Source: a bacterium (lineage in GTDB: Bacteria; Patescibacteriota; Minisyncoccia; UBA6257; GWB1-50-10). Taken from it: a DNA stretch of 64,000 bases. The position numbers and the translations under genes are program-made. Where the stretch lies: contig JAKAHD010000004.1 of the NCBI GenBank assembly GCA_021815205.1, forward strand, positions 4,990-68,989, read 5' to 3'. The notes beneath the pieces were generated by a model. That model ran no database searches. It had not been told where the DNA came from and saw only the letters and a list, made by a program, of their open reading frames with translations. Within the stretch, counting starts at the first letter, position 1; the number at the start of each line of letters is the position of its first letter. Positions 1 to 64,000 of this stretch are shown here, in pieces.

Positions 1-228
1 CTCCGCTTCTTTTTGGGAGACCGCCTTCGCGCCGTCCGTAAGCGTTACCTGCAACGTGTCTCCGTGCACCACAATACTTTTTACCTGGCCCGCATCAATT
101 TTTTGGACAAGTTGATTAATGGTGAGGTTGTTCTCCTGTATGCTTGGCGTGAGAAACAGCGAGAACACGAGCGCGAGCAGGACTAAAAATACGAGCACCC
201 CAAAAAAGTTTTTTCCGAAACGCTTCAT
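1..228 (-). CDS. 5'-partial CDS. N-terminal 76 aa of a membrane-anchored protein (MKRFGKNFFGVLVFLVLLALVFSLFL...VKSIVVHGDTLQVTLTDG). Resembles an FtsH-type N-terminus; identity is uncertain. Continues beyond the window start.
   Basis: Hand translation of the reverse strand. ATG at 226-228 is followed by one TM helix. The ORF runs off the window at nt 1, so it is absent from the ORF track. Confidence 0.35.
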   Translation of the reverse strand, partial: MKRFGKNFFGVLVFLVLLALVFSLFLTPSIQENNLTINQLVQKIDAGQVKSIVVHGDTLQVTLTDGAKAVSQKEAE

Positions 229-324
229 CCCTCACATAACGTTTCTTTATATCGACTTGTAGTAGGCATGGATTTTGATTTTGTATTTTCATCCCTCTCG
301 TACCTTAAGTAGTTATGTGAGGGA
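228..324. repeat. Family G element, copy 1: ~100 bp bounded by 13-bp terminal inverted repeats TCCCTCACATAAC / GTTATGTGAGGGA.
   Basis: TIRs at 228-240 and 312-324. The same TIRs bound a second element at 49588-49683. The left TIR overlaps the start codon of the partial gene by 1 nt. Confidence 0.5.
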
Positions 325-556
325 TTTATAGAATGCTCTACGAATTACGAATGCATACAAATATACAAAACCACCCGTTGCGTGGTGAGTTGTAAGTAGC
401 GAGTTGCGAGTTCATAATTCGTATATTTTGTAATGGATTCGTATTTCGTAGCTCTGCTTATAGCTCCATCATACCGCACTTCCACACGGCGCGCAAAACG
501 AATATCGCCCCTCGGCTGGGACGGGCTCATGTGTGTTGTAAGAAAGAAAAACCCGA

Positions 557-1651
557 TTAATCTTTCTTGAGTTTCAGTGCGATTCTCTTCTCTTCCGGCT
601 TTACGGACTCGACCGTAAACATCCTTGATTCGCCGATCGTGAGCTCCTTTTTCATCTCCGGCACGCCGCCGAAGTCCGTCACGTACACCTGGCCCTGGAG
701 ATCATGATCGAGCGAGACAAGCGCCCCCACTGACATAAATGCGTACACCGTCCCGCGCACCTCATCGCCTTCTTTAAAAAACTGCGCCGCCTTCTCCCAC
801 GGATTCTCCTTCAACGCCTTCAAGGAGAGTGAGATGCGGCCGTTTTTAATATCCGCGATCTGCGCCTTCACCACTTCATCAATCTTCAAGACCTCTTTCG
901 GGTTGTCGATGATCTTATAGTCGATCTCCGAGACGTGAATGAACCCCTCGACGACCGGATTATCCGTGAATCGCACGAACGCGCCGAAGTCCGCCACGCC
1001 GGAGATCACCCCTTCGATAACCTGCCCCACGTGATAGTGTTCCGCGAGTTCGCGCGCACTCAATTCCTGCGCCGCCTTTTCCGAAATGATGAGCTTGTTC
1101 GTTCTTGGGTTCACGTCAATCACTTTTACCTGGAGCTCCTGCCCCACAAGGAGTTGCAGCGCTTGGAGAATCTTTCCCTTCTCATCAATTCCCACCTTGG
1201 GGTAGTGCTCGTTCGAAAGTTGGGACACAGGGAGGAACCCCGTGATCCCGCGCACGTCCGCCATAAGACCGCCCTTATTAAAGCCGGCTATTTTCAGAGG
1301 AATCACTTCTTCCTTCTCTTTGAGTTCCTGCGCTTCGGTCCATGCCCGCTGTTTGTCCGCTTCGGAGAGCGAGAGCTCAATATATCCCTCTTCGTTATCG
1401 ATATCAATCACTTTCGCGTGTACGGGATCGCCAACCTTCAAGCCCCGCACGAGTTCGCGCGCGTTCTGCAGTTCGCCGCGATACACGACTCCCGTACCAT
1501 AACGTCCCATGTCCACGAGGAGCTGCTTCGAACCCTTCTCAAGTACTTTTCCCTCGACGAGGTCTCCGACCTTCAAAGTCGAAAAAAGCGCCGCCTCATC
1601 TTTTATGAGCTGGGTGATAAGCGCCAGATTGCTTGGTTTGAGTGATGACAT
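557..1651 (-). CDS. rpsA: 30S ribosomal protein S1, short 4x S1-domain form
   Basis: Repeated S1 OB-fold motifs (GxV.G.V..I..FGAFV..). The 364-aa length is typical of reduced genomes. Confidence 0.85.
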   Translation of the reverse strand: MSSLKPSNLALITQLIKDEAALFSTLKVGDLVEGKVLEKGSKQLLVDMGRYGTGVVYRGELQNARELVRGLKVGDPVHAKVIDIDNEEGYIELSLSEADKQRAWTEAQELKEKEEVIPLKIAGFNKGGLMADVRGITGFLPVSQLSNEHYPKVGIDEKGKILQALQLLVGQELQVKVIDVNPRTNKLIISEKAAQELSARELAEHYHVGQVIEGVISGVADFGAFVRFTDNPVVEGFIHVSEIDYKIIDNPKEVLKIDEVVKAQIADIKNGRISLSLKALKENPWEKAAQFFKEGDEVRGTVYAFMSVGALVSLDHDLQGQVYVTDFGGVPEMKKELTIGESRMFTVESVKPEEKRIALKLKKD

Positions 1652-1689
1652 ATACCAAAGGAGAATACCATGATTTGAGACCCGAATGC

Positions 1690-1870
1690 AAGCCGACTAA
1701 AGAATTGCTTTGGGGGAATGGGTGAGGAACATACGAATTTCAAATTTCAATTTCTAAATTTCAAATTGAATTTTAAATGAATAAATTTTTGAAACTATAT
1801 AAATTAAAATTGATTTAAAACTTGAAATTTAAAATTTAGAATCCTGTCTCTAAGAATTAAAGGCAGACGA
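1690..1870. repeat. Family F AT-rich intergenic repeat, copy 1, inverted relative to copy 2
   Basis: 1775-1845 is the reverse complement of 5730-5820 (AAATTGAATTTTAAATGAATAAATTTTTGAAAC / TTTGAAACTAT(A/G)TAAATTAAAATTGATTTAAAACTTGAAATT). Confidence 0.6.
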
Positions 1871-1931
1871 TTCCTACGAGCATAAATGGTTTCATTGAAA
1901 AGAACGATCTACGGACATATAATAGAAGAAT

Positions 1932-2498
1932 ATGATAATCACGTATCACGGGGACGACTACTTCAAGCTCCAGTCCGGCCAGTATACGGTGCTCATCGAC
2001 CCTACCAACCAGCGCTCATTCAAGGGAGCGACGCTCGCCATACACACGGTGCGCCCCCCGGAAGTCGAGGCGTCGGATGAATTGTTTTGGATCGACCACC
2101 AGGGGGAGTATGAGGTGCGGGGGATTTCTATACAGGGAGCGACGCTTGGAAAAGATGCGGCGGGCGAGAAGACCGCGTACCGGATCGTATTCGATGAGGT
2201 GGTGTTCGGCATACTCGGTTATTGCACGAAAGAGCCCGATCCCACGATCCAGGAACTGTTTCAGAAGTGCGACGTGCTCATACTCCCCGGAAAGGGGAAG
2301 CCGTATCTTTCAATTGATGCGGCGGCAAAATTTGCCCGACAAATCGAGCCGAGCGTGATTATTCCCTCGCTCGACGGGGACTTCAAGGCGTTCCTCAAGG
2401 AATTCGGGCAGGAGAAAGCGGGGACGGAGGAAAAATTCGTCTTCAAAAAGAAGGAACTCGTCCCGAAAGCGATGGCGGTGCATCCGCTTCACGCGTAA
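1932..2498 (+). CDS. Hypothetical protein, possibly a UPF0173/MBL-fold-like metal-dependent hydrolase
   Basis: The N-terminus (MIITYHGDDYFKL) resembles the UPF0173 family. No clear HxHxDH motif, so the assignment is weak. Confidence 0.3.
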   Translation: MIITYHGDDYFKLQSGQYTVLIDPTNQRSFKGATLAIHTVRPPEVEASDELFWIDHQGEYEVRGISIQGATLGKDAAGEKTAYRIVFDEVVFGILGYCTKEPDPTIQELFQKCDVLILPGKGKPYLSIDAAAKFARQIEPSVIIPSLDGDFKAFLKEFGQEKAGTEEKFVFKKKELVPKAMAVHPLHA

Positions 2499-2518
2499 CG
2501 ACCCGAGAAACTACTCTC

Positions 2519-2992
2519 ATGAAAAAAATCGCGCGTGCAATTCATCATTTTTTTCAGGAGCTCCGACATGCCGACATGAAGACCAGAAAGCGGTGGCGCG
2601 CGCTTCTTTCGGGCGCATCCATGCTTCTCGTGATCGCGCTCTGGGTGCTCTATTCGAAGGTTGCATTTCCCTCATATGACACCGTCGCCACCGAGACTGC
2701 GGCGCCAGCCACCCAGCTTTTTGCGACGACCACCGCTTCGGAAAAAACTCCGCCGACATCATCCAGCGCGGGAGGGAGCTCGATTCTGGACACCTTTGGG
2801 AGAGGGCTCGCGGTATTCGGGAAGGACCTCCAGAATGGCGTCCGTGCCGTGGGAGATGCGGTAAGGAGCAGTTTCGAAAGAGCGGCCGCGAACTTCAGAA
2901 AGACGAACTCATTCGAGGTACGGACACCAACCTCAACCGAGGGCGGAACGAGTACCGCACCGGAACCGATTCCGCCGACGCCGCTGCCGTAA
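2519..2992 (+). CDS. Hypothetical membrane-anchored protein (single TM; Thr/Ser/Pro-rich)
   Basis: One hydrophobic helix (LLSGASMLLVIALWVLY) and a low-complexity tail. Coding-like codon usage. Confidence 0.4.
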   Translation: MKKIARAIHHFFQELRHADMKTRKRWRALLSGASMLLVIALWVLYSKVAFPSYDTVATETAAPATQLFATTTASEKTPPTSSSAGGSSILDTFGRGLAVFGKDLQNGVRAVGDAVRSSFERAAANFRKTNSFEVRTPTSTEGGTSTAPEPIPPTPLP

Positions 2993-3125
2993 CGGTGACA
3001 CGACGGCGATACCGCGGTAAGGCGGTGGTGATACGGTTGCACCTCTACCGTGTTTCTATTGGGTCGCCGTTCGTGTCTCTCGTTGTCCCCACCCCGGAAC
3101 CGTAGTACAATTTCTTTGGATTACC

Positions 3126-5633
3126 ATGCCAAAAGACGATCAGAAACACGAGGAAGAACAAAATAATACTCCGAGCCAGAGAATAGAACCGCGCGAAATT
3201 ACGGAGGAGCTTCGCGAGTCGTACCTCGACTACGCGATGTCCGTCATCGTCTCGCGCGCCCTGCCCGACGTGCGGGACGGCATGAAACCCGTGCAAAGGA
3301 GAATCCTTTGGGCGATGTGGGACTCGGGCCTTACGCACGGCGCGAAGTTCAAGAAGTCCGCGAACGTCGTGGGAGAAGTGCTTGGGAAATACCATCCGCA
3401 CGGCGACATGGCGGTCTACGACGCTCTGGCGCGTATGGCGCAGGATTTCTCGCTCCGTTATCCCTTAATAGACGGGCAAGGAAATTGGGGTTCGGTTGAC
3501 GGGGACGGTCCTGCGGCGATGCGTTATACGGAAGCGCGTCTCGCAAAGATTGCGGAAGAGCTCTTGACGGACATCGAAAAAGAGACCGCCGACTGGACAC
3601 CAAACTACGACGCGACGCGCGAGGAACCGGCATACCTCCCCGCAAAACTTCCGAACTTGCTTTTGAACGGCGCGGTCGGCATCGCGGTCGGTATGGCAAC
3701 CTCGATCCCGCCGCACAATCTCGTCGAGATCGCGGAGGCGATCTCACACCTTATTGCGCACCCCGACGCCGACGTGAAGGAGCTCATGCAGTTTGTGCAG
3801 GGGCCCGATTTCCCGACGGGCGGCATCATATATGATCGCAGGGCACTTGAAGAGGCGTACGCGACCGGGAAGGGCTCCGTCACGATGCGCGCGAAAACCG
3901 AGATTGAGGAGCGGAAGAACGGGAGCTTCCAGATCATCATCTCGGAGATCCCGTATCAGGTGAATAAATCAACCTTGATCGAGAAGATCGCGGAGCTCGT
4001 GCAAGAGAAAAAAATCGAGGGTATTAAGGACGTGCGCGACGAATCGGACCGCGAGGGACTCCGCATCGTGATCGACCTCAAGGCGGACGTACGCGCACAG
4101 CGTATCTTGAACCAGCTCTTCCAGTACACCGAACTTCAAAAGAACTTTTACTTCAACATGCTTGCTTTGACGAACGGCTTGAAGCCGGAGGTTCTTTCCT
4201 TAAAAGATATCCTCTCGGCATACATCGAGCATCGGAAAACGGTGATCCGCCGGCGCACTGAGTTTGATCTTAAGAAAGCGGAGGAGCGGGCGCATATCCT
4301 GGAGGGGCTCGTCACGGCCCTCGAGGTAATCGACAAGATTATCGCGACCATCAAGAAATCGAAGGATAAGGACGAGGCGCGTCAGAATCTCGTCAAAAAT
4401 TTTAAACTTACCCCGATCCAGGCGGACGCGATCCTCGAGATGAAACTGCAGAGCCTCGCGGCGTTGGAGCGCATCAAAATCGAGGAAGAGCTTAAGGAGA
4501 AAAAGAAGCTTATCGCGGAACTGAAACTCATCCTTAAAGAACCGAAACGGATTCTGAAGATTATCGGGCAGGATCTCGAAGATCTGAAGAAGAACTTCCC
4601 CGACCCGCGCCGCACGAAAGTTGTGGCGAGCGGCCTCAAGGAGTTTAAGGAGGAGGATCTGATTCCAAAGGAAGAGGCGTTAATCACCCTCACGCGCGAC
4701 GGCTATATCAAGCGTATGCCTCCGAACACCTTCCGCGTACAAAAGCGCGGTGGGAAGGGCTTGATCGGATTCGACGTGAAGGAGGAAGATCAGATTTACC
4801 AGCTTCTTTCGGCCGACACGCACGACAACATGCTCTTCTTCACGACGAAGGGGCGGGTGTTCCAGACGAAGGCATACGAGGTGCCCGTCGCAAGCCGTAC
4901 CGCGAAAGGAAAGGCGATCTACAACTTCCTTGATATTCCGACAAATGAGAAGATCAGCGCGGTATTGACCTATCCGCAGAATCTTATCGAAGACAAGGGG
5001 GAGCGCGCAAAGCATTTTCTCGTAATGGCGACGAAGCGCGGCGTCATCAAGCGCACGGCGCTCGAGGATTTCGGAAACGTCCGGCGGAACGGCATTATCG
5101 CGATCAAGCTCCAAAGCGACGATCTTTTGGAATGGGTCCGCCTCTCATCGGGAGACGACCAGATTGTGCTCGTGACCGCAATGGGGCAGGCGATTCGCTT
5201 CAAAGAGAAGGATGTGCGCGCGATGGGGCGGAGCGCGGCGGGCGTGCGCGCCTTGCACCTCAAGAAACAGGACTCGGTGAGCGGGCTTGATATAATAAGG
5301 AAAGACGACTTGGAAAGAGCGGGCACATCATCGCTCCGCGTGCTCGCGGTTATGGCGAACGGCTTCGCGAAACAAACCTCGATCAAAGAGTATAAGATCC
5401 AGCGCCGGGGAGGATCGGGTGTGAAGACCGCGAAGATTACTGCAAAAACCGGACCCGTGATCGGCGCGCATATCGTGGGCGACGAGACGACCGAGGTACT
5501 CGCGTTTTCCTCGAAGGGGCAGGCCTTGAAAGCGGAGCTCAAGGATATCCGAGTTTTGAGCCGCGCAACCCAAGGCGTCAAAATCATGAATCTCGACAAA
5601 GGAGACACGCTGGTGGGGATCGTGTGCCTCTAA
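3126..5633 (+). CDS. gyrA: DNA gyrase subunit A
   Basis: Canonical N-terminus [29 protein letters not shown], GyrA-box-like region and C-terminal beta-pinwheel repeats. 835 aa. Confidence 0.93.
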
Positions 5634-5843
5634 AAAATTTTTAATTTTAAATTCTTAATTTTTAATCAATTCTAAATGACAAAATTCTTTAATTTTTAAA
5701 CATTAGAGTATCTATTGTTGAATAAAAATTTCAAATTTCAAGTTTTAAATCAATTTTAATTTACATAGTTTCAAATTACATAATTTCAAAATTTATTCAT
5801 TTAAAATTCAATTAAAATTGAGAAATTAAAATTTAAAATTTCG
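5634..5843. repeat. Family F AT-rich intergenic repeat, copy 2
   Basis: 5645-5760 aligns with 21045-21150 (AAATTCTTAATTTTTAATCAA...TTGAATAAAAATTTCAAATT). 5730-5820 is the inverse of 1775-1845. Confidence 0.6.
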
Positions 5844-7151
5844 ATGCCGTTAACTCATTCTCAAAAAATAATGCTTGTGATCGGGCTTGCGGTCGCGCTT
5901 GCGGTCGCGCTCGTATTTTTGGGGGTCATTCCCGGGCTCCAAAAAAAATCCGCCGATCCGCATCAGGCGAAGGCGACGCTCACGATGTGGGGGATCTACG
6001 ACGATCAGAACGCCATGAATCCCGCGTTCCAGAATTTTAAGACGATCTACCCCAACGTTACGATCAACTACCGGCAGTTCACCGACCCAAGGGATTATTA
6101 TTCGACGCTTTTAAACGCGCTCGCTTCGGGCACCGGCCCCGACGTCTTTGAGATACGGAACACAGACACGGCGAAGTATGTAAACAAACTCGTGCCCGCA
6201 CCTCAAACCTCGTTCACTTTGCTTCAAATGAAACAACTCTTTCCGCAGACCGTGACGCAGGATTTTTACTACCAGAACAACGTCTGGGGACTTCCGGTCT
6301 CGATTGATACGCTCGCGCTCTTCTATAATAGGAACCTCTTCGACCAGGCCGGGCTCCCGCTTCCCGGCACATGGCAGAGCTGGCAGGATTTCGTGGATAC
6401 TGTTCCGAAGCTCGTGAAGAAAGATGCGCAGGGAAACATCACGCAGGCGGGCGCCGCGATCGGCGGAGACGACACTACGATTCCGACGGGCTCGGATCTT
6501 TTGGGGCTCCTAATGCTTCAGAATGGATCGCGTATCGGCACGCCGGGTGCACCTTCGTTTACGGGCGACCTCGGGGTGCAGGCCTTGAATTTCTATACGC
6601 AGTTCTCGAGCCCCGCTTCAAGCGACTACACCTGGAACGATTCGATGCAGAACGCCCGCGATCTCTTCGGGCAGGGGAAGGTCGCGATGCTCTTCGATTA
6701 CGCATCCTCGATTCCTCAGATCAAGGCGCGCAATCCATATCTGAACTTCGAGATCGCCCCTGTTCCGCAGCCGAAGAATGTCGCGACGCCCGCCGCGCTT
6801 CCCGATTACTGGGGGGTGGTGGTCTCACGACAAACGAAATATCCGACTGTTGCGTGGGATTTCGTCATTCAGACCGCTACGAATAGCGTCGTGGAAAACG
6901 CCTACGTGCAGGCGACGCAGAAGCCGCCGGCATTGAACTCGTTGCTCTACCAGTATCAGAACGATCCGGTTTTGAGCGTCTTCGCGAAGCAGGCCCTGAT
7001 CGCGCGCTCGTGGACGGAACCGGATAAAGACGCCTCGCGCGCGGTCTTCTCGCAGATGATCCATGCGGTCGTCTCGGGAGGCGCGCGGCCCGCGGACGCC
7101 CTGAACCAGGCCCAAGACGGCATCAATCAAATCATTCAAAGGTCATACTAG
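5844..7151 (+). CDS. Extracellular solute-binding protein (ABC-transporter SBP family 1-like), N-terminally membrane-anchored
   Basis: N-terminal TM helix followed by an SBP_bac_1-like sequence (TLTMWGIYDDQNAMNPAFQNFK...). No cognate permease or ATPase lies adjacent. Confidence 0.55.
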   Translation: MPLTHSQKIMLVIGLAVALAVALVFLGVIPGLQKKSADPHQAKATLTMWGIYDDQNAMNPAFQNFKTIYPNVTINYRQFTDPRDYYSTLLNALASGTGPDVFEIRNTDTAKYVNKLVPAPQTSFTLLQMKQLFPQTVTQDFYYQNNVWGLPVSIDTLALFYNRNLFDQAGLPLPGTWQSWQDFVDTVPKLVKKDAQGNITQAGAAIGGDDTTIPTGSDLLGLLMLQNGSRIGTPGAPSFTGDLGVQALNFYTQFSSPASSDYTWNDSMQNARDLFGQGKVAMLFDYASSIPQIKARNPYLNFEIAPVPQPKNVATPAALPDYWGVVVSRQTKYPTVAWDFVIQTATNSVVENAYVQATQKPPALNSLLYQYQNDPVLSVFAKQALIARSWTEPDKDASRAVFSQMIHAVVSGGARPADALNQAQDGINQIIQRSY

Positions 7152-7196
7152 ACGAATTGGACCTATTGGACCAAATAAGACCAATAGGTCGTTACT

Positions 7197-7613
7197 ATGA
7201 AAAAAACAATCGCCTCACTTTTCTTCGCCCCGCTTCTCTTTCTTCTCACCTTTGGCATTTCACACGCGGCGCTCTTTGATATCTGGAAGGGAACCTCGAA
7301 CGGGGGCTGCAACGCGTCGGACTCCGGATGCAACTTATGCGACGCGGTAAAAGTTGTCGTAAATATCGTGAATGACCTTACAACCTTCGCAATCATCGCC
7401 GCGGTCGGCATGACGGTCTATGGCGCGATCGTGCTCATGATCTCCGGCGGCTCCGAGGAGCGGGTAAAGAAAGGAAAGAGCGTCATCTTCACTGCTGTGA
7501 CAGGGCTCGTGATCGTCCTTGCGGGGTGGCTTATTATAAACACCATCCTTCATTTCTTGACCGGCAGAGTTGACTTCCCGTGGGCGAACATACAATGCTA
7601 CAATGTGAAGTAA
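7197..7613 (+). CDS. TrbC/VirB2-like pilin paralog 1 (signal peptide ending AHA, then 2 TM helices)
   Basis: Signal peptide ...FGISHAA, a Cys-containing mature N-terminus, and two hydrophobic helices separated by GGSEERVKKGK. Same architecture as the next three genes. Confidence 0.65.
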   Translation: MKKTIASLFFAPLLFLLTFGISHAALFDIWKGTSNGGCNASDSGCNLCDAVKVVVNIVNDLTTFAIIAAVGMTVYGAIVLMISGGSEERVKKGKSVIFTAVTGLVIVLAGWLIINTILHFLTGRVDFPWANIQCYNVK

Positions 7614-7665
7614 CCAATAGGAATTACTGACTTGTGAGCCCAAGTGATCTTATCGGTCCCATAAT

Positions 7666-7700
7666 GTCATCCTGATCCGCCGATGAGGCGGAGAAGGATC
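7666..7700. repeat. Family A hairpin repeat GTCATCCTGATCCGCC-loop-GGCGGAGAAGGATC, copy 1
   Basis: Near-identical copies at 10524-10558 and 14246-14279 (inverted), plus a head-to-head pair inside rsmA at 22672-22746. Confidence 0.7.
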
Positions 7701-7715
7701 TATAGTAAAATAATC

Positions 7716-8126
7716 ATGTCCACTCTCAAAAAAATTTTATCCGCCTCACTTATCTCCGTTTTTGCTTCTGTGGCGATTGGAGTGTCCCTTGCGCACGCAC
7801 AAACCAGTTGCGATCCAACAATCCAGGCAAACTGTCCAACTCCTCCACCCAACTCTTCTATCGCCCTTTCGAATCCCTTGGGAACCAATAACTCGACTGT
7901 CGAAGATCTCCTCCACTCGATTGTGAACTGGCTCATCACGATCGCGACGCCGATCGCGGTCGGGATGATTTTAATAGGCGCGTTCCAGATGATCTTTGCG
8001 GGCGGGAATCCCGAACGTTTCGCGACGGGCAGAAAAACGATTCTTTACACCGCAATCGGGTATGCTATAATCGTTATAGGTTGGGGGATGGTCTCGATAA
8101 TCCGAGATATTCTGAACGTGCCATAA
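7716..8126 (+). CDS. TrbC/VirB2-like pilin paralog 2
   Basis: Signal peptide ...SLAHAQ, then TSCDPT..., two TM helices and a GGNPERFATGRK linker. Start placed at ATG 7716 because the track ORF start at 7683 lies inside repeat A. Confidence 0.65.
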   Translation: MSTLKKILSASLISVFASVAIGVSLAHAQTSCDPTIQANCPTPPPNSSIALSNPLGTNNSTVEDLLHSIVNWLITIATPIAVGMILIGAFQMIFAGGNPERFATGRKTILYTAIGYAIIVIGWGMVSIIRDILNVP

Positions 8127-8160
8127 CCCCCGAAAGGTCGAGAAGCAAAAAGTTTTTGCA

Positions 8161-8514
8161 ATGAATAAAACATTAAAAGTGGTAACCGCAGTGGCGCTCG
8201 CGGTAAGCATCCTTTCGCCTCTCGCCGCACTCGCGCAAGTACCAAACATCTCCGGAACGCCGCCGATTTCGAGCCTCTCCGGTGTACAAACGAGCCTCTA
8301 TGGAATCGTGAACTGGATTATCGTCATCTTCTGGGTCTTGACGGTACTCTTTCTTGTGTGGGCTGCAGTACTCTATCTCACAGGGGCAGGGAATGAAGAA
8401 AAAATTAAGGAGGCGAAGAATCGAGTCATCTACGCGATTATCGCGGCGGCGATTGCGCTTCTTGCGACTGGATTACAAAGTATTGTGACAAGTATTTTGA
8501 AGGGAAATCAATAA
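8161..8514 (+). CDS. TrbC/VirB2-like pilin paralog 3
   Basis: Signal peptide ...LAALAQ, two TM helices and a GAGNEEKIKEAKNR linker. Confidence 0.65.
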   Translation: MNKTLKVVTAVALAVSILSPLAALAQVPNISGTPPISSLSGVQTSLYGIVNWIIVIFWVLTVLFLVWAAVLYLTGAGNEEKIKEAKNRVIYAIIAAAIALLATGLQSIVTSILKGNQ

Positions 8515-8530
8515 GTTCTTCTTACCTAAA

Positions 8531-8560
8531 ACACGCGGTCCCTGGACCGCGTGTTTTTCG
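8531..8560 (+). terminator. Rho-independent terminator after pilin 3
   Basis: Stem ACACGCGGTCC/GGACCGCGTGT followed by TTTTT. Confidence 0.55.
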
Positions 8561-8592
8561 TCTTTGTCATCGAGTCCGTTTCAAGGCATTAT

Positions 8593-8620
8593 TGGTTTTT
8601 GAAATTGCTTCCAGTATAAT
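8593..8620 (+). promoter_or_regulatory. Candidate sigma70-type promoter for pilin 4 (-35 TTGGTT, 16-nt spacer, -10 TATAAT). The -10 element lies only ~8 nt from the ATG, so the transcript may be leaderless or short-leader.
   Basis: Perfect TATAAT at 8615-8620. ATG at 8628. Confidence 0.35.
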
Positions 8621-8627
8621 AGAACTA

Positions 8628-8960
8628 ATGAATTTATTTTCCTCTCTCGTTTCCACCGCTCACGCGCAAACCACATGCGACATCACCACAACTGCAAACT
8701 GCGTCTCGTCAGGACTCACCTCGCTCTCGCAGGTTGAGGGTTCCTTGAACCGGATTGTAGCATTCCTCTTTAATACGTTCTGGGTAGTCGCGGTTGGCAT
8801 GCTCATCTGGGCCGCGATTCTTTTTCTCACCGCCGGAGATAATAAAGAAACTATTGAAAAGGCGAAGAAGATGATTCTCTATGCGGTAATCGCGGCGGCG
8901 GCGGCGCTTCTTGCAAGCGGCATCTATTCCATTACGTATAATGTTCTCCAGGGGAAGTAA
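8628..8960 (+). CDS. TrbC/VirB2-like pilin paralog 4
   Basis: Signal peptide MNLFSSLVSTAHAQ, then TTCDITT..., two TM helices and a AGDNKETIEKAKK linker. Confidence 0.65.
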   Translation: MNLFSSLVSTAHAQTTCDITTTANCVSSGLTSLSQVEGSLNRIVAFLFNTFWVVAVGMLIWAAILFLTAGDNKETIEKAKKMILYAVIAAAAALLASGIYSITYNVLQGK

Positions 8961-8972
8961 CCAAACCCAGCA

Positions 8973-9008
8973 AAGGAGGTTGAACCTCCAGTGGAGGTTC
9001 AACCTCTA
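8973..9008. repeat. Family D palindromic repeat (AGGTTGAACCTCCAGTGGAGGTTCAACCT)
   Basis: Related hairpins occur in a tandem array at 18945-19090. Confidence 0.55.
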
Positions 9009-9024
9009 AGCCCTCCGCCTTAAG

Positions 9025-10491
9025 ATGACTGCCCGTCGCTCATATCTCATTCTTGCCATAATTCTCGCAATAAGCGCGGTCCTGCACTTCGTGCGTATCG
9101 GAACTCCCGCGCGCACGGTGTTCGACGAGGCATATTTTGCAACCTATGCCGCGAATGACGCCGCGCACATTCCTTATTTCGACATCCACCCGCCGCTCGG
9201 AAAATTTCTCTTTTCGATTCCGCTCTTCTTTGATAAGAGTGGTTTGAAAAATGCCACCTACATCGAAAATTCGCGGACATCCGACGGAATGTTTATTACG
9301 AAAGAGACGAACGTGCCATACGGCAACTTCCCGTATGTTATAGAGCGTTCGATAAGCGCCCTGTTCGGGCTTCTCCTTATTCTTGCGGTATTCCTTTTCG
9401 TGCGCGAGCTTGCGGGGAATCGCGCCGCGCTCCTTGCGGCATTTTTTGTCGCGCTCGAAAACGCGCTCCTCCTCGACACCCGCCTTATTCTGATGGACGG
9501 TATGTACCTCTCATTCGGCTTCCTCTCGCTCTATTTCTTCTTCAAATCCAAAAACCAAACCAACAAAAAATGGCAAGAGGAGAAGTCTGTGGATCTATTA
9601 TCGAAAGTGGCCAATACCACCAAGAAAGTGGGTAAGACTTGGGCTAGCGCCCCGGAGCGCACACTTTCTCGGTGGTATTGGCCACGCAATCTATTACTAT
9701 CCGCGATCTTCTTCGGCCTCGCCATAAGCATCAAGCTCACGGCGATCGTCTTCGTAGACCCGATCCTCGCATATCTCTTTTTCCAAAACGCCTTGCTGCG
9801 GGAGAAATTCCCCTGGAAGATGCTCTTGAAATTTTTTGGCGTTGCGCTCCTTGTGTTTCTCATCCTCCTCGTCGGGATAAGCAACATTCTCTTTACTCCC
9901 CAGGAGCAACTCTCTGTTGTCGGCTCGCTCTTTAATCTTCCGGCCGCGCTTCATGACCCCTCGCTCCTTAAATCAGTTTTCTACCAACTCTTCGTGGGAG
10001 TGTCTGGCTATGTTTCTGGCGGCGCAAACCCAATGATGAGTCCGTGGTACGCGTGGCCCTTCATGATGAAACCGATGCACTTTATGTACGGTCCTGCGGG
10101 AGGGTATCTCCCTGCTGGCACACAGATCACGCTTCTCGGCAATCCGTTCGTCTGGCTCCTCTCTACGTTCGCCGTACTGCTCGTCTTATGGAAAAGTGTG
10201 CTTATAATCCTGAAACGCCTTCCGTCGGCGGGGGAGCGTGACGTACCGATTGCGGTACTTTTCGGGGGCTATGTAATATCACTGATCCCGTTCTTCACGC
10301 TCGTGCACCGTGCGACCTATCTCTACCATTACTTCCCCTCCCTCCTCTTCGCGATTGCGCTCGCGGCGATCCTTGTGATGCGCGCGCTCGAAGGAAAAAC
10401 AAAACATGCGAAGCTACTCGCGCTTGGCGCGATAGGAATTCTCTCGGTGTGGGGCTTCATTCTCGTCGCCCCGTACACCTACGGATTATAA
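9025..10491 (+). CDS. Dolichyl-phosphate-mannose-protein mannosyltransferase-like glycosyltransferase (PMT/GT39 family), polytopic membrane protein
   Basis: N-terminal motif VFDEAYFATYA...DIHPPLGK, diagnostic of the PMT/ArnT (GT-C) family, and about 11 TM helices. Contains an in-frame family B repeat insertion at 9633-9668. Confidence 0.7.
   Translation: MTARRSYLILAIILAISAVLHFVRIGTPARTVFDEAYFATYAANDAAHIPYFDIHPPLGKFLFSIPLFFDKSGLKNATYIENSRTSDGMFITKETNVPYGNFPYVIERSISALFGLLLILAVFLFVRELAGNRAALLAAFFVALENALLLDTRLILMDGMYLSFGFLSLYFFFKSKNQTNKKWQEEKSVDLLSKVANTTKKVGKTWASAPERTLSRWYWPRNLLLSAIFFGLAISIKLTAIVFVDPILAYLFFQNALLREKFPWKMLLKFFGVALLVFLILLVGISNILFTPQEQLSVVGSLFNLPAALHDPSLLKSVFYQLFVGVSGYVSGGANPMMSPWYAWPFMMKPMHFMYGPAGGYLPAGTQITLLGNPFVWLLSTFAVLLVLWKSVLIILKRLPSAGERDVPIAVLFGGYVISLIPFFTLVHRATYLYHYFPSLLFAIALAAILVMRALEGKTKHAKLLALGAIGILSVWGFILVAPYTYGL
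9633..9668. repeat. Family B repeat (GACTTGGGCTAGCGCCCCGGAGCGCACACTTT) inserted in frame in the PMT gene. It encodes KTWASAPERTL.
   Basis: The same sequence sits in frame in rsmA (22971-23003, also translated as TWASAPERTL) and intergenically at 36382-36414 (inverted). Confidence 0.7.
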
Positions 10492-10523
10492 GAAATCTCC
10501 ACGTCATCTTGGTAAAAATCTCT

Positions 10524-10558
10524 GCGTCATCCTGATCCGCCTTGGGCGGAGAAGGATC
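10524..10558. repeat. Family A hairpin repeat, copy 2
   Basis: GCGTCATCCTGATCCGCCTTGGGCGGAGAAGGATC. Confidence 0.7.
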
Positions 10559-10560
10559 TT

Positions 10561-10740
10561 TGCGTATCAGCATTTATCAGCCGTAATGTGTTATTAGTAT
10601 CAATCTGTGTGTTATATATCAGCGGCTATCAGCCAAAAATCAGCGGTAATCAGCGTCCGTCTTTTCACTCGTTATGTATCAGCATTGATCGGCGATAACC
10701 AATTCATTATCAGCATAAATCAGCACCGTTATAAAATAAG
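10561..10740. repeat. Family H: cluster of ~10 ATCAGC / ATCRGC hexamer repeats at irregular spacing (iteron-like)
   Basis: Nine exact ATCAGC copies plus variants in ~170 bp. A smaller cluster recurs at 59095-59140. Confidence 0.6.
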
Positions 10741-10772
10741 AAGTCCCGAACTCAATGTTGAGTTGGGACTTC
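10741..10772. terminator. Bidirectional rho-independent terminator (hairpin AAGTCCCGAACTCAA/TTGAGTTGGGACTT flanked by T/A runs)
   Basis: Located 8 nt downstream of the stop of minus-strand gene 10781..11608. Flanked by U-rich sequence on both strands. Confidence 0.55.
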
Positions 10773-10780
10773 GTTTAATT

Positions 10781-11608
10781 TCAATAATGATATTTGAGGT
10801 TGAGATCAACCTCACCGCTTACTGCCTTAACTTGATATTGGCAGTAGGTGGACCATTTCCCGTCTCTAAAACGGTACTCTGGTTTTATATCGGTGTACGT
10901 AGTGTCGTACACCATTTCCGCGCCCTTACCGCTATACCGGTAGGCTTTTATGTTCACCGGACCTGTAAGCCCGATGCCATATGTCGACCCCGAAGGCGGG
11001 GTGACGGTGGTCCATTCCCTATCAGTAAGATGATAGGAGATGGAATTTTCAGCGGGCGGTGTGGGAACCTGCTGGACCGGAGAAAAATCAGAGCGCTTAT
11101 CAAACGCCAACGCAAGACTATCGTAATATGCGCGTTTTGCACTTGATAATTCCGCCATCCTCTCAAGAGTTAGATTCGGCGTGTTCCTAATACCCACGAG
11201 TTCCTTATCTAACTTCGCCCTCAGAAGACTGTCATACCACATCCTCTGATCCTGCATCGAAACACTGCTTACTGTAGCGGGCATAATGGCACTAGCAAGC
11301 TTTCCGCGGTCCTGCTCCAAGCGGAGACTTGCCGCCTCCCTGATCTGCGCAAGTGGTTTGTAGGTCACTTCGTAGAGGATACCTACGCCAATCACAACCA
11401 CCGCAACAACAGCGAGGAGTTGATTTCCAGGGTGTCGTACACCACCCTCATCATGCGTACCAACGTGGTGCGCGAGCAGGTGATACACAACAGCGAGCGC
11501 GGCAACAACAACTATGTCGGCGATCTCTATGTCTACATCGCTCAACCTCCACCTGATAATAAGAATTGCAACTAAAAATATAAAACCAATAATTAATGAA
11601 CGTCTCAT
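10781..11608 (-). CDS. Hypothetical membrane protein (2 N-terminal TM helices; His-rich segment)
   Basis: Long ORF with TM helices. Last gene of a three-gene minus-strand operon. Confidence 0.45.
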   Translation of the reverse strand: MRRSLIIGFIFLVAILIIRWRLSDVDIEIADIVVVAALAVVYHLLAHHVGTHDEGGVRHPGNQLLAVVAVVVIGVGILYEVTYKPLAQIREAASLRLEQDRGKLASAIMPATVSSVSMQDQRMWYDSLLRAKLDKELVGIRNTPNLTLERMAELSSAKRAYYDSLALAFDKRSDFSPVQQVPTPPAENSISYHLTDREWTTVTPPSGSTYGIGLTGPVNIKAYRYSGKGAEMVYDTTYTDIKPEYRFRDGKWSTYCQYQVKAVSGEVDLNLKYHY

Positions 11609-11623
11609 TTCAGTCTCCTTTCA

Positions 11624-12154
11624 TTACGGTATAAATTTAGCAATGATCTTAGGACCAATCTCCACCAAAAATTCTGCGATTAACTCTGCCGGCAGAATTC
11701 TTTCTGTCCACTCCACAATTCGATCAATTGTGGTATGTCTATGCGGAGCCGTCACTGCAGGAGTAGCTCCTGCTAGTGCCGCTACTGGCGGTGCTGACGG
11801 GCGACGTCGAAGCGTCGCGGGTCTTTGAGCGATCGTCCTTTGAGCTATTCTCCATGAAATTCTTGCCTCATCCCAAAAACAGAACGGGGTGAGGACTATC
11901 CACGCTCCTAAAAACGAGAAAAACATATTCCACCAGAACCACGAGTGGTATGGGGGAACTAATTCTTTTGGGAGGAACCTTTCTTGAATTATATGCCTCT
12001 CAATAGGGCTCCCAAAGTTGAATGCGGCTACAATAAGGAGGATTATTGTTACAGTCCCCCATCCGAGCCAAATCCAATTATTAATTTCCGGTACCTTTAT
12101 CGCCCAGATCGCAACCACAACTAACAACGCGAGGGTTACAAAAATCTCTAACAT
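11624..12154 (-). CDS. Hypothetical membrane protein (3 TM helices)
   Basis: Hydrophobic helices and tight spacing to its neighbours. Confidence 0.45.
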   Translation of the reverse strand: MLEIFVTLALLVVVAIWAIKVPEINNWIWLGWGTVTIILLIVAAFNFGSPIERHIIQERFLPKELVPPYHSWFWWNMFFSFLGAWIVLTPFCFWDEARISWRIAQRTIAQRPATLRRRPSAPPVAALAGATPAVTAPHRHTTIDRIVEWTERILPAELIAEFLVEIGPKIIAKFIP

Positions 12155-12167
12155 TTTAACCTCCTAA

Positions 12168-12767
12168 TTAATATCCTTTAAACGTTCTCCGGAATTCCCC
12201 CTCGGGGAAACCGGTTACTAATATTGTTATTTCTTTTCTTTCTTTTTTGTCTAATGCAAATTCACGACGACAGTCGCCGTGAGCATCCGTCTTTGTGGAT
12301 ATGTGCTCCGACGCCGACTTATTCGAATAGACATAAATGTCTATCGGAACGTCAGCAAGATCTTTTCCGCTTTTTGTTGATGCAGAGATAATAATTTCCA
12401 CCTTGTCATCTAAAACAAGGGGAATTATTTTACATTCCGCTTCCTCGGTCGAGTCAGCGACTTTTGCAACAGCCCTCTGTTCTGAGACTGAAAACCCGGT
12501 ACCGATTAGCACCGCGCTAATCGTGTGTACTTTCCCCGCTTGCAATCCGAAGATGTCTTTTACGACTCTTCCGGTCGCGTTGAGCGGAGCGGGGGATCCA
12601 CTAGGAATCCCATCAAGTTCGAATTGGATCATACCAATCTGAACCGCGTTCTGGCCCCTCGTTACAACAGCGATAACTCGTTGTTTGTACGAAGTGCCGA
12701 TCAGCTCAGCATCAGTAGGAAATTCCAACCGCAATATTGTCGGTTGAGGTTGATTTTGATTTGCCAT
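12168..12767 (-). CDS. Hypothetical soluble protein
   Basis: 199-aa ORF with no TM helix. First gene of the operon. Confidence 0.4.
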   Translation of the reverse strand: MANQNQPQPTILRLEFPTDAELIGTSYKQRVIAVVTRGQNAVQIGMIQFELDGIPSGSPAPLNATGRVVKDIFGLQAGKVHTISAVLIGTGFSVSEQRAVAKVADSTEEAECKIIPLVLDDKVEIIISASTKSGKDLADVPIDIYVYSNKSASEHISTKTDAHGDCRREFALDKKERKEITILVTGFPEGEFRRTFKGY

Positions 12768-12941
12768 TTCGGCCTCCTTATTTTTTTAATTCTTTCAATT
12801 TCTTTCTTTTCAGCCGTTCAGAAATACTTACCCAATATTCAGCTTTTAATTTACTTGAGGATATTGTACCATATATGTATGAAAAAGTCAAACCTCGCCT
12901 AGGCCGCAAAAAGCGTATAGAATGAGGGGGAATAGAGGCGA

Positions 12942-13028
12942 GCGGGGGTGGCGGAATCGGCAGACGCGCGGGATTTAGGATCCCGTGGGAGCAATCCCTT
13001 GAGAGTTCAAGTCTCTCTCCCCGCACCA
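12942..13028 (+). tRNA. tRNA-Leu (anticodon TAG), type II with long variable arm, CCA encoded
   Basis: Acceptor stem GCGGGGG/TCCCCGC, anticodon loop TTTAGGA, long variable arm, T-arm GAGTTCAAGTCTC, 3' CCA. 87 nt. Confidence 0.8.
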
Positions 13029-13091
13029 AGGAACACGAATGTCGGTGAACACAAATGTCGGTTGCTAATAATACCCCCCACCGAATAAATT

Positions 13092-13125
13092 ACTAACTTA
13101 TCTGACGATCGTCAGATAAGTTAGT
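13092..13125. other. 34-bp perfect palindrome ACTAACTTATCTGACGATCGTCAGATAAGTTAGT (11-6-11 core), a candidate dif-like Xer site beside the xer gene
   Basis: Perfect dyad symmetry. A diverged but co-varying copy sits at 53651-53684. Confidence 0.4.
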
Positions 13126-13236
13126 TTTGTGGAAGCTTACCGCGCCCCATTCGCAGAGATAGGGGGTAACGGATGGAAGATTTGTGCACCCCCCTGCCCG
13201 CTGAACCCGTCGTGATGAAGCGAGTGAGGCAAAGCA

Positions 13237-14142
13237 TTATCCTTTCTTCTCGCGCCTTCTCCCGTGGAAAGTTTTATGCACCTCGCGGAGCTCTTTGTTC
13301 GTGAGGTGGGTGTAGATCTGCGTCGTCGCGATGTTCGCGTGCCCCAAGAGCGCCTGCACCGAACGGATATCCGCGCCATTTATAAGGAGATCCGTCGCGA
13401 ACATATGACGGAGCTGATGGGGATGCACCTTCTTTGGAATCCCCGCCGCGCGCGCATAGTGCGATACGAGCCGTTCGACGGAGCGGGGAGTGATGCGCCC
13501 CAAGGCGGTTCCTTTTTTGCTCACACTCACGAAGAGCGCCTCGTCCGTATCAATGCGCTTCGCGAGATAGCTCTTGATCGCGCGCTTCGCGTCTTCCGAG
13601 AGAAACACGATGCGCAGCTTGTCGCCCTTCCCGCGCACGGTAATCTCCCCGCGATCGAGATCGAGGTAGCGGGGGAGTGCGCATAATTCGGAAAGCCGGA
13701 GCCCTGTCGAGAAGAGCGTCTCGAGGATTGCCTTGTCGCGGAGACCGCGGAACGTATTCGTCTTCGGCGCCGCAACGAGCCGTTCGAGCTCGCCGTACTC
13801 AAGGGTTTCGATCTCGCGGCGCGATACCTTTGGAAGCTCGATCCGCTCCGGAGGAAGCGCTCTTATCCCGCGCTTCACAAGGTACTTCAGAAAGTTCCGG
13901 ATCGCGATTGCATAGTAGCTCTGCGTGATCTTCTTCAGATTCTTGTGCGAGAGGCGCACCCGGAATTCGCGCACCGCATTCTCCGTGAGGTCGGCAAGGT
14001 CCTCGAGTTTCATCTCACGAACAAAACGCGAGAGGTACCGTTCATAGTTCTCCCGTGTCTTCCACGATCGGTTCTTTTCGACCTCGAGATAATCCAAATA
14101 CTCCCGTATATACCTTTCTGTTTCGTGCGGCGCCATCGTCAT
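13237..14142 (-). CDS. xerC: Tyrosine site-specific recombinase, XerC/XerD family
   Basis: C-terminal catalytic motif HQLRHMFATDLL...LLGHANIATTQIYTHL. N-terminal SAM-like domain. Start taken at ATG (MTMAPHETERY) because the track ORF begins with TTG. Confidence 0.75.
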   Translation of the reverse strand: MTMAPHETERYIREYLDYLEVEKNRSWKTRENYERYLSRFVREMKLEDLADLTENAVREFRVRLSHKNLKKITQSYYAIAIRNFLKYLVKRGIRALPPERIELPKVSRREIETLEYGELERLVAAPKTNTFRGLRDKAILETLFSTGLRLSELCALPRYLDLDRGEITVRGKGDKLRIVFLSEDAKRAIKSYLAKRIDTDEALFVSVSKKGTALGRITPRSVERLVSHYARAAGIPKKVHPHQLRHMFATDLLINGADIRSVQALLGHANIATTQIYTHLTNKELREVHKTFHGRRREKKG

Positions 14143-14245
14143 CTTATTGTACCACCTGTCGCACAAGAAAACCTGCTGAAAAAGCCTTCTTTCTCTTGAT
14201 TATTTTCTCTACTTCCGCGGCGAGAGAAATCCTTCGGGGAATTTT

Positions 14246-14279
14246 CTTCTCCGCCTCATGGGCGGATCAGAATGACGAC
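14246..14279. repeat. Family A hairpin repeat, copy 3 (inverted orientation)
   Basis: CTTCTCCGCCTCATGGGCGGATCAGAATGACGAC. Confidence 0.65.
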
Positions 14280-14379
14280 AACAAAAAGAGCTGTCTCTTG
14301 GGCGCGGGGGCTACCCCTTACATAATTTAGTAGGTGAGGGGTGGACAAGTAAAAAACTATGTAGTAAAATCAATCCATA

Positions 14380-14643
14380 ATGCTCACGAAAAGACAGAAG
14401 CAAAACACCATAAAAGACCACCAGGAACACGCGACGGACACCGGATCGAGTGAGGTGCAGATTGCCCTACTCTCAAAGCGTATCAAATTCCTCGCGGATC
14501 ATCTGAAGAAGCACCCAAAGGATTTTCATTCGAGGAGAGGACTTCTTATGATGGTTGGGAAACGGCGCCGCTTCCTCCAGTACCTCCGCGATACCAATGA
14601 GAAGAAGTACGCGAGAATTTCGAAGAAGCTCGAGCTTGAATAA
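14380..14643 (+). CDS. rpsO: 30S ribosomal protein S15
   Basis: TGSSEVQIALLSKRI..L..HLKKHPKDFHSRRGLLMMVGKRRR.L.YL, the canonical S15 sequence. Confidence 0.9.
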   Translation: MLTKRQKQNTIKDHQEHATDTGSSEVQIALLSKRIKFLADHLKKHPKDFHSRRGLLMMVGKRRRFLQYLRDTNEKKYARISKKLELE

Positions 14644-14647
14644 CGGC

Positions 14648-15217
14648 ATGTCGTACTCCTCTCCGAATCAGCGCGTGGGCATCTTCGTGGACGCCCAGAA
14701 TATTTACCATTCGGCAAAAAATTTGTACCGCGCTCGCGTGAACTTCAAAGAGCTCTTGAGGGTGCTCGTGGGGGAGCGTGAGCTTATACGCGCCTTCGCA
14801 TACGTCGTGAAGAGCGATCCCGCAACGGGCGAGGATTCATTTTTCGAAGCGTTGAAACAAAGCGGTTTTGATCTTCGCACGAAAGACCTCCAAGTATTCG
14901 CGGACGGCTCAAAGAAAGGGGATTGGGACGTCGGCATCGCGGTTGATGCGGTACGTATGGCGCCCTCCCTGGATATCGTGATCTTGGTCACGGGCGACGG
15001 CGACTTCGTGCCCCTGATTGACTACTTGAAGTGGGGCATGGGAAAAGAAGTGCACGTCGCCGCGTTCTCGAGAACTGCTTCCGCAAAATTACGGGATGCT
15101 GCAGACGCGTTTATTGAAATCGAGAAAACCCCGCGCGCACTCTTGAAGATCAACCCGATGAGAAGCCAGAATACACAATCGCGTACTGCCTCCCGAAACA
15201 GTCGACGGCGAGGATAG
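14648..15217 (+). CDS. NYN/LabA-like (PIN-fold) domain protein
   Basis: VGIFVDAQNIYHSAK...VILVTGDGDFVPL, typical of NYN/DUF88. Start placed at MSYSS, downstream of the rpsO stop. Confidence 0.55.
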   Translation: MSYSSPNQRVGIFVDAQNIYHSAKNLYRARVNFKELLRVLVGERELIRAFAYVVKSDPATGEDSFFEALKQSGFDLRTKDLQVFADGSKKGDWDVGIAVDAVRMAPSLDIVILVTGDGDFVPLIDYLKWGMGKEVHVAAFSRTASAKLRDAADAFIEIEKTPRALLKINPMRSQNTQSRTASRNSRRRG

Positions 15218-15325
15218 TTGCTACGCAAAGCAAAGGACGAAACAAAAAATAACATCCCGCGAATTCCAGTTTTTTCATTCAAGTATTCGCATATCGGCAT
15301 TGTGATCGCCCAGGAGACGGTCACG

Positions 15326-17440
15326 ATGCGAATATACGAGTACGCAAATGATACGGACGGGCGCGCGGGACAACCTACGATGGATCTAGTAAAGAAAACG
15401 TATACCACGACCTTAAAGGGCGAGCCGATTACGCTCGAAACCTCGCGGCTCGCGGGAAAAGCGAACGCAGCCGTGATCGGGAAGTACGGCGACACGGTGG
15501 TCCTCGCGACCGTCGTGATGTCGAAGGAAAATAAGGGGGTAAACTTTCTCCCGCTTACGGTAGACTACGAAGAGCGCTTCTACGCGGCGGGAAAGATTAT
15601 CGGCAGCCGGTTCGTACGGCGCGAAGGAAGGCCGTCGGACGAAGCGATGCTCTCCGCGCGCCTCATCGACCGGACCTTGCGCCCGCTCTTTGATCCGCGT
15701 CTCCGCAGGGAGGTGCAGGTTGTGATCACGATCCTCGCCTACGATGAGGAACACGATCCGGATGTGATCGCGCTCCTCGCCGCCTCGACTGCGCTCGCGA
15801 TCTCGGACATCCCGTGGAACGGGCCGGTGGCGGGCATAAAGTTCGTATCACCTAAAACGGAGTCCTCGTTCGGTTACCAGACATTTTTCTCGGGTACAAA
15901 GGACTTTGTAAACATGATCGAGTTTGAGGGGAAGGAATTTGCCGAGCGCGACGCCGAACGGATTTTTACCGAGGCGCATGAGGAGATCAAAAAACTCATC
16001 GAATTTCAAACGGGCATCATCAAAGAAATCGGGAAATCAAAGGCGGATGTGGCGCTCGCGGAACCGAATCCGAGCCTTCGCCACACGGTTACCGAATTCC
16101 TGAAGGACGAAATCGAAACCGCACTCGCTGAAAAGCGGGTTGAGGAACTCCAAGCGAAACTCTTCGAACACCTTAAGGCCCAAGGAGAAGAAGAAGAATC
16201 ACTCAAGATCGCTGAAGTAGTCTTTGAGGAAGAAGTGGATCGCTTCGTGCACGAGCTCGCCATTAAAAAAGGAAAGCGCGTTGATGGACGGAATTTAAAC
16301 GAGGTGCGCGATCTCTACGCCGAAACGGGACTCTTCCGCCGCACGCACGGCTCGGCGCTTTTTGTGCGCGGCGAGACGCAGGTCTTGTCGGTCACGACGC
16401 TCGGCACGCCTGCCGCGGAACAGCTTGTGGAGACCATGGAGACGACCGGCACGAAACGTTTCATGCTCCACTATAACTTCCCGAGTTTTTCCGTGGGCGA
16501 GACGGGGCGATCAAGAGGACCGGGACGCCGGGAGATAGGCCACGGCACTTTGGCATTCAAAGCGATCAATGCCGTCCTCCCGAGTGAGGAGCAATTCCCC
16601 TACACGATCCGCATCGTCGCGGAGACGCTTTCCTCGAATGGTTCTTCTTCGATGGCGACGACGTGCGCCTCATCCCTCTCCCTAATGGACGCGGGCGTGC
16701 CGATCGAGAAACCGGTCGCGGGCATCGCGATCGGGCTCATGAGCGACGAGAAGGGAAACTATAAAATCCTTACCGATATCCAGGGGCCGGAAGATCATTA
16801 CGGCGACATGGACTTCAAGGTGGCGGGCACGAAGGACGGCGTGAACGCGATCCAGATGGACGTGAAGATCGGCGGCATTACGCTCCAAATTTTCCGCGAG
16901 GCGCTCGCCGCGGCGCGCGAAGCGCGGCTTCATATTCTCGAAACCATGAACGCGATACTCCCCGAGCCGAGAAAAGAACTCTCGCCGTTCGCGCCGATGA
17001 TCACCACCTTGCACATTCCTCCCGGAAAGATCGGGGAACTTATCGGCCCCGGCGGAAAAACAATCAACGGCATCTTGGCGCAAGCGGGTAATAAAGTGAC
17101 GATCGATGTCGAACAGGATGGGCGCGTGTTTGTCGCGGGGACCGATGCGGCGCTCGTCGCGAAAGTCGTGGGGCTTATTGAGCAAATTTTCCACGAATAC
17201 CGTGTGGGAGAAGTTGTCGAGGGGCCCGTGGTGCGCATCTTGGAGTTCGGCGCGATCGTTGACCTCGGGGGCGGGAGAGACGGCATGATCCATGTATCCG
17301 AACTTAAAAACGGATTCGTAAAGAAGGTGGAAGATGTGGTGCATGTGGGCGACCGGGTGCGCGCGAAGATCATCCGGGTGGAGGAAGGAAAGATCGGGCT
17401 TTCGGTGCGCCAACTCGAGGAGGGAGAAAAGGCAAGGTAG
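15326..17440 (+). CDS. pnp: Polyribonucleotide nucleotidyltransferase (PNPase). The start is ambiguous between ATG 15326 (good SD) and ATG 15380 (better N-terminal homology).
   Basis: Two RNase PH domains, plus C-terminal KH and S1 domains (GKIGELIGPGGK...; GEVVEGPVVRILEFGAIVDL). Confidence 0.9.
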   Translation: MRIYEYANDTDGRAGQPTMDLVKKTYTTTLKGEPITLETSRLAGKANAAVIGKYGDTVVLATVVMSKENKGVNFLPLTVDYEERFYAAGKIIGSRFVRREGRPSDEAMLSARLIDRTLRPLFDPRLRREVQVVITILAYDEEHDPDVIALLAASTALAISDIPWNGPVAGIKFVSPKTESSFGYQTFFSGTKDFVNMIEFEGKEFAERDAERIFTEAHEEIKKLIEFQTGIIKEIGKSKADVALAEPNPSLRHTVTEFLKDEIETALAEKRVEELQAKLFEHLKAQGEEEESLKIAEVVFEEEVDRFVHELAIKKGKRVDGRNLNEVRDLYAETGLFRRTHGSALFVRGETQVLSVTTLGTPAAEQLVETMETTGTKRFMLHYNFPSFSVGETGRSRGPGRREIGHGTLAFKAINAVLPSEEQFPYTIRIVAETLSSNGSSSMATTCASSLSLMDAGVPIEKPVAGIAIGLMSDEKGNYKILTDIQGPEDHYGDMDFKVAGTKDGVNAIQMDVKIGGITLQIFREALAAAREARLHILETMNAILPEPRKELSPFAPMITTLHIPPGKIGELIGPGGKTINGILAQAGNKVTIDVEQDGRVFVAGTDAALVAKVVGLIEQIFHEYRVGEVVEGPVVRILEFGAIVDLGGGRDGMIHVSELKNGFVKKVEDVVHVGDRVRAKIIRVEEGKIGLSVRQLEEGEKAR

Positions 17441-17464
17441 AAGATTTGCGCCTTATATCTCTTC

Positions 17465-17560
17465 ATTTGAGCGCTCCAAGCGCGCCTGCCTGCGCAGGCA
17501 GGCTAGCCCAAGCCCCCACATCTATGGCATAGGTGTGGGGGCAAGTCTTACTCTTACTCC
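17465..17560. repeat. Family B-related composite repeat (GCGCTCCAAGCGCGCCTGCCTGCGCAGGCAGGCTAGCCCAAG...CAAGTCTTACTC)
   Basis: Shares its core with 61281-61333 and 36382-36414. Confidence 0.55.
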
Positions 17561-17606
17561 GAGAGGTGCAGCAGCTGCTCTTTAAGTCTCGCTCCGCATT
17601 TTTTCA

Positions 17607-17702
17607 TTCTCCTTCGCCTGAATACCTCGCCGCGTGCGATGATGATGAGGGGGGTTGGCTTCGGACGAATTCCAATACCGCACCGCGTGCGGTGCGGTAT
17701 CT
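17607..17702. repeat. Family C repeat (TCCTTCGCCYGAATACCTC...GCGTGCGATG ... GGTTGGCTTCGGAYGAATTCCRATACCGC), short form
   Basis: A long form lies at 53857-54082 and a half copy at 43477-43519. Confidence 0.6.
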
Positions 17703-17775
17703 TTGTTGGGTGGATTTAAGTGGGTTTTGAACTATCCACACTTTCAGAAAAGTGAAGGTGGTATAATAAAGGTAT

Positions 17776-18939
17776 ATGGCAAACGAAACCAATCAGCCCG
17801 GCGGGTGGCAGCCGGCAAAGCCTCTCGGGACAGGGGAAAGCGAGTCGCCGATCGTAAACCAGCCACAAGCTCCGCAGGTGGGGATACGCACAATGAACTC
17901 CGACAAGTCGTCGATCACTACGGGAGATACCGCCCCGAAAACCTATGCTCCGCAGGCCCCCGCATCGTCTCCTTCGAGGGGGTCATCGCCCGCACCCGCT
18001 CCGTCTCCCGTCTCTTCCGCGCCCTCCGCGCCTTCTTTCTCTTCGCAGTCCTTCGAACTTCCCCAGATCGACATGGGAAGCTCTCCCTCGATAACCCCTC
18101 CAAAACCGAAGAAGAACAACAAAGGGCTCTTCGTCGCGCTCGTGACGTGTATTGTAATCATAGGCCTTGCGGCGATCGGTTATTTCGTAGTGTATCCCAT
18201 GCTCGCGGGGTCGGGTTCCGCAACACCTCCTGTCGTTTCGAACATTCCTCCCCAACCATCGAACGCCGCGCCGCAGAATCCGAACCAGCCCGCCGGAGCC
18301 GCTACCACCACTCCAACTTCTACGGAGATTGTTCCCACCTCGACCGCAACCACAACTTCTCCCGCGTCTCCGGTACCTGCGACTCACGTTACTCCCTTTA
18401 AAACCGCTCTCGATGGATCAATAACGCTCCAGTCGGCAATCACGGGCGCCGGCCTCGGCGCGGTAACGCTCCCTTCTTCTTCAAAAAATCCGGGACTTAC
18501 CGAGATAACCTACAAGGACGGCACGGGCAATTTCATTTCTTTCTCTGATATTATGCACACGCTCTTCGGCGCCGACTTCGCGTCAGGAGCGCTCTATAAC
18601 GCATTTGCCGCAACAAGCACTTCCGGATTTATCTACACCGACGCGCAAGGAAACAAGATGCTTGGCATCGTCGCGGTTGCCAACCCCTCAGCATCGCTTG
18701 CCGCGATCAAATCTGGGTTCGCACAGGCCTTTGAAGCCAATCAAAATCTCAAGAACATTTTTGCGAATGACCCCGGCGCGCAGAACGCCTGGAAGAGCGG
18801 CGAGACAAACGGTATTGCAAACCGCTACATTACGTTCGCAAATCCCGGATTTTCGGTGAACTACGGATGGGTGGGAAGTACCCTTGTGATTAGCTCCTCA
18901 TACGACGGATTCAAGGCGATCTTGGGGCACCTTCAGTAG
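17776..18939 (+). CDS. Hypothetical Pro/Ser/Thr/Ala-rich membrane-anchored protein
   Basis: A low-complexity N-terminal region is followed by a TM helix (LFVALVTCIVIIGLAAIGYFVVY) and a ~250-aa extracytoplasmic domain. Confidence 0.45.
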   Translation: MANETNQPGGWQPAKPLGTGESESPIVNQPQAPQVGIRTMNSDKSSITTGDTAPKTYAPQAPASSPSRGSSPAPAPSPVSSAPSAPSFSSQSFELPQIDMGSSPSITPPKPKKNNKGLFVALVTCIVIIGLAAIGYFVVYPMLAGSGSATPPVVSNIPPQPSNAAPQNPNQPAGAATTTPTSTEIVPTSTATTTSPASPVPATHVTPFKTALDGSITLQSAITGAGLGAVTLPSSSKNPGLTEITYKDGTGNFISFSDIMHTLFGADFASGALYNAFAATSTSGFIYTDAQGNKMLGIVAVANPSASLAAIKSGFAQAFEANQNLKNIFANDPGAQNAWKSGETNGIANRYITFANPGFSVNYGWVGSTLVISSSYDGFKAILGHLQ

Positions 18940-18944
18940 GATTC

Positions 18945-19090
18945 TCCCATGAGGTCCAACCTCCTATGGAGGTTGTTCTCCCATGAGGTCCTATGAGGTC
19001 CAACCTCCATAGGAGGTTGGACCTCATAGGTATATTCAGTAGGTTCTCGCTACACGAGGTCCAACCTCCTATGGAGGTTGGACCTCGTTA
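18945..19090. repeat. Tandem array of three family D hairpins (GAGGTCCAACCTCC(T)ATGGAGGTTGGACCTC), including a 36-bp perfect palindrome at 18994-19029
   Basis: Direct reading of the sequence. REP/BIME-like cluster. Confidence 0.65.
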
Positions 19091-19148
19091 TGGGTTCCGT
19101 GTTTTGCGCTCACCCGCGAAGTGTGGTACCCTCTCTATATTCAAAATT

Positions 19149-19484
19149 ATGAAAAAAGAATACAAGGAAATGGAAGAAAAGTTGAGGCGAGAAAAGGCAG
19201 AGATTGAGGAAGAACTCGCGAAGCTAAAAACAACGCTTGACTTCGGAGACGAAACCGACCACGAAGAGGAGGAAAGCGACGAATCGGAGGAGATTGGAAA
19301 TTATCTCGGGATCAAGAAATCGCAGGACGCACGCCTCAATCAGATTAATCACGCGCTCGAAAAGATTGCGGACGGGAGCTACGGCGTCTGCGAGAAGTGT
19401 GGGAAATCGATCGAACAAAAAATTCTCGATATCGATCCGGAATCGCTTTTATGCAAGGCCTGTAAGCAGAAGGGGAGGAATTAA
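19149..19484 (+). CDS. DksA/TraR-family C4-type zinc-finger protein
   Basis: Coiled-coil N-terminus and C-terminal CEKCGKSI...CKACKQ zinc finger. Confidence 0.6.
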   Translation: MKKEYKEMEEKLRREKAEIEEELAKLKTTLDFGDETDHEEEESDESEEIGNYLGIKKSQDARLNQINHALEKIADGSYGVCEKCGKSIEQKILDIDPESLLCKACKQKGRN

Positions 19485-19497
19485 ACGTGTTGCATTC

Positions 19498-21036
19498 ATG
19501 CAGGAGGTTCCGAAACTTCTTTCAGCGGAACTTGACGGCATCACCGCCGAACCTATTGAAGTAGAGGCCGACTTGAACGTCGGTCTTCATGCGTTTAACA
19601 TCGTGGGCCTCGCCGACAAGGCCTTGAATGAAGCGAAGGAGCGCGTGAACTCCGCGCTCAAGAACTCGGGTATTCGGCCTCCCACAAAAGAAAATCGGCG
19701 CATCACGGTGAATCTCGCGCCCGCGGATATCAGGAAGGTGGGGTCGCGATTCGATCTGCCGATCGCGCTCGCCTACCTCATGGCAAGCGAACAGCTTGCT
19801 CCTTTTAAGACCAGCGACAAGGTGTTTGTGGGAGAGCTTTCTCTTGACGGAACGCTCCGTCCCGTCACGGGCTGTCTTAATATTGCCCTCATGGCGCGCG
19901 ACCGCGGGCTCAAGGAGCTTTTCCTTCCGGAAATAAACGCCGAGGAGGCATCGGTTATTAAGGAGGTAACCGTCTTCCCCGTAAGGACGCTTTCCGAACT
20001 TATCGGCCACCTCGAGGGTGTGTCTCCCATACCTCCTTATCCGCACGCGCCGCAGGAAGGGACGTATACTCCCTCGCTCGTAACCCTCGGGGAAATCAAG
20101 GGGCAGGGCGCGGCAAAGCGCGCGCTCCTTATCGCGGCGGCGGGAGGGCACAACATCCTTTTTTCGGGGCCCCCGGGGACCGGGAAGACCATGCTCGCCC
20201 AGGCGCTCGTCTCGATTCTTCCTCCGCCCTCCCTTCAGGAAAAAATAGAAATTACTTCGATCTACAGCGCCGCGGGACTCTTGCGCCGCGATCTTTCTTT
20301 CATGCACTTCCGCCCCTTCAGGGCGCCGCACCACAGCGCGTCCTTGATCGCGATCGTGGGAGGCGGCCAAAACCCGAAACCGGGAGAAATAAGTCTCGCG
20401 CATCGCGGCGTGCTCTTCCTTGATGAAGCGCCCGAGTTTCACCGCGATGTGCTCGAGGGATTGCGCCAGCCGCTTGAAGGAGGAATGGTCTCGATCGCCC
20501 GGGCACGAAAAGCGCTGCTCCTTCCCTCACGTTTCATACTTGCCGCGGCGATGAATCCGTGCCCGTGCGGCTACTTCGGCGACCCAGAGAAAGAATGCAC
20601 CTGCACCGCCCGCGAGGTGTTCCGCTACAAAAAGCGGCTCTCCGGGCCGCTCTTGGACCGCATCGACATCCAGTTCGAGGTTCCCCGCATCACAATCGAG
20701 GTACTTCGCGAGGAGAAAACGGGAGAAGGAGATGGCGGGGCGCGGGAGGCGGTGGCGCGTGCGCGAGCGATACAACGGGAACGGTTTGCGCGGCACGGGA
20801 TCTCCGTCTACACGAACAGTGAGCTCTCCTCAAAACATATCGACGAGCTTGCCGCGCTCGAACCCGCCGCCGAGTCGTTCTTGAAAGATACACTCGAGCG
20901 GGCGTTTGTTTCGACAAGAAGCTATTATCGTATTCTGAAAGTGGCGCAGACCATCGCCGACCTTGCATCAAGCCCCGTGATAAAAAAAGACCACCTCTCG
21001 GAGGCGTTTCAATATAGGATAAGAACAAACGAATAA
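19498..21036 (+). CDS. comM: YifB/ComM-family Mg-chelatase-like AAA+ ATPase
   Basis: N-terminal ChlI-like region, Walker A GPPGTGKT and GVLFLDEAPEF. 512 aa. Confidence 0.8.
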   Translation: MQEVPKLLSAELDGITAEPIEVEADLNVGLHAFNIVGLADKALNEAKERVNSALKNSGIRPPTKENRRITVNLAPADIRKVGSRFDLPIALAYLMASEQLAPFKTSDKVFVGELSLDGTLRPVTGCLNIALMARDRGLKELFLPEINAEEASVIKEVTVFPVRTLSELIGHLEGVSPIPPYPHAPQEGTYTPSLVTLGEIKGQGAAKRALLIAAAGGHNILFSGPPGTGKTMLAQALVSILPPPSLQEKIEITSIYSAAGLLRRDLSFMHFRPFRAPHHSASLIAIVGGGQNPKPGEISLAHRGVLFLDEAPEFHRDVLEGLRQPLEGGMVSIARARKALLLPSRFILAAAMNPCPCGYFGDPEKECTCTAREVFRYKKRLSGPLLDRIDIQFEVPRITIEVLREEKTGEGDGGAREAVARARAIQRERFARHGISVYTNSELSSKHIDELAALEPAAESFLKDTLERAFVSTRSYYRILKVAQTIADLASSPVIKKDHLSEAFQYRIRTNE

Positions 21037-21155
21037 TTTCTAGTTTAAAATTCTTAATTTTTAATCAAATTAGAATGAATTAATTTTTAAAATTAAAACA
21101 TTGTTTACTTAAAAATTGAATAAAAATTTCAAATTAAAAATTTAAAATTGCAGAA
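21037..21155. repeat. Family F AT-rich intergenic repeat, copy 3
   Basis: Aligns with 5645-5760. Confidence 0.6.
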
Positions 21156-22253
21156 TTACTTCGTCACCGCAAACGGATTCTTCGCGCCGTACACCTCAAA
21201 GTGCAGGTGGCAGCCCGTGGGCCCGTGCGTGTTTCCCGTGTTGCCCATAAGTCCTATTGTTTCTCCCTGCGTCACGTAGTCGCCGGGTTTTACGAGCGCC
21301 TTCGCGAGGTGTGCGTATCGCGTCCGGGTGCGGTTCGGATGCTCGACCAGCACGAAGATCCCATACCCGTTGTTCCATCCTCCGGCGCCGCTTCCCAAAC
21401 TCTCGTCGGAGATAACGAGTCCCTCGGCGGCCGCATTGACCGGCGTGCCGCACTGATTCGCGATATCAATCGCATTATAGTCGTGCAGTTCGCCCCAGTT
21501 CCATCCGATCGCGGGAAGGGAAAAGTAATTTTTGAGATCGGGGAGGTTCGCGACGTCCGCCGCCAATCCCTGCCGACGCTCGGAGGGGAGCGACTGTGCG
21601 TAAGGAAGGGTGATACTCCCGCTCCCGTTACTCAATGCCGTCTCGTAGTTTGGGTTATATTTCTTAATAAGCTCGCTGTCAATGTGATAGCGGCTCGATA
21701 TGTCTTGCAGAGTATCACCGCGCCGCACGTGATACACAATTCCCGATACGGGAAGGATGAGGAGTTTCTGCCCCACACTCAACCTTGATCCGACGCCTGG
21801 ATTTGCCCGAAGTATCGTCTCCTCCGAAACTTGAAAACGGACGGCAATACTCGTAATAGTATCTCCGCGACGCACCTTGTACTCCTTAAGTCCTCCGCCT
21901 ATCGGTGAGAGGTTGCTTAATGGATTTGAAGACGCCACCACCGCCGTATTGTCCGCGACCAAGACGCCATTCAACGCGGGTTCAGATAACCGAAGCGTCG
22001 AGGAGGGGGGTGTTGCTCCCGCAGAGGCCGCAATCGTCTCCGGTTTCTGCACCGGTCCTCCAAATCCCCACAGATCTTCGTTTTGATAGACATCTGCGCG
22101 CTTCATGTTCGCCCCGAAGGCCGTCCCGAAGAGCGCGAGGGCGAGTACAAAAAGCACCGACCAGAAGCTGGTCGTTCTTGGAACCCCTCGTTTCCAGAGG
22201 GTCTTTAATTGAGACAAGATCGTACTTATGGGTAGAGTATAGCACATCTCCAT
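21156..22253 (-). CDS. Peptidase M23 family protein with two LysM domains (cell-wall hydrolase)
   Basis: Two LysM motifs (VRRGDTITSIAVRF and VRRGDTLQDISSRY). M23 catalytic HxH motif (CHLHFEV) and GNTGN.TGPH. Confidence 0.8.
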   Translation of the reverse strand: MEMCYTLPISTILSQLKTLWKRGVPRTTSFWSVLFVLALALFGTAFGANMKRADVYQNEDLWGFGGPVQKPETIAASAGATPPSSTLRLSEPALNGVLVADNTAVVASSNPLSNLSPIGGGLKEYKVRRGDTITSIAVRFQVSEETILRANPGVGSRLSVGQKLLILPVSGIVYHVRRGDTLQDISSRYHIDSELIKKYNPNYETALSNGSGSITLPYAQSLPSERRQGLAADVANLPDLKNYFSLPAIGWNWGELHDYNAIDIANQCGTPVNAAAEGLVISDESLGSGAGGWNNGYGIFVLVEHPNRTRTRYAHLAKALVKPGDYVTQGETIGLMGNTGNTHGPTGCHLHFEVYGAKNPFAVTK

Positions 22254-22413
22254 TCCGGGGCAATGGCACGCATCTCACGGGTACAATCAATGTGGATGTT
22301 AAGACGATGAGAGGAGTATGGTAAAAATTTCTAATTTCTAATTGACCTAATGTCTAATGAGACCGTCCCTGCTCCTCTTCCGATTATCTCCTGTGAGGCG
22401 GTACAATGAACGT

Positions 22414-23529
22414 ATGCCACGAAAGCTGGGTCAGCATTTTTTGAAGAACAAGGATGCTATCAAAAAAACGGTTGCCGCACTCGATGTGAAGGACGGCGAT
22501 ATTGTTATTGAAGTGGGGCCGGGGCATGGAGAACTCACAGAATATCTCAAAATGCAAAAATCAAAATGTAAAATTATCGCCATCGAAAAAGATGCGCGGC
22601 TTGCAAATTTCCTTGAAAAGAAATTTTTGTCATATTCCCATCCCGCCAGCTCTCCTTTTCTCCGTCATCCTGAGTCCTCCTCTTCGGCGGACGAAGGATC
22701 TCTCCACGGAGATTCCTCTCCGCCAAAGGCGGATCGGAATGACAGGAAGGGTGGGTGGCGGACTTGGAATAACAACGGGGAAGAGAGTCGGAGGGTTGAG
22801 ATTATTCACGGCGACATTTTAAAAATCCTTCCCACCATCATTGCCGAAGTAATGAATGAAGAAGATTCCCGTGCGGCGGAAAAAGTGGGTGAAGGACTGC
22901 GTCCTTCTTCCGACATCGTTCGGCTGAAATATGAGCATGCTCTTATTTCACTCCTCGCTCGTCGGAATAGGACTTGGGCTAGCGCCCCGGAGCGCACACT
23001 TTTTCTGCCGCACGGGAATCTTTCGTACAAACTCATCGGCAACATTCCCTACTACCTCACGGGGTATCTTCTCCGCACAATAAGCGAGCTCCCGATTCTT
23101 CCCGAGCGCGCGGTCTTCATGATTCAAAAGGAGGTTGCGGAGCGGATTGTGGCGCTCCCGCCGCGCATGAACCTCCTTGCGGCGAGCGTTCGCTACTGGA
23201 GCGATCCCAAAATCATAGCCGCCGTCTCAAAAGACGACTTTTCCCCGCCCCCCAAGGTCGAGTCCGCGGTGATACTCCTCAAAACACTCCCTTCTGCGAC
23301 AAAAACTCGCACACTCCCGAAAGAAAACTACTACCGCGCCGTGAAATTACTCTTTGCACACCCGAGAAAAACTATCTTGAACAACATTAGGCCTGGTTTT
23401 CATCCCTTCCAGAACGATTTTTTGGGCGAACTTGAGCGGGCGGGCATCAATCCGGAGGGAAGGCCCCAGAATCTGAGCGTACATGATATAAAAAAGATAA
23501 GCGAAATAGTGTACAATATGAATGAGTAA
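22414..23529 (+). CDS. rsmA: 16S rRNA (adenine1518/1519-N6)-dimethyltransferase RsmA/KsgA, carrying two in-frame insertions derived from repeat families A and B
   Basis: LGQHFL...EVGPGHGELT...IAIEKD and C-terminal KsgA motifs. About 100 extra residues relative to typical KsgA are encoded by repeat sequences at 22672-22746 and 22971-23003. Confidence 0.8.
   Translation: MPRKLGQHFLKNKDAIKKTVAALDVKDGDIVIEVGPGHGELTEYLKMQKSKCKIIAIEKDARLANFLEKKFLSYSHPASSPFLRHPESSSSADEGSLHGDSSPPKADRNDRKGGWRTWNNNGEESRRVEIIHGDILKILPTIIAEVMNEEDSRAAEKVGEGLRPSSDIVRLKYEHALISLLARRNRTWASAPERTLFLPHGNLSYKLIGNIPYYLTGYLLRTISELPILPERAVFMIQKEVAERIVALPPRMNLLAASVRYWSDPKIIAAVSKDDFSPPPKVESAVILLKTLPSATKTRTLPKENYYRAVKLLFAHPRKTILNNIRPGFHPFQNDFLGELERAGINPEGRPQNLSVHDIKKISEIVYNMNE
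22672..22746. repeat. Head-to-head pair of family A repeats inserted in frame in rsmA
   Basis: CGTCATCCTGAGTCCTCCTCTTCGGCGGACGAAGGATC ... GATTCCTCTCCGCCAAAGGCGGATCGGAATGAC. Confidence 0.65.
22971..23003. repeat. Family B repeat inserted in frame in rsmA (encodes TWASAPERTL)
   Basis: Identical core to 9633-9668. Confidence 0.7.
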
Positions 23530-24388
23530 GTGCGCCTCATGCCGAATGGCGCGGTCGTCAAACAATAATTTTTCAATGAAAGGAACGGGGCCTAAAAAAT
23601 CCGTGCGGAAGCGAAGAATAATAATATCCACAGTCATCCTTGGATGCGGCGTATTTCTCGCGTTTCTGCTCGTACTGGGCGCTTCCTCAGCGTCGCAAAA
23701 GCCGCTCGTTTCGGTGGTGGGGGGAAGCGATCAAAATCTGCAGACCAATAGCGGCGGGGGGTTTTTCAACCTGAACCCGCTCGGCACGACTACCGACGCG
23801 GCTTCCGGTAAAAATCTTACTAGTGAATTCGCGCAGAACTATGTAAAAAACGTCTTCACCGTGAACACCCAAAACCCCTCCAACGCCTCGGGAACGCTCC
23901 GCTTGCCCGCACCCGGTACCGTAAATAACGCGCTCGCCAAGGTACTCTCAAGCGATCTGGAGTATCCGACCTTTACGGAGAAGGATATTAGGGTGGGGAG
24001 CGATAACTCAACCTCAAGTAAGATGCGTTATATGAACGCTATCAGTGCTGTTACGCAAAGAAATTTCGGAACATTCAAAATAGAAACCACCAAAATACTG
24101 AGCGATCTTTTTCAAAATAACGATGCGGAGCCGCTCGCGCAATATACAAATATAATCCGTTCGGAAATACGGGACACGCTCGCGCTCGAAGTTCCTCCCC
24201 AGTTTGTGCTGTGGCATCTCCAAGATCTGAATCTTTGGCAAAAGAAACTTACCCTTTTCACCGCGGTGCTTAACTTTAATAGCGATCCGCTCAAGGCCGC
24301 CGTTGCGGTCCAACAAATCAAGGGGGTGCTCCAAGAAACCGCATCGCTCCAGGATACCATCCAAAAACAATATAAGAACCTCGAATAG
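23522..24388 (+). CDS. Hypothetical secreted or membrane-anchored protein, first gene of the T4SS-like operon. The real start is possibly ATG 23576.
   Basis: N-terminal TM helix (IISTVILGCGVFLAFLLVLGA) followed by a Thr/Asn-rich domain. Confidence 0.45.
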   Translation: MSKCASCRMARSSNNNFSMKGTGPKKSVRKRRIIISTVILGCGVFLAFLLVLGASSASQKPLVSVVGGSDQNLQTNSGGGFFNLNPLGTTTDAASGKNLTSEFAQNYVKNVFTVNTQNPSNASGTLRLPAPGTVNNALAKVLSSDLEYPTFTEKDIRVGSDNSTSSKMRYMNAISAVTQRNFGTFKIETTKILSDLFQNNDAEPLAQYTNIIRSEIRDTLALEVPPQFVLWHLQDLNLWQKKLTLFTAVLNFNSDPLKAAVAVQQIKGVLQETASLQDTIQKQYKNLE

Positions 24389-24389
24389 C

Positions 24390-25928
24390 ATGTTTTCTCT
24401 TGGGAATAGATGTAAAAAAATTCTTGTGGCCGTTCTCGGAATTGCCATAATTTCCGCTTCTTTTCCTGGTGTATTTTTAAGGCGTGCGAGCGCAATCGTC
24501 ACCCCCCCACTGATCGTATTAGATCCCACGGTTACGGCAACACTCGCGGCAACTCAAGCGGCGAACCTTGCGGCGCTCCATGTCGGATGGCTTGAGGAGG
24601 TGCTTTATCACATCCAGAAAGCGTGGGAATTTATCCAGAAATACGTACTTGATGCACTCCTCGCCTCCCTCAAAAAACGCCTTCTTGATGAGATCACAAA
24701 CGAGACGATACAGTGGATTCAGAACGGGAAGACGCCGGTTTTCACGCAAAATTTCGGCGACGTGTTCCGAACCGCGGCGGATCAGGCGGCGGGGGACGTG
24801 CTCCAAAACCTAGGTGAGGGTCAGCTCTGCACGGGACTTCCGCAAAAACTCTACAATCTCCAGCTTACCCAGCCGCAACCCCTCCGGCAAAGCGTGAGTT
24901 GTACGCTCTCACAGGTGGTGGGGAACATCGAGGCGTTCAAACAAAACTTTTCACAAGGAGGGTGGGTTGGATACCAGGACCTCTTGATGCCGCAAAACAA
25001 CCAGTACGGTATTATGATACTTACTCAACAAGCGCTACAGAACGAGTTGAGCCAAAAAACCCAGTCGGCGGTGCTACTCCAGCAAGTGAATCAGGGGTTT
25101 AACATCAAACAATGCACCACATGGAGATTGTATGAAAAAGCGACAAACCAACCGGTGCCGAACTCCGATGAAAACGTTACTGACCAACCTCCGTCTGCCG
25201 ATCCAGCGCTCGAATACAGGTGTGTCGAGGAAAAAGTGACTACCCCGGGAAGAACCGTTGCGGACAGCGTAAGCAAAGCGCTCGGCTCGAATATTGATTT
25301 CATTGTGAATACCAACGACCTCTCGAACGCGCTCGGTATGGTGCTTGATGCGGCGTTCAACAGGCTTATGAAGGCCGGGGTGAGCGGACTTGCAAGCTTC
25401 ACGCAAAGTTCAGGAAAGGGCATTGATTCGTCAACGCTTGGAAATGCGCTTACCGATTACTCCCAAGGGAGGAATATCACCATCAACACCAACCAATCTT
25501 CTCTTTCGGACTCTCTCTCGAAACTTATCGCGCAGGCGTCAAGCACTCTGCGAGACGCATCCGACACGCTTGTATCCGCATCGAGTTCCGCGGCATATCT
25601 CTATCAAACCGCGTTCGCGCTCAAGGACTGCCTGGGACCGAATGCGTCCTCAACCGACATTGCATGGGCGACAAGCACGATGGCGCTCGCAAGCTCGACC
25701 TACCCCGCGCAGATCACGCAACAACGGGCCGATGTGGCACGTGAGATTCCCCTTGTGCAAAATCTCACTCCCGAATACTCGAATAAGAACGCGATTGACG
25801 CCGCGGTTTCCGCCGCAACCAAGCTGAAATCGGACGCCACAACACTCTCAAACGCCATAGAATCTAATGTCGCCGAGGCGCAAAACCGATTAAGCGCTTG
25901 TATAAACACCACTCACACCTCACTGTAA
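24390..25928 (+). CDS. Hypothetical secreted protein (512 aa; N-terminal TM/signal; Ser/Thr/Ala/Gln-rich)
   Basis: N-terminal hydrophobic helix. Operon-internal position upstream of the VirB6-like gene. Confidence 0.45.
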   Translation: MFSLGNRCKKILVAVLGIAIISASFPGVFLRRASAIVTPPLIVLDPTVTATLAATQAANLAALHVGWLEEVLYHIQKAWEFIQKYVLDALLASLKKRLLDEITNETIQWIQNGKTPVFTQNFGDVFRTAADQAAGDVLQNLGEGQLCTGLPQKLYNLQLTQPQPLRQSVSCTLSQVVGNIEAFKQNFSQGGWVGYQDLLMPQNNQYGIMILTQQALQNELSQKTQSAVLLQQVNQGFNIKQCTTWRLYEKATNQPVPNSDENVTDQPPSADPALEYRCVEEKVTTPGRTVADSVSKALGSNIDFIVNTNDLSNALGMVLDAAFNRLMKAGVSGLASFTQSSGKGIDSSTLGNALTDYSQGRNITINTNQSSLSDSLSKLIAQASSTLRDASDTLVSASSSAAYLYQTAFALKDCLGPNASSTDIAWATSTMALASSTYPAQITQQRADVAREIPLVQNLTPEYSNKNAIDAAVSAATKLKSDATTLSNAIESNVAEAQNRLSACINTTHTSL

Positions 25929-25931
25929 CCC

Positions 25932-27617
25932 ATGAAGCGGCCTCTGAAAAAAATCCTCATTCCCGCGGCGCTCCTTGCGCTCGTGTTCTTTGTGGTGCCG
26001 CATCTCGCGTATGCAATATGGCCGTTTCCTTCGCTGGGGGAGATTGTCTCGGGAGTGTTGCGGTTACTTGCGTATGTTCTAAATTTCATCTTCGGGACTC
26101 TCTTTATGCTCGGCGCGATGCTCGCGAAAGCGATACTCGATCTGAACTTCAATATCCTCACCACTCAGAACGGCCTGGTGCAGGTGGGGTGGAAAATCTC
26201 GCGCGACCTTGCAAATCTCGGCTTTGTGCTCCTCATTATTTTTATCGCGTTCGGCACCATCCTCCGCATCGAGAGTTACGGGGCGAAGAAGCTCCTTCCA
26301 ATGCTCATCGGGGCCGCGATCATCGTGAACTTCAGCTTGGCAATCGGCGGCGTATTCATCAACTTCTCGAACGTCCTCTCAAACTCGTTCATTACGAAGA
26401 TGGGGGATAATTTTACTACGTCCATCGCGGGCGCCTTCGGCGCCCAGCGGCTCCTCTTGCCCCCCGACAATCCGCCGCCGCCCGACCCCGCGGAGCAGGG
26501 AGGAGCGCTCGTCGGTTTTTCGAGTGTGGTTTTGATCGGCCTCGCAAACTTGATTTTTATCTCCGTCTTTACGCTTATTGCGGCGCTCGTGATGTTCCTT
26601 ATCGCCGGCATGCTCCTTATCCGGTACATCGTGCTCTCGTTTCTCCTTATCCTCGCCCCGATCACATGGCTCTTCTGGGCGTTTCCATCCCTGAAGCATC
26701 TCTTCTCCAAGTGGTGGAGCTCGTTTATCGAGTGGGTGTTCTTTGCGCCCGCGATGCTCTTCTTTGTCTACATCGCGGTGCTTTCGGCGCAAAATCTAAA
26801 GGATGTTATCCAGCCCACTGGCTCCGGGTTTAGCGGTATTTTGAGCACTGTGATGTCAACGGGAATGCAGATGGTGGTCCTCGCAGGAGTTCTTGTGGGC
26901 GGCGTGATCGCCGCGCAGAAGATGGGGATCGCGGGGGCGAGCGCGGCGGTAAACGCCGGAAAGAAGGTGGGGAAGAGCACGCAGAAATGGGCGGGGAAAC
27001 AAGCCGCGAAGGGCGCTTCGTACCCGCTTCGCACCGTAACCGGAAGAAAAACGGCGGAAAAACTTCAAACATTCGGCGCAAAGAGCGGGTTTATTGGAAG
27101 AACTCTTTCGGCGCCTCTGCGACAAATTGGTGCCGCGTTAAGTGACGCGCGACTTAAGAGTGAGGACTACACCACGAAGGGGGTAAGAAACACCGTACGC
27201 GGCAGGTCTATTGAGGAGAATGCGAGGCGCCTCCCGCACGCTTCATCTGAAGAGAAGAATGAGATATTAAAATTCTTCCGAGATATGATAGCCCACGGCA
27301 ACACAGCCCAAAAAGAAGCGGCTAATAAAGCGGTTAGAAATGCCCCGGAAAGGGTGCTCGATAAAGAAGCGCGCCTGAAATTTCTCTACGGCGGTGGGGG
27401 AGTGGCTGGCACACGTTATGGGATGCCTAAATTGAAAAATGAGGGGAGATTTTTTCCAAGAATTGAGTTTAGAAATACATTCGTAGAAGAAAATATGCCA
27501 GAGACAAAAGAGGCGGACAAACTTGAACAAGTAAAACGTCTCCTATTTGAGGAGGGGGGTGGGGCCCCTGCTCCAGGCGGTACCGCACCTACCGGCGGAG
27601 GGAGCAACTCTCATTAG
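25932..27617 (+). CDS. VirB6/TrbL-like polytopic membrane protein with a hydrophilic C-terminal tail
   Basis: At least 7 predicted TM helices in the first ~330 aa, followed by a charged tail. Sits beside VirB3-like and VirB4 genes. Assignment is by architecture and context only. Confidence 0.5.
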   Translation: MKRPLKKILIPAALLALVFFVVPHLAYAIWPFPSLGEIVSGVLRLLAYVLNFIFGTLFMLGAMLAKAILDLNFNILTTQNGLVQVGWKISRDLANLGFVLLIIFIAFGTILRIESYGAKKLLPMLIGAAIIVNFSLAIGGVFINFSNVLSNSFITKMGDNFTTSIAGAFGAQRLLLPPDNPPPPDPAEQGGALVGFSSVVLIGLANLIFISVFTLIAALVMFLIAGMLLIRYIVLSFLLILAPITWLFWAFPSLKHLFSKWWSSFIEWVFFAPAMLFFVYIAVLSAQNLKDVIQPTGSGFSGILSTVMSTGMQMVVLAGVLVGGVIAAQKMGIAGASAAVNAGKKVGKSTQKWAGKQAAKGASYPLRTVTGRKTAEKLQTFGAKSGFIGRTLSAPLRQIGAALSDARLKSEDYTTKGVRNTVRGRSIEENARRLPHASSEEKNEILKFFRDMIAHGNTAQKEAANKAVRNAPERVLDKEARLKFLYGGGGVAGTRYGMPKLKNEGRFFPRIEFRNTFVEENMPETKEADKLEQVKRLLFEEGGGAPAPGGTAPTGGGSNSH

Positions 27618-27629
27618 TAATCGCTTATT

Positions 27630-29243
27630 ATGCCAAACGAAGAACGTGAAAACTTATACTGGATTCCCATCCTCGACGATTCCGTCTGGGAGCCGCTTCA
27701 GAAAAAAAACTATGCCGACGCCGAGCTTGCACTCGGAAGCATACTTGAATCCCTTTCCCCCCACGAATGGAATGTGGTGTTTTGGGCGGCGCTTATAGAA
27801 GGGTTCCCGATTGTGCGCGGAGAGCTCACCGAAAAAGAGTGGCGGGAGAACGTGCAGCCGATGCTCGCAAGATTGGTGCTTCAAATCGCCTCCGGAGAAG
27901 CTACCGCCAATATATTCAGCGAGCTGGTCTCATATCCCGACACCGCACAAAAATTCGAAACGCTTCTCATTTACACCTCAACAACCGCGGATGTCGAGAG
28001 TGAAATAAAAATCAAAAAAATAAATCGTCCGCTCTATACCTTCCTTATTGCAAGTCCTGCTCAAGAACTCTTTTCTCCTTTATCGCCATACCGTATCGCA
28101 AGGATTTCTTCGGTGGTGGTGAGCCAGCGCTACACCACAATCCCAGAAAAACTCAAAGATGAACTCTTCTCCTACGCAACCGCCGAAGATATTGCGAGGA
28201 TCGCGGGGGAACAACATCTTTCTCCTGAAAAGACGAATGTGATCGCGACACTTACCGGAAGGGTGCTCCTTGGATTTCTCCACCTTGAGGATATGAAAAA
28301 AGAAATTCAAAAAACACTTGATTTGGATCCGCGGCTTACGGACGCGGTCTATCAGGCGCTCGACAAAAAAATATTTTCTGAATTCAAGGACGAAATCCAC
28401 GAGGTGTATGATCCCGTAATTATCCAAACAAAACCGTCGGAAACCGGGTCCTCGCCGGAACCCGAAGAAAAAACAATCACCTTCGCGGGACTCGAGAAAG
28501 ACGCCCTAGGACCGGAAGAAAACGTGCCGGTGCGTATCTCGAGCGCTCCAATAGAAGAAAAGAAGGAAGACAACCCGTTCGTGCTTCAAGAAGAGAAGCC
28601 GCTTGAGACGGCGGGGGGCACGATGACGGGGAAAAAGTTTTCATTTTCGCTCGGCGGATTCTTCAAACCAAAGAAGAAGGACGAATCCGTCTCCCGGGAA
28701 CCCGTAAAGGCAAAGATAGAGCTTTTTGGCGGAGACAAAGACGAGAAAAGAGTAATTCATTATAGTGAGCTCCGCACGCCGCTCGAGGCGAGAGAAGAGG
28801 ACATCTTCAAGCTAAAAGAAGAACAGCCGATTAGTCCGATAGGACAGATTGGTCCTATCGGTCCAATTGGTCAAATTGGTCCAATTGGTTCTGTTGGTAG
28901 TCCTACCAGTCCTATTAGTCCAATTGATTCCAATTCCGCTTCCGCCCCTTCTCCGCTCACGCCTCCATCTACGAAGAAATCCCCCTGGGCGTTCAAGTGG
29001 TTCGGCTCCCAGGCGCCCGCCCGCGATGAGCAGAAAGCGGTTCCTGAAAATAAGACCGTGGGTGAAACATCGTTCGAGGAAAAACCGGAAGAGAAAAAAG
29101 AAAAAGAACCAGTTAGTCCTATCAGTCAAATTGGTCCAATCAATCCTATAAGTCCAATAGGTTCAATCAGTCCTATCACAGACGAACCCAAGAACCCCAC
29201 CATTGAGGGGAATATTGTGGACTTACGCACGCTCAAAAAATAA
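27630..29243 (+). CDS. Hypothetical soluble protein with Gly-X-Y / PIS tandem repeats near the C-terminus
   Basis: No TM helix. Contains GQIGPIGPIGQIGPIGSVGSP, encoded by 9-bp tandem repeats. Confidence 0.45.
   Translation: MPNEERENLYWIPILDDSVWEPLQKKNYADAELALGSILESLSPHEWNVVFWAALIEGFPIVRGELTEKEWRENVQPMLARLVLQIASGEATANIFSELVSYPDTAQKFETLLIYTSTTADVESEIKIKKINRPLYTFLIASPAQELFSPLSPYRIARISSVVVSQRYTTIPEKLKDELFSYATAEDIARIAGEQHLSPEKTNVIATLTGRVLLGFLHLEDMKKEIQKTLDLDPRLTDAVYQALDKKIFSEFKDEIHEVYDPVIIQTKPSETGSSPEPEEKTITFAGLEKDALGPEENVPVRISSAPIEEKKEDNPFVLQEEKPLETAGGTMTGKKFSFSLGGFFKPKKKDESVSREPVKAKIELFGGDKDEKRVIHYSELRTPLEAREEDIFKLKEEQPISPIGQIGPIGPIGQIGPIGSVGSPTSPISPIDSNSASAPSPLTPPSTKKSPWAFKWFGSQAPARDEQKAVPENKTVGETSFEEKPEEKKEKEPVSPISQIGPINPISPIGSISPITDEPKNPTIEGNIVDLRTLKK
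28829..28935. repeat. 9-bp tandem repeat tract (ATYGGTCMA)n inside the CDS
   Basis: agtccgataggacagattggtcctatcggtccaattggtcaaattggtccaattggttctgttggtagtcct. A second tract lies at 29110-29180. Confidence 0.7.
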
Positions 29244-29734
29244 TGGAATTCCAAGTACCCCAGTTTATAGAACAGAAGCCGAAAATTGTGGGGCCCCTCA
29301 CACTCTCGCAATTTTTTTACCTCGCGGGCGCCGCGATTGTGAGCTTCGTCTCCTTCAGGATATTCACTTTTTTCCTGTGGCTTCTCATCACGCTCATCTT
29401 CGGCGCCGTAGGCGTTACGCTTGCATTCGTGAAGATAAACGGACAGCCATTCCCGAAACTCATCGGCTCCGCGTTCAATTACTTCTGGGGGCCGCGCGTC
29501 TATACCTGGCAGAGAAAAGCGCCCCAAACCACCATCGATCTCCAGAAGATCGAGGAGATTGAGAACCTGCGGGAGCATATGCGCGTACAAGAGCGGCTTA
29601 AAAACATGGCGCTCTCCGTGATGACGGGGAAGTTCTTCCTTAAAAAACCGGAAACGGAAGACCAAAACCGGTATGAGACGGTGGTGTATCTTACGGGAGA
29701 GCGGAAGCAGGCGAAGAGAGTGGATTACTCATAA
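29243..29734 (+). CDS. VirB3/PrgI-like small membrane protein (2 TM)
   Basis: IEQKPKIVGPLTLSQFFYLAGAAIVSF followed by a second TM helix. Lies immediately upstream of VirB4. Its start overlaps the previous stop (TAATG). Confidence 0.45.
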   Translation: MEFQVPQFIEQKPKIVGPLTLSQFFYLAGAAIVSFVSFRIFTFFLWLLITLIFGAVGVTLAFVKINGQPFPKLIGSAFNYFWGPRVYTWQRKAPQTTIDLQKIEEIENLREHMRVQERLKNMALSVMTGKFFLKKPETEDQNRYETVVYLTGERKQAKRVDYS

Positions 29735-29973
29735 TGAGAATGGAAAGAACTCGGAACTTTACACGACTAAAAAGTGTGCGCTCCGGGGCAACAAGCCCCA
29801 AGTCTTATTCCGACGAGCGGGGAGTGAAATAGGGGCATGCTCACATATTTCAGCCGAACGATGTCGGAAGAAGGACGCAGTCTTTCACCCACTTTTTAGT
29901 CGTTAAAGTTCCTCGACGTTATTTTTGAGATTATTCATAATTCGTATAAAATAGAGGTAGAGGTACTACATAC

Positions 29974-30615
29974 ATGGCGGAACCGACGCAAGCATCGCAA
30001 CAATTTGTAAAGATAAAAGAGATTCGAGACGGCATTCTCTATATGAAGGGTGGCGGCCTGAGGCAGGTGCTTATGGTGAGCGGCATCAACTTTGAGCTGA
30101 AATCTGAGGGCGAGCAGGCGACGATCTTGGGCACGTTCCAGAAGTTCTTGAACTCGCTCGATTTCGGCGTCCAGTTCTTCATCCATTCGCGGAAGACGAA
30201 TATTGAAAAATATCTCGCAAACATGGAGGAGTGTAAGAAGGGGGAGACGAATGAGCTTCTGCGCGTTCAGATCGAGGAGTACATCAACTTCATTCGCACG
30301 TTCGTCGAGGAGAACGCCATCATCAACAAAAGTTTCTTTATCGTAGTGCCCTACGATCCCGTCTCGCTTACCGCGGGGAAGGGCGGCTTTTTGGACGGGC
30401 TGTTCGGCAAGAAATCAAGCATATCGAAAGAACAGCAGAAGCAGGCAACGGACGCGGAGAACGTCGCCCAACTCAAGGAGCGCGCGACCCAGGTCATCGA
30501 GGGGCTCGCGGTTATGGATCTCCGCACGGTGCCTTTGGAGGACGAGGATCTCGTCGAGTTGTTCTACAACCTCTACAACCCGAAGCTTGTCGATAAAAAA
30601 GGAGTTACCGCATGA
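29974..30615 (+). CDS. virB4: VirB4/TrbE-family ATPase, N-terminal domain, encoded as a separate 213-aa gene
   Basis: Directly precedes the Walker-A-containing VirB4 part and overlaps it by ATGA. The combined length of 796 aa equals a typical VirB4. Confidence 0.55.
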   Translation: MAEPTQASQQFVKIKEIRDGILYMKGGGLRQVLMVSGINFELKSEGEQATILGTFQKFLNSLDFGVQFFIHSRKTNIEKYLANMEECKKGETNELLRVQIEEYINFIRTFVEENAIINKSFFIVVPYDPVSLTAGKGGFLDGLFGKKSSISKEQQKQATDAENVAQLKERATQVIEGLAVMDLRTVPLEDEDLVELFYNLYNPKLVDKKGVTA

Positions 30616-32363
30616 AAATAAATATTCCCAAAGCATACAAACCCGGAAGCGAAGACCTCCCGAACATCATCGCGCCCGCGGGGCTCGAAGTGAACGCGAA
30701 CTACCTGAAGCTCGGCGATTATTACGCGAAGACCTTTTTCGTATTCACGTATCCGCGTTATCTTTCCGCGGGGTGGTTCTCGGATATTATCAACTTACCC
30801 GCCATGATGGATATCTCGATTGTGATGTACCCGATGGATACCGCGCTCGCGCTCCGAAATCTCCGGAAGAAGGTGGCACAGATCGAGGCGGAGATCGGCG
30901 AGAAACAAGAGAAGGGGCTCGTGCGCGACCCCATGCTCGAGACCGCCTATGAGGATGTGGAAACGCTCCGCGATGCGCTCCAGCAGGCGCGTGAGCGTCT
31001 CTTCGAGGTAGGGGCGTATATCACGATCTATGCCGCAACCCTGAACGACCTCTCAGACCTCGAAAATAAGATTACGAACGCCTTGGAGAGCAAGCTGGTA
31101 TACATAAAACCCTCACTCTTTCGGCAAAGCGAGGGGTTGAACTCCGTTTTCCCGATTGCCTCGGATGAGCTTGCGGTCCGCACGCCCTTGAATACCGGCC
31201 CCGCCTCATCACTCTTCCCTTTTATCTCGCCCGACCTCACCTCCGAGAAAGGCATTCTCTATGGGGTGAATATGCACAATAACAGCTTGATTATCTTCGA
31301 CCGTTACTCGCTCGAAAACGCGAATATGACGATTTTTGCGAAGTCGGGTTCCGGGAAATCATACGCGGCAAAGCTCCAGATCCTCCGCTCGATGATGCTT
31401 GGCACGAACGTGATTGTGATTGACCCCGAGAACGAGTACGAGAACCTCGCAAATGCGATCGGCGGGAGTTACTTCAAAATTTCGCTTACTTCGCCGAGCC
31501 ACATCAACCCGTTCGATATTCCGATTATTCCCGAGGGAGACGAGCCGGCGGATGTATTTAAGTCGCACGTCCTCAATCTCACGGGGCTCATAAAACTCAT
31601 GCTCGGCGAGATTACTCCGGAAGAGGAATCGCTCCTTGACCGGGCAATCACCGAGACCTACGCCTCGCGCGATATCAACGCGGAGAACTTCGGCACCATG
31701 AAGGAGTTCAACCCGCCGCTCCTCGAGGACTTCCAGACGATTCTTATGAACACCGAAGGGGGGCGCGGGATCGGCCAGCGTCTTGATAAGTTCACCCACG
31801 GATCGTATTCCGGCTTCACAAACGCCCCGACGAATGTTGATATCAAGAACCGCCTCATCGTTTTCTCGATCCGCGACCTTGAGGAAGAGCTTCGCCCGAT
31901 CGCGATGTATATCATTCTGAATTTTGTGTGGAACATCATCCGCTCGGAACTGCGGCAACGAATGCTTGTGATCGATGAGGCGTGGCTTATGATGAAACAT
32001 AAGGACAGTGCCTCGTTCCTCTTCGGCCTCGTGAAGCGCGCGCGGAAATATTATCTCGGCGTCGTCACGATCACGCAGGATGTGGACGACTTCCTGAAAT
32101 CGGAGTATGGGAAGCCGATTATTACAAACTCCTCCCTCCAGTTGCTTCTGAAACAATCGCCAAGCTCGATTGATATTCTTACCAAAGCGTTCAGCCTCAC
32201 GGAGGGTGAAGCGGCGTTTCTCTTGCAGGCGGGGATAGGAGAAGGACTCTTCTTCGCGGGGCTGAAGCATGTTGCAATCAAGATCATTCCTTCGTACACG
32301 GAAGATCAGATTATTACCACAAACCCAGAACAAATCATGGAGATTAAGGGGCTCCAGCGATAA
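30612..32363 (+). CDS. virB4: VirB4/TrbE-family conjugal-transfer ATPase, C-terminal ATPase domain
   Basis: Walker A FAKSGSGKSYAAK, Walker B MLVIDEAWLMM and C-terminal VirB4 motifs (GVVTITQDVDD). 583 aa. Confidence 0.75.
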   Translation: MKINIPKAYKPGSEDLPNIIAPAGLEVNANYLKLGDYYAKTFFVFTYPRYLSAGWFSDIINLPAMMDISIVMYPMDTALALRNLRKKVAQIEAEIGEKQEKGLVRDPMLETAYEDVETLRDALQQARERLFEVGAYITIYAATLNDLSDLENKITNALESKLVYIKPSLFRQSEGLNSVFPIASDELAVRTPLNTGPASSLFPFISPDLTSEKGILYGVNMHNNSLIIFDRYSLENANMTIFAKSGSGKSYAAKLQILRSMMLGTNVIVIDPENEYENLANAIGGSYFKISLTSPSHINPFDIPIIPEGDEPADVFKSHVLNLTGLIKLMLGEITPEEESLLDRAITETYASRDINAENFGTMKEFNPPLLEDFQTILMNTEGGRGIGQRLDKFTHGSYSGFTNAPTNVDIKNRLIVFSIRDLEEELRPIAMYIILNFVWNIIRSELRQRMLVIDEAWLMMKHKDSASFLFGLVKRARKYYLGVVTITQDVDDFLKSEYGKPIITNSSLQLLLKQSPSSIDILTKAFSLTEGEAAFLLQAGIGEGLFFAGLKHVAIKIIPSYTEDQIITTNPEQIMEIKGLQR

Positions 32364-32366
32364 ACT

Positions 32367-32807
32367 ATGGCGGAACTCTCAAGGGCCGCCTCGGGGGCGG
32401 CATCAAAAACAAAAGGAAGCACGGGAAAGAGCGCCCCTGCACGTTCCGACGAGCCCATATCCGAAGTTACAAACAAGTTCGAGCTCTCCGAGATCGTGGT
32501 GGGAACAATCTACACTTTTACAACCGACGGTCTCTGCGCACTGCTTGATATCTTCACATTAGAATCATTTGCGGTAGCGAGTTGGGTGATACGAAACGGC
32601 GTCGCGGGCACCATCTGGATGTGGTTTTACGCGAAAAAAGATCCTCATGTAAAAAAAGCAGGACGACTCATTTTCAAAGGATTTGCGAACGCCACGCCGC
32701 TCTTTATTAACACGATTATGTTTCTCATTGAGGTATATATTCACAACCACCCCGAGAAGTTCGCGGCACTCGAGAAGGTCGCGGGAGCTACGGGCGGTAA
32801 GGCATAA
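32367..32807 (+). CDS. Hypothetical small membrane protein
   Basis: Two hydrophobic segments. Operon-internal position. Confidence 0.4.
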   Translation: MAELSRAASGAASKTKGSTGKSAPARSDEPISEVTNKFELSEIVVGTIYTFTTDGLCALLDIFTLESFAVASWVIRNGVAGTIWMWFYAKKDPHVKKAGRLIFKGFANATPLFINTIMFLIEVYIHNHPEKFAALEKVAGATGGKA

Positions 32808-32823
32808 GGTATAATATAAGAAA

Positions 32824-33522
32824 ATGGATTTTAGAAAATCAATCGGACTTATTGGATTAATGGGACTTATTGGTCTTATTGGCGTGTCTCACTCTTTTGC
32901 GCAAACCGCGCCTTCCGCCGCATCAAACGTCCAAGTTGTCATCACCTGGCAGGCGAATAATTACTTTCCGGCGGGATTCGAGGGAAAGTCGCTTCCCGCG
33001 CCTTATGCGCAGGTGGTCGCCTCCGTCGAACTTCTCGAAGACAATAAACTTGCCGATCTTTCTCAAGCCACAGTGAACTGGTTTGTGGACGACAAGTTCC
33101 AAAAATCGGGGGTGGGACTTAAAACATTTTCCTTCTATACCCAGCAGGAGGATTCCGGCTACGTGTCCGTGCGCGCGGTAATTGAGCTCCAGGGCGGGGG
33201 GGGCGCACGCGGCTCGCTTCAGATTCCCATAGTGGCGCCTACTTTGGTACTCTCCTACGCCGCTCCTTCAAACTCCGTAGCCGCAAACTCAAGCGTAACG
33301 CTCGCCGCAATCCCGTTCTCTTTTAACGTCTCATCCCCAAGCGATCTCACGTTCTTCTGGACCATCAATGGGGCTCAATCGAATGTTTCAGGAAACACCG
33401 TGAAGCTCCAACTCGGCGCCCCGACGCCCCTTGACCGGCTGCTCCAGATTTCGGTGAGCGCGCAGAATAACAAGAACCCGCTCGAGATCGGAAAAACAGC
33501 CGCAGCATTTCCCATACAATAA
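32824..33522 (+). CDS. Hypothetical secreted protein
   Basis: Signal peptide IGLIGLMGLIGLIGVSHSFAQ, encoded by the same 9-bp repeat in inverse orientation. Confidence 0.45.
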   Translation: MDFRKSIGLIGLMGLIGLIGVSHSFAQTAPSAASNVQVVITWQANNYFPAGFEGKSLPAPYAQVVASVELLEDNKLADLSQATVNWFVDDKFQKSGVGLKTFSFYTQQEDSGYVSVRAVIELQGGGGARGSLQIPIVAPTLVLSYAAPSNSVAANSSVTLAAIPFSFNVSSPSDLTFFWTINGAQSNVSGNTVKLQLGAPTPLDRLLQISVSAQNNKNPLEIGKTAAAFPIQ

Positions 33523-33544
33523 CAGAACATTAAAGAAAGATGTT

Positions 33545-35113
33545 ATGTTAAAAACAAAACTGAAAAATCTCACGCTAATCGTTTTCGTGTTCCTCGCGTT
33601 TTTTGCGGTTACCGCGATCAATACCGCCTACGCACAAAAGACCTTAAACCCGCCGCAACCGATCGTGAATGTGAATTTTCCGTGCCCGAGCCCCGGTTGC
33701 CAACCAATAACTTCCGACACCCAAGTTACCACCTATATTCAAACTTTCTACCAGTTCAGTTTATGGATCGGTGGCGCTTTGGCGCTTGGGATGATCGTCG
33801 CGGGAGGTATCGTGCGGATCCTATCCGCGGGAAGCCCTGACAAGATTCGCGAGGCGAACGATATGATCACCTCGGCGATCTTCGGTCTCCTCCTCCTTTT
33901 CGGCGCCTATCTTGTCCTCAACACTATAAATCCCCAGCTCACACTCTTGAAACTCCCTGCCGCGGGAGAAGCATCAACCGAAAAAGCGCAACTCACGGAA
34001 AAACTCTCCGACACAAACTGCGTCGCGCCGGGCGTCGAGGACTTCGCAAACATCCCTGTGTGGAACGGGGTAAAACAAATAAGCGTGTTGCATTGCATTT
34101 ACAGGCAAGAAGTTGGACACAATCCAGTTTCTAATGGTTTTGGGTTTGTGGCCGGCGATTACTATGCCGAAGATTTTGCGATTCCGAATGGTTCAATGGT
34201 GTGGAAATATCCGTATTTTACTGGAACGAGCCCCACCGCTACCGCGAAGTGTTTGGTGTACGCCTACAAGGAACCGGGGGTTGGCAAAACGGTGCAGATG
34301 ACTCCGCTCAATTCGAGTTTGAAGTTATGCACTCCGCTATATCAGAATTTGGGGGGGCCTGTATGTAAGGAGTGGCAGTTCTCCGCGAGAGAATCAAAAA
34401 CAAAGGATTTCAAAAACCCCGATCAGTTTGTTACCCGCACCTTCACCGATAAGACATTTCAAAGGGATCCTTTGAGTCCTCCAACCGTTCCTTCTTTCGC
34501 AAGGGACTACTGGGGAGATAATCCTATTTATTACTGCATAAACCCGGATGGGAGTGAAAATAAGAACACCTACTGCGCAAACGAAAACGCCGCTCCTTTC
34601 TGGACGTGCACGGTAGCGGAAAATCCGCCGTCAATACAGAACAAGGATACACCCATAGTGAGTCCGTGCGCCGACTGCGAAGACCTCCCCCCCAACTTTT
34701 CTGTGAACGGCAATCCGTGCGACAAGACGATTGATAACACCACCCTTAACTCCCACAAAGGGTACTGCAGACTTAATAAAAAGTTTACAGCCGATCTCGA
34801 TAAATTCAATAAGCTGATGCAAGCGGCAAAAAACTCTTCTGGGGGAACGGGAATTTCCTGGCAAATCACCGAGGCGTGGCCGAATACGGTGTATCACTCG
34901 TCCCCCTGCCACTACGACGGGCAGTGCGCCGACATCGCGCTCACCGGAAACGTAACGTGTGCGGACGTACAGAAAACAATGGATATTTTGAAATCGAGTG
35001 CGGGGGGCGGATTTTTTAGATCCCTCAACGAGTACGCTCGGCCGCCGCTTGTGTGTAATGCAGAGGGAAACTATAAAACCACCACAGGCAACAACATCCA
35101 TGTGGAGTGGTGA
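33545..35113 (+). CDS. Pilin-like (TrbC/VirB2-type) N-terminal module fused to a ~390-aa Cys-rich extracellular domain. Putative tip or adhesin pilin.
   Basis: Signal peptide ...NTAYAQ, a Cys/Pro-rich stretch, and two TM helices flanking AGSPDKIREAND (same layout as pilins 1-4). The large domain that follows has more than 20 Cys. Confidence 0.5.
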   Translation: MLKTKLKNLTLIVFVFLAFFAVTAINTAYAQKTLNPPQPIVNVNFPCPSPGCQPITSDTQVTTYIQTFYQFSLWIGGALALGMIVAGGIVRILSAGSPDKIREANDMITSAIFGLLLLFGAYLVLNTINPQLTLLKLPAAGEASTEKAQLTEKLSDTNCVAPGVEDFANIPVWNGVKQISVLHCIYRQEVGHNPVSNGFGFVAGDYYAEDFAIPNGSMVWKYPYFTGTSPTATAKCLVYAYKEPGVGKTVQMTPLNSSLKLCTPLYQNLGGPVCKEWQFSARESKTKDFKNPDQFVTRTFTDKTFQRDPLSPPTVPSFARDYWGDNPIYYCINPDGSENKNTYCANENAAPFWTCTVAENPPSIQNKDTPIVSPCADCEDLPPNFSVNGNPCDKTIDNTTLNSHKGYCRLNKKFTADLDKFNKLMQAAKNSSGGTGISWQITEAWPNTVYHSSPCHYDGQCADIALTGNVTCADVQKTMDILKSSAGGGFFRSLNEYARPPLVCNAEGNYKTTTGNNIHVEW

Positions 35114-36348
35114 GAACACCAATGAAACTCGACTATAAAAAAATAATTATCACGCTGGTGCTCGTCGCGGTCTTCGGGCTCGTCGTGTACTTTGTTTGGC
35201 AGGGGATTGCGGGCCCCGCTTCGCCGGGGGTCCCCGCGGTTTCTTCTTCAACTCCTTCCGCGCCAAACCTTCCCGGAGGATCGCTTCCTGCCTCGTCGAC
35301 TTCTTCTCCCCAAACCTTGGGAGGCGGCACCATCACGTTCGGCACAAGCTCGCCCGCGATTATAAGGGTTTCCAATAATCCCGCTGAAGCATACTGGATC
35401 GACGGACAAACGCAAGGAATTTTTTATCTTAACCAAGACGGCCAGGTGTTTCTTGTAAATAAAAACAAGGATGGAAAGGACACCCAGATTACCCAGCAAA
35501 AAATGGGCGCCTTGAATACGATAGCAATCGGCCCCGGCTCACAGCGCGTACTCGCTTCCTTTGGGGATCCGCGCGCGCCGCAGTGGGGCGTGTTCGATGA
35601 TGTGGATCAGGTCTGGCGCCCGCTCCCCTCGACGGTCTTAAGCGCTGCATGGGGAGGGGATAACAACACCTTCTATGGCGTCGTGCAGAACGGTTCCGTG
35701 CCCGCGCTCGCCTCAATTGACATGAGCCGCGGGAACGCCGTTACCAAGATCCTTATTAAAGATTTCCGGTTCCAGGATGTGCAACTCTCTTTTTTGCCCC
35801 CCTCAACACTTTTGCTCACCGAACGAGCGTCCGCACACTATCCCTCGCGGGTGTGGAAAATAGACACTGCAAGTTTGGCGGTGCATCTTCTTATGGGCGG
35901 GCAAAATGGTCTGGTGCTTACGCTAAGCGACGATAAGCGAATTATGTTTTCCTTTATAGGAAATGCATTCCAAATTCTTGACCCCTACACCTTAAGTTCT
36001 GTGGCGCCCGTGCCGTTCCTCACGCTTCCCCCCAAATGTACCTTTTCTGGCGTGATTGCGTACTGCTTCGTGCCGGATTCACAGAATTTTAAGAACGCAA
36101 CACTCCCCGATGATTATCTCACCTTAAAACTATTTACCTCGGACACACTCTATGAGGTAAACGCCGCGAATGGGGGAATGGCTTTTTCAAATATTCCTAA
36201 GTTGCTTAATAATGGCGTGTTTGATGCGATAAATCCAATATTCAGCAATGGATTCCTCTACTTCAGAAACCGTCTCGATAATTATGTGTATGCCTTGAAC
36301 CTTACCTCGGATCAGTTTTCGCAAAACGGACAGCGTGTGGGGGACTAG
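35107..36348 (+). CDS. Hypothetical membrane-anchored extracytoplasmic protein (413 aa), last gene of the operon
   Basis: N-terminal TM helix and a Ser/Pro-rich linker. Overlaps the previous gene by 7 nt. Confidence 0.45.
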   Translation: MVRTPMKLDYKKIIITLVLVAVFGLVVYFVWQGIAGPASPGVPAVSSSTPSAPNLPGGSLPASSTSSPQTLGGGTITFGTSSPAIIRVSNNPAEAYWIDGQTQGIFYLNQDGQVFLVNKNKDGKDTQITQQKMGALNTIAIGPGSQRVLASFGDPRAPQWGVFDDVDQVWRPLPSTVLSAAWGGDNNTFYGVVQNGSVPALASIDMSRGNAVTKILIKDFRFQDVQLSFLPPSTLLLTERASAHYPSRVWKIDTASLAVHLLMGGQNGLVLTLSDDKRIMFSFIGNAFQILDPYTLSSVAPVPFLTLPPKCTFSGVIAYCFVPDSQNFKNATLPDDYLTLKLFTSDTLYEVNAANGGMAFSNIPKLLNNGVFDAINPIFSNGFLYFRNRLDNYVYALNLTSDQFSQNGQRVGD

Positions 36349-36381
36349 GGTTTTTGCCCTGCGCCGCTATTTTCTCATTCG

Positions 36382-36414
36382 GGCGCTCCGGGGCGCTAGC
36401 CCAAGTCTTACCCT
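36382..36414. repeat. Family B repeat (inverted orientation)
   Basis: GCGCTCCGGGGCGCTAGCCCAAGTCTTACCCTC. Confidence 0.65.
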
Positions 36415-36467
36415 CACTCGAAAAAGCGGTGCAGGGCCTTGTAGTGGGGAATGCGACGCGAGGATGA

Positions 36468-36896
36468 TTAAATGTTGATGTGTTTAATAATGATGTGGCG
36501 GTCCTTGCCTTCACCGTCGCTTTCCGTCTTAAGATCGGGGTTGGTTGCTATTTCCACATGCACCAAACGGCGTTCGTAGGCATTCATTGGGGGAAGCGCC
36601 ACATCCGTTTTTGTGAGAATCGCCTTCTTCGCGCCCGCCTTTGCGAGCTCAATAATCAGTCGTTCACGTTCTCTGCGATAATAATTTACGTCCACCACAA
36701 ACGAGGGGAGGTTCTCTCTGCGAAGCATGAGGTTTATGAGGTGCTCGAACGCGGGGAGTGCGGTAGGGAGTTGGGAGCGAAAGAGCTCGTCGTCCACCAC
36801 CACAAGCACCTTCCGGTGCTCCTCGTCAACCGAGACCTGATGCTCTGGAAATCCCATAAGCTCCAGAAGTTTTTGTATGTGTGCGGTTATGTTCAT
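36468..36896 (-). CDS. jag: Jag/KhpB-like RNA-binding protein (R3H domain)
   Basis: Position downstream of yidC and a C-terminal R3H-like sequence. Confidence 0.6.
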   Translation of the reverse strand: MNITAHIQKLLELMGFPEHQVSVDEEHRKVLVVVDDELFRSQLPTALPAFEHLINLMLRRENLPSFVVDVNYYRRERERLIIELAKAGAKKAILTKTDVALPPMNAYERRLVHVEIATNPDLKTESDGEGKDRHIIIKHINI

Positions 36897-37582
36897 GTGG
36901 ACTGTTCTGCGATGGCTATCTTCTTATTGATATATATCTGTTGTACCAGAGAAAAGACGTTTGACACAAGCCAGTAGAGCCCAAGTGCCGCCGGAAGGTT
37001 GCCGAGAATAAGGAGGGTGAGAAGGGGTCCTATATACATCATAATCTTCTGCATGGACGCGGTCGGGTCTTTGTGCTCGCCGCGGGCGGATGGCTCACTC
37101 TTTTTCGCAAACATCATTTTACTTTGGAAAAACTGGAGCATCGCGGCAAGCAGTACCAACACGAAGTTTTTGTCGGCAAGATCAATAAACCCAAGAAACC
37201 CCCGAGTCGCGAACTCCGTTCCCGATATTCCCGTAGTAAAGATTTGAAAGAGCGCGATAAAGATCGGGATTTGGATAAGAAGAAGCAAAAAACCGGAGAA
37301 GGGGTTTACGCGGTGTTCTTGATACAGCGCCATCAACTCCTTCGCCTGACGCTCTTTATTGTCTTTGTGCTCGGTTTGAATCCTTTTTACGTGCGGCTGG
37401 AGGCGCTGCATTATCGTCTGATCTTTTGCGCTCTTATGGAAGAGAGGAAGGAGGATGAGCCGCACCGCTATAGTGAGTTCAATAATCGCGATGCCAAGGT
37501 CGCCGAAAGAAACGTACTGATAGAAAAAAATCAAAACCGAGAAGATCGGCGTGTAGAGATAAGTATGAAAGAGTGTGCTCAT
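36893..37582 (-). CDS. yidC: Membrane protein insertase YidC (short Oxa1-type form)
   Basis: Five TM helices, conserved YidC core. Overlaps jag and rnpA by 4 nt each. Confidence 0.8.
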   Translation of the reverse strand: MSTLFHTYLYTPIFSVLIFFYQYVSFGDLGIAIIELTIAVRLILLPLFHKSAKDQTIMQRLQPHVKRIQTEHKDNKERQAKELMALYQEHRVNPFSGFLLLLIQIPIFIALFQIFTTGISGTEFATRGFLGFIDLADKNFVLVLLAAMLQFFQSKMMFAKKSEPSARGEHKDPTASMQKIMMYIGPLLTLLILGNLPAALGLYWLVSNVFSLVQQIYINKKIAIAEQST

Positions 37583-37836
37583 TTTTTATGAGGGTGATCC
37601 ATTGCGGCGCCAAGCTCGCGCTGTAATTCCTGGAATGTGATTGCGTCGATCCCTTTTCGCGCGATCACCACACAGTCGTGCGAGGCGCCCACAAGAAGCG
37701 GTACCACAATAGCGCGAATTCTTCTTTTAATCAAGTTTCTCCTCACTGCCTTTTTCACGACCGTTTTTGGAATCACACACACCACCCTCCGGGAGGAGGG
37801 TGTGTGAGGAATTAACTTGAGGGTGAGATGCGGCAC
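37579..37836 (-). CDS. rnpA: Ribonuclease P protein component
   Basis: 85-aa basic protein, RNR-like motif KKAVRRNLIKRRIRA. Sits between rpmH and yidC. Confidence 0.8.
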   Translation of the reverse strand: MPHLTLKLIPHTPSSRRVVCVIPKTVVKKAVRRNLIKRRIRAIVVPLLVGASHDCVVIARKGIDAITFQELQRELGAAMDHPHKK

Positions 37837-37971
37837 GCTATACGGTGAGTCTTTTGCGTTTCTTCGCTCTCCTTCGCCTTAACACATTCCTCCCTTGCGG
37901 CGAGCGCGACCGTTTTAAAAACCCATGTGTTCGCCTTCTCTTTTTTTTCTTCGGTTGATATGTTTGGCTCA
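37837..37971 (-). CDS. rpmH: 50S ribosomal protein L34
   Basis: Hand translation gives [44 protein letters not shown] (44 aa). This is below the 60-aa ORF-track cutoff. Canonical position upstream of rnpA. Confidence 0.85.
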
Positions 37972-38266
37972 TATAACAATACTACCACGCCTTCTTTGTT
38001 ATGTAAATTTGCTAAGTGTTGTGCCGCACAACGACTTAAAAGCGGTTTATTGAAATCAACTAGAAATTTATGGAAATGAGGTTGTTTTCGTGATCAATTT
38101 CCGCTTCGTTACAACTAATTACTAAATTACAACTCGCGTACAACTCGCGGGTGTCGTCCCATCAAAACACTTATACACAGGTAATACACAGTGGGGGTAT
38201 AAAACCCCCCTTCATCCCACTTGCATTCCGTGAAAAAGTTTCTATCCTTAAGGGAAAGCTATCACT
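37972..38266. other. dnaA upstream region with DnaA-box-like motifs (TTATACACA, TAATACACA). Part of the candidate oriC.
   Basis: 8/9 and 7/9 matches to TTATCCACA. Lies between the divergently transcribed rpmH and dnaA. Confidence 0.4.
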
Positions 38267-39643
38267 ATGGAGAACAATGAGCTTTGGGAAAACGTCTTGG
38301 GAGACATAGAGCTTCAAATCTCCAGGCCAAATTTTTTGACGTGGCTGAAGCATAGCAAACTCTTGGATAAAAATGAGCGGGAAGGGATCGTGATGGTGGG
38401 ACTTCCGAATAATTTCGCGAAAGAGTGGGTAAAGAGCCGGTATCATAAGCTTATCCTTGGGTCGTTGCGAAACATCGATGGCTCAATAAAAAACGTTGAT
38501 TACACGGTGGTGAATCAAAACCCATTGCGGCCACCCCACACCGCGGCAAAGAATGCGCAAGAGGAGGCGTCGTTTTTGGAATCGCAATCACCACTTCTCG
38601 AACCGGAAGTGAATCCTAAAACCAACCTGAACCCAAGATACACCTTCGATTCGTTCGTGGTTGGCTCCTCGAATGAGATTGCGCACGCCGCGGCGGAGGC
38701 GGTGGCGAAGGATATTGGAAAAAAGTACAACCCCCTCTTCGTGTATGGGGGTGTGGGGCTTGGAAAAACACACCTTATTCAGGCGGTGGGGAATAGGGTC
38801 GCCGCACGACACAAACATGCGGTAAACGTGCTTTACGCCTCCTCCGAAAAATTCATTAATGATGTGGTGTGGGCGGTACGGAATAGGCGGATGGAAGACG
38901 TGAAGAAAAAATATCGCGACATTGATGTGTTGATTGTAGACGACATCCAGTTTATAGGAGGAAAGACGGCAACCGAACAGGAGTTTTTTTATACCTTCAA
39001 CACGCTTTATGAACACAATAAGCAAATAATCATTTCTTCTGATAGGCCGCCAAACTCCATTCCGACACTTGAGGAGCGTCTGCGATCGCGTTTTGAGGGG
39101 GGGATGATTGTGGATGTGGGGTACCCCGATTATGAAACGCGTCTTGCTATTTTGAAAACCAAGGCGCGTGAGCGGGGTTTTTTCATAGACGACAAGGTGC
39201 TCGAAGAGGTTGCCGCAAGGGTTCAAAAAAACATACGCGAACTTGAGGGGGTTTTAAATAAGGTGGTGTTTTATGAGCAGTGTAAAAATGAGAAGATAGA
39301 CGAAAAAAAGCTCAACGAGATAATAAGTGAAGCGGTGCAAGTAACTCCAAAAAACATTACCGCGAATGATGTAGTGAGAGCGGTGGCGGATTTTTTTGAG
39401 GTTGCTCCAAACGACATAACAAACCGCAGTAGGAAACAGGAGGTGGTGCAACCCCGCCAGATCGCGATGTATCTTCTTCGGGATATGTTAAAACTTTCCT
39501 ATCCGCATATCGGCGACCGCCTTGGAAAAAGGGACCATACCACCGCGATACACGCGTGTGAAAAAATCACAAAGGAATGCAGCCGTGATCCGGGATTAAA
39601 CCAAAAAATACTGCTTATAAAAGAACGTTTGTATAAGATGTGA
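38267..39643 (+). CDS. dnaA: Chromosomal replication initiator DnaA
   Basis: AAA+ Walker A GGVGLGKTHL. C-terminal DNA-binding domain (IGDRLGKRDHTTAIHA). Confidence 0.93.
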   Translation: MENNELWENVLGDIELQISRPNFLTWLKHSKLLDKNEREGIVMVGLPNNFAKEWVKSRYHKLILGSLRNIDGSIKNVDYTVVNQNPLRPPHTAAKNAQEEASFLESQSPLLEPEVNPKTNLNPRYTFDSFVVGSSNEIAHAAAEAVAKDIGKKYNPLFVYGGVGLGKTHLIQAVGNRVAARHKHAVNVLYASSEKFINDVVWAVRNRRMEDVKKKYRDIDVLIVDDIQFIGGKTATEQEFFYTFNTLYEHNKQIIISSDRPPNSIPTLEERLRSRFEGGMIVDVGYPDYETRLAILKTKARERGFFIDDKVLEEVAARVQKNIRELEGVLNKVVFYEQCKNEKIDEKKLNEIISEAVQVTPKNITANDVVRAVADFFEVAPNDITNRSRKQEVVQPRQIAMYLLRDMLKLSYPHIGDRLGKRDHTTAIHACEKITKECSRDPGLNQKILLIKERLYKM

Positions 39644-39821
39644 ATAGCGGGGTTGGTTCTTGTGGATGAAATACGCTCAAGGAAAAAACTGTCCACATAT
39701 CATAGAAAATTCCATAACGTTTTCCACAAATTATCCGAGGGTTTATATTTAAAATAAGCAAGAGCACAAAACAAGAAAATAAAGCGCGCCGTATTTTTGC
39801 ACACCCGCTACTACCACTACT
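39644..39821. other. Candidate oriC: dnaA-dnaN intergenic region with at least 3 DnaA boxes and an AT-rich stretch
   Basis: TGTGGATGA (8/9), TGTCCACAT, TTTTCCACA (8/9), TTATCCGAG, followed by TTTATATTTAAAATAAG. Confidence 0.5.
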
Positions 39822-40925
39822 ATGAAATTAATATTACTAAAAACTAACTTAGTAGACGCGTTAGGATCTGTGGAGCGTGCGGTAAACGAGAGTTCGAGTC
39901 TTCCAATTCTTAAACACGCGCTTGTGAAAACGGTTGGGGGGAAGATTCTTCTTGTGGGAACAAACCTCGAGCTCGCGATCGAGTACTCACTCCCCGGAAA
40001 AGTGATTGAAGGAGGCGAGATCGCGGTTCCTTTCTCGCTTTTTAACTCCCTTATTAAGAATCTTATGGCGGAGCGGGTCGCGATTGAGGAAAAAGACCGA
40101 AAAATAACCATCACCACCGATAATTACGAGGCGGTACTTCAAGGGCAAGACGCCGCGGAGTTTCCTATAATTCCATCTATTCAGAAACAAACACCACCTC
40201 TCTTGTTTCCTACGGAGCTCTTTCGCGGCGCCCTTCAAAATGTAATTGTCGCCGCCCAGTACTCCGATATACGCCCAGAGATAAGCGGAGTGTATTTTAA
40301 GTGCTCCGGTCGGATGATTACACTTGCCGCAACGGATGGGTTTCGCCTTGCTGAAGAAAAAATAAATCTCCCCCCCACCGCCTCTTCTCAAGACACCGCC
40401 GCGATTATTCCTCTTAAAACCGCCTCTGAAGCCCTGAAAATGTTTAAGGGATCAGAGGAGATAACCGTGTGCATCGAGCCGAACCAAATTCTTCTCTCTT
40501 CCCCAAACGAGAAAATAATCTCGCGCCTTATTGACGGATCATTTCCTGAGTATCATGCAGTAATTCCCCACCACCCCCCGCACGAAGTCACGGTTAATCG
40601 CGCGGAGTTTATAAACGCCGTTCGTCTTGCGAGCCCCTTTTCCGGAAGAGCGAACGATGTTATTGTGCGTCTCGGGGAAAATAAAAAAGTACTCGAGGTG
40701 TATTCGGTTGATAGCGCGCTGGGAGAGAGTTTATACAAGATCCCCGTGAAGGGCAAGGGAGAGCGTTTCTCAATCATCTTTAATTGGAAATATCTTCTTG
40801 ATGGACTCAAGGTGTTCTCGGGAAATGAGGTGACGCTTGGGGTTACCTCATCCGACCGGGCGGTGCTCCTCCAGAACCCGAAAGAGCCAAACCTTTTATA
40901 TGTGGTAATGCCTATTAAGGGGTAA
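39822..40925 (+). CDS. dnaN: DNA polymerase III beta sliding clamp
   Basis: 367 aa, three-domain clamp. Canonical position after dnaA. Confidence 0.88.
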   Translation: MKLILLKTNLVDALGSVERAVNESSSLPILKHALVKTVGGKILLVGTNLELAIEYSLPGKVIEGGEIAVPFSLFNSLIKNLMAERVAIEEKDRKITITTDNYEAVLQGQDAAEFPIIPSIQKQTPPLLFPTELFRGALQNVIVAAQYSDIRPEISGVYFKCSGRMITLAATDGFRLAEEKINLPPTASSQDTAAIIPLKTASEALKMFKGSEEITVCIEPNQILLSSPNEKIISRLIDGSFPEYHAVIPHHPPHEVTVNRAEFINAVRLASPFSGRANDVIVRLGENKKVLEVYSVDSALGESLYKIPVKGKGERFSIIFNWKYLLDGLKVFSGNEVTLGVTSSDRAVLLQNPKEPNLLYVVMPIKG

Positions 40926-40963
40926 AATTCAAAGTTCTAAAATATAAGAGCATCCTCTCTATT

Positions 40964-43468
40964 CTATTTATGGTACACAATAATTTGCGCGGAGGCCTGC
41001 TCGCCGCGCGTGGTTACCGCGCGCACCTCGATTGTGTTTTGGGGATTGAGATTATTCGGGAGGATGGATGTGACGTGATACGACGCTTGGTTTATAGTAT
41101 CGAAGATTTTAAGCGGGATGCCGTTTATATATATTCCAACGCTTTTAATAACATCTTTTGATGTAATATCAGCTTGAAGATGTTCTCCTGGGGCGACAAA
41201 CGATCCGTTCTCGGGTGAGATATTTTGAATACTCACACCGCCTCCAAAATTCTGCGAGGACGCCCCAAAAGGAACCGACTGATTAAATAATCCGAAGTTT
41301 TGAATATGTTGGCTTGCCCACATAACAACCCCCGTCTCCCAATTTAGGAATTGCGGGTCGTCGGAGGGGTTTTGCGGCACGGGCCCCAAAGGATTGTTCT
41401 TATCGACGTAATAAAGAATCGAGTGGACCTGCGGGAACGTCTGGCCGCCGATATTTATTTTGGTAATGTACTGCCCATCAAGCATCGGTTTTTGGGATAT
41501 AGGAAGCGGTTCCGGCCTCGCAAATACTTCTTCGGGATAGTTTGGCAACACCCTATTTAAGAAATCGCTCCATATAGGGACGGCGGCCAAGATACTCGAT
41601 CCGTGTTTTTGGAGTGGTGCGTTGTTGTTGTTTCCCGCCCAAACACCCACCACAAGAGATGGCGTGTATCCCATTGCCCACGCGTCTCGGTAATCGTTTG
41701 TTGTGCCCGTTTTCAACGCTACATCGCGTCCAGGAAACACCGTGAGCGGAAGACTCGCTTGCATGAGCGGCGCGCGCAGGTTTTGATCAGAAAGAATTTG
41801 ATTAATAACTCTCGGATACTCTTGGTCCACAACCCGCGTCGAGTGGTCACGATACTCCTCAAGCACATTGCCGTTTGCATCGCGAACCTCAAGCACCATT
41901 ACTTGGTCGTGGCGCACCCCCTCTTGGGAGAGCGTCGCGTATGCGTTTACAAGATCAATAAGTTTTACCTCGCCCCCTCCCAACACCAACGAAAGGCCGT
42001 AGCGAGAGGGGTCGTTGAGGGTGGTAATACCAAATGAACGCACCGTGCGCAGCACATTATTCAAACCATCTAAATAAAGTACCTTTACCGCCGCCACGTT
42101 AATGGACTGCGCAAGCGCCTGCGCGAAACTCACGGGTCCCGCGAAGTTCTCAAAATCCTGAGGATGGAAGCAGTCGGGCGAACTCGTGGCATCAAAATTC
42201 GGAATAAGCGGACACGTGCTGTTCATTGGCACGAACTCGGTTGGCACATCAAATATCATTGTGCGTGGGGTGTAACCCTTCTCGAACGCGAGCATGTAGG
42301 CGAAAGGTTTTAAGGTTGACCCCGGCTGGCGCAGCCCTTGAGTTGCCACATTAAAATTCCCCCCGTCTTTGGTATCAAAATAATCCTTAGATCCCACCAT
42401 TGCGAGAATCTGACCTGTTTTTGGGTCTTGCGCGACAAGCGCCCCGTTTGTGCCTTTATAAAGTTTGGTGTTTCTTAGGACGCCGTCCGCTACCGCCTGT
42501 TCCGCGGCTTGTTGCATGGACCAGTCGAGTGTGGTGATGACTTTAAGGCCCCCGTTTACTACCATATCCTCGCCGTATTTGTTGATAAGATAGTCTTTGA
42601 CGGCAAGCGAGAAATGCGGCGTCTTAATCGATCCTATGGATGGCGGCGCGAAATGCGGTACATCTTTTTTTGCGGCGGCCGCCTGCGACGTCGTGATGTA
42701 GCCCAGCTCCGCCATCCTGTCGAGCACATAATTTCTTCTCGCGAGAAGATCGTCTATGTGCGTTCCCCAAGGAGAATAGTAGCTAGGCGCCCTAATCATT
42801 GCCGCAAGTATCGCCGATTCGCTTAAGGTGAGATCTTTCGCGTGCGTGTTAAAATAGGTTTGGCTTGCCGCCTCAACTCCGTACGCGTTTGATCCGTAAG
42901 GGATCTGGTTTAAATAAAAACCGAGAATTTGGCTTTTCGTGTATTTTGATTCGAGCTCAATCGCAAGAATAAGCTCTTTTATTTTTCTTGTGATCGTTTT
43001 CTCTCCCGAGAGAAATACGTTTCTCGCGAGCTGTTGCGTGATGGTCGACCCCCCTTGGGCGGCATACCCCTTCTGGAGATCGACCCACACCGCCCTCGCG
43101 ATACCCGTCCAATCGAACGCGGGGCGGGTATAAAAGTTTGAATCTTCAGCGGCAAGCGTCGCTTGTTGTAATGAGTTGGGGATATCAGAGAGGGGAATTA
43201 TTGTCCTTTTTTCCTCCCCGTGGATTTCATAGAGAAGTACTGTTCCGGTGCGGTCGTAGATTTTTGTGGACTGGCTTATTTGTTTGCTTGAAAATTGGTC
43301 GGGTGACGGGAGTTGTTGGATAGTCACCACCACATATAAAACACCAACCACCACCGCGCTTACCGCAACAATACACGTAATAAGAAGCGCGGAGAGAAAA
43401 AACCTTTTTCTCCCCCCTCGCTTTGTTGTGCGCGACACAAACACTTCTTTCCGCTTCTTGGTTCCCAT
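40964..43468 (-). CDS. Class A penicillin-binding protein (glycosyltransferase GT51 + transpeptidase)
   Basis: GT51 motifs EDSNFY...GGSTITQQLARN. Transpeptidase SxxK/SxN/KTG motifs (KTGTTND). Start placed at ATG 43466-43468, because the track start 43495 is a GTG inside repeat C. Confidence 0.85.
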   Translation of the reverse strand: MGTKKRKEVFVSRTTKRGGRKRFFLSALLITCIVAVSAVVVGVLYVVVTIQQLPSPDQFSSKQISQSTKIYDRTGTVLLYEIHGEEKRTIIPLSDIPNSLQQATLAAEDSNFYTRPAFDWTGIARAVWVDLQKGYAAQGGSTITQQLARNVFLSGEKTITRKIKELILAIELESKYTKSQILGFYLNQIPYGSNAYGVEAASQTYFNTHAKDLTLSESAILAAMIRAPSYYSPWGTHIDDLLARRNYVLDRMAELGYITTSQAAAAKKDVPHFAPPSIGSIKTPHFSLAVKDYLINKYGEDMVVNGGLKVITTLDWSMQQAAEQAVADGVLRNTKLYKGTNGALVAQDPKTGQILAMVGSKDYFDTKDGGNFNVATQGLRQPGSTLKPFAYMLAFEKGYTPRTMIFDVPTEFVPMNSTCPLIPNFDATSSPDCFHPQDFENFAGPVSFAQALAQSINVAAVKVLYLDGLNNVLRTVRSFGITTLNDPSRYGLSLVLGGGEVKLIDLVNAYATLSQEGVRHDQVMVLEVRDANGNVLEEYRDHSTRVVDQEYPRVINQILSDQNLRAPLMQASLPLTVFPGRDVALKTGTTNDYRDAWAMGYTPSLVVGVWAGNNNNAPLQKHGSSILAAVPIWSDFLNRVLPNYPEEVFARPEPLPISQKPMLDGQYITKINIGGQTFPQVHSILYYVDKNNPLGPVPQNPSDDPQFLNWETGVVMWASQHIQNFGLFNQSVPFGASSQNFGGGVSIQNISPENGSFVAPGEHLQADITSKDVIKSVGIYINGIPLKIFDTINQASYHVTSILPNNLNPQNTIEVRAVTTRGEQASAQIIVYHK

Positions 43469-43476
43469 ATAGTTTA

Positions 43477-43519
43477 TTCCCCTTCGCCCGAACACCTCCG
43501 TCGCGTGCGATGCGGTATC
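43477..43519. repeat. Family C repeat, half copy
   Basis: TTCCCCTTCGCCCGAACACCTCCGTCGCGTGCGATGCGGTATC. Confidence 0.5.
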
Positions 43520-43609
43520 TTCATTTTATACCCCCAGAACAAATGTCGCAAAAAACTCCCCGCGACACTTCTGTTGCGGGGAGTAATAAAACAGGTATGA
43601 GAAGAAAAT

Positions 43610-43831
43610 CTAAAACTCCTCATCGTCGAACTCGTCTATATCGTCAGTATCATTCAATTCCTCTCCGGATTCTTCCTCGTTGTTCTCATCAAATCCTCCA
43701 TCAAACTCTTTTTCTTCTTCTGTTCCCGCGTCCTCATCGTCGTCGGAGTAGTTCACTATCACGGAGGGTTGTAATAATTCTGTAGCGAGCATATTCGTAA
43801 TAGGTAACGACCTTTTATGTTTTCTCGACAA
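43610..43831 (-). CDS. Hypothetical highly acidic small protein (73 aa, more than 50% D/E in the C-terminal half)
   Basis: ORF only. The extreme composition could also be non-coding. Confidence 0.25.
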   Translation of the reverse strand: MSRKHKRSLPITNMLATELLQPSVIVNYSDDDEDAGTEEEKEFDGGFDENNEEESGEELNDTDDIDEFDDEEF

Positions 43832-43866
43832 GTATAAGGAAGGATTTTAGAAAGTCAATGCCACAA

Positions 43867-44340
43867 CTATCGTCGAGGCAACGAAGAACCGGCGATCGCA
43901 ATCGCGAGCGCGTCCGTTTCATCGTCGATGCGTTGCGCGGTGTCGATTTTGAGCGTTAAAGAAACCATTTTCGCAACCGCTTTTTTGTCCGCGTCGCCAC
44001 TTCCCGTAATCGCGAGTTTTATAGACGGCGGGGAAAGTTCCTCGAAGGGTATTCCGTGGGCGGAAAGCGTTTTTATAATGACCCCGCGTGCTTGCGCAAC
44101 GCGGATTGCCGTCTTCTTGTTTTTTGTGAAAAAAATCCTCTCAATCACCGCGATGTCGGGTCGCGGCGCGGAACGAAGAATTTGCTCGAGCGATTTCTCA
44201 AGCATCAAAAGCTGTGCTCCCTGCGCCCCGGCATGTATAGGAAGAAGCCCGCTTGTGAGGTAGATAAACGTATTTTTCTCCCGCGCGATAAAGCCGTAGC
44301 CAACCCGTACGCTCCCCGGGTCTATTCCAAGTACCGTCAT
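43867..44340 (-). CDS. ruvC: Crossover junction endodeoxyribonuclease RuvC
   Basis: MTVLGIDPGSVRVGYG..., with catalytic D/E residues in conserved positions. Confidence 0.85.
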   Translation of the reverse strand: MTVLGIDPGSVRVGYGFIAREKNTFIYLTSGLLPIHAGAQGAQLLMLEKSLEQILRSAPRPDIAVIERIFFTKNKKTAIRVAQARGVIIKTLSAHGIPFEELSPPSIKLAITGSGDADKKAVAKMVSLTLKIDTAQRIDDETDALAIAIAGSSLPRR

Positions 44341-44351
44341 AATAAGATGAA

Positions 44352-45695
44352 TTATACACCTCTTTTCAAGGGGATTGTGAAAGTGATCACAGTGCCTCTT
44401 CCGGTCTCTGATTCTATCCTTATTGTTCCCCCGAGGCCCTCAATGATGTTTTTCGCGATGTAGACGCCAAGTCCGCTTCCGTTTGGTTCGAGGCGGATCG
44501 CCTCCGCGCCGCGGTAAAATTTTTGGGAGAGTTTTTCCATATCCTCCCTCGGAATTCCTATGCCGGTGTCCGAAATACGCACCACCACAAAGCGTTGATC
44601 GCCTGAGAGTTCGGTTTTCACTGTAACCGAGCCGTTTCTTGTGTTGTATTTTACCGCGTTGTCGAGAAAATTGTTCACGCTGATCGCGAGGCGTTCCGGA
44701 TCGGTAATAACGCGATAGTGTTCGTTGGGAGTAAGAAATCTTACAGAGACCCCGTGTTCTTCGGCGTATGGTTTCATGTCCGTGATTACCGACTCGAGGA
44801 ATTGCGCAACATCAATCTCTTGCGGAGCGGCGCCGAAACGCCCCTCCTCGATCTGCGCCGCGTCAAGAAGATCGTTCACGATAGTAAGAGATCGTTGTAC
44901 GAGTCCGTGCCCCTCACGAATGCTGGTGCGTAGCACCGCATCTTCCTTTTTTTCTCCAACACTTTTTTCCAAGCTCTCAAATATCCAGTTTAGGGCAGTC
45001 ATCGGGGTTCGGAGTTGGTGCGCCGCAACCGCGATGAAATCGTTTTTTGATCGCACGATTGCGCGCTCCCGCGTGATATCAGTCACGAGCTTCAAAAACC
45101 CAACTACGCGCCCGTCCTGCCCAGTCACTTTGCTCATTACCGTGTGAAGCTCGAGTTTCGGTTCATCAAAGGTAATGTCCACAATTTGCGGCCAGCCATC
45201 TCCCGAGAGCGTGTGCATGGAAGGAGCAAGCGAAGGAAAGATGGTTTGAGTCAGCGTCCTCAAGTGCGGGTTCTTAACGAGATCCGGCGTGACATACACG
45301 CCGGCGACCTCCTCCGATGATACTCCAAAAATCGCCTCCGCCGCGCGATTAATGCTCATAATCCTGAAATTGACGTCGTAGACGATGACACCGTCGCGCA
45401 TCACGTCCACAACTGCCTCAAGCTCGGTATTTTTTATCTCATGCTCAAACCTTGATCTCGCGGTACGCAGGTAGAGGAGTAGAACGAAACAGGCGGCGGT
45501 AGAGAGAAGAAGGGCGACGAATAGAATTCCCGCAAGCGGCATAAAAAACAGCGTCGCGAGAAACGCGACCGCACAAGAAATACCCGCCCCGGATAAGAGT
45601 ACGGCGTCGCGAGTCCCAAGATAGGTGCGCACCTCTTTAATAAAAAGAAAGAGCGAGTTTTGTGTTTTGTTCATACCGCGTGAAGCGAGCCCCAA
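44352..45695 (-). CDS. Sensor histidine kinase (2 TM, PAS, HisKA, HATPase_c). No response regulator is adjacent.
   Basis: H-box AAHQLRTPMTALN. G-boxes DTGIGIPREDMEKLSQKFYRG...GSGLGV. Confidence 0.8.
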   Translation of the reverse strand: MGLASRGMNKTQNSLFLFIKEVRTYLGTRDAVLLSGAGISCAVAFLATLFFMPLAGILFVALLLSTAACFVLLLYLRTARSRFEHEIKNTELEAVVDVMRDGVIVYDVNFRIMSINRAAEAIFGVSSEEVAGVYVTPDLVKNPHLRTLTQTIFPSLAPSMHTLSGDGWPQIVDITFDEPKLELHTVMSKVTGQDGRVVGFLKLVTDITRERAIVRSKNDFIAVAAHQLRTPMTALNWIFESLEKSVGEKKEDAVLRTSIREGHGLVQRSLTIVNDLLDAAQIEEGRFGAAPQEIDVAQFLESVITDMKPYAEEHGVSVRFLTPNEHYRVITDPERLAISVNNFLDNAVKYNTRNGSVTVKTELSGDQRFVVVRISDTGIGIPREDMEKLSQKFYRGAEAIRLEPNGSGLGVYIAKNIIEGLGGTIRIESETGRGTVITFTIPLKRGV

Positions 45696-48073
45696 TTCTT
45701 TCCCACTTTCCCCTCAACTTCGAGAGGAACGTCCAAGGAAATCACATGCTCCATAATGTCGTGGAGCGGTCCGACCACTTGTGTTAGGATATCATCGCGG
45801 ATTTCAAAGAGCAATTCATCATGGATTGTAAGAATCGGCCGCGCACGGGCTCCGAGCCAACCCCCGGTGCGGAGGAAATCGTAGGTGCGGCGCATTGCCA
45901 TTTTCAATATGTCCGCTTCGAGGCTCTGAATGGGCATGTTCATTGCCGCGCGCTCCACCTCAGCGAACGCATACGGACTTTTCTTTTCTGAGGAAGAAAA
46001 CCACCGTTTTCTTCCATGTATGTTTTCCGCGTATCCCTTCCGCTTCGCGTCGGCCTTTGCGCGTTCTTGCCATGATTTTATTTTTGGAAATCCCTCGAAA
46101 TATTTTTTAATAAAATTTGAGGCCTCTTCCACCCCGATGCCGCTTGTTTTTGCGAACGCCCGCATACCCATGCCGTACACCATGCCGAAGTTTAAGGTCT
46201 TCCCGATGCGTCGGAGTTCCGGCGTTACGGCGGATTCCGGAATACCGAGGACGCGCGAGGCAGTGAGGGTGTGAATGTCTTCGTGGCGCTCGAATGCCCG
46301 AAGGAGATTTTCGTCTTTCGTGATGTGAGCAAGAAGCCGAAGTTCGAGTTGAGAGTAATCCAAGGAGTAGAAGCTCCATCCGGTTTCCGCGACGAACGCG
46401 CGCCGGAGCGCCCCAGACCACCTCGACTCCCGGGGGATGTTTTGAAGATTCGGTTTCTCGGATGAGATTCTTCCCGTCGAGGTTCCGGTTTGTACGAAGG
46501 TGGTGTGAAGCTTTCCGTCGGCTTCACGGAGGCTGAGGAGCGGTTCAAGGTAGGTGGATTTGATCTTGAACGTTTCGCGGTAGGCAAGAATAAGCCCCAC
46601 GATCGGATGCGCGTCGCGGAGCGAGGTAAGCACCTCTTCGGATGTTGCGAAGTGTCCTGTGCGCGTTTTCTTTGCCTTGGCGTTTTGTATACCGAGTTTT
46701 TTAAAGAGCACCTCGCCAATCTGCTGAGGTGAGTTGAGATTAAAGACGACGCCAGATTCCTTATAGATTTTCTTTGCGATCCCCTCGAGTTCTTTCGTGG
46801 CGTCGCGGAGCAGTAAGGAGAGTTGCGGCTCGTCCAGTCCTATGCCCCACAGCTCCATTGCGGCGAGCACTTCCACAAGCGGCATCTCAATCTCGTAGAA
46901 TACATAGGTTAGTTTCTCCTCCGCAAGTTTCGACTTGAGCGTGGTGAATATCTCTTCGAGCGCGTCGCGGCCCGCGTTTCCATGCCCCGCGAAACGGTGT
47001 AGAAGCGCCTCGGGAGAAAAATTATTCTGGTCGGGATTGAGAAGCCAGCCCGCGATGGCGCAGTCGAACGGCTTTTTGGGAAGCGGCTTCTGTGCGCGGA
47101 GCAGGTCTTTAAAACGCGATTTCCATTCCCATGCCACCTCGAACTGCCCAATGGTTCGCGGTGCGTTATCCCCGGAGCTTACCTCTTGCCTGGTGAGCGG
47201 CGCCGTTTTTTGTACGCCTTTGATGCGGGCGATAAGACTTTGAAATCCCTTGTCTCTAAGATAGGTTATACAGTCGTTTTGAAATGCATGCGGCCACGCG
47301 AGTGCGGCAAGCGAGGGGGCGACGGGCGCATCGGTGCGTATAGTGCCGAGTTGCCTAGAGAAGAACGCTTCCTTTTCGAAGGGGAGGATTTTCGGGGCGC
47401 GCACGTCCCCCCTTTTAAGTTCTTTAAAAAGCGTTTCAAGCGTGCCGAATTCCTGAAGAAGCGCACTCGCGGTTTTTGGCCCGATGCCGCGCACCCCGGG
47501 AATATTATCCGAGGCATCCCCCACAAGTCCTTTGTAATCGGGGATCTGTAAAGGTGTGACGCCGTAGCGGCGCTTCACCGCAGCTTCGTCGTATTCCATG
47601 GTCTCCCCCACGCCTTTTTTGGGGGTGATGACGGTGATTGTGTTGTCCTTCACAAGTTGGAGGGTGTCGAGATCTCCCGTAAGAATGAAGATCCGCACGC
47701 CTTTCTCGCGCGAGAAGCGCGCCGCAAGCGTGCCGATAACGTCGTCCGCTTCAAAACCTCTCGCTTCAAACGTCGCAATGCCGAATTTTTTGAAAAGTTC
47801 ATGCGCTTCAATGAGCTGGTGCACGAGTTCGTCCGGCGCCTTGGGCCGATGCGCTTTATACCCCTCGAACATCTCCTTTCGGAACGTGGGTTCGGGGCGG
47901 TCGAACGCGGCCGCGATGTAGTCGGGGTTTTGTTCTTTGATGAGTTTGAGTAGCGCGCCCGCAAGGCCGTACAAGGCGCCTGTCGGTTCGCCCAGGGGAG
48001 AGGTAAGCGGCGGAAGCGCGTGGAATGCGCGATGGATCAGCGAGTTCGCGTCGATTAAGAGAAGCTTTTTCAT
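45671..48073 (-). CDS. polA: DNA polymerase I (5'-3' exonuclease + polymerase domains)
   Basis: N-terminal FEN motif LLLIDANSLIHRAFHA. Pol A motifs RRIGKTLNFGMVYGM and HDELLFE. Start placed at ATG 48071-48073. Confidence 0.9.
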   Translation of the reverse strand: MKKLLLIDANSLIHRAFHALPPLTSPLGEPTGALYGLAGALLKLIKEQNPDYIAAAFDRPEPTFRKEMFEGYKAHRPKAPDELVHQLIEAHELFKKFGIATFEARGFEADDVIGTLAARFSREKGVRIFILTGDLDTLQLVKDNTITVITPKKGVGETMEYDEAAVKRRYGVTPLQIPDYKGLVGDASDNIPGVRGIGPKTASALLQEFGTLETLFKELKRGDVRAPKILPFEKEAFFSRQLGTIRTDAPVAPSLAALAWPHAFQNDCITYLRDKGFQSLIARIKGVQKTAPLTRQEVSSGDNAPRTIGQFEVAWEWKSRFKDLLRAQKPLPKKPFDCAIAGWLLNPDQNNFSPEALLHRFAGHGNAGRDALEEIFTTLKSKLAEEKLTYVFYEIEMPLVEVLAAMELWGIGLDEPQLSLLLRDATKELEGIAKKIYKESGVVFNLNSPQQIGEVLFKKLGIQNAKAKKTRTGHFATSEEVLTSLRDAHPIVGLILAYRETFKIKSTYLEPLLSLREADGKLHTTFVQTGTSTGRISSEKPNLQNIPRESRWSGALRRAFVAETGWSFYSLDYSQLELRLLAHITKDENLLRAFERHEDIHTLTASRVLGIPESAVTPELRRIGKTLNFGMVYGMGMRAFAKTSGIGVEEASNFIKKYFEGFPKIKSWQERAKADAKRKGYAENIHGRKRWFSSSEKKSPYAFAEVERAAMNMPIQSLEADILKMAMRRTYDFLRTGGWLGARARPILTIHDELLFEIRDDILTQVVGPLHDIMEHVISLDVPLEVEGKVGKNWGSLHAV

Positions 48074-48570
48074 AAATAGTCTGCCCGTATGGTAATTATC
48101 CGCTTTTTCGGGCTTGCGTGCGAGAAGGCGATTTCGATCGATGGAGGAAGCAGGCGTTTCGGAACGTGTTCGGCCCACTCGATCGCGACGATGTGCGCGG
48201 GAGCGTGGAGCATCGCGTTCCATCCGATATCTCTGAATTCTTTTGCGCGCGCGAGGCGATACGCGTCGACGTGATAGAAATACCGCAACGATTTTCTCCC
48301 GGGGATTTTATACCTGCGCACAATAAGAAAGGTAGGGCTTATTACAAGAGCATTGATCCGGAACCCTCGTGCAAGCCCCTTCAAGAACGTAGTTTTTCCA
48401 CTCCCCAAATCTCCTCTAAGGGCAAGCACTATCGGTCCCTTTTCTTTTCGCAGTTCCTGCGCAAGAAGCGCCCCCAAGGCGCGCGTGGCGCGGGGCGAGC
48501 CGCTCTCGTAAGTAAGCGCGCGAGGAGCTCTAGAGGAGTTTTTTCTCCCGCTCGATTCCGAGGTGTTCAT
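48070..48570 (-). CDS. tsaE: tRNA threonylcarbamoyladenosine biosynthesis protein TsaE. The start is uncertain and the 5' end overlaps the ruvB 3' end.
   Basis: P-loop GDLGSGKTTFLKG and overall YjeE-like layout. Confidence 0.7.
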   Translation of the reverse strand: MNTSESSGRKNSSRAPRALTYESGSPRATRALGALLAQELRKEKGPIVLALRGDLGSGKTTFLKGLARGFRINALVISPTFLIVRRYKIPGRKSLRYFYHVDAYRLARAKEFRDIGWNAMLHAPAHIVAIEWAEHVPKRLLPPSIEIAFSHASPKKRIITIRADYL

Positions 48571-49531
48571 ACGCAAGAGGAGTTGCAACGCGCCCCGAAG
48601 GGGTGCGGTGCAGGAGACCAAGTTTCATAAGGAAGGGCTCGTAGACCCCCTCAATAGTTTCCATTTCTTCGTTCAGGGACGCGGCGAGTGTTTTGAGACC
48701 CACCGGCCCCCCATTGAATTTTGTAATAATAATCTCAAGAAGCTGCCGGTCCGCATCCTCCAACCCCAAAGAATCAATCTCAAGCATCGCGAGCGTTTTT
48801 TCAACCGCTTGCTTGTCAATGTGTTTCTTTTTGTATACCTGCACATAATCCCGCGCGCGCTTTAGGAGGCGGTTCGCGACGCGCGGCGTAAAGCGGGAGG
48901 CGAGCGCAAGTTCATGAATACCCTCGGGGGTAATCGGAGCTCCAAGAATCCTCGCCGAGCGTTCGATGATCTTCTCAATATCCCCCATTCCGTAATAATC
49001 AAGCCGGAACGTCGCGCCGAACCGCGAGCGCAAGGGCGAGGAGAGCAAATTCACACGCGTTGTCGCGCCGATTACCGTGAAGGGCGGCAGATCGAGTGTG
49101 AAGGTCCGCGCAGTCGGCCCCTTTCCTATAATAAGATGCAGGGTGCGCGACTCAAGTGCTGGGTAGAGAATCTCCTCGACGAGCTTATTGATGCGATGAA
49201 TCTCATCAATAAAAAGGATCTCGTGCGGCTCGAGGTTACTTAAGAGCGCCGCAATGTCCCCAGCCTTCTCGAGTGCAGGGCCGGAGGTCGAGCGCACATT
49301 CACCCCCAACTCTTTTCCTATAATGTAGGCAAGCGTGGTTTTTCCAAGACCCGCCTGGCCATAGAAGAGGAGATGATCCGAGCTCTCGCCGCGCCCCTTC
49401 GCGGCATCAATAATAAGCCGGAGATTTGTCTTGATCTTTTCCTGCCCCACGTAGTCCTCGAAGCTTCCGGGGCGCAAGAGCGTCTCGAGGTTCTGCTCTT
49501 CTTTGGATTTTTTAGCGGTTTTTTGATCCAT
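48530..49531 (-). CDS. ruvB: Holliday junction branch-migration helicase RuvB
   Basis: AAA+ Walker A GQAGLGKTTLA. Winged-helix C-terminus. Confidence 0.92.
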   Translation of the reverse strand: MDQKTAKKSKEEQNLETLLRPGSFEDYVGQEKIKTNLRLIIDAAKGRGESSDHLLFYGQAGLGKTTLAYIIGKELGVNVRSTSGPALEKAGDIAALLSNLEPHEILFIDEIHRINKLVEEILYPALESRTLHLIIGKGPTARTFTLDLPPFTVIGATTRVNLLSSPLRSRFGATFRLDYYGMGDIEKIIERSARILGAPITPEGIHELALASRFTPRVANRLLKRARDYVQVYKKKHIDKQAVEKTLAMLEIDSLGLEDADRQLLEIIITKFNGGPVGLKTLAASLNEEMETIEGVYEPFLMKLGLLHRTPSGRVATPLAYEHLGIEREKKLL

Positions 49532-49587
49532 GTGTAATTACCCTTAATCTTCTTCGTTGTACTTCATGGAAATGGAGGGGGGACCTG

Positions 49588-49683
49588 TCCCTCACATAAC
49601 CATCAGTTTTACTGTATATCTCTTGTGTTTGGGTTGGCTGTCTTACCTAAGAATACCCTGTTTTATGGGCTTATGTGAGGGAT
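49588..49683. repeat. Family G element, copy 2 (TIRs TCCCTCACATAAC / TTATGTGAGGGA)
   Basis: Same 13-bp TIRs as 228-324. Internal sequence differs except for a TACCTTAAG motif. Confidence 0.5.
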
Positions 49684-49711
49684 TGACAATAATACTCTTT
49701 TATGCTAGCAT

Positions 49712-49889
49712 ACCCCTCGTATCGTATCTTGATCGGAGACCTGTGGACAAGGAGAATTTTCCCAGATTTGGGCTGTGTGGCTCCGGCTGGGCAGTTCCTC
49801 GGAAAAATCTCACATACGCCTCTCTCACTTTGGCACTGATGTCCACAGATCTCCGGTTGGGATATTCAGGCGAACTCTTATGAGTTCGC
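49712..49889 (+). ncRNA. Candidate structured small RNA, or a 48-codon sORF, with its own TTGACA-N17-TAGCAT promoter and an intrinsic terminator. Function unknown.
   Basis: A 14/15-bp long-range helix (GGAGACCTGTGGACA / TGTCCACAGATCTCC) encloses nested helices. The terminator hairpin follows. The region is non-coding in the ORF track. Confidence 0.3.
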
Positions 49890-49900
49890 TTTTATTTTTT
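49869..49900 (+). terminator. Rho-independent terminator (GCGAACTC-TTAT-GAGTTCGC + T9)
   Basis: Perfect 8-bp GC-rich stem followed by TTTTATTTTTT. Confidence 0.6.
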
Positions 49901-51572
49901 AAACACTCCAAGTAATAAGCCCCGTTAAACGTTCCACCTCGTCGAATGTCGTGATTCCTTGAAGCGTCTTCAAGACGCCGTCTTCTTGCATCGTAACCAT
50001 TCCCGTTTGTTTTGCCAAGCGCGTGAGCTCAATCTCGGTGGGGTTCTTATAGATTGCCTCCTCAATCTCATTCGTGATAGGGAAGAGTTCGAAGATGGAA
50101 GTTCTGCCTCGGTAACCGAGGTTGCCGCACTCGGCGCAACCCCTCGCCTCGAAAAGTGTTGGAGCGGCGTACGCGGCCTTTTCAACGCGCGCGGGGAGCG
50201 CCGCGATGAAGGCGTCTATCTTTTTCTTCAATGTTTCATCTATTTCTCTTTTTACTTTGCAGTGCGCGCACAGGGTGCGCACAAGACGCTGGGCGATCAC
50301 GAGAGAGAGCGAGGGGCCCACGATATTGCCCTTAATATCAAGATCCAAGAGGCGGGGAATCGCGCCTACCGCGTCGTTCGTGTGGAGTGTTGAGAAAACA
50401 AGGTGGCCTGTGAGCGACGCGTTTAAAGCGATCTCCGCGGTCTCCTTGTCTCTAATCTCGCCGATCAAGATAATGTTCGGGTCCTGCCGCAGGATCGAGC
50501 GGAGCCCCGAGGCGAAGGTGTAGCCCGCATCAGGATCGACTTGGGTTTGCGAGATGCCGGGGAGATGATACTCGATCGGGTCCTCGACGGTGATGATTTT
50601 AATCTCCGGTTTCTGCACGTAACGGAGGAAGGCGTAGAGTGTCGTCGTCTTCCCCGATCCTGTGGGGCCGGTGTTTAAAATAAGTCCGTTGGGTTTTTGA
50701 ATCGCTTGTTGCGCGATAAGAAGATCGTCCGTGCGCCACCCAAGCTCTTCAAGATTTACCTTAAGGGATTGGGGATCGAGGAGTCGAAGCACGCCCGTCT
50801 CGCCGTATTCCGAGGGAATGATCGAGGTTCTGATCTCGATTGCACGATCCTTAAGCTCAATTGTGAAGCGGCCATCCTGCGGTTTATCCCTGATGTTGAG
50901 TTTTAGGTTCGAGAGCAGTTTAACTCTTGTTACGAGAAGCTCGTAGGCGTGCGGCGTGAAGCCGTTATAGACGGAGTGGAGCAAGCCGTCGATCCTAAGG
51001 CGCAAGGTGCCCGCGTGCTCGACCGGCTCGAAGTGAATATCCGAGGCGTGAAGGGCCATCGCGCCGCTCAAGATAATCTCCAAAATCTCCGTGGTGTAGG
51101 GGCTCTTGAAGTCGCGGATGTTTTTCTCAAGATCCTCGAGACTATGGATCGTCGCCTCGAAGTTTTTTAACCGTTCTTCATTAATCTCAATACGGCCGCT
51201 AATTTCCCTTTCCTTCACGATGTACTGGTAGTACGACCAGACGTGCGTGATACTCGTCATGGAGCTCACGACGACCTTTACCTCAAACTTTTTCTTGAGT
51301 TCCTCGAGTATTGCTTTCGTTTCCGGTTTTTCGGAATCGAAGACTGCAACAATCAAGGTTTTCTTCACGAGTTGGAGCGGCGCGATGAGCGCCTTTTTTG
51401 CGTCGGCTTCAGGTACCAAGGCGAGCGCCTTGATCTCCGTGGGGACCGTCGCCGAGATGAGATTCATGTAGGGGAGCCCGAGTTTCTGCGCGCGCCGCTT
51501 CGCGTCGTTTTCTTCCGCCTCGCGGCGCTGGCGCTGCACCTGTTCCTTCAGTGAATTTGCGTTCAACGTCAT
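49899..51572 (-). CDS. pilB: Type IV pilus assembly / type II secretion ATPase (PilB/GspE family)
   Basis: Walker A LNTGPTGSGKTTTLYA, Asp box, His box, and C-terminal tetracysteine CAHC...CAEC. Confidence 0.85.
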   Translation of the reverse strand: MTLNANSLKEQVQRQRREAEENDAKRRAQKLGLPYMNLISATVPTEIKALALVPEADAKKALIAPLQLVKKTLIVAVFDSEKPETKAILEELKKKFEVKVVVSSMTSITHVWSYYQYIVKEREISGRIEINEERLKNFEATIHSLEDLEKNIRDFKSPYTTEILEIILSGAMALHASDIHFEPVEHAGTLRLRIDGLLHSVYNGFTPHAYELLVTRVKLLSNLKLNIRDKPQDGRFTIELKDRAIEIRTSIIPSEYGETGVLRLLDPQSLKVNLEELGWRTDDLLIAQQAIQKPNGLILNTGPTGSGKTTTLYAFLRYVQKPEIKIITVEDPIEYHLPGISQTQVDPDAGYTFASGLRSILRQDPNIILIGEIRDKETAEIALNASLTGHLVFSTLHTNDAVGAIPRLLDLDIKGNIVGPSLSLVIAQRLVRTLCAHCKVKREIDETLKKKIDAFIAALPARVEKAAYAAPTLFEARGCAECGNLGYRGRTSIFELFPITNEIEEAIYKNPTEIELTRLAKQTGMVTMQEDGVLKTLQGITTFDEVERLTGLITWSV

Positions 51573-51797
51573 ATATATAAGTGTAGAGGGTTTTTGAGGC
51601 GCTCACAAGAAAGATGGCGGGGGGTGGCTTTATTTTTAGAAAGGAAAGGTTGGACGTAAAAGCTGATCACGCTACGAGTACGCGGGTACACCCCTTACAT
51701 GAATACTTATATAAGGGGCACGCGCAGAATACGCCGCCGGAGTTATTCCGAGCCGCCGAAAGCGAACCATATTCCACCATCTGGGAGGGAGAAGAAA

Positions 51798-51821
51798 GGT
51801 GCTATGACATGTCATAGCACC
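51798..51821. other. 24-bp perfect palindrome GGTGCTATG-ACATGT-CATAGCACC
   Basis: Partner site with identical arms at 53730-53755. Confidence 0.5.
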
Positions 51822-52080
51822 CTTTGGTAGACCCCCTCACCAGAAAGCCGCGGGTATAACCCCGTGGTCTGGGGGCGTGAAGCGGTGTGATATTCGTTGC
51901 GCAAACGCTGACCACTTCTTCTTAGGCACTATGCTGGCACTATGCTGCGGCATAGTACTATGAGCGGGGATTTCAAACCCGCGCTTCAAGGTTGCATTCG
52001 TTTTTACGTTTGCGCATATTATGGAGGAGTGTTAAAGTGTATTCAAGTAATTTTCAATACACAATTTAAGAGGATACTCC

Positions 52081-52500
52081 ATGAAAAAGAGCACTTATCT
52101 TCTGCAAGGCGTATTTTTCTTTGAAGATATCGGTTTCTGTATTGGTCATGATCCAGAAATAGGGGAGCGCGTCGTGATAGGAAAGTGCCAGGCATACGCT
52201 TTGTTCAACGCCGTGATAAGCTCGTTCGCAGATGGTCGTCCGGGGCTTGGCGGCGTGATGATGGATAGATTTGGCACATCGAGATTGAGGAATATCATAC
52301 TTTCAAAAGTGAAAATCTCTTTTACAAAACAGTATGAGAACCGCCCGCCGATTTTCTACAACTTCGAGAGCAAAGACGCAAAAGGGGGTTGGTGGAAAGG
52401 AACATACCAAGGAAAAGACTGCGGAGAAGGATTAGCGCACTGTTTCATAAAAATAGTGGACAGCGCATTCTTTCTCGCAAAGAACATCAAGTGTTCTTAG
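52081..52500 (+). CDS. Hypothetical protein (139 aa), lower GC than surrounding genes
   Basis: ORF with an SD-like upstream sequence (GAGGATACTCC ATG). No recognisable domain. Confidence 0.4.
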   Translation: MKKSTYLLQGVFFFEDIGFCIGHDPEIGERVVIGKCQAYALFNAVISSFADGRPGLGGVMMDRFGTSRLRNIILSKVKISFTKQYENRPPIFYNFESKDAKGGWWKGTYQGKDCGEGLAHCFIKIVDSAFFLAKNIKCS

Positions 52501-52741
52501 TGCGAGAGGAACATTATGTTAAAAGAAGGCGCGTTTAAATGCGCCAACCGCGGGACAGTTTAGAATACCCAATAGAGATTTGGAAAAGCCTCGGAATGAA
52601 AATCCCGGGGTTTATTATTTTCTGACGGTGATAATACCTCCGCGAGTGGATTTGACACAATCATATTTTAGTAGTATAATGTAGGCAGTTAAGAATTGAA
52701 GTTAATCATCTATTTAAAACTTAAAATCAGCTGAGATTCAG

Positions 52742-53518
52742 TTGAGGGAGTATAAGAAATTGAAAAAGTTTTTTGCTATTTTTGTTTTGCTTTTTGTGTC
52801 GGTATTTTTCACTGCATGCGGGCACAGTTTCTATCTCGGGATGATGATAAATACCCCGAAGATAGGGTTGCTTGGGTTGGGAACCATGACGACGGTGTCG
52901 GTATTCAACCCAACGCCGTATACTGCCGAGCTTTATGGCGCATACGGCAAATACGTGGGCACCATTCCTCCGAACGGATCCGCCGTTGGTGAGGTAAACG
53001 TGAAATTCGATGGAGAACAGTATCCGTTGCTTGCGTGGATGCTGCGGAACGGCGAGCGAGTCGGTGTCGCGTTTGTGAGTCCCTCACTCCAACCCAATCA
53101 ACCGTATGACTGGGTGATACAGGAAGTGAGGTACCCCGACGGGAGATACAGTTATTACAATTACAACCAAATCTCCCCATACCCACCCTCGCCCACGCAG
53201 GGTGTGGTGAAAGTAGACTTTCCGACGATCGTGCTCATGTCTACTACGCAGGTGCAGTTTATCAACTGCACCTATTACACAATGCAGGGAGGGTTGATTG
53301 GCGGACAACAAATGTCGAATGTTCCACCGATGAGTTCGGTAACACTTCCGTACGAAAACATAAACAGAATTTATGGGAGCGTGCCGGTGGATCTGCAGTT
53401 TAATAGTTACGGATTAACTTTCGGGTGGGCGCATAGGGATTTTTCGATTTCTACCGACATTCCGAGGGTTGTACAGTTTATTTTTCAGCCGTCAGACATC
53501 CAGACGGCACGGCAATAG
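52742..53518 (+). CDS. Hypothetical lipoprotein (lipobox FTAC)
   Basis: Signal peptide KKFFAIFVLLFVSVFFTAC. Tyr/Gly-rich, lower GC. Confidence 0.5.
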   Translation: MREYKKLKKFFAIFVLLFVSVFFTACGHSFYLGMMINTPKIGLLGLGTMTTVSVFNPTPYTAELYGAYGKYVGTIPPNGSAVGEVNVKFDGEQYPLLAWMLRNGERVGVAFVSPSLQPNQPYDWVIQEVRYPDGRYSYYNYNQISPYPPSPTQGVVKVDFPTIVLMSTTQVQFINCTYYTMQGGLIGGQQMSNVPPMSSVTLPYENINRIYGSVPVDLQFNSYGLTFGWAHRDFSISTDIPRVVQFIFQPSDIQTARQ

Positions 53519-53526
53519 ATTTTAAC

Positions 53527-53568
53527 GAGCCCGTAATCAGTCATATGATTACGGGCTCTTATATTTTT
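53527..53568 (+). terminator. Rho-independent terminator after the lipoprotein gene
   Basis: Hairpin GAGCCCGTAATCAG...CTGATTACGGGCTC followed by TTATATTTTT. Confidence 0.6.
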
Positions 53569-53650
53569 GAGACACCGTTTATCTGCCACCCTTGACCGTT
53601 TGCCGCCAATTTCTCGTCGCTTTCATTGAACCCGCTCCACTCATTAAATC

Positions 53651-53684
53651 ACTAAGCTATGTGACGATCGTCACATAGGTTAGT
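53651..53684. other. Second copy of the dif-like palindrome (ACTAAGCTATGTGACGATCGTCACATAGGTTAGT)
   Basis: Relative to 13092-13125 it carries symmetric (compensatory) substitutions in both arms. The central GACGATCGTC is conserved. Confidence 0.4.
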
Positions 53685-53729
53685 AAATATGAAAGTGAGC
53701 CGGAGTGTATCGAGACGCATTCACTTCTT

Positions 53730-53755
53730 GGGTGCTATGCTATAGCATAGCACCC
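53730..53755. other. 26-bp perfect palindrome GGGTGCTATG-CTATAG-CATAGCACCC
   Basis: Arms identical to those at 51798-51821. Confidence 0.5.
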
Positions 53756-53856
53756 ATAATAAGGCATGCAACAGAGGCGTTGGGAATTATTGTTTCGCTG
53801 TTTGGCTGAGTTATCACCGCATCGCCGTCTTTTTTCCAATCGCATCTAAACTTTTT

Positions 53857-54082
53857 ATTCTCCTTCGCCCGAATACCTCCGTCGCGTGCGATGAGGATGA
53901 ATCCCGTTAGAAGCTCACACGGGGTATTAAACCCCGCGTTCGCCACGGGACGAGGCATTCATCCCCGTGGCAAGCCACGGGGTTTCCTGCTTCTCACGGG
54001 ATGAAGGGCGAAGGGGAACCTTTCCGTAGTCCGCTCGAGGCGGACGAAGGAGGGTTGGCTTCGGATGAATTCCGATACCGCG
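53857..54082. repeat. Family C repeat, long form (~225 bp) with an internal multi-hairpin insert
   Basis: Ends match 17607-17702. The interior has three GC-rich hairpins, and the left end pairs with GGGCGAAGGGGAA at 54002-54013. Confidence 0.55.
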
Positions 54083-54122
54083 TATTACCACGCAACGCTA
54101 ATTGTAGTACTATAGGTAAAAT

Positions 54123-54950
54123 ATGGTGATTTATCTCTACGGTCCCGATTCCTACAGGAGAAAGATGAAACTTGATTCGCTCCTTTCTGAGTATAAGAAG
54201 AAATATCCGAGTATGGATATTTTCTCTGCCGACTTTGAGGAAAATCCGGAAGATTGGGAAAAGGTAAGGGATTTCTTGAACCAGCCATCGATATTTGTGG
54301 ATTCGAAGATTGCAGTCGTGAGATATCCGCAGGAGGTGAAAGAAAAAGCGTGGCGCGAGATCCTAAAGAAATTTTTGAAGGACGAGAAAACCTTCATGCT
54401 GCTCTCGGACGAGAAGAAGCCCTTGAAGGATTTTCAGTTCTTGCTCAATGCGCCATCCAAGGCGCAGGAGTTCAAGGTGCTCGAAGGAAAAATGCTTGAG
54501 CTCTTTGTGCGCGAAGAAGCGAGGGCGCGCGGCCTCGTGTTTGCCCCGGATGCGCTCGCGCTCTTCGCGCGGTATCTTGAGTTAGGTGAGGAGCGGAGCT
54601 GGAACGCGGTCGCGGAGCTCGACAAACTCGCGCTTGTCGCGGGCAACGAGCCGATTTCAAAAGAAATGATCGCGGCGTATTTCAATCAATTGACGAAGTA
54701 CCAGGTATTCCAAGTAACGGCGCGAATGCTCTCGTCGCATGATTGGAAAGAGCGTCTTTCGCTTTTGGAGCGGCTCTTCCTCCAGCATGAGGCGAGCGCA
54801 TATATTTTTAACTCTCTGGGGTATGCAGCCCGCGGCAGGAACGTGGTAGCGCTCGCCGATTATGATATTTCGATAAAGTCCGGAAAACTCGAGTACGAGG
54901 AGGCGCTTCTCAAGTTCGCGCTCGGCGCGCGACGAACAGGAGTGATTTGA
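54123..54950 (+). CDS. holA: DNA polymerase III delta subunit
   Basis: N-terminus VIYLYGPDSYRRKMKLDSLL and a length of 275 aa fit the HolA family. Confidence 0.65.
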   Translation: MVIYLYGPDSYRRKMKLDSLLSEYKKKYPSMDIFSADFEENPEDWEKVRDFLNQPSIFVDSKIAVVRYPQEVKEKAWREILKKFLKDEKTFMLLSDEKKPLKDFQFLLNAPSKAQEFKVLEGKMLELFVREEARARGLVFAPDALALFARYLELGEERSWNAVAELDKLALVAGNEPISKEMIAAYFNQLTKYQVFQVTARMLSSHDWKERLSLLERLFLQHEASAYIFNSLGYAARGRNVVALADYDISIKSGKLEYEEALLKFALGARRTGVI

Positions 54951-55005
54951 TTCATAAGATCCTTTGAACGGATAGGTTTCACAAAAAAATAGGAATCCTA
55001 GATTC

Positions 55006-55272
55006 CTATTGTTTTTTTGCTTGAAGTTTTTTGGTGAGCCGCGATTTCATGCGGTTCGCTTTATTTTTCTTAATAAATCTCACCTTACTCATTTTATCAA
55101 TCGTCTTGTAGAGCGAGGGGAGTTTTGCGTTCGCGGCTTCCATATTTCCCGCCATGACAAGTCTTCTATATTCCTTCACCGCGGCGCCGAGCACGTTCTT
55201 TCGCGCGAGGTTTCGGGTGCGGCGGCGTATGGTTTGTCGGTTAGCTTTCTTGGCTGATTTTATGATTGGCAT
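55006..55272 (-). CDS. rpsT: 30S ribosomal protein S20
   Basis: MPIIKSAKKANRQTIRRRTRNLARKN.... Confidence 0.88.
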   Translation of the reverse strand: MPIIKSAKKANRQTIRRRTRNLARKNVLGAAVKEYRRLVMAGNMEAANAKLPSLYKTIDKMSKVRFIKKNKANRMKSRLTKKLQAKKQ

Positions 55273-55374
55273 AGCATCACAATAATATGCACCCTTGGAT
55301 ACATTGTCAATGTTTTCCGAATCCGGTCGTTGCCGCTGTGGTTGTGGCTCATAAAATCCTAAATTCTAATTTCT

Positions 55375-55515
55375 CTCCCCGCTGGAGATGTCTGTCCCTA
55401 CGGGACATCTCCCGCAGGGATGACCGAAGGGATATAAATCCTAAACAATAACCAAAACGCAAAATCATAATGACCGAAACACATGTTTTGGATTTTCGAT
55501 TAGGATTTTGTAGCG
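55375..55515. repeat. Family E element (AAATCCTAAAC...GATTAGGATTT inverted ends) enclosing the GGAGATGTC...GACATCTCC hairpin
   Basis: AATCCTAAACAATAACCAAAACGC recurs at 56140 and 56337. An inverted TTAGGATTT follows. Confidence 0.45.
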
Positions 55516-55538
55516 GTGTGGGCTTATAATAGGTATAT

Positions 55539-56129
55539 ATGATCTATTCCCTGAAAGGCATTTTAATTAACAAGGGCGACCACTTCCTTGTGGTGGAGAC
55601 GGGAGGCATCGGGTTTAAGGTGTTTTCAAACGAAGGAACACTCACGGCGGCACCCGAGGAGGGAAACGAGGTGCGGCTCTATTGCCATCTCCATGTGCGC
55701 GAGGACATACTCGATCTCTACGGGTTTTTTGACGAGGGCGCGTTGAAACTCTTCGAACTTTTAATCTCGGTCTCGGGCGTCGGGCCCCGCACCGCGCTTG
55801 CGATCCTTGATCTCGACACCGCGCCGAATATCATGGTCGCGATTATCGAGAAACGCGCGGATCTCCTCTCGCGCGCATCAGGCATCGGGCAGAAAACCGC
55901 GGGGCGGGTAGTCCTGGAGCTTCAGAACAAGATTATGATGCCGAAGGGCGCGGAGCGCGCGAAGGCGATCGGCGTGAACATGGAGGTCGAGGAGGCGCTC
56001 GTGGGCTTGGGTTACAACCGCCCTGAAGTGCGAAATATTATAAAAGAAATCCCGAATGAGAAGGAGGGTTTGGAAGAGAAATTACGGGAGGCGCTGAAGA
56101 TGTTAGGGAAACAGAATTCGAATTTCTAA
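55539..56129 (+). CDS. ruvA: Holliday junction DNA helicase RuvA
   Basis: MIYSLKGILI...VETGGIGFKV. HhH motifs LISVSGVGPRTA. Confidence 0.88.
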   Translation: MIYSLKGILINKGDHFLVVETGGIGFKVFSNEGTLTAAPEEGNEVRLYCHLHVREDILDLYGFFDEGALKLFELLISVSGVGPRTALAILDLDTAPNIMVAIIEKRADLLSRASGIGQKTAGRVVLELQNKIMMPKGAERAKAIGVNMEVEEALVGLGYNRPEVRNIIKEIPNEKEGLEEKLREALKMLGKQNSNF

Positions 56130-56430
56130 ATCCGAAATCCTAAATCCTAAACAATGACCAAAATGAAGGATATCCGACCGCAGGGTAAGCCCCGCACAAT
56201 GGAGCACTTTGCGCACTTCCTCACTGCAATCCGCCAGCTGGCGGAGCGGATATTAAACCCCTTCTTGGCTTGCGTGCTCGGAAACGCAAAAGTTTCACTT
56301 TTGCATTTCACTCGCTACGTTGCGCCAATTCAAAATCCGAATAACCAAAACGCTTGTTTTGGATCTCGTCCATTTAGTCATTTGGATTTGTTTAGAGTTT
56401 AGAAATTAGGATTTAGGATTTATTTTCGAA
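56130..56430. mobile_element. MITE-like ~300-bp element with terminal inverted repeats AAATCCTAAATCCTAAAC / GTTTAG...TTAGGATTTAGGATTT. Contains an 82-codon ORF of doubtful reality.
   Basis: TIRs at 56138-56160 and 56400-56425. Internally the AATCCGAATAACCAAAACGC motif matches copy E1. No transposase. Confidence 0.4.
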
Positions 56431-56431
56431 T

Positions 56432-57778
56432 ATGGTAAGAAATGTTCAGTATAATCTCATAGAGAAGATCAAAAGAGTCCCCATCTTCAAATTTCTATGC
56501 CGCATACCCTGGCTCTTGGACGCTTATCATTATCTCCTCGCGTTTCTGGGGGCGGTATGGTACGGCTTTCCAAGCAGGGAACTTTTCGTGGTCGGCGTTA
56601 CGGGCACGAAGGGTAAGTCGAGCACGGTCGAGATTTTGAACGCGACACTCGAAGCGGCCGGAAAGAAAACGGCGCTTTTGGGCTCCGTGCGGAAGAAGAT
56701 TCTTAATGCAACCGCAAAAGAGAAACCGGGAAATACGATGCCGGGGAGGTTCGCAATCCAGCGGTTTCTCCACGAAGCCGTACGTGCGGGCGCGGAGTAC
56801 GCGATTATGGAAGTGACCTCGGAGGGGATTATGCAGCACCGCCACCGCTTCATTGATTGGGACGCGGCATTTTTCTTAAATCTCGCGCCCGAGCACATCG
56901 AGCGGCACGGCTCATTCGAAAAGTATCGAGCGGCAAAGGTCTCATTCTTCTCTTCCCTCGCGCACTCCCGAAAAAAACAAAAATACTTCTTTGTGAACGA
57001 GGACGATCATAATGTGAGCTTTTTTTCCGACGCGGCGCACGCAGTGCGCGGAAACGCGCTTGTGCCGTTTTCCCACGCGATATTTTTGGAGCGCGCCGCG
57101 GCGCACGGTATGAATTTCAAGGATCCCGCAGTGCGGCGCTCGATAAACGAGTGGCTCATACCAGATTTCAACTTTATGAACGCCGCCGCCGCCGAGGCGT
57201 TTGCGGAGACCCGGCAGATTCCGTGGGAGGTGTTTCTTCGCGCGCTTCGCGCCTTCAAGGGCGTGCCGGGGCGGTGTGAGTTCGTGCAAAAAACACCTTT
57301 CGCGGTCGTCGTGGACTATGCGCACACGCCGGATTCCTTGAAGGCGATTTACGAGGCGGTACGCCCCGAACGACTTACGGGAAGGCGGGGATCCTTGATC
57401 TGCGTCTTGGGGTCCGCGGGAGGGGGAAGAGACAAATGGAAGCGGCCGGAGATGGGGAAGATCGCCGCGGAGTATTGTGATGCGATTGTTTTAACAAACG
57501 AAGATCCCTTTAACGAAAACCCCGACACAATTCTCGATGAGATCGAGAAAGGGGCGCGGGAGACCAAAGATGCCCGTTTAAATCAGAAGAATATTTTCAA
57601 GATCCTTGACCGCAGGGAAGCGATTAAAAAAGCGCTCTCGCTCGCGAAGGAAGGGGACACGATAGTGATGACTGGGAAAGGGAGTGAGTCCACGATCCGC
57701 ATGGAACACGGGAGAACAATCCCATGGAACGAGCGGCAGGTGGCGGAAGAGTTATTGAAGGAGAAAGCGGAAGAATAG
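56432..57778 (+). CDS. murE: Mur ligase family protein, MurE-like (UDP-MurNAc-tripeptide synthetase)
   Basis: ATP-binding P-loop VVGVTGTKGKSST. Central and C-terminal Mur ligase domains (NLAPEHIERHGSFEKYRAAK). Confidence 0.6.
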   Translation: MVRNVQYNLIEKIKRVPIFKFLCRIPWLLDAYHYLLAFLGAVWYGFPSRELFVVGVTGTKGKSSTVEILNATLEAAGKKTALLGSVRKKILNATAKEKPGNTMPGRFAIQRFLHEAVRAGAEYAIMEVTSEGIMQHRHRFIDWDAAFFLNLAPEHIERHGSFEKYRAAKVSFFSSLAHSRKKQKYFFVNEDDHNVSFFSDAAHAVRGNALVPFSHAIFLERAAAHGMNFKDPAVRRSINEWLIPDFNFMNAAAAEAFAETRQIPWEVFLRALRAFKGVPGRCEFVQKTPFAVVVDYAHTPDSLKAIYEAVRPERLTGRRGSLICVLGSAGGGRDKWKRPEMGKIAAEYCDAIVLTNEDPFNENPDTILDEIEKGARETKDARLNQKNIFKILDRREAIKKALSLAKEGDTIVMTGKGSESTIRMEHGRTIPWNERQVAEELLKEKAEE

Positions 57779-57781
57779 CAA

Positions 57782-58789
57782 TTGAGTACGAAATTTCCCA
57801 TGGAATTTAATTCAAATATTGGTAACCCGAACGACCCGCCATTTGAATTCTCCGAAAATGGGGTCCCGCTGGTTGCGAACACTGAGGGCAAGAAGATCGA
57901 AAGCGGACAGTTCAAAGAACTATTGCGTCACATGCAACAGGAAGACGCCCTAAAAATTTACAAATCAATTAAGAGACTTGAGGAGGGTGAGTTTAAAAAC
58001 AGCCAGCTTCAGGATGAGAATGGTGAGCTTCGTATTATGTGGCATGGAAGTCCCCGAAAATTCGAAGAATTCAGATCTGACGCGAAGGGAGAATATAGAT
58101 GGAGGAACGAGGGAATACATTTCTCCAGCTCGGAAGAAGTAGTGGAGCAATACGCGGACAAGGCGTACTCCGCATTGCGGACCGCATTGTATGCCATCGC
58201 ATCGCAATCGTTTCAACTTGAGGAGGGGAAGCCCCTCACCAACGAGCAAGTTCAAAAGGCGAAGGAGATTTATAACGGAATTATGGAGAACGTGCGAGAG
58301 AAGAAGGAACAAAGCCCATTCTATCGGAAGGAATATGTATGGAAGAGTGGTGTAAAAACGGAAGAGCGGGATCCCGCTGCTGAGAGTATAGAATATGGAA
58401 AAATAAGACTTGGTATTGAGTGGATATCCGAAATATTCGGCGGTGAGTTGCCAACAAAAGAAAATAGTATTTTTGACCAAAGAGAGGGCGTGTATGTCGG
58501 GAGAAATATTGGGAAATATTTCTACGCCGCGGTTTTAGATATCGAAAAGCCGTTCCGTGCAGAGACAAAAGACATTGATCATGGTTTTTCGATGGGGGAA
58601 GAATCAAAAGAAAAAGAAGACACCGATGGTACCATCCTATTACATCCCGAGGGAATTGTGGGAATGGGAGGATTGCTGATCTCCGGTACGGAGGGCACGA
58701 TTTCCGCCGCTATTTTTGATGAGAAGAAAATAAAGATTTTGGGGTGTAAGAGCGGAGGAAAATTTGAAGTGAGTAAGGAGTTTATTTAA
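57782..58789 (+). CDS. Hypothetical acidic protein (335 aa), lower GC
   Basis: ORF with no recognisable motif. The stop of murE is followed 3 nt later by TTG or ATG at 57782. Confidence 0.4.
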   Translation: MSTKFPMEFNSNIGNPNDPPFEFSENGVPLVANTEGKKIESGQFKELLRHMQQEDALKIYKSIKRLEEGEFKNSQLQDENGELRIMWHGSPRKFEEFRSDAKGEYRWRNEGIHFSSSEEVVEQYADKAYSALRTALYAIASQSFQLEEGKPLTNEQVQKAKEIYNGIMENVREKKEQSPFYRKEYVWKSGVKTEERDPAAESIEYGKIRLGIEWISEIFGGELPTKENSIFDQREGVYVGRNIGKYFYAAVLDIEKPFRAETKDIDHGFSMGEESKEKEDTDGTILLHPEGIVGMGGLLISGTEGTISAAIFDEKKIKILGCKSGGKFEVSKEFI

Positions 58790-58830
58790 TTTTTCTGCTA
58801 ATATTGAAGTTCTTAAAACCGTAAAAATAA

Positions 58831-58870
58831 TCGAGCGGGTACCAAACGGTATCCGCTCGAATTTTTTATT
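58831..58870 (+). terminator. Rho-independent terminator
   Basis: TCGAGCGGGTACC-AAAC-GGTATCCGCTCGA followed by ATTTTTTATT. Confidence 0.6.
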
Positions 58871-58977
58871 AACGATAACTCCAATTTATACTCCTTGCTC
58901 CAACCACGGAGCAATAATATGTAGCCGCATCCTATCCTGCGGCAATTTTGTTGGTTTAATTACCTGCGAGATAGGTC

Positions 58978-59045
58978 ACTGGTTTTGATTACTCATTCAA
59001 ATCCCGAGATAACCCTCAGAACCTGGATGAGTAATCAAACCAAAG
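58978..59045. other. Long bulged hairpin (15-bp stem TGGTT(T)TGATTACTCAT / ATGAGTAATCAAACCA, 30-nt loop)
   Basis: Direct reading of the sequence. Confidence 0.5.
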
Positions 59046-59094
59046 GAAAAAAGAGGGATCAGACATCTTGAACCCACCTCGCCTGCGGAAGAAT

Positions 59095-59140
59095 CTTGCG
59101 GTATCAGCATGCATCAGCGCCATCGGCATCAATCGGTGTC
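59095..59140. repeat. Family H ATCAGC/ATCGGC repeat cluster, second locus
   Basis: GGTATCAGCATGCATCAGCGCCATCGGCATCAATCGG. Confidence 0.5.
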
Positions 59141-59216
59141 TAAAAATTCTTCACCCTCGACGTAGCTTGGGATTAAATGACACCCGCTTCTCGGATAGGA
59201 TGTTATACTAAAAGGC

Positions 59217-60572
59217 ATGAAATTAACTTTCTGCGGAGGCGCCGGAGTAGTGACCGGTGCGAACTATCTTTTGGAGGTCGGCGACAAGAAATTTTTGATT
59301 GACTGCGGGCTCGAGCAAGGAGAGACATTTTCGTCCGACAGGAACTTCAAGGAGTTTCCATACGATCCCGCATCAATTGATGCGCTTTTCGTGACGCATG
59401 CGCACATCGATCATGTGGGACGGATTCCCCAGCTTGTGAAGGCGGGATTCAAGGGCGCGATCTATTCGACGCCGCCCACCAAAGATTTCGCGCGGCTCCT
59501 CTTGCTTGATTCGGAGCATCTCTTGGGCGAGGAGGCGGAGCAGCGGCATGTGCCGCCGCTCTACGGAGACGAGGACGTCGCGCATGCGATGAGCGTGTGG
59601 CGCACGGTGCGGTATCACGGGCCATTTTCCGCGGGGCCGCTCACGGTGGAATTTTATGACGCGGGACATATTTTGGGTTCAAGCTCGATTTGTGTTACCG
59701 CGGAAGGGAAAAAGATTGTTTTTTCGGGCGATCTTGGAAACACGCCCGCGCCGTTCATTCATCCAATCGAATATATTCCGAGCGCCGACTACGCGCTTAT
59801 CGAGTCCGCCTACGGCAACCGCATGCACGAGCGGGCAGAGGAGCGACAGGAGATGGTCCGCGAGGCGGTCGAGGAAACGGTCCGCGACGGGGGCGCGCTC
59901 GTTATTCCCGCCTTCGCGATGGAGCGGACGCAGGAGATGATCTTCGAGCTGAACGAGCTCGCCGAAAGCGGCAAGATCCCGAAGGTGCCGGTCTTTATCG
60001 ATAGCCCGCTCGCGATCAAACTTACCGAGGTGTATAAGAAGTACGCGGGCGACAAAGATTATTTTAACGACGAAGCAAGAGCGCTTCTTGCAAAAGGCGA
60101 CTCGATCTTCGATTTTCCGGGTCTCACACAGACCCCCACCAAGGAAGAATCGAAGCGCATCAACGAGGTGCCACCGCCGAAGATCGTGATTGCGGGCGCG
60201 GGAATGTCGAACGGAGGAAGAATTTTACACCACGAGATCCGTTGCCTGCCCGACCCCAAGAGCACGCTTCTTATTGTGGGGTACCAGGCGCGCGGATCGA
60301 TGGGCCGCGTGATCCAGGAGGGCGCGAAATCGGTCGAGATTTTCGGGGAACAAGTGCCCGTGCGATGTCGGGTGCGCGTCGTGAGCGGCTACTCGGCACA
60401 CGCCGACCAGCCGCAGCTTATGGAATGGGTGTCTTCGATGCGCGGGAGCGTCAAAAAGATATTCGTCGTGCAAGGAGACCCAGACGAATCCATGGCGCTT
60501 GCGGAAAAAATAAAAAGCGATCTACGACTCGAAGCGGAGGTCCCTACTCTTGGTGAGTCGGCGGTGTTATAA
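59217..60572 (+). CDS. Beta-CASP family MBL-fold ribonuclease (RNase J / CPSF73-like)
   Basis: MBL motifs LIDCG, HAHIDHVG and D/H residues. Beta-CASP region. 451 aa. Confidence 0.7.
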   Translation: MKLTFCGGAGVVTGANYLLEVGDKKFLIDCGLEQGETFSSDRNFKEFPYDPASIDALFVTHAHIDHVGRIPQLVKAGFKGAIYSTPPTKDFARLLLLDSEHLLGEEAEQRHVPPLYGDEDVAHAMSVWRTVRYHGPFSAGPLTVEFYDAGHILGSSSICVTAEGKKIVFSGDLGNTPAPFIHPIEYIPSADYALIESAYGNRMHERAEERQEMVREAVEETVRDGGALVIPAFAMERTQEMIFELNELAESGKIPKVPVFIDSPLAIKLTEVYKKYAGDKDYFNDEARALLAKGDSIFDFPGLTQTPTKEESKRINEVPPPKIVIAGAGMSNGGRILHHEIRCLPDPKSTLLIVGYQARGSMGRVIQEGAKSVEIFGEQVPVRCRVRVVSGYSAHADQPQLMEWVSSMRGSVKKIFVVQGDPDESMALAEKIKSDLRLEAEVPTLGESAVL

Positions 60573-60579
60573 TCTTCTT

Positions 60580-61251
60580 ATGCAAAAGAAAAAAACAGAG
60601 GGACGCAAAATCGTGAAAACGCCGAAGATCCTGAAATTGCCCGCGGTGTCGCGCGGGGCGCATCAGGTTCATGGTTACCATTTGAAGTATAAGATCTGCG
60701 TTTCAGGAGCTGCGGAGACGGGGCACTGCGCGAAGGACGCGATCGAGAAAGCGGAGCAGATCGGGCGAGAAGTCGCGCGGCGCGGGCTTATTCTCGTGAC
60801 GGGCGCGACGATCGGGATGCCCTACTGGGCCGCGAAGGGGGCGAAAGAAGAAGGGGGGTTCGTGATCGGGCTTTCGCCGGCGGCCTCGAAGGTCGCGCAC
60901 GTGAAGACCTACCACCTCCCGCTCGATTATCACGATGTGATTGTCTATACCGGATTCGATTATGCGGGGAGGAATCTGCTTCTCACGCGTTCGGCGGACG
61001 CCATCGTTACGCTCTGCGGGAGGACGGGAACCTTAAACGAGTTCACAATCGGGTTTGAAGATCATAAGCCCCAGGGGGTGCTCGAAGGCACGGGCGGCAC
61101 GGCGGATATGATCCGCGGCATCTTGGAGAGCGCGCATCGCGGACTCGGAAAGGTGGTCTTCTCGAGAGACCCTTCTGATCTCATTGATAAGGTAGTGCGC
61201 CTCATTCACGAAGAGGAGGTGAAGAATGGAGTAAATGGGAAGATATTGTAA
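60580..61251 (+). CDS. LOG/TIGR00725-like Rossmann-fold nucleotide-binding protein
   Basis: ILVTGATIGM...GRTGTLNEF pattern resembles SLOG/LOG-family proteins. Confidence 0.45.
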   Translation: MQKKKTEGRKIVKTPKILKLPAVSRGAHQVHGYHLKYKICVSGAAETGHCAKDAIEKAEQIGREVARRGLILVTGATIGMPYWAAKGAKEEGGFVIGLSPAASKVAHVKTYHLPLDYHDVIVYTGFDYAGRNLLLTRSADAIVTLCGRTGTLNEFTIGFEDHKPQGVLEGTGGTADMIRGILESAHRGLGKVVFSRDPSDLIDKVVRLIHEEEVKNGVNGKIL

Positions 61252-61280
61252 TACTTCCTCACCATACGTCCCGCCGGCTC

Positions 61281-61333
61281 GGGCGCTCCAAGGGCGCCTG
61301 CCCGCGCAGGCAGGCTAGCCCAGTCTTACCCTC
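61281..61333. repeat. Family B-related repeat inserted into the loop of a 13-bp inverted repeat (CATACGTCCCGCC/GGCGGGACGTATG), a likely terminator hairpin
   Basis: Perfect 13-bp IR at 61263-61275 and 61336-61348 flanks the element. Confidence 0.55.
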
Positions 61334-61402
61334 GTGGCGGGACGTATGACTCGGAATATAACTTGAAAGGGGTGTTATAGAGTTGAATAAAACCTCACTG
61401 CT

Positions 61403-62713
61403 ATGAGAAAAAAACTCGGAGCGTGGTGCCTCTATCTTATTGTATTTTCAATTCCCATCGGAACGAAGAAATATCTTTCTTCATTCGTGCCGTTCGTGAG
61501 CGACTACAACTCGGTCTTCTTGTTCGGCCTCGACGTACTTATCCTGCTCTTTCTCGTGTTTTGGGGATTCAAAGCGATCAGGCGGGATCGCTTCGCAAAA
61601 TTCTTCGCGGCATTCTCCGCCGCAGGGCTCCTCCCAATTCTCTGGTCGCCCGACAAGGGGCTCGTGCTTTATGCGTGGGCGCATCTTACACTCTTCATCT
61701 GCTTCGCGCTCGCGGTCGCGGGCTTCTTTCGCGAGAAAAAAGCCGCGCTCAAGGGAACGCTCTGGGCGCTCGGAAGCTCCGCGGTGCTTCAGTCGTTCAT
61801 CTCCTTCGCACAGTTTCGGAGCCAGACGAGCGTCGGCCTTCGCCTCCTCGGCGAATCGGTGATTGATGCGGCGACGAAGGGTGTCGCGAGAATCAACGTT
61901 GACGGCCTCTCGTTCCTCCGCGCCTACGGTACGATGCCGCACGCGAACATTCTTGCCGCATTCTTGGTAATGGGACTCGCGGCATTCATCGGCCTCTTTC
62001 TCGTTTCGCATGAAAAGAAGGTGTTGCACGCCACCTCGCTTATCGGCGTGTTCGTGACTATCGGCGGACTTCTTTTTACCTTCTCCCGTTCCGGATGGAT
62101 TGTCGCCGCGATAAGCGTCGTCGCGCTCCTTATCTATGCATTTTTCAAACAACCGCTTCGCCGCCGCGCGTTCGCGCTCCTTGTCACGTGCGTACTCGCC
62201 CTCACGCTTCTCTTTGTGCAGTTCGGGTGGCTTGCATTCCCTCGCGCGCACTTCACCGCCGAGGAGGACTCGGTAACGCATCGCGTGGGGTATGACATGA
62301 TCGGTCTCAACTTGTTTCTCAAAAATCCCTTGGGCGTCGGGTGGGGCGATCAGGTTCTCGCGGCGGAACGCGAGGGGCTCTATGCGCGAGAAGGGCTTGG
62401 TCTCCCGTGGCAGGAACAGCCGATCCATAATATCTACCTGCTCATCGCGACGGAGGCGGGGATACAGGGCGTTGCGGCGCTCCTTGTCGCGCTTTTCTTC
62501 GGACTCAAGCTTGTATTCTCGCGGTTCAGGAGAATGGATGCGGAAGCGCGCGATGAATTTTGGATCGCGCTTGTCCTACTTTTGGGGTCGCTCCTCTTCG
62601 GGCTTGTGGATCACTTCCCGTGGGACCTCGAGGCGGGCCAGGCAATGCTCTGGCTCTCCTTGGGAATCGTGATGGGCCTCGCGGAACGCGCATCCGTTTC
62701 TTCAGCCCGATAA
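61403..62713 (+). CDS. O-antigen ligase (WaaL)-like polytopic membrane protein
   Basis: About 12 TM helices and a Wzy_C-like loop (FTFSRSGWIVAAISVVAL...). Confidence 0.5.
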   Translation: MRKKLGAWCLYLIVFSIPIGTKKYLSSFVPFVSDYNSVFLFGLDVLILLFLVFWGFKAIRRDRFAKFFAAFSAAGLLPILWSPDKGLVLYAWAHLTLFICFALAVAGFFREKKAALKGTLWALGSSAVLQSFISFAQFRSQTSVGLRLLGESVIDAATKGVARINVDGLSFLRAYGTMPHANILAAFLVMGLAAFIGLFLVSHEKKVLHATSLIGVFVTIGGLLFTFSRSGWIVAAISVVALLIYAFFKQPLRRRAFALLVTCVLALTLLFVQFGWLAFPRAHFTAEEDSVTHRVGYDMIGLNLFLKNPLGVGWGDQVLAAEREGLYAREGLGLPWQEQPIHNIYLLIATEAGIQGVAALLVALFFGLKLVFSRFRRMDAEARDEFWIALVLLLGSLLFGLVDHFPWDLEAGQAMLWLSLGIVMGLAERASVSSAR

Positions 62714-62877
62714 AAATAGTGAAGGCCGGTTGATTGCTCAACGCGGCCTTTGTTCTAACTAGCCGAATTCTTCCTCACGTTTTTGCATCGCGCCCCGCCT
62801 GTTGTAGTGGCAGTATTTCGTGATCGCATCAAAAATTGGCAACCTGCGCTGGTTTGTGGTAGGTTTTGAAGAGGAAA

Positions 62878-62954
62878 GTCCTTGTAGCTCAACTGGATAG
62901 AGCGCTTCCCTCCGAAGGAAGAGGTTAGAGGTTCAAATCCTCCCAAGGACACCA
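62878..62954 (+). tRNA. tRNA-Arg (anticodon CCG), CCA encoded
   Basis: Acceptor GTCCTTG/CAAGGAC, anticodon loop CTCCGAA, T-arm GGTTCAAATCC, 3' ACCA. 77 nt. Confidence 0.8.
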
Positions 62955-63126
62955 CATAAAAAGAATCAACACCCAAATCGACCAAGAGATGGTATTCGGG
63001 CGAGTCGTTTTTCTGAAGATATCCCTGATGTAGGGGATAACGGCGAGCATAGCGATCACGCCGCCGGATTCATAATACTGATTATACACTTTACTTTTCT
63101 CTCCAATTGTATATCATATGTGATAT

Positions 63127-64000
63127 ATGGCAAAATCGCATAAAACGACCCAGCAGAAAATAGGGTATTTCATCAAAAATCTCCGCGAAGAGCGGGGAAT
63201 GACGCAAGCGGAGTTTGCGAAGGCCTTAGGCACCTCTCAGTCCGCGGTCGCGCGGATGGAGGCGGGGAGACAGAACTTCAGCACGAATGAGCTTCAGAAG
63301 ATCAGTAGAATCCTCGAACGGAGCATCGTCTCCTTGTCGGAGTCGCTCGATTTTGAGGTGCGGGGCGGGCGGAAACTCTCGGGAACGATCGCGACGAACT
63401 TCTCGAAGAATGGCTCGGTGGCACTTCTCTGCGCCGCGCTTTTAAATAAGAACAAAACAACGCTTCACGGCATTTCCCGCATCGAGGAGGTGTACCGTCT
63501 CATCGAAATTATGGAGAGCATCGGCGTTTCCGTGAGGTGGATCATGAAGAACACGGTGGAAGTTACGCCGCCCGCGAAGTTCTCGCTCCAAGCGCTCGAC
63601 AAAGATGCCGCCTCGCGCATCCGCTCGAGTTTGATGCTTATCGGGCCCCTTACACATTGCGAGTCCGAGTTCAGTCTGCCGCACGCAGGCGGATGTAAGA
63701 TGGGAAACCGCACGATTGCGGCGCACCGCTATGGGCTCGAAAATCTTGGCGTTTCGATCGTGACAAAAAGCGACTATTACAAGATTGCGGCAAAGGAGAT
63801 GCACCCTTCGGAGGTTATAATGTACGAGGCGAGCGACACCGCGACGAACAACGTCCTCATGGCGGCGGCATTGATCCCCGGCGCGACGACGATCCGTTTC
63901 GCGCCGCCGAACTACCAGGTACAGGAGCTCTGCTTCTTCCTCGAAACGATGGGCGTGAAGATCGATGGTGTAGGCACGACAACGCTCACGGTACACGGCA
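63127..64000 (+). CDS. murA: UDP-N-acetylglucosamine 1-carboxyvinyltransferase (MurA) with an N-terminal ~70-aa XRE-type HTH extension. 3'-partial, continuing beyond the window end.
   Basis: Hand translation: HTH QKIGYFIKNLREERGMTQAEFAKALGTSQSAVARMEAGRQNFS. MurA core then follows: RKLSGTIATNFSKNGSVALLCAALL and catalytic-Cys loop LPHAGGCKMGNRT. No stop in frame before nt 64000. Confidence 0.7.
   Translation, partial: MAKSHKTTQQKIGYFIKNLREERGMTQAEFAKALGTSQSAVARMEAGRQNFSTNELQKISRILERSIVSLSESLDFEVRGGRKLSGTIATNFSKNGSVALLCAALLNKNKTTLHGISRIEEVYRLIEIMESIGVSVRWIMKNTVEVTPPAKFSLQALDKDAASRIRSSLMLIGPLTHCESEFSLPHAGGCKMGNRTIAAHRYGLENLGVSIVTKSDYYKIAAKEMHPSEVIMYEASDTATNNVLMAAALIPGATTIRFAPPNYQVQELCFFLETMGVKIDGVGTTTLTVHG

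Follow-up and report, generated by a model that had tools for sequence, protein, structure and literature searches.

What do four consecutive small genes, widely diverged from one another, build at the surface of a Patescibacterium, and does the glycosyltransferase gene behind them act on their products? We addressed this question in a 64,000-nucleotide stretch of DNA (the window), in which four pilin paralogs (P1–P4) and a GT39 protein O-mannosyltransferase (PMT) all lie on the plus strand, at the positions given in a preliminary description of the locus. P1 (7197–7613) and P3 (8161–8514) encode 138 and 117 aa, as described; P2 (7716–8126, from the ATG at 7716) and P4 (8628–8960, from the ATG at 8628) encode 136 and 110 aa rather than 137 and 111. 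The public gene call agrees on 110 aa for P4 and adopts for P2 a 147-aa ORF from an alternative start at 7683. The PMT gene (9025–10491) encodes 488 aa.

Results

Pilin family and architecture

The four tandem ORFs are VirB2-like pilin-family (PF18895) paralogs. Against the Pfam gathering cut-off of 26.6 bits for PF18895 (T4SS_pilin), P2, P3 and P4 score 43.7, 45.0 and 36.1 bits; P1, at 25.0 bits, lies 1.6 bits under the cut-off, and its orthologs match the family in nine of nine cases (best E 3e-9). The TrbC/VirB2 family (PF04956) is matched below threshold by P2 (23.4 bits) and P3 (21.0 bits), and many P2 orthologs carry PF18895 and PF04956 together, several under the NCBI label 'pilin'. These profile matches bear out the original assignment to VirB2/TrbC-like pilins, as the alignments do the single architecture proposed for all four proteins: a signal peptide (ending in SHA in P1, AHA in P2, ALA in P3 and AHA in P4), an exposed N-terminal segment, TM1, a G-G/N-x-E...K loop and TM2. 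An AlphaFold model of P3 (pLDDT 77.5), with a helix at 2–24, low-confidence coil at 25–38 and a hairpin of helices 39–74 and 79–113 joined by a loop, agrees with this layout of a helical hairpin and a disordered N-terminal segment.

Each pilin type has invariant motifs of its own. P1, which is matched by 304 cluster representatives at E<=1e-10, is rich in Cys at the N-terminus (CN...C-x-x-C-D) and conserves an FPWAxxQC tail at the C-terminus, and C45, C48 and C134 are among the residues invariant in its ortholog alignment. P2 has a Pro/Ser/Asn/Thr-rich exposed linker and an NPL motif, P3 (29 orthologs found) an AP(I/V)(T/S)SL motif conserved right before TM1, and P4 a very short signal peptide and an (I/L)TS(L/I/V) motif.

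Orthology and array order

The divergence of the paralogs had been taken to fit antigenic diversification, and antigenic or host-range variation has been proposed for Patescibacteria pilin arrays generally (Quiñonero-Coronel 2025, PMC12102498); the array would then be a variation device made of fast-diverging, interchangeable major pilins. Such a device is favored by the low pairwise identity of P1–P4 (21–43%), by a copy number of P3/P4-type genes that ranges from 1 to 3 and by exposed linkers that vary, as in the NPPNSG repeat of one P2 ortholog (L009). It is at odds with a strict position-for-position orthology, in which best matches fall at the same array position in 72/72, 72/72, 71/72 and 68/72 cases for P1, P2, P3 and P4, respectively. 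Same-position orthologs are 50–75% identical across genomes, compared with 21–43% among paralogs, and reach these values in genomes where the PMTs are just 40–60% identical. Almost all arrays surveyed consist of P1, P2 and then one to three P3/P4-type copies, P1 and P2 being identifiable as distinct types in nearly all of them, and the type-specific motifs are a further point against interchangeability. Because orthology follows position and conservation between genomes far exceeds similarity between paralogs, the divergence of the paralogs is ancient and functionally fixed. P1–P4 are thus best read as old, non-redundant subunits rather than antigenic variants; the diversification claim fails, the sequence comparison largely refuting it already for P1 and P2, and we consider a variation device extremely improbable. 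P4, which is 43% identical to P3, would be a P3-like duplicate coupled to the PMT.

Transcription signals

P3 is followed by an intrinsic terminator (8528–8557, plus strand) with a 13-bp stem and a T-run (−21.5 kcal/mol, z = −4.8), and an equivalent is present in 12/12 distinct four-gene loci. The preliminary description does not mention this terminator, which separates SBP-P1-P2-P3 from P4-PMT. It had assigned P4 a near-consensus promoter, and a perfect −10 box (TATAAT, 8615–8620, plus strand) does lie 7 nt before the P4 ATG, and each of the 12 distinct four-gene loci has TATAAT, TACAAT or TATTAT 6–11 nt ahead of this start codon. The match at −35 is poor (TTGGTT, 3/6), and in this respect the promoter had been overstated. 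A generic promoter scan did not list the P4 site, nor did it show promoter-like sites to be in excess; despite this outcome, the comparative data strongly support the −10 element. Together, the terminator after P3 and the −10 box beside the P4 start codon would define a leaderless or near-leaderless P4-PMT transcript, and the array is predicted to comprise two transcription units, SBP-P1-P2-P3 and P4-PMT.

Between P4 and PMT lies a palindromic hairpin (8975–9007, plus strand; −27.4 kcal/mol, z = −5.3), a copy of a repeated GGAGGTTGRACCTC element whose motif recurs at 18950–19087 (9 matches versus 0.16 expected). The hairpin lacks a T-run and probably does not act as a terminator. The spacer that holds it is missing in relatives, in which the P4-PMT gap is <10 nt or the genes overlap. 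In three-gene arrays a terminator, often together with a tRNA-Leu gene, intervenes between the pilins and the PMT, so that there the PMT is not co-transcribed with P1–P3.

The solute-binding protein and the T4SS machinery

The gene directly upstream of P1 (5844–7151, plus strand) encodes a membrane-anchored SBP_bac_1 protein (Pfam, 91 bits) of the oligosaccharide-type solute-binding group; among solved structures, its nearest matches are SBPs that bind oligosaccharides (6rjy, E 1e-15). This neighbor, which the preliminary description does not mention, accompanies the array more constantly than any other gene, being found directly upstream in 56/59 unique arrays, with a gap to P1 of 7–10 nt or an overlap in relatives. 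The linkage is kept where gyrA is rearranged and also in Kerfeldbacteria.

The presumed user of the pilins is T4SS machinery in the same window (25932–35113, plus strand), ~15–25 kb from the array and adjoining yidC, dnaA and dnaN; it, too, is absent from the preliminary description. Pfam identifies, all on the plus strand, a VirB6/TrbL-like protein (25932–27617), a PrgI/VirB3-like protein (29243–29734), a VirB4-like ATPase (30612–32363) and a 522-aa protein that carries a same-family pilin domain at its N-terminus (33545–35113). Our own pilin HMM, run on the window ORFs, matches this last gene and no other ORF. The cluster is without a small pilin of its own in the window, and no VirB4, VirB6 or PrgI homolog lies within 6–10 kb of any of ~150 arrays; the proposed link between array and T4SS rests on family annotation. 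In Saccharibacteria, pilin arrays belong to an essential T4SS (PMC10633639; PMC12102498).

These neighbors bear on a second explanation, that P1–P3 and the SBP form some other membrane complex, for SBP-dependent uptake, sensing or envelope organization, and that 'pilin' is a family label only. The constancy of the SBP, its linkage through gyrA rearrangement and in Kerfeldbacteria, and flanks devoid of T4SS genes at all arrays would fit such a complex, as would the lack of a sequence or fold match between the array proteins and solved conjugative pilins; pili of the PF18895-type family are termed just 'predicted' or 'potential', and none has been visualized (PMC10633639, PMC12857230). Also in its favor, the window encodes neither an ABC permease nor an ATPase to partner the orphan SBP. 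We regard this complex as unlikely given the profile similarity to PF18895 and TrbC/VirB2, the same-family pilin-domain fusion protein encoded in the window's T4SS cluster, the poor fit of two-TM hairpins to the role of a solute channel, and the homologous Saccharibacteria arrays, which form part of the T4SS cluster itself and share its essentiality (PMC10633639).

PMT linkage and candidate substrates

The gene after P4 is a GT39 enzyme, as first described (PF02366, 79 bits; PF16192, 82.8 bits), of the bacterial type without a MIR domain. Its catalytic DE motif is intact: D34-E35 is invariant across 30 homologs and aligns with the DE motif in Pmt enzymes of solved structure. The enzyme falls in a pilin-linked PMT clade (cluster A), for which an array is found in the flank of 25/27 informative loci, one per species genome, and is directly adjacent in 21; the corresponding figure for cluster B is 3/45 (Fisher p = 7e-14), and the PMT neighborhood is conserved in this sense.

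How specific is this association? The PMT could be a general secretome O-mannosyltransferase, as actinobacterial Pmt enzymes are, that stands beside the array through an origin-proximal syntenic backbone and has no special substrates in the pilins. The backbone order gyrA-SBP-pilins-(PMT)-xer-rpsO-NYN-pnp is kept over >15 kb in many genomes, and the PMT may owe some of its adjacency to inheritance with it rather than to selection; the PMT is a separate unit in three-gene arrays, 44 arrays have no PMT within the flank, and 42/45 cluster B PMTs are unlinked to arrays. However, a recombination hot-spot of variable genes adjoins the PMT, which nevertheless directly follows the last pilin in 21/27 loci. 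The association also recurs outside the backbone, in other arrangements and with other glycosyltransferase families (L066, L056, L161): L066 has the PMT within the array, L056 has it in convergent orientation, and in Kerfeldbacteria the SBP-pilin array lies outside the gyrA backbone amid two PMT_2 genes, a DUF2079 gene, two GT87 genes and a GT2 gene. P4 and PMT are translationally close under a common conserved, putatively leaderless promoter. Lastly, Ser/Thr enrichment follows PMT linkage. In the 28 aa that lead up to TM1, the last 8 of them inside the pilin domain, the S+T fraction is 0.224 in 27 PMT-linked loci versus 0.154 in 30 PMT-less loci (p = 4e-6, kinship ignored; background 0.113), so PMT-linked pilins are richer in Ser/Thr in their exposed N-terminal segment. 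A purely general role is possible but, on balance, doubtful.

A further candidate substrate is the SBP itself. Streptomyces Pmt O-mannosylates the binding protein PstS, the classic substrates of actinobacterial PMTs include binding proteins and lipoproteins, and the SBP, pilin and PMT genes are conserved as a single block; by analogy, the SBP-like protein could be the operon-level substrate instead of the pilins. Its post-anchor linker GLQKKSADPHQAKATL is not Ser/Thr-rich, though, arrays without a PMT are just as regularly preceded by the SBP, and the PMT is physically and, as predicted, transcriptionally coupled to P4, at the array end far from the SBP, all of which makes this assignment highly unlikely. 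The conserved gene block suggests, and does not prove, that the pilins are sugar-coated. Against such a coat, no gene for a polyprenol-phosphate-mannose synthase turned up in the window.

Discussion

We propose that the locus is a module for a surface structure, carried on the chromosome close to the origin in a Paceibacteria-type Patescibacterium, and we assign this model as a whole, a two-unit module whose pilins are O-mannosylated by the PMT and used by the T4SS as a pilus or channel, a probability of roughly 50%. The first unit would produce the membrane-anchored oligosaccharide-type SBP and the distinct VirB2-like P1, P2 and P3, closed by the strong terminator; the second, leaderless, would produce the P3-derived fourth pilin, P4, and the GT39 protein O-mannosyltransferase. 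The pilins would be exported via Sec, cleaved after the AxA site and inserted as helix-loop-helix hairpins with both termini outside the cell. As their disordered N-terminal segments emerge, the PMT would O-mannosylate Ser/Thr residues with polyprenol-phosphate-mannose as donor, candidate sites being APITSL in P3, LTSL in P4 and the P/S/N/T linker of P2. The four non-redundant subunits would then be used by the VirB4/VirB6/VirB3-like T4SS ~15–25 kb away beside dnaA, building a heteromeric pilus or channel of major and minor subunits that contacts a host cell. Sugar-coated pilins, if real, have not yet been described for bacterial conjugation-type pili: glycosylation is undescribed for any bacterial conjugative pilus and is not known for the Gram-negative T4SS pili (VirB2, TrbC, TraA) (PMC9905601).

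Tandem VirB2-like pilin arrays in Patescibacteria have already been published (Wang 2023, PMC10633639; Quiñonero-Coronel 2025, PMC12102498), and therefore the array itself is of a known kind, a point that the preliminary description does not make. Shared with the published arrays are tandem small PF18895/PF04956-type pilin genes (2–11 per array), ~25% identity among members, a chromosomal location, and a relaxase-less T4SS whose genes adjoin dnaA. In contrast to them, the window array lies behind gyrA, ~15–25 kb from the T4SS cluster, has its genes in a fixed order, P1-P2-P3(-P4), each position with its own orthologs, and is of a type with an SBP_bac_1 gene always in front and a GT39 PMT behind; the antigenic variation suggested in the PMC12102498 survey does not fit it. 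The text of that survey does not mention 'mannosyl', 'solute', 'substrate-binding' or 'gyrA', and that of Wang 2023 (PMC10633639) mentions neither 'glycosyl' nor 'mannosyl'. What goes beyond the published arrays is the fixed orthology, the PMT linkage, the constant SBP partner and the two transcription units.

With the Gram-negative TrbC/VirB2 pilins (T-pilus VirB2, RP4 TrbC, F TraA) the window proteins share small size, a signal peptide, two hydrophobic helices after it with a short charged loop between them, and the weak, below-cut-off PF04956 similarity of P2 (23.4 bits) and P3 (21.0 bits). They differ in matching no solved pilin in sequence or fold, in forming an array of four paralogs instead of one major pilin, in lying away from virB3/virB4 and in belonging to a monoderm host. 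P1 has Cys at both exposed ends, and a disulfide could staple its termini where TrbC, VirB2 and TrhA are cyclized.

Like the bacterial GT39 Pmt enzymes (Mycobacterium, Streptomyces, Corynebacterium) and eukaryotic PMT1/2, the window PMT has PMT and PMT_4TMC domains and the loop-1 DE motif, and like the bacterial members it lacks a MIR domain; it would likewise be expected to act on Ser/Thr of unfolded, Sec-translocating segments. Unlike them, it occurs in a Patescibacterium and belongs to a clade whose genes nearly always stand right behind a pilin array and, where that array has four genes, are apparently co-transcribed with a pilin paralog. A parallel may be drawn with the O-glycosylated type IV pilins of Pseudomonas and Neisseria, whose genes likewise lie beside, or are co-transcribed with, that of a membrane glycosyltransferase (PilO/TfpO, PglL) that modifies the exposed part of the pilin. 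The folds are unrelated, however, the window pilins being VirB2-like, and so are the enzymes: Wzy_C/PglL oligosaccharyltransferases transfer a glycan en bloc in those systems, whereas GT39 enzymes transfer a single mannose.

Results

The observation of the preliminary description, four small tandem ORFs followed by a glycosyltransferase gene, is confirmed. The interval from 7197 to 10491 carries five genes, all on the plus strand: four small tandem ORFs, P1 (7197-7613, 138 aa), P2 (7716-8126, 136 aa, or 147 aa if an upstream ATG at 7683 is used), P3 (8161-8514, 117 aa) and P4 (8628-8960, 110 aa), followed by the GT39 protein O-mannosyltransferase gene PMT (9025-10491, 488 aa). The closest relatives are metagenome-assembled genomes labelled Minisyncoccia, Paceibacterota or Parcubacteria, the window being a Patescibacteria (CPR) chromosome segment, and a protein identical to the window PMT is on record in the ENA metagenome contig ERZ27237587:k141_1324413. 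The pilin family assignment is upheld by profile HMM searches, for which the Pfam gathering cut-offs are 26.6 bits for PF18895 (T4SS_pilin) and 27.9 bits for PF04956 (TrbC/VirB2). P2, P3 and P4 exceed the PF18895 cut-off at 43.7, 45.0 and 36.1 bits, and precomputed Pfam annotation of public gene calls gives the same result for these three; P1 scores 25.0 bits, 1.6 bits under the cut-off, and 9/9 of its orthologs match PF18895 (best E 3e-9). With PF04956, P2 and P3 give sub-threshold scores of 23.4 and 21.0 bits and P1 and P4 no match, and many P2 orthologs elsewhere have recorded matches to both families, several of them being named 'pilin' by NCBI.

Alignments bear out a common architecture comprising a signal peptide ending in A-x-A, an exposed segment, a first transmembrane helix (TM1), a G-G/N-x-E...K turn and a second transmembrane helix (TM2). 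The AlphaFold model of P3 (pLDDT 77.5) has a signal helix at residues 2-24, a low-confidence exposed coil of 14 residues, and helices 39-74 and 79-113 that form a helix-turn-helix hairpin with a 4-residue turn. A Foldseek comparison of this model with the PDB matched no pilin (best E 0.46), a two-helix hairpin being too simple for such tools, and no PDB sequence was matched by profiles of the P1 and P2 orthogroups. A Patescibacteria VirB2-like pilin array is recognized by two or more tandem PF18895/PF04956 genes of low mutual identity in a genome with a VirB4 (Quiñonero-Coronel et al. 2025); the window has four tandem genes with 21-43% mutual identity and a VirB4-like ATPase gene.

A question raised by such an array is whether its paralogs are variants of one subunit, as the proposal of antigenic diversification in the preliminary description would have it, or different subunits. 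Relatives of PMT were scanned at one genome per species, which gave 79 loci whose ORFs were searched with an HMM built from the window pilins. Across nine four-gene arrays, the best match in another genome was the pilin at the same position in 72/72 comparisons for P1, 72/72 for P2, 71/72 for P3 and 68/72 for P4, with 50-75% identity between orthologs and 21-43% between paralogs. Moreover, each type has invariant features of its own. P1 carries CN...C-x-x-C-D close to its mature N-terminus and FPWAxxQC at the C-terminus, which together place Cys on both of its exposed ends; P2 carries an NPL motif and, before it, a variable Pro/Ser/Asn/Thr linker, which in one relative reads NPPNSG four times over; P3 carries AP(I/V)(T/S)SL; and P4 carries (I/L)TS(L/I/V), its signal peptide being very short or missing. 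This position-wise orthology and the type-specific invariants contradict antigenic diversification and favour the paralogs being ancient, fixed, probably non-redundant subunits rather than variants, and their being fixed and distinct points to a heteromeric structure. The ~95 unique arrays follow the order P1, P2 and then one to three copies of the P3/P4 type, which implies that P4 is a lineage-specific duplicate of P3. In a few database proteins (P0168, with 1115 aa and 20 matched stretches, and P0165, P0178 and P0190) many tandem pilin domains lie in one polypeptide; these may be either polyproteins or arrays fused in gene calling.

The preliminary description overlooked the array's most faithful neighbour, a gene for a membrane-anchored SBP_bac_1 protein (5844-7151, plus strand, 91 bits), hereafter SBP. 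It lies directly upstream in 56/59 unique arrays with enough upstream sequence, it is flanked by gyrA and the pilins at practically every locus, and it stays linked to the array where gyrA has moved and also in a Kerfeldbacteria locus. The closest solved structures are oligosaccharide-binding proteins of the same kind, and no BPD_transp or ABC_tran gene that could encode cognate ABC partners was found in the 64-kb window. An orphan sugar-type SBP hints at a link of the appendage with host glycans or nutrient capture.

The spacers suggest two transcription units. In relatives SBP and P1 overlap or are 7-10 nt apart, and the window has 45 nt between them; this close spacing makes SBP-P1-P2-P3 the likely first unit. 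The window spacer holds a 10-bp inverted repeat (GACCTATTGG ... CCAATAGGTC, 7160-7190), and relatives are almost without a spacer there. Two signals in the P3-P4 spacer are common to 12/12 distinct four-gene loci (16 before duplicates were removed). One is a strong intrinsic terminator directly 3' of P3 (8528-8557 in the window, -21.5 kcal/mol, z = -4.8), and the other is TATAAT, TACAAT or TATTAT placed 6-11 nt 5' of the P4 ATG (8615-8620 in the window, 7 nt upstream). The near-consensus promoter that had been proposed for P4 is thus borne out in its -10 element, conserved beside the start codon, and not in its -35, which has 3/6 consensus matches. The weak -35 accounts for the absence of the P4 promoter from a generic promoter and terminator scan, in which the count of promoter-like sites equalled the shuffle expectation, so that it is the comparative alignment alone that makes the -10 element convincing. 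Its nearness to the ATG would make the P4 transcript leaderless or nearly so, and the conserved terminator and leaderless promoter make a clear prediction for metatranscriptomes. The best promoter-like match of the region (TTTACA-16-TATAAT with an upstream TG, 11/12; 8044-8071, plus strand) lies inside the 3' end of P2, ~90 nt before the start of P3; it overlaps the conserved coding motif ILYTAIGYAII and so may be a coincidence.

In relatives the gap between P4 and PMT is <10 nt or an overlap, so that P4 and PMT form a unit. Here the window carries an additional spacer of 64 nt, absent from relatives, with the palindromic hairpin of a repeated element. This palindromic repeat, GGAGGTTGRACCTC, is a REP-like element that occurs as paired copies with strong hairpins at 8975-9007 and 18950-19087 (9 matches, 0.16 expected). 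In three-gene arrays PMT is preceded by a terminator and often also by a tRNA-Leu gene, and for this reason it would not be co-transcribed with P1-P3.

PMT itself exceeds the cut-offs for PF02366 (79.0 bits) and PF16192 (PMT_4TMC, 82.8 bits), and homologous solved Pmt chains are 9i5k (4e-15) and 6p25. The Asp-Glu motif of the first extracytoplasmic loop is D34-E35, invariant in 30 homologs and aligned with the DE of 9i5k (vFDEayF in the window, vFDEvhF in 9i5k). The window enzyme has no MIR domain; bacterial PMTs lack this domain. UPGMA on identity distances divided 80 PMTs into two groups, and co-occurrence of the GT39 gene with pilin arrays in related genomes, raised in the preliminary description, was confirmed: an array lies in the flank in 25/27 informative loci of the window's group (cluster A) versus 3/45 of the other (cluster B; Fisher p = 7e-14), and in 21 of those 25 loci it is directly upstream on the same strand. 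A reverse search of metagenome contigs from P2 found PMT after 11 arrays and none in 44 others with room for it. These counts indicate that the window's PMT clade goes with arrays, yet arrays exist without PMT.

Could this linkage simply reflect inherited synteny? The module sits in a conserved order, gyrA-SBP-pilins-PMT-xer-rpsO-pnp, whose backbone includes the Xer-type recombinase and the neighbours rpsO, NYN, pnp, gyrA and ftsH. However, three observations argue for linkage beyond inherited synteny. Highly variable minus-strand genes adjoin PMT, yet PMT usually stays attached to the last pilin; PMT lies inside the array at one compared locus (L066) and convergent with it at another (L056); and in a genome of Kerfeldbacteria that lacks the gyrA backbone (L161, JAZDNT010000004.1, 5847-20363) an SBP-pilin array lies inside a large glycosylation locus with NTP_transferase (a sugar nucleotidyltransferase), DUF2079, two PMT_2, GT2 and two GT87/MptA-like genes. 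The last is an independent association of pilin arrays with lipid-linked-sugar glycosyltransferases. The position of tRNA-Leu(UAG) also differs, between the pilins and PMT in three-gene arrays (L011, L013, L020-L022, L140) and downstream of PMT and the variable genes in the window (12942-13028), and this shift indicates local rearrangement around a retained PMT.

The slot bounded on one side by PMT or the last pilin and on the other by the tRNA-Leu/Xer recombinase holds 0-4 minus-strand genes, which differ almost completely between related genomes at the equivalent position (L002-L160). TM-anchored or Band_7-like proteins are frequent among their products, and the slot has the look of a recombination hot-spot carrying surface or membrane cargo. 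Three minus-strand genes at 10781-12767 were considered as conserved partners and rejected, homologs being found only in L002 and L003. The idea that the array is cargo of a mobile element, with the integrase and tRNA-Leu at 12.9-14.2 kb, was likewise rejected on account of the conserved housekeeping backbone.

If PMT modifies the pilins, acceptor residues might be expected in the exposed stretch before TM1. A segment covering this stretch, 28 residues ending 8 residues into the pilin domain, has a Ser+Thr fraction of 0.224 in 27 PMT-linked loci versus 0.154 in 30 PMT-less loci (p = 4e-6, uncorrected for phylogeny), the background being 0.113, and the enrichment with PMT linkage is greatest in the P3/P4 type. 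O-glycosylation of the pilins by PMT, as suggested in the preliminary description, gains comparative support here, and we continue to infer it from sequence; for mannose transfer to Ser/Thr of secreted proteins, the enrichment is indirect support. No Ppm1/DPM1-type GT2 for the polyprenol-phosphate-mannose donor was found among ORFs of at least 150 aa in the 64-kb window. Elsewhere in the window are a Wzy_C (O-antigen ligase/PglL-like) membrane protein gene (61403-62713, plus strand), of a family whose enzymes O-glycosylate the type IV pilins of other bacteria; a PilB/T2SSE-type ATPase gene (49899-51572, minus strand), the motor of a type IV pilus or T2SS; and, directly 3' of a Mur ligase gene, an ORF (57782-58789, plus strand) whose ART-PolyVal ADP-ribosyltransferase domain is toxin-like and known from polyvalent phage or conjugative proteins.

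The T4SS genes of the window lie apart from the array. They comprise a VirB6/TrbL-like gene (25932-27617, a weak match), a PrgI/VirB3-like gene (29243-29734), a VirB4-like ATPase gene (30612-32363) and a gene for a 522-aa protein with an N-terminal pilin domain (33545-35113, plus strand), and they adjoin yidC, dnaA and dnaN, in agreement with the origin-proximal placement published for Patescibacteria T4SS. Encoding in or beside the virB3/virB4 cluster, by which TrbC/VirB2 pilins are recognized, does not apply to the window array, since ~15 kb separate the module, which ends at 10491, from the nearest T4SS gene (VirB6-like, 25932); nor were VirB4, VirB6 or PrgI homologs found within the flanks (6-10 kb) of any related array. 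The T4SS cluster has no further small pilin ORFs and the window no other pilin-domain ORF, which leaves the array as the obvious source of small pilins. A functional link between array and T4SS would rest on family membership and the Saccharibacteria precedent. The combination of an N-terminal PF18895 domain with an extracellular extension of 150-400 aa, seen at 33545-35113, recurs in fusion genes elsewhere ('PILfus', in L019, L027, L028, L097, L106, L139, L150 and L161). The fusion lies in the T4SS cluster in the window and at the P1 position right after SBP in other genomes, and such pilin-domain fusions could be tip or adhesin subunits.

Discussion

A large part of bacterial diversity belongs to the Patescibacteria, whose way of life is attachment to host cells. 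What kind of appendage, then, would this module build? Our joint reading, to which we give roughly one chance in four, is that SBP-P1-P2-P3(-P4)-PMT encodes the first bacterial VirB2-like filament to combine three unusual properties, being a heteropolymer, O-mannosylated and SBP-coupled. The filament's subunits, three or four in number, may be fixed and not interchangeable; O-mannosylation might be the work of a dedicated GT39 enzyme whose gene shares a transcript with that of one subunit; and the filament may have a functional link to an orphan oligosaccharide-binding protein. Were all three to hold, an ultrasmall epibiont would engage its host by way of a device for contact or import that both bears and senses glycans; the device would stem from a T4SS, but its genes and their regulation would be separate from those of the T4SS motor. 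The dedicated-looking PMT predicts glycosylated VirB2-type pilins, which, if true, would be unprecedented for bacterial conjugative-type pili: glycosylation is undescribed for any bacterial conjugative pilus (Beltran et al. 2023, PMC9905601). A full-text search of the open-access literature found no paper linking O-mannosylation or dolichyl-phosphate-mannose to Patescibacteria or Parcubacteria.

In the literature, Patescibacteria pilins are only predicted (PMC10633639; PMC12857230). Among systems of this kind, only the Patescibacteria T4SS with its pilin array has been shown to be required for growth on a host (Wang et al. 2023, PMC10633639). That paper, whose text has neither 'glycosyl' nor 'mannosyl', describes predicted pilins that form an essential series in the T4SS cluster of a Saccharibacterium. 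Quiñonero-Coronel et al. (2025, PMC12102498), who applied PF18895 and PF04956 to 3,035 Patescibacteria genomes, obtained 441 arrays of 2-11 pilin genes each, with ~25% mutual identity, and proposed antigenic variation or host-range adaptation for them; 'mannosyl', 'solute', 'substrate-binding' and 'gyrA' do not occur in the text of that study. A 2025 review echoes its view. The pilin array itself is therefore already known, and what is new here is a gyrA-proximal, SBP-led and PMT-trailed array of fixed VirB2-like paralogs.

What the first reader, a model, noticed from the sequence alone, without database searches (positions are those of the whole stretch)
23522..36348. ~13 kb operon encoding a minimal, monoderm-type T4SS-like machine without coupling protein, relaxase or VirB11
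Eleven plus-strand genes are packed with overlaps or gaps of 0-20 nt. They encode two secreted hypotheticals, a VirB6/TrbL-like polytopic protein, a repeat-containing soluble protein, a VirB3/PrgI-like protein, a split VirB4 ATPase, a small membrane protein, a secreted protein, a pilin fused to a Cys-rich domain, and a membrane-anchored extracytoplasmic protein. The only clearly homology-assigned component is VirB4 (Walker A/B). The other assignments rest on architecture and context. No VirD4, relaxase, oriT-like nick site, VirB11, or outer-membrane components appear anywhere in the 64 kb. That pattern argues against a classical conjugative element. It fits a chromosomal cell-surface pilus or secretion apparatus of the kind proposed to mediate host attachment or DNA/protein exchange in episymbiotic ultra-small bacteria. 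Six of the eleven products have no recognisable family, so they are candidates for novel structural or effector components.
Basis: partly seen in the sequence, partly recalled or inferred. Interest (0 to 1): 0.8.

Follow-up and report, generated by a model that had tools for sequence, protein, structure and literature searches.

The report
Known Patescibacteria type IV secretion operon
This is the chromosomal type IV secretion/pilus gene cluster, next to the replication origin, that most ultra-small Patescibacteria (CPR) carry and that was described in 2023-2025; this copy is an ordinary member, but it shows that the operon's pilin gene is fused to a Hedgehog-type cell-wall peptidase.

Summary
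Eleven co-oriented genes (23522-36348) encode VirB6, VirB3/PrgI, a two-gene VirB4 (TrsD-like N-part plus ATPase), a VirB2-type pilin with a long Cys-rich tail, and six proteins with no family. No coupling protein, relaxase or VirB11 lies on the 74.7-kb source contig.

This is the Patescibacteria-clade T4SS (MPF-FATA-derived, pilin-bearing, relaxase-less, next to dnaA/ksgA) described by Wang et al. 2023 and Quinonero-Coronel et al. 2025. The order ksgA-g1-g2-VirB6-g4-PrgI-TrsD-VirB4-(g8)-g9-pilin-g11-jag/yidC-dnaA is conserved in 80 related Paceibacteria-type genomes.

What I add:
- The VirB4 split is a conserved gene fission. Five relatives have one fused ORF of 716-804 aa.
- The pilin tail ends in a Hedgehog/DD-peptidase (LAS, M15-like) zinc domain. 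Relatives carry variants of it, or SLT lysozyme domains, in the same place. This looks like a VirB2-VirB1 fusion, and the papers I searched do not mention it.
- g1 is a helical bundle, not VirB8.
- The one large gap (239 nt) holds a palindromic repeat element that also sits in-frame inside ksgA.

Function (pilus, protein or DNA transport) remains inferred.

The parts
21156..22253 (-). LysM + Peptidase_M23 cell-wall hydrolase. It is a conserved upstream neighbour and a possible accessory peptidoglycan hydrolase.
   Evidence: Pfam M23 1.7e-24 and LysM 1.2e-20. tblastn finds it at the same position in 19 loci whose flank reaches that far. PMC12102498 notes M23/LysM domains in VirB1-like proteins near virB4 in Paceibacteria.
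22357..23529 (+). ksgA (16S rRNA dimethyltransferase). It overlaps g1 by 8 nt and carries two lineage-specific in-frame inserts of about 55 aa each.
   Evidence: Pfam RrnaAD 5e-36 in two stretches. It is upstream of the T4SS block in 47 loci. Alignment with 15 orthologues shows the inserts at about aa 92-145 and 167-222. The second insert is the repeat element.
23522..24388 (+). g1: 288-aa bitopic or secreted protein. It has a TM helix at aa 29-52, a disordered linker and an all-helical bundle at aa 99-287. Its family is unknown.
24390..25928 (+). g2: about 512-aa N-terminally anchored extracytoplasmic protein. It has a conserved Cys-containing domain (aa ~90-340) and a helical, low-complexity C-terminal half. 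Its family is unknown.
   Evidence: Orthologues in 53 loci at the same position. Invariant Cys and NN motifs. PDB profile search gives only coiled-coil noise. No consistent Pfam hit in 25 members.
25932..27617 (+). VirB6/TrbL-like polytopic membrane protein (561 aa, at least 7 hydrophobic segments, basic cytoplasmic tail).
   Evidence: Pfam TrbL E 1.2e-4. TrbL is the only recurrent family in orthologues (7 of 26, best 1.1e-6). Precomputed TrbL_3 hit on the source contig. TM scan.
27630..29243 (+). g4: 537-aa cytoplasmic, largely low-complexity protein with (PIG)n 9-nt tandem repeats and short conserved motifs (KRVVHYSE.RTP; C-terminal EGN.IDLR). Function unknown.
   Evidence: No TM segment. 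TRF arrays at 28834-28925 and 29115-29178. Orthologues in 49 loci. No PDB hit.
29243..29734 (+). VirB3/PrgI-like small membrane protein (163 aa, 2 TM).
   Evidence: Pfam PrgI E 1.8e-7, above cutoff; TcpE 1.4e-3. Present in 75 of 80 loci.
29735..29973 (+). 239-nt gap specific to this lineage. It contains a structured palindromic repeat element (about 29753-29912), a hairpin at 29785-29799 and the best sigma70-like promoter match of the region (29925-29952).
   Evidence: Relatives have 12-100 nt here. 129 nt are 91% identical, inverted, to 22880-23004 inside ksgA. RNA fold -68 kcal/mol, z -5.0. Promoter and terminator scan. No Rfam match.
29974..30615 (+). TrsD-like protein (213 aa), the detached N-terminal part of VirB4. 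It overlaps virB4 by ATGA.
   Evidence: Precomputed Pfam TraC-like PF26593. Faint TraC_F_IV hit. Collinear with aa 1-211 of a single 790-aa ORF in L072 (49% identity). Fused ORFs of 716-804 aa also occur in L074, L075, L078 and L080. Present in 78 of 80 loci. TrsD is described in PMC12102498.
30612..32363 (+). VirB4 ATPase (583 aa).
   Evidence: Pfam P-loop_TraG 5e-30, AAA_10 and DUF87. Profile versus PDB: 4AG5 VirB4 of Thermoanaerobacter 3.7e-51, TrwK 3e-4. Walker A and B present. More than 8000 homologues; the top 120 are 75-100% identical and 580-593 aa, and every taxon name that a source gives among them is Patescibacteria-type.
32367..32807 (+). g8: 146-aa small membrane protein. Poorly conserved, function unknown.
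   Evidence: Hydrophobic segments. tblastn finds it in only 20 loci, but small ORFs occupy the same slot in others. No Pfam hit.
32824..33522 (+). g9: 232-aa secreted protein, probably two Ig-like beta-sandwich domains.
   Evidence: Signal-like N-terminus. Present in 70 of 80 loci. 13 of 30 orthologues give weak BiPBP_C hits, and a few give PKD hits. No PDB sequence hit.
33545..35113 (+). g10: VirB2-type pilin (signal peptide, helical hairpin aa 58-127) fused to a Cys-rich extracytoplasmic tail. The last ~110 aa (nt ~34772-35110) form a Hedgehog/DD-peptidase (LAS, M15-like) zinc domain.
   Evidence: Pfam T4SS_pilin 4e-9. C-terminal profiles versus PDB hit the Sonic hedgehog N-domain at 4.9e-5 (8 sequences) and 1.4e-7 (18 sequences). 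Invariant H456, D463 and H519 sit on the family's H-x6-D ... H zinc motif, with E496 also invariant. HH_signal is the top weak Pfam hit. The domain occurs only at the C-terminus of this pilin ORF in the loci. 21 of 55 pilin ORFs carry it and 3 carry an SLT motif. The AF2 model was poor (pLDDT 41), so there is no fold confirmation.
35107..36348 (+). g11: 413-aa N-terminally anchored extracytoplasmic protein, probably a beta-propeller.
   Evidence: TM at aa 13-31. Present in 58 loci. Weak profile hits to the TolB and WD40 propellers, E 1e-3 to 3e-2. Scattered beta-propeller Pfam hits among orthologues.
36349..36467 (+). Convergent intergenic region after the operon, holding a long hairpin with the invariant-apex element (36383-36413). 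Possibly the 3' end of the transcript.
   Evidence: Repeat search I5/I10. Fold -45 kcal/mol. No Rfam hit.
7197..8960 (+). Separate array of four small VirB2-like pilin genes (138, 147, 117 and ~110 aa), followed by a PMT-family glycosyltransferase gene (9025-10491). These are the likely major pilin candidates.
   Evidence: Pfam T4SS_pilin 2e-5, 3.5e-11 and 7.9e-9. The fourth pilin was called on the source contig and is visible in translation. Pilin arrays are described in PMC12102498.

Best explanation
This locus is a vertically inherited copy of the Patescibacteria-clade type IV secretion system. That system derives from the monoderm (MPF-FATA) conjugation machinery. Here it is in the gene arrangement typical of Paceibacteria/Parcubacteria and lies next to oriC.

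Most likely mechanism:
- Shown by homology: a VirB4 ATPase. Inferred: it is assembled from two polypeptides, the TrsD-like N-part and the 583-aa ATPase, translationally coupled through an ATGA overlap.
- Inferred from other T4SSs: VirB4 docks on the membrane proteins VirB3/PrgI and VirB6.
- Inferred: VirB4 then pulls VirB2-type pilins out of the membrane to build a pilus or envelope-spanning conduit. The pilins come from the four-gene array 15 kb upstream and/or from g10.
- Motif-level evidence: the operon's own pilin (g10) carries an extracytoplasmic zinc peptidase of the Hedgehog/DD-peptidase type.
- Inferred: that peptidase cuts peptidoglycan cross-links at the assembly site, which is the role VirB1 plays elsewhere.
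- Inferred from topology only: the conserved exported proteins g1 (helical bundle), g2, g9 (Ig-like) and g11 (beta-propeller) form the wall-spanning or surface part.

No relaxase or coupling protein is linked to the locus, so it is probably not a conjugation device. What it transports, if anything, is unknown.
For: Component homology:
- VirB4, PrgI, VirB6, TrsD/TraC-like and T4SS_pilin.
- The closest VirB4 relatives that carry a taxon name are Patescibacteria-type, and the best solved relative is a Firmicutes-type VirB4.

Chromosomal inheritance:
- The whole 11-gene order, plus ksgA upstream and jag/yidC/dnaA/dnaN downstream, recurs in loci from Jorgensen-, Brenner-, Wolfe-, Harrison- and Liptonbacteria MAGs.
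- No T4CP, relaxase or VirB11 on the 74.7-kb contig.
- GC content is uniform.

Peptidase domain on the pilin:
- Profile hits to the Hedgehog N-domain at 4.9e-5 and 1.4e-7, with the H-x6-D ... H zinc motif invariant.
- The same slot in relatives holds LAS variants or SLT/lysozyme domains.

Literature:
- PMC12102498 describes the same components, the lack of relaxase and the proximity to dnaA/ksgA.
- PMC10633639 shows by Tn-seq that the homologous cluster is essential in a Saccharibacterium, and notes the pilins and the missing coupling protein and relaxase.
Against: - No experiment bears on this lineage. The Tn-seq essentiality data come from Saccharimonadia, whose cluster has a different gene order and different accessory genes.
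- The rest of the genome could not be searched, so a distant VirD4 or relaxase is possible.
- VirB8, a core part of monoderm T4SSs, was not identified. g1 is not NTF2-like.
- The peptidase call rests on sequence profiles and motifs. The structure model of g10 failed (pLDDT 41).
- The 239-nt gap, with a promoter-like site and a hairpin, means that 'one operon' is not shown.
Confidence: 0.85

Rival explanations
1. It is an integrated conjugative element, or the remnant of one, whose relaxase, coupling protein and oriT lie elsewhere.
For: The machinery descends from monoderm conjugation systems. A tyrosine recombinase lies next to tRNA-Leu 9 kb upstream. VirD4-like genes occur far from virB4 in many Patescibacteria genomes (PMC12102498).
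Against: The position between ksgA and jag/yidC/dnaA is fixed across several candidate phyla or families. Housekeeping genes (pnp, comM-like, ksgA) lie between the recombinase and the block. There is no compositional break. No relaxase or T4CP is on the 74.7-kb contig. Only 109 relaxases were found in 3,035 Patescibacteria genomes.
Confidence: 0.03
2. It is a DNA-uptake (competence) machine. In this reading it resembles the T4CP-less ComB system of Helicobacter or the archaeal Ced system, and imports host DNA or nucleotides.
For: Like ComB, it has no relaxase, T4CP or VirB11. A ComM-like Mg-chelatase/AAA protein lies 2.5 kb upstream at 19237-21036. In the ABY1 class the T4SS genes co-localise with comF, recG and radA (PMC12102498).
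Against: In Saccharibacteria, competence depends on type IV pili and ComEC. Deleting comEC abolishes competence without loss of viability, while the T4SS remains essential (PMC12857230). A PilB-type ATPase gene for type IV pili is present in this window. No DNA-binding component is evident in the operon.
Confidence: 0.1
3. It is chiefly an adhesion or host-contact pilus, or a protein or nutrient conduit towards the host cell. The pilin-peptidase fusion would be displayed on it to breach the host cell wall rather than the cell's own wall.
For: There are five VirB2-like genes in the window. The hydrolase domains are covalently joined to a pilin in many relatives. VirB2 topology puts a C-terminal fusion outside the membrane (established knowledge of VirB2/TraA pilins). 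The lifestyle is epibiotic and the homologous system is essential for growth on hosts.
Against: There is no evidence that g10 polymerises. A 390-aa appendage may be incompatible with pilus packing, so the pilin hairpin may serve only as a membrane anchor, like the TM anchors of PrgK/TraG-type VirB1 proteins. No effector candidates were identified. Hosts of Paceibacteria are mostly unknown.
Confidence: 0.25

Closest known systems
Patescibacteria-clade T4SS (Quinonero-Coronel et al. 2025, PMC12102498; Southlakia epibionticum SEML1_0006-0019, Wang et al. 2023, PMC10633639)
   Same: VirB4 with an adjacent TrsD-like gene, PrgI/VirB3, VirB6 and VirB2-like pilins. No linked relaxase or T4CP. Chromosomal location near dnaA, dnaN, ksgA and rnpA. 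Monoderm type, with no VirB7/9/10.
   Different: Relative to the Saccharimonadia prototype, gene order and accessory genes differ. Southlakia has a phage-tail-lysozyme/glucosaminidase protein, an NTF2-like protein and a six-pilin array inside the cluster. Here the pilin array is 15 kb away, the in-operon pilin is fused to a Hedgehog-type peptidase, and g1, g2, g4, g9 and g11 are conserved unknowns. The pilin-hydrolase fusion is not mentioned in PMC12102498.
MPF-FATA conjugative T4SSs of Firmicutes (pGO1/pSK41 Trs, pIP501 Tra, pCF10 Prg)
   Same: The local order VirB3 (TrsC/PrgI) - TrsD - VirB4 (TrsE/PrgJ), followed by a membrane-anchored cell-wall hydrolase (TrsG/TraG/PrgK) and a bitopic protein. 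The best solved VirB4 relative is of this class (4AG5).
   Different: No relaxase, T4CP or surface adhesin such as PrgB. VirB2-type pilins are present, whereas Gram-positive systems lack them. The hydrolase is LAS/Hedgehog-type rather than SLT+CHAP. No VirB8-like (NTF2) protein was recognised. The locus is chromosomal and vertically inherited.
T4CP-less T4SSs (Bordetella Ptl, Brucella VirB, Helicobacter ComB)
   Same: They work without a VirD4 coupling protein and are not conjugative.
   Different: Those are diderm systems with VirB7/9/10 outer-membrane cores and, for Ptl and Brucella, VirB11. There is no sequence affinity beyond the shared VirB3/4/6/2 families.
Hh/DD-peptidase family (MEROPS M15A subgroup; Sonic hedgehog N-domain and bacterial peptidoglycan metallopeptidases; Roelink 2018, PMC6027127)
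   Same: The C-terminal ~110 aa of g10 and its orthologues match the Hedgehog N-domain profile and keep the H-x6-D ... H zinc triad, with a conserved Glu in the window's subtype.
   Different: The domain is fused to a T4SS pilin, is very Cys-rich, has a ~17-aa insert between the Glu and the last His, and scores below the Pfam threshold as a single sequence. Activity and fold are not verified.

Membership tests
Type IV secretion system (any class) | VirB4-family ATPase with Walker A and B motifs | tested here: met
   Pfam P-loop_TraG 5e-30. PDB 4AG5 VirB4 3.7e-51. AKSGSGKS and MLVIDE motifs.
Type IV secretion system (any class) | Membrane translocon partners VirB3 and VirB6 encoded next to virB4 | tested here: met
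   PrgI above the Pfam cutoff. TrbL is weak in the window protein, recurs in 7 of 26 orthologues, and the precomputed hit is TrbL_3.
Type IV secretion system (monoderm core) | VirB8-like (NTF2-fold) bitopic protein | tested here: not met
   g1, the best topological candidate, is a helical bundle. g11 looks like a beta-propeller. g2 and g9 gave no NTF2-like hit. Structures of g2, g9 and g11 were not predicted.
Type IV secretion system (monoderm core) | VirB1-type peptidoglycan hydrolase | tested here: inconclusive
   No SLT domain in the window. The functional equivalents proposed are the LAS/Hedgehog-type domain of g10 and the neighbouring LysM-M23 peptidase. Some relatives have SLT_3 fused to the pilin.
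Patescibacteria-clade T4SS (PMC12102498) | VirB4 groups with Patescibacteria VirB4s, nested in MPF-FATA | tested here: met
   Among the top 120 of more than 8000 homologues (75-100% identical), every taxon name that a source gives is Patescibacteria-type. The 80 genome loci are Patescibacteria MAGs wherever the record names a taxon. The best solved relative is a Firmicutes VirB4. No tree was built.
Patescibacteria-clade T4SS (PMC12102498) | TrsD-like gene adjacent to virB4, VirB2-like pilin nearby, no relaxase nearby, and proximity to dnaA/dnaN/ksgA/rnpA | tested here: met
   compared with the paper text.
Conjugative element (ICE or plasmid) | Relaxase (MOB) and type IV coupling protein (VirD4/TcpA) linked to the mating-pair genes | tested here: not met
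   None among the window ORFs or the contig ends. The rest of the genome could not be tested.
Conjugative element (ICE or plasmid) | Mobile context: variable location, integrase and att boundaries, compositional difference | tested here: not met
   Fixed synteny in 80 loci. GC of each gene is 0.49-0.54, like the flanks.
LAS / Hh-DD-peptidase (MEROPS M15-like) zinc peptidases | H-x6-D ... H zinc triad, with the catalytic Glu, in the conserved order | tested here: met
   H456, D463 and H519 are invariant, and E496 is invariant in the window's subtype. They sit on the family's H-x6-D ... H motif and the matched segment aligns with the corresponding Hedgehog segment.
LAS / Hh-DD-peptidase (MEROPS M15-like) zinc peptidases | Hedgehog/DD-peptidase alpha/beta fold | tested here: inconclusive
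   The AF2 model of g10 from a 5-sequence alignment has pLDDT 41, so no fold search was run. The secondary-structure order is compatible only.
VirB2/TrbC-type T4SS pilins | Signal peptide followed by two hydrophobic helices joined by a short charged loop | tested here: met
   Pfam T4SS_pilin at aa 58-127. Hydrophobic segments at 9-27, 75-93 and 107-125. The loop motif AGSPDK is shared with the four upstream pilins. Polymerisation cannot be tested.

The most novel reading that the evidence does not exclude
The pilin-peptidase fusion (g10 and its orthologues carrying LAS or SLT hydrolase heads) is a real minor pilin. It would be incorporated into a VirB2-type pilus of a monoderm episymbiont, so that the pilus carries a peptidoglycan-cutting enzyme to the host cell and opens the host wall for attachment or for uptake of host material. 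That would make it a cell-wall-drilling T4SS pilus, a device not described for any T4SS.
Probability: 0.15. Interest if true: 0.75.

Novelty: new member of a known kind. Interest (0 to 1): 0.33.

Why it matters
Patescibacteria make up a large share of bacterial diversity. Their T4SS is essential in the one lineage tested, yet its substrate and architecture are unknown. This locus adds no new kind of system, but the comparison across 80 genomes does three useful things.

1. It defines a fixed 11-gene module for the Paceibacteria branch. Five of its exported or cytoplasmic families are conserved unknowns, and together with the poorly conserved g8 they are concrete targets for structural work.
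2. It shows that the 'TrsD + VirB4' pair is a fission of one VirB4, because fused forms exist.
3. It points to a recurrent fusion of a VirB2 pilin with cell-wall hydrolase domains. This may explain why VirB1 homologues seemed scarce in these systems, and it gives a testable handle on whether the apparatus attacks the cell's own wall or the host's.

Tried and rejected
- g10 structure: AF2 on full-length g10 with the only 5 homologues the protein search returned gave pLDDT 41. I did not use it.
- Profile-versus-PDB searches: no hit with E below 0.01 for g1, g2, g9 or g4, and none for the TrsD-like protein.
- Member-by-member Pfam scans: nothing consistent for g1 or g2.
- 77-aa ORF at 29673-29906: spurious. 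It lies over the repeat element.
- Rfam at E<=10: nothing credible for the 239-nt gap or for the hairpin after the operon.
- ICE hypothesis: rejected on synteny and gene content.

Full report
**What is there.** Between 23522 and 36348 the plus strand carries eleven genes. Their junctions measure 1, 3, 12, -1, 239, -4, 3, 16, 22 and -7 nt. The first gene also overlaps the upstream ksgA gene by 8 nt.

**Pfam assignments.**
- PrgI/VirB3 for 29243-29734, E 1.8e-7, above the curated cutoff.
- P-loop_TraG, AAA_10 and DUF87 for 30612-32363, E 5e-30.
- T4SS_pilin for residues 58-127 of the 522-aa product of 33545-35113, E 4e-9.
- A sub-threshold TrbL/VirB6 match for the polytopic product of 25932-27617, E 1.2e-4.
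- On the source contig the precomputed hits are TrbL_3 for the VirB6 gene and TraC-like (PF26593) for the 213-aa product of 29974-30615.
- TrbL is the only family that recurs among VirB6 orthologues, in 7 of 26.

The VirB4 profile finds the Thermoanaerobacter VirB4 structure 4AG5 at 3.7e-51 and TrwK at 3e-4. Walker A and B motifs are intact.

**What is absent.** I scanned every other large ORF of the window against Pfam. I also read the called genes on the 5 kb of contig beyond each window end. There is no VirD4/TcpA coupling protein, relaxase, VirB11 or outer-membrane component. The one T2SSE-family ATPase (49899-51572) is a 557-aa PilB-type protein with an MshEN domain, which is type IV pilus machinery. 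The rest of the genome (assembly GCA_027423515.1; contig k141_1324413 = DAIBZI010000004.1) could not be searched.

**Whose it is and where it sits.**
- The 120 best VirB4 homologues are 75-100% identical and 580-593 aa long. Where a source names the organism, it is Patescibacteria: Jorgensenbacteria, Brennerbacteria or Paceibacterota.
- Downstream lie jag (R3H), yidC, rnpA, then dnaA and dnaN.
- Cumulative GC skew reaches its minimum at about 34-36 kb.
- The block therefore abuts the replication origin.

A scan of one genome per species returned 80 loci. tblastn with each window protein shows the same order in nearly all of them: ksgA - g1 - g2 - VirB6 - g4 - PrgI - TrsD - VirB4 - (g8) - g9 - pilin - g11 - jag/yidC (opposite strand) - dnaA - dnaN. 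Hit counts are 32, 53, 58, 49, 75, 78, 80, 20, 70, 61 and 58 of 80 for the eleven genes. Many loci are cut by contig ends. The loci span Jorgensen-, Brenner-, Wolfe-, Harrison- and Liptonbacteria. This is a vertically inherited chromosomal module, not an island.

**Already known.** Wang et al. 2023 (PMC10633639) reported an essential T4SS in the Saccharibacterium Southlakia. It resembles Gram-positive conjugation systems, carries pilins, and lacks recognisable coupling and relaxase proteins. Quinonero-Coronel et al. 2025 (PMC12102498) surveyed 3,035 Patescibacteria genomes. They report the following:
- VirB4 is present in 2,417 genomes and forms a clade nested in MPF-FATA.
- TrsD-like proteins with remote homology to the VirB4 N-terminus sit next to virB4.
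- PrgI/VirB3, VirB6 and VirB2-like pilins are present.
- VirB8 and VirB1 are rare.
- Relaxases are almost never present.
- T4CP genes are mostly far from virB4.
- In Paceibacteria the system lies near dnaA, dnaN, ksgA, rnpA and rpmH.

A 2025 review already lists these systems as a new branch of the superfamily (PMC12857230). This locus is one more member.

**The split VirB4.**
- The 213-aa and 583-aa genes overlap by ATGA.
- In about 70 loci the two parts are separate ORFs of the same sizes.
- In L072, L075, L078 and L080 a single ORF of 786-804 aa covers both parts, and in L074 one of 716 aa does.
- The 790-aa ORF of L072 matches the window's 213-aa protein over residues 1-211 (49% identity) and the 583-aa protein over residues 223-786 (66% identity).

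The pair is therefore a conserved fission of one VirB4, not a frameshift artefact. A TrsD profile finds nothing in the PDB by sequence.

**The pilin with a Cys-rich tail.** In the loci, the ORF that holds the pilin domain at this position is almost always long, 220-614 aa. The window protein, 18 Cys, ends in a ~110-aa module shared with seven loci. Its motif is WQITEAWPPT..H.S.CH.DGTC.DI...NEY...TTTG.HIHV.

Evidence that this module is a Hedgehog/DD-peptidase-type domain:
- A profile of these eight sequences hits the N-terminal domain of Sonic hedgehog in the PDB at E 4.9e-5.
- After iterating over all 55 complete pilin ORFs, 21 carry the domain.
- An 18-sequence profile reaches 1.4e-7 for Sonic, about 1e-6 for Indian and Desert hedgehog, and gives weak hits to M15C L-Ala-D-Glu endopeptidases.
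- The invariant columns are H456, D463 and H519, plus E496 in the window's subtype. They form the H-x6-D ... H pattern with a conserved Glu between. By established knowledge of the family, that pattern is the zinc triad and catalytic Glu of Hedgehog/DD-peptidases.
- HH_signal is the top, sub-threshold Pfam hit for single members.
- In six-frame searches of all loci, the domain occurs only at the C-terminus of this pilin ORF.

Other relatives end in further H..D/HxH variants. Three carry the GLFQIN lytic-transglycosylase motif, and in L049 Pfam finds T4SS_pilin + PKD + SLT_3.

The Hedgehog/DD-peptidase family is an established group of peptidoglycan metallopeptidases (PMC6027127). VirB2 topology places a C-terminal extension outside the membrane (established knowledge). 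The tail is therefore most likely an extracytoplasmic cell-wall peptidase. Functionally this is a VirB1 fused to a VirB2. PMC12102498 does not mention such fusions, and two other literature searches found none. The fold is not confirmed, because the AF2 model built from the only five close homologues had pLDDT 41.

**The six unknowns.**
- g2 has a conserved Cys-containing domain and a helical tail, with no database match.
- g4 is cytoplasmic, repeat-rich and mostly low-complexity.
- g8 is a small, poorly conserved membrane protein.
- g9 gives weak Ig-like hits (BiPBP_C in 13 of 30 orthologues, and PKD).
- g11 gives weak beta-propeller hits (TolB, WD40).

All except g8 are conserved across the clade, so they are parts of the machine rather than cargo picked up by chance. 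No VirB8 equivalent was identified.

**How it probably works.**
- Shown by homology: a VirB4 motor with VirB3 and VirB6 membrane partners, VirB2-type pilins, and a pilin-tethered zinc peptidase motif.
- Inferred from what these families do elsewhere: VirB4 extracts pilins from the membrane and drives assembly of a pilus or wall-spanning conduit. The hydrolase opens the peptidoglycan locally. The exported conserved proteins form the extracellular scaffold.
- Unknown: whether the substrate is protein, DNA or nothing (adhesion only).

Conjugation is unlikely, because no relaxase or T4CP is linked and the chromosomal position is fixed. DNA uptake is possible. It is disfavoured by the Saccharibacteria data, where competence depends on type IV pili and ComEC while the T4SS stays essential without ComEC.

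**The 239-nt gap and a side observation.** Relatives have 12-100 nt between PrgI and TrsD. In the window the gap holds a structured element (fold z = -5.0). Of this element, 129 nt recur inverted at 91% identity inside ksgA. There they form one of two in-frame inserts of about 55 aa that orthologues lack. The gap also holds the best promoter-like match of the region, just before the TrsD start, so the block may be two transcription units in this lineage.

The element's apex, GCGCTCCGGGGCGCTAGCCCAAGTC, has these properties:
- It occurs exactly in 57 metagenome stretches from many environments and three times in the window.
- It always sits on a long stem whose sequence differs from copy to copy. 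Standard pairs form in 73-91% of 55 distinct copies at each of 12 stem positions, with three to five pair types per position.
- About half of the copies lie inside long open reading frames, in either orientation.
- Rfam has no match, and I found no paper on it.

It behaves like the palindromic elements of Rickettsia that insert in-frame into genes. The combination of variable arms and an invariant apex is unexplained.

**Verdict.** The system is a new member of a known kind. Residual interest lies in the pilin-hydrolase fusion, the conserved unknown components and the hairpin element.

Noticed in passing
window 36383-36413 (+), 9630-9660 (-), 22968-22995 (-), variant at 29773-29800 (+); related variants 17471-17510 and 61283-61322; metagenome loci L086-L142: A hairpin element with an invariant ~30-nt apex (GCGCTCCGGGGCGCTAGCCCAAGTCTTAC) sits on a 15-30 bp stem whose sequence differs in every copy, even within this window. 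The 25-nt core occurs exactly in 57 metagenome stretches from many environments. About half of all copies lie inside long ORFs, in either orientation. There is no Rfam match and I found no paper on it. It may be an RPE-like palindromic mobile element of Patescibacteria, or a structured RNA.
   Followed up: partly
window 22357-23529 (ksgA), inserts at about 22630-22792 and 22860-23020: KsgA is 390 aa, against about 260-280 aa in orthologues, because of two in-frame insertions of about 55 aa each. The second is the palindromic element in reverse orientation. The first also folds into a long hairpin (-73 kcal/mol) and has a 34-nt match at 10526-10559.
   Followed up: partly
window 7197-8960 and 9025-10491: An array of four small VirB2-like T4SS pilin genes lies 15 kb from the operon. 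It is followed directly by a PMT-family (protein O-mannosyltransferase-like) glycosyltransferase, which may glycosylate pilins. That glycosyltransferase ORF itself contains a copy of the hairpin element in-frame.
   Followed up: partly
window 23522-36348 relative to oriC (about 37990-38266): The 13-kb T4SS block is transcribed towards the origin, so it is head-on to replication. The adjacent jag/yidC/rnpA genes are co-directional with replication. The same orientation is seen in the related loci.
   Followed up: no
window 57782-58789: A 335-aa protein carries an ART-PolyVal domain (ADP-ribosyltransferase of polyvalent proteins, E 9e-11). It lies between a Mur ligase and a beta-CASP RNase. It could be a toxin or effector candidate.
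   Followed up: no
window 19237-21036: A ComM-like protein (ChlI / Mg_chelatase / Mg_chelatase_C) lies 2.5 kb upstream of the T4SS block. ComM helicases act in natural transformation in other bacteria. Whether this proximity is conserved could not be tested within the 10-kb flanks.
   Followed up: no
window 12942-14166: tRNA-Leu (12942-13028) is followed by a tyrosine recombinase gene (13237-14166, minus strand; Phage_integrase + SAM_1). It could be XerC/D or the edge of a small integrated element. A 69-nt repeat next to the tRNA (13057-13125) recurs at 53616-53684.
   Followed up: no
window 18946-19086 and 8976-9006: There is a cluster of perfect 31-nt palindromes (GAGGTCCAACCTCC..GGAGGTTGGACCTC) around the start of the DksA/TraR-type zinc-finger gene. 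One more copy lies after the pilin array (D4/I7/I9).
   Followed up: no
window 1727-1842, 5628-5843, 21032-21148: A family of AT-rich ~30-60-nt repeats (AAATTTCAAATTT...) lies in intergenic regions, including the one just upstream of the LysM-M23 gene. They may be promoter or UP-like elements, or another repeat family (D1/D2/I2/I4).
   Followed up: no
window 49899-54950: A PilB-type type IV pilus ATPase (557 aa, T2SSE + MshEN) is followed on the other strand by three ORFs with no Pfam hit (139, 258 and 275 aa). These may be divergent pilus components.
   Followed up: no

Follow-up and report, generated by a model that had tools for sequence, protein, structure and literature searches.

The window analyzed in this study, a 64,000-nt stretch of a Patescibacteria contig, harbors rsmA (ksgA) and a gene encoding a PMT-family (GT39-like) glycosyltransferase, both of which carry palindromic repeats in frame, while further copies of the same repeats are located between genes (Table 1). 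The ORF caller places the start of rsmA at position 22357; the start specifying MPRKLGQHFL was used here, from which the gene encodes a protein of 371 aa, compared to approximately 255 to 275 aa in homologues. The product is thus some 100 residues longer than its relatives, as the earlier note had stated, and this is because it contains two inserts. Matches to KsgA/RsmA structures in the PDB come in two blocks, and in the case of 3tqs, query residues 2 to 72 and 205 to 366 align with chain residues 4 to 72 and 98 to 254, respectively, leaving approximately 107 surplus residues between the aligned blocks.

Table 1. Positions of genes, inserts, and repeat elements in the window
Feature	Position	Strand	Remarks
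Solo family A hairpin, intergenic	7666..7702	+	Repeat match
PMT-family (GT39-like) glycosyltransferase CDS	9025..10491	+	488 aa; Pfam PMT and PMT_4TMC
Short-form family B hairpin in frame in PMT	9607..9685	+	79 nt; 24-nt arms 9607-9630 and 9662-9685; core 9631-9661
Solo family A hairpin, intergenic	10526..10560	+	Just downstream of PMT; repeat match
Solo family A hairpin, intergenic	14240..14276	-	Inverted repeat and repeat match
Degenerate intergenic family B copy	~17462..17565	-	Apical hairpin enlarged; additional nested hairpin
rsmA (ksgA) CDS	22414..23529	+	371 aa from MPRKLGQHFL start; Pfam RrnaAD, E = 7e-36
RsmA insert 1 region	22630..22790	+	~50 extra aa, residues ~73-125, between helix alpha-B and strand beta-3; gap in most orthologues
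Family A hairpin, plus copy (GTCATCCTGAGTCCTCCTCTTCGGCGGACGAAGGATCTC)	22664..22702	+	Repeat match; conserved in L099
Family A hairpin, inverted copy	22708..22745	-	Repeat match; same doublet in L099
RsmA insert 2, complete long-form family B hairpin	22861..23022	+	Exactly 162 nt, 54 codons; absent from L099
Left stem arm, RsmA family B element	22862..22887	+	Inverted repeat, 26 nt; 96% complementary to right arm
78-nt module nested in RsmA family B core	22891..22968	+	Flanked by duplicated AGGACT
Apical core of family B (AGGACTTGGGCTAGCGCCCCGGAGCGCA) in rsmA	22969..22996	+	Repeat match; translates as RTWASAPER
Right stem arm, RsmA family B element	22997..23022	+	Inverted repeat, 26 nt
Intergenic long-form family B copy	29750..29915	-	Same nested module as RsmA copy, different arms; inverted repeats
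Intergenic family B copy, inner-stem subfamily 3	36351..36442	-	Between convergent ORFs; inverted repeats; covariance-model score 70.5 bits
Intergenic family B copy, enlarged apical hairpin	61252..61359	-	Direct repeat, covariance model, and fold

Alignment of RsmA and the PMT protein with their orthologues presents the extra segments as additions that match the intergenic repeats, in line with the earlier proposal that two such segments interrupt the methyltransferase fold, and the reading frames of both genes are maintained, as had also been noted. AlphaFold2 models most of the methyltransferase core of RsmA with a pLDDT above 90, while values fall below 50 across residues 75 to 125 and 184 to 200 and lie at approximately 50 to 60 across residues 150 to 183. 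The two inserts precede strands beta-3 and beta-4 in this model, and two helices are predicted in insert 2 with low confidence. In class I methyltransferases, the side before beta-3 and beta-4 lies on the face away from the SAM site. The model, with its low pLDDT values around a confident core, is consistent with the suggestion that the inserts are tolerated as surface loops.

Insert 1 contains two copies of the family A repeat in the form of an 82-nt head-to-head doublet (predicted fold of -45.4 kcal/mol), whose conceptual translation reads RHPESSSSADEGSL / GDSSPPKADRNDR. The pair had been recognized in the earlier note, and only its extent has been slightly refined, from 22672-22746 to 22664-22745. 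The doublet is identical nucleotide for nucleotide in the closest RsmA (P0002/L099), and insert 1 would therefore represent an old insertion that is common to the two genes.

Insert 2 is absent from this closest relative, and subtraction of its 162 nt yields the loop length of the orthologue (LPTIIAEVMNES-YKL versus LPEVTYPPLTIH-YKL). The family B repeat previously placed at 22971-23003 and read as RTWASAPERTL is indeed present, but it constitutes only the apex of this larger hairpin, for which a fold of -88.1 kcal/mol (z = -8.4) is predicted. The nested 78-nt module, flanked by a duplicated A(A/G)GACT, has only one other copy (29806-29890, minus strand; 93% identity) and is absent from short-form copies. 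Approximately 125 nt of the insert interior is 90 to 98% identical to the intergenic copy at 29750-29915 (minus strand), whose arms are unrelated and whose orthologous locus in a related genome (L089) carries the short form. The possibility that the arms represent a duplicated target or a pre-existing host hairpin was rejected, as both lie within the 162 nt that are inserted relative to L099. Because a loose consensus (GAGNCCCGGYRYG...) is discernible among the arms of the various copies, these correspond to diverged element sequence.

The element within the PMT gene attains a covariance-model score of 85.9 bits, with a predicted fold of -51 kcal/mol (z = -8.0). An exact 30-mer, ACTTGGGCTAGCGCCCCGGAGCGCACACTT, occurs only twice, at 9637-9666 and 22972-23001 (none expected on the basis of 100 shuffles), and on conceptual translation gives KTWASAPERTL in PMT and RTWASAPERTL in RsmA, which bears out the in-frame PMT copy that had been reported at 9633-9668. 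Further copies had been described as intergenic, and four such copies are located in the window. The PMT orthologues P0127 to P0132 lack the entire segment, while orthologous elements are present in independent assemblies of relatives (L102, L103, and L104). Within this set of PMT genes, which was assembled by protein homology, three unrelated stems, each perfect or near-perfect, occupy the same codon position. The left arm has decayed in L102, a family A doublet takes the place of the core and left arm in L100, and L101 carries a 9-nt repeat at this point. These comparisons of sequence show that all three segments, two in RsmA and one in PMT, have been added to a conserved fold and consist of the same DNA repeats as the intergenic copies.

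Organization and distribution of the two repeat families

The family A unit spans approximately 35 nt (ATCCT-GA-TCCGCC-loop-GGCGGA-GA-AGGAT), and its doublet consists of two hairpins in inverted orientation with the termini GTCATYCTGA...TCRGRATGAC. The family was detected on at least 120 metagenome contigs. An inverted partner lies within 150 nt of 71 of the 112 metagenome copies (63%), forming doublets of 61 to 174 nt, and 16 of the 112 (14%) are located in ORFs of 200 aa or more, to which the copies in RsmA and in the PMT gene of L100 are to be added. On the basis of these sequence features, family A belongs to a class of inverted doublets that resemble REPINs and are widespread.

The family B unit spans approximately 83 nt and comprises a stem of roughly 27 bp of free sequence, topped by a near-invariant apical core of 29 nt, GTAAGACTTGGGCTAGCGCCCCGGAGCGC. 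Explicit arm extension yields arm lengths of 19 to 32 nt; the stems of 50 or more pairs that were obtained with RNAfold proved to be artefactual, having resulted from the fixed size of the window used for folding. Pairing is observed in 77.6% of stem cells, compared to 54.7% in shuffles, and falls off outside alignment columns 6 to 32, while stem covariation amounts to 0.562 compared to 0.167 in shuffles (a value reached by none of 500) and 0.14 to 0.24 in slid controls. The arms are hypervariable, with every pair type represented at nearly all stem columns. At orthologous in-gene sites, 33 two-sided changes keep a pair while 16 changes break one. The stems display a strand asymmetry, with 133 G:T against 70 A:C mismatches, and are RNA-like in that G:U exceeds A:C, tandem G-A pairs are conserved, and a GUAA motif is present.

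A scan of 185,579 species genomes for the exact core returned 98 loci, of which approximately 90 are real, and these all belong to Patescibacteria, representing about 60 genomes; the five matches outside this group are chance occurrences without a hairpin. A core of 25 to 29 nt is identical between Saccharibacteria and Parcubacteria-type lineages, while the essential coding DNA of the host beside it is only 57 to 85% identical, a contrast that is partly a matter of ascertainment, since the exact core served as the query by which these loci were obtained. Because core conservation at orthologous sites is in this respect partly circular, greater reliance was placed on the PMT set described above. 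Approximately 30% of copies (30 of some 100) lie in frame in long ORFs of unrelated housekeeping genes, including those encoding TypA, UvrB, LigA, TsaD, and Tgt. Both orientations of the core are encountered at one and the same site of typA (L050/L086 versus L001/L082) and likewise of uvrB (L088 versus L030), and the flip alters the peptide completely (VARLGLAPRSA versus SGALRGASPSL). Orientation relative to genes is biased 2:1 (42 versus 21), the antisense orientation being the more common. Copies are dispersed as single hairpins, kilobases apart and on both strands, rather than in a tandem guide/repeat array of the CRISPR or TIGR type. SPRUCE 530 carries two to three copies per 7- to 8-kb locus, and the 805-kb chromosome OY970216.1 holds at least nine exact-core copies with related arms, at sites which differ from those in the window; the site of the degenerate copy at 17462-17565 is empty in that chromosome. 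Family B is an apparently undescribed, Patescibacteria-wide element.

Relation to known palindromic elements

Rickettsia palindromic elements (RPEs) insert in frame into unrelated housekeeping genes as well as between genes, the additional peptide being compatible with the fold, and possess no transposase of their own (PMC10969869). In a manner similar to RPE-1 to RPE-10, the palindromic repeats of families A and B are found both intergenically and in frame within ORFs. The likeness to RPEs that had been suggested in the earlier note holds for behavior, i.e., tolerated insertion, since the inserts are added in frame to a conserved fold, show low pLDDT values, and are lacking in orthologues. 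It does not extend to membership: the host belongs to the Patescibacteria and not to Rickettsia, the family B core occurs elsewhere only as chance matches devoid of a hairpin, and family A represents a different, widespread class of doublets. Moreover, RPEs form families of approximately 150 bp in which both sequence and peptide are conserved, whereas family B conserves only its 29-nt loop; its peptide varies freely because its stem does so, and, unlike in RPEs, the core can flip to specify a different peptide. Families A and B are thus not members of the RPE families, a distinction drawn on host range and published descriptions.

REPINs are hairpin doublets which accumulate compensatory changes and into or next to which new elements may insert (PMC3116915). 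Family A corresponds to this organization, being composed of two short palindromes in inverted orientation that are separated by a spacer and together form a long hairpin. Such doublets are present in RsmA of the window and of L099 and in the PMT gene of L100, and solo copies are likely to be remnants; the doublet description has no application to the single hairpin of family B. Family B resembles REPINs in that its hairpin shape is kept by compensatory changes and in that elements insert into or next to others. However, REP sequences and REPINs are extragenic by definition, whereas 14 to 30% of the copies of families A and B are intragenic; the conserved parts of REPINs are situated at the base with a variable spacer at the tip, which is the reverse of family B; and REPINs are mobilized by RAYT tyrosine (HUH) transposases, while neither family has been linked to a RAYT gene.

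Bacterial miniature inverted-repeat elements (MITEs), such as intragenic ERIC, QMITE1 of Coxiella, and the Anabaena MITEs, are likewise small, non-autonomous repeats which may form translational fusions with host ORFs. Their definition rests on terminal inverted repeats that are conserved, on duplication of the target site, and on relatedness to an insertion sequence (IS), whereas the arms of family B are not conserved, and a duplicated hexamer was seen only at the nested 78-nt module. The termini of family A are conserved and inverted, and no parent IS was seen for either family. The doublet organization of family A is that of REPINs or MITEs. The hairpins of HUH endonucleases, i.e., those at rolling-circle Rep origins and IS200/IS605 ends, combine a free stem with an invariant loop or adjacent motif, and the enzyme reads shape together with a short sequence. 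Family B is similar to HUH origin hairpins in its free stem and invariant loop, a resemblance which may serve as a mechanistic lead.

A number of additional searches were conducted. Rfam 15, applied to the window at the gathering threshold, returned two tRNAs and no element match, and a search of four loci with E values up to 1 gave nothing meaningful, the one weak match being that of a generic hairpin to a plant microRNA precursor. A likeness to P13 of E. coli RNase P (GGUAAGA...GCGCAC) and kink-turn fits were dropped as unsupported. No relevant literature was found on the family B core, the family A termini, or MITE and palindromic elements in these bacteria. A transposase encoded between paired copies appears unlikely, as the intervening ORFs at five loci resemble, by N-terminal sequence, ordinary housekeeping genes such as those for UvrA, RpsL-like, and Nfo-like proteins. 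Direct repeats are not evident at the hairpin boundaries that were inspected, where the available empty sites are divergent (62% aa identity).

Origin and maintenance of the in-frame segments

We propose that the segments in RsmA and PMT are probably copies of small, non-autonomous hairpin repeats, i.e., selfish DNA, which the proteins tolerate, in translated form, within surface loops. The elements would have landed in protein loops, by chance retained the reading frame, and now be translated as dispensable surface excursions. The inserted unit of family B is the whole hairpin, arms included; copies are gained and lost between related genomes (based on presence and absence across species that are 60 to 78% identical), copies within one genome can have related arms, stems shift by compensatory substitutions around an almost constant core, and other small elements nest into or replace family B. 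Spread may proceed as the whole hairpin via a single-stranded intermediate, namely, the core-sense strand, with a putative trans-acting enzyme recognizing shape and loop sequence, as HUH/Y1 enzymes do with REP, REPIN, IS200, or replication-origin hairpins. Arm complementarity would be kept by selection on the hairpin, by template-switch correction of quasi-palindromes, or by both; core flips could arise through recombination between the arms; and in essential genes an insertion would survive only where it preserves the frame, introduces no stop codon, and falls within a tolerant loop. The constancy of the core is unusual for junk DNA and could mean a host function, and the 2:1 orientation bias is not obviously predicted for a purely neutral parasite. 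Taken further, family B may tentatively be viewed as a previously unrecognized, Patescibacteria-wide class of hairpins with a free stem and a 29-nt loop that is read by a conserved trans-acting enzyme, residing largely inside essential genes, being renewed and flipped in place, acting as a landing pad for mini-elements, and possessing a loop more constant than the genes of its hosts, although we consider this full description doubtful.

Certain properties of family B are those expected of a functional structured RNA, be it an mRNA element acting in cis, a hairpin that serves termination or stability, or a processed small RNA with a loop bound by a protein of the Patescibacteria, in which case the in-gene copies would be functional RNA modules. 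These include strong covariation in a stem of fixed length beneath a conserved loop, an approximately 2-fold excess of G:U over A:C on the core-sense strand, tandem G-A pairs which two subfamilies conserve beside the loop, compensatory substitutions at orthologous positions, very stable folds (z = -5.7 to -8.4), and, in tandem gene pairs, a start of intergenic copies at a median of approximately 2 nt past the upstream stop codon. Such a role is nevertheless unlikely, given that approximately 30% of copies lie within unrelated essential genes in both orientations, that orthologous sites in TypA and in UvrB carry the core in opposite orientations, that presence varies among related genomes, and that no Rfam family is matched. 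Furthermore, two copies in three run antisense to the gene that hosts or precedes them, and the core is then represented in the mRNA by its complement. A terminator role in particular is not supported, since copies are mostly antisense to the upstream gene and not depleted in divergent intergenic regions (12 of 60 copies, compared to a background of 16%). The near-invariance of the core across phylum-level lineages beside far less conserved essential coding DNA, subject to the ascertainment noted above, would also accord with a host-domesticated DNA signal, such as the site of a recombination, repair, replication, or DNA-uptake protein, which is kept by selection on the hairpin or cruciform and whose spread is a by-product. 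Either orientation of the core is accepted, and REP/REPIN sequences, which have long been associated with the single-copy RAYTs of their hosts, provide a precedent. The IMG/VR viral contigs contain no exact core, which is compatible with such a signal and led us to discard phage carriage as the cause of identical cores across phyla. We regard domestication as improbable, however, as copy number varies between approximately one exact copy in a genome and several within 8 kb, positions are not conserved among related genomes, copies decay (the left arm in L102 and the window copy at 17462-17565), and the element is not known to be associated with a particular gene.

That the segments are instead native, lineage-specific protein sequence under protein-level selection, with a chance likeness to intergenic repeats, might be argued from the intact frames, the persistence of insert 1 and the PMT insert across species, and the two low-confidence helices modeled in insert 2. 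This view is largely refuted, and is very improbable, in light of the nucleotide-level identity with intergenic copies, the wholly different peptide that results from a core flip or stem replacement, the different repeats that occupy the same PMT loop in close relatives, and the low pLDDT of the inserts. The metagenomic source of the assembly raises the question of chimerism, repeats being a classic cause of mis-joins inside genes. An assembly artefact is exceedingly improbable, as an identical 390-aa RsmA product is encoded on five contigs, and independent assemblies of other species carry insert 1 (L099) and the PMT element (L102, L103, and L104) at the same codons; in addition, the frames are intact, and insert 2 measures exactly 54 codons.

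Insertion of selfish hairpins, the reading preferred here, bears on a type of element that has until now been held peculiar to Rickettsia and a few other bacteria, and it would place the same process across the candidate phyla radiation, whose very small genomes are expected to contain little selfish DNA. The core genes affected include rsmA, typA, uvrB, ligA, tsaD, and tgt, which would constitute a natural experiment in how essential enzymes tolerate additional peptide in surface loops. The invariant loop atop a free, always-paired stem predicts a loop-reading enzyme in organisms that are not yet genetically tractable; if the partner were indeed an HUH-type or other single-strand DNA enzyme of this radiation, the two would constitute a novel system of element and enzyme as well as a marker for the lineage of these reduced genomes. 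The covariance model of family B may be employed for masking or census purposes. In genome annotations, such insertions would explain over-long "housekeeping" proteins and odd low-complexity peptides, and such segments should not be taken for adaptive protein insertions. The peptides encoded by the inserts include, in conceptual translation, TWASAPER and LRHPESSSSADEGSLHGDSSPPK.

Repeat-derived inserts in RsmA

The RsmA (KsgA) product comprises 371 amino acids when counted from the conserved start MPRKLGQHFL (position 22414), compared with approximately 255 to 275 for its homologues, in agreement with the earlier note, which had judged it to be some 100 residues longer than usual. In a structure comparison, residues 4 to 72 and 98 to 254 of the 3tqs chain matched RsmA residues 2 to 72 and 205 to 366; approximately 107 extra residues relative to 3tqs therefore lie between methyltransferase motifs II and IV. 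The nearest named homologues are those of Jorgensenbacteria, Wolfebacteria, Colwellbacteria, and related Parcubacteria, and the source genome belongs to the Patescibacteria (candidate phyla radiation).

The closest RsmA (P0002, encoded on contig L099) exhibits 62% identity over aligned columns. The family A doublet constituting insert 1, whose head-to-head arrangement was confirmed, is recognizable base for base in L099, and this insert is therefore older than the split of both lineages. Insert 2, composed of family B DNA, comprises exactly 162 nt (22861 to 23022) and is absent from L099; following its removal, the window sequence (LPTIIAEVMNES-YKL) equals that of L099 (LPEVTYPPLTIH-YKL) in length, and both inverted arms are therefore part of the insert. 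An origin of these arms as duplicated host sequence is ruled out, as they lie within the segment missing in L099.

An AlphaFold2 model based on a 16-sequence alignment displays a confident Rossmann-type core (pLDDT mostly above 90), with values below 50 for residues 75 to 125 and 184 to 200 and of approximately 50 to 60 for residues 150 to 183. The inserts enter directly before the strands at residues 128 to 132 and 205 to 210, corresponding to beta-3 and beta-4. In class I methyltransferases, the loops preceding these strands face away from the SAM/substrate side, a placement for which we rely here on the order of the secondary-structure elements and on what is generally known of the fold. 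It is from the intact reading frames that we infer translation of the inserts. Because RsmA products of identical sequence are on record for five contigs, and because insert 1 and the element in the glycosyltransferase (PMT) gene occur in independent assemblies of other species, an assembly artefact is very unlikely. Other RsmA proteins in the alignment (P0004, P0009, P0033, P0073/P0099, and P0092) have differing inserts of repeat-like sequence, located in these two loops and close to the C-terminal domain.

Family A is a hairpin of approximately 35 nt (GTCATYCTGA-TCCGCC-loop-GGCGGA-GAAGRATCT) in which a tandem G-A internal loop lies between two short helices, and five copies are present in the window, two in RsmA and three intergenic. 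Among the other Patescibacteria loci examined, it is limited to close relatives of the window, and it was detected on at least 120 metagenome contigs, with a GC content of 33 to 69% among the matches listed. For 112 usable copies among these matches, an inverted partner terminus (TCRGRATGAC) was located within 150 nt in 63% and 14% were contained in long ORFs, while doublet units spanned 61 to 174 nt. Metagenomic family A thus consists mostly of inverted doublets, and insert 1 is a complete member of this widespread REPIN-like class.

Coordinates of repeat elements and the RsmA gene (window positions)
Feature	Position	Strand	Remark
RsmA/KsgA ORF	22357-23529		Pfam RrnaAD, E = 7e-36
Family A	22664-22702	plus	In RsmA, head to head with next
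Family A	22708-22745	minus	In RsmA, head to head with previous
Family A	7666		Solo, intergenic
Family A	10526		Solo, intergenic
Family A	14240		Solo, intergenic
Insert 2 arms, 26 nt each	22862-22887 and 22997-23022		Inverted-repeat search
Family B	~17462-17565	minus	Between ORFs
Family B	29750-29915	minus	Between ORFs
Family B	36351-36442	minus	Between ORFs
Family B	61252-61359	minus	Between ORFs
78-nt module	22891-22968		In family B core of RsmA; flanked by duplicated AGGACT
78-nt module	29806-29890	minus	In core of intergenic family B copy; flanked by duplicated AAGACT

Family B in the PMT gene and across Patescibacteria

The claim that one family B sequence lies in frame in both RsmA and PMT was borne out by an exact 30-mer with two occurrences in the window (9637 to 9666 and 22972 to 23001; none expected by chance), whose translations are RTWASAPERTL (RsmA) and KTWASAPERTL (PMT); the further intergenic copies number four. 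PMT orthologues P0127 to P0132 lack the segment, which occupies an identical place in the clade formed by the window, P0124, P0125, and P0126. Since the PMT set was collected by protein homology, it is free of core-based ascertainment and therefore offers an unbiased view of family B. Three unrelated stems (GTGGCCAATACCACC..., GGAGTACCGGTGCCG..., and GGGATTGATACAGAGG... in the window, L103, and L104, respectively), each perfect or nearly so, flank a recognizable core at one shared codon position, and the outer stem of the L102 element has decayed. A cluster of small T4SS-pilin-like genes (PF18895), three to four in number, lies at 7197 to 8960 and upstream of PMT in L100 and L102 to L104; the conservation of this cluster immediately upstream in all relatives suggests that PMT may glycosylate these proteins.

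A scan of one genome per GTDB species with the pattern GACTTGGGCTAGC-N(3-33)-GGAGCGC returned 98 loci, including approximately 90 true copies, all in Patescibacteria (Saccharibacteria, Nanosyncoccus, Jorgensen-, Kaiser-, Adler-, Nomura-, Peregrini-, and Peribacteria, Minisyncoccia, and Paceibacterota); five matches outside this phylum were missing the flanking hairpin. Each true copy has the core GTAAGACTTGGGCTAGCGCCCCGGAGCGC at the tip of a 19- to 32-bp stem whose sequence differs per copy, the near-invariance of the core being partly an effect of retrieval with an exact pattern. Three inner-stem subfamilies were distinguished, namely, AAAAAGTGG...ACACTTTTT, CGAGGGA...TCCCGAG, and GAACGAGG...CCGAGTGAA, the latter two with conserved tandem G-A pairs. 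Rfam contains no family matching family B, and neither its core nor the family A termini were found in the searchable literature.

Covariation was assessed in an ungapped alignment of 85 copies with shuffled and slid controls. Of the alignment cells, 77.6% formed a pair versus 54.7% in shuffles, and the covariation score was 0.562, a value reached by none of 500 shuffles (0.167 in shuffles); sliding partners by 1 to 3 columns yielded 0.14 to 0.24. Nearly every stem column displays all four to six pair types, and pairing drops off beyond the approximately 27-bp stem. Among orthologous in-gene stems, 33 positions had changed on both sides and remained paired, 6 had changed on one side and remained paired, and 16 were broken; family B stems thus change by compensatory substitution.

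Turnover and proposed nature of the elements

Family B ranges from one exact-core copy per genome to several per 8 kb (SPRUCE 530 loci). Copies of one genome share related arms in the related chromosome OY970216.1, SPRUCE 530, and FK3.bin18, which indicates that the unit copied is probably the whole hairpin. Sites in OY970216.1 differ from those of the window, and the site corresponding to the copy at 17462 to 17565 is empty. According to gene calls made by simple ORF heuristics, approximately 30% of copies lie in frame, in both orientations, within long ORFs of housekeeping genes (those for TypA/BipA, UvrB, LigA, TsaD, Tgt, GatB, MnmA, RecX, TruB, and a cysteine desulfurase-like protein), and of 63 cases, 42 have the core-sense strand antisense to the gene that hosts the copy or lies upstream of it. 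The core is flipped between species at one site in TypA (L050/L086 versus L001/L082) and in UvrB (L088 versus L030), turning the peptide ...VARLGLAPRSA... into ...SGALRGASPSL..., within arms that are still recognizably related.

It is proposed that family B is a selfish hairpin element which would be copied whole, and that a trans-acting enzyme may recognize it by its loop on the single-stranded hairpin. Stem complementarity would be kept by hairpin selection and/or template-switch correction of quasi-palindromes, and recombination between arms may flip the core. The main rival, that family B serves as a signal with a function at the RNA or DNA level, is supported by the stem covariation, the conserved loop, and the excess of G:T over A:C mismatches on the core-sense strand (133 versus 70), which points to a single-stranded form (DNA or RNA) of that strand as the selected structure; in-gene copies in both orientations, core flips, turnover of positions, and decay of copies speak against it. 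At the hairpin boundaries inspected, no target duplication was observed for the proposed selfish element.

The proposition that palindromic repeats are tolerated in frame, as in Rickettsia, stands, as the repeats are insertions, the frames are intact, and the inserts exhibit low pLDDT around a confident core. This tolerance, seen in RsmA and PMT, constitutes the likeness to Rickettsia palindromic elements (RPE); membership in RPE families was rejected on host range and sequence. The organization of the window's elements is closer to that of REP/REPIN-type hairpins, although the latter are defined by an extragenic location, whereas some copies here lie inside genes, and by a cognate RAYT.

Nested elements and additional repeats

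Two different family B cores contain, at the same point, a structured module of 78 nt between duplicated copies of A(A/G)GACT, which has the appearance of a secondary, site-specific insertion that duplicated its target; no further copy was found in approximately 1 Mb of Patescibacteria DNA searched. L089, the orthologous locus of a related genome, which is syntenic with the 29750 to 29915 locus (70 to 78% identical), possesses a plain short core with related arms. In the PMT loop of L100, a 76%-identical relative, a family A doublet replaces the B core and left arm, leaving a right-arm remnant, and the L101 loop contains a 9-nt periodic repeat. The RsmA and PMT loops are hotspots in which one small palindromic element lands within or next to another, as also noted for REPIN clusters (PMC3116915).

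The L101 repeat (GTCCAATTG, 707 to 793) fills the loop where the window has family B; in the window, this 9-mer recurs in a different frame at 28834 to 29176 (ORF 27630 to 29243), encoding collagen-like G-P-I/G-Q-I triplets. UvrA of L066 (2850 to 5492) harbors a NPVRNSPPQRPSGRASAGEISNGV-type insert, and tandem related units (GAGTAGCTCTTCCGAGGGAGTAGAGCTTGGGTTAGCCGT) upstream of family B in the MnmA N terminus of L085 (760 to 1000) are translated as repeats (PSSTPSEELLTAN). In-frame repeat peptides seem common in the candidate phyla radiation.

A third palindromic family (GAGGTCCAACCTCC..GGAGGTTGGACCTC) is represented between two genes by three copies in nested or tandem arrangement (18946 to 19086) and by one just 5′ of PMT (8976 to 9006). 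A conserved motif of approximately 40 nt (TTCTCCTTCGCCYGAAYACCTCCGTCGCGTGCGATG), without a match in Rfam, occupies intergenic or gene-start positions (17601 to 17640, 37861 to 37905, 43471 to 43515, and 53852 to 53896), and its reverse complement contains a Shine-Dalgarno-like GGAGGT and AAGGAGAA. In the intergenic regions 1731 to 1842, 5631 to 5843, and 21030 to 21161, long inverted repeats with imperfect arms are made up of dispersed, AT-rich repeats of the AATTTCAAATTT type.
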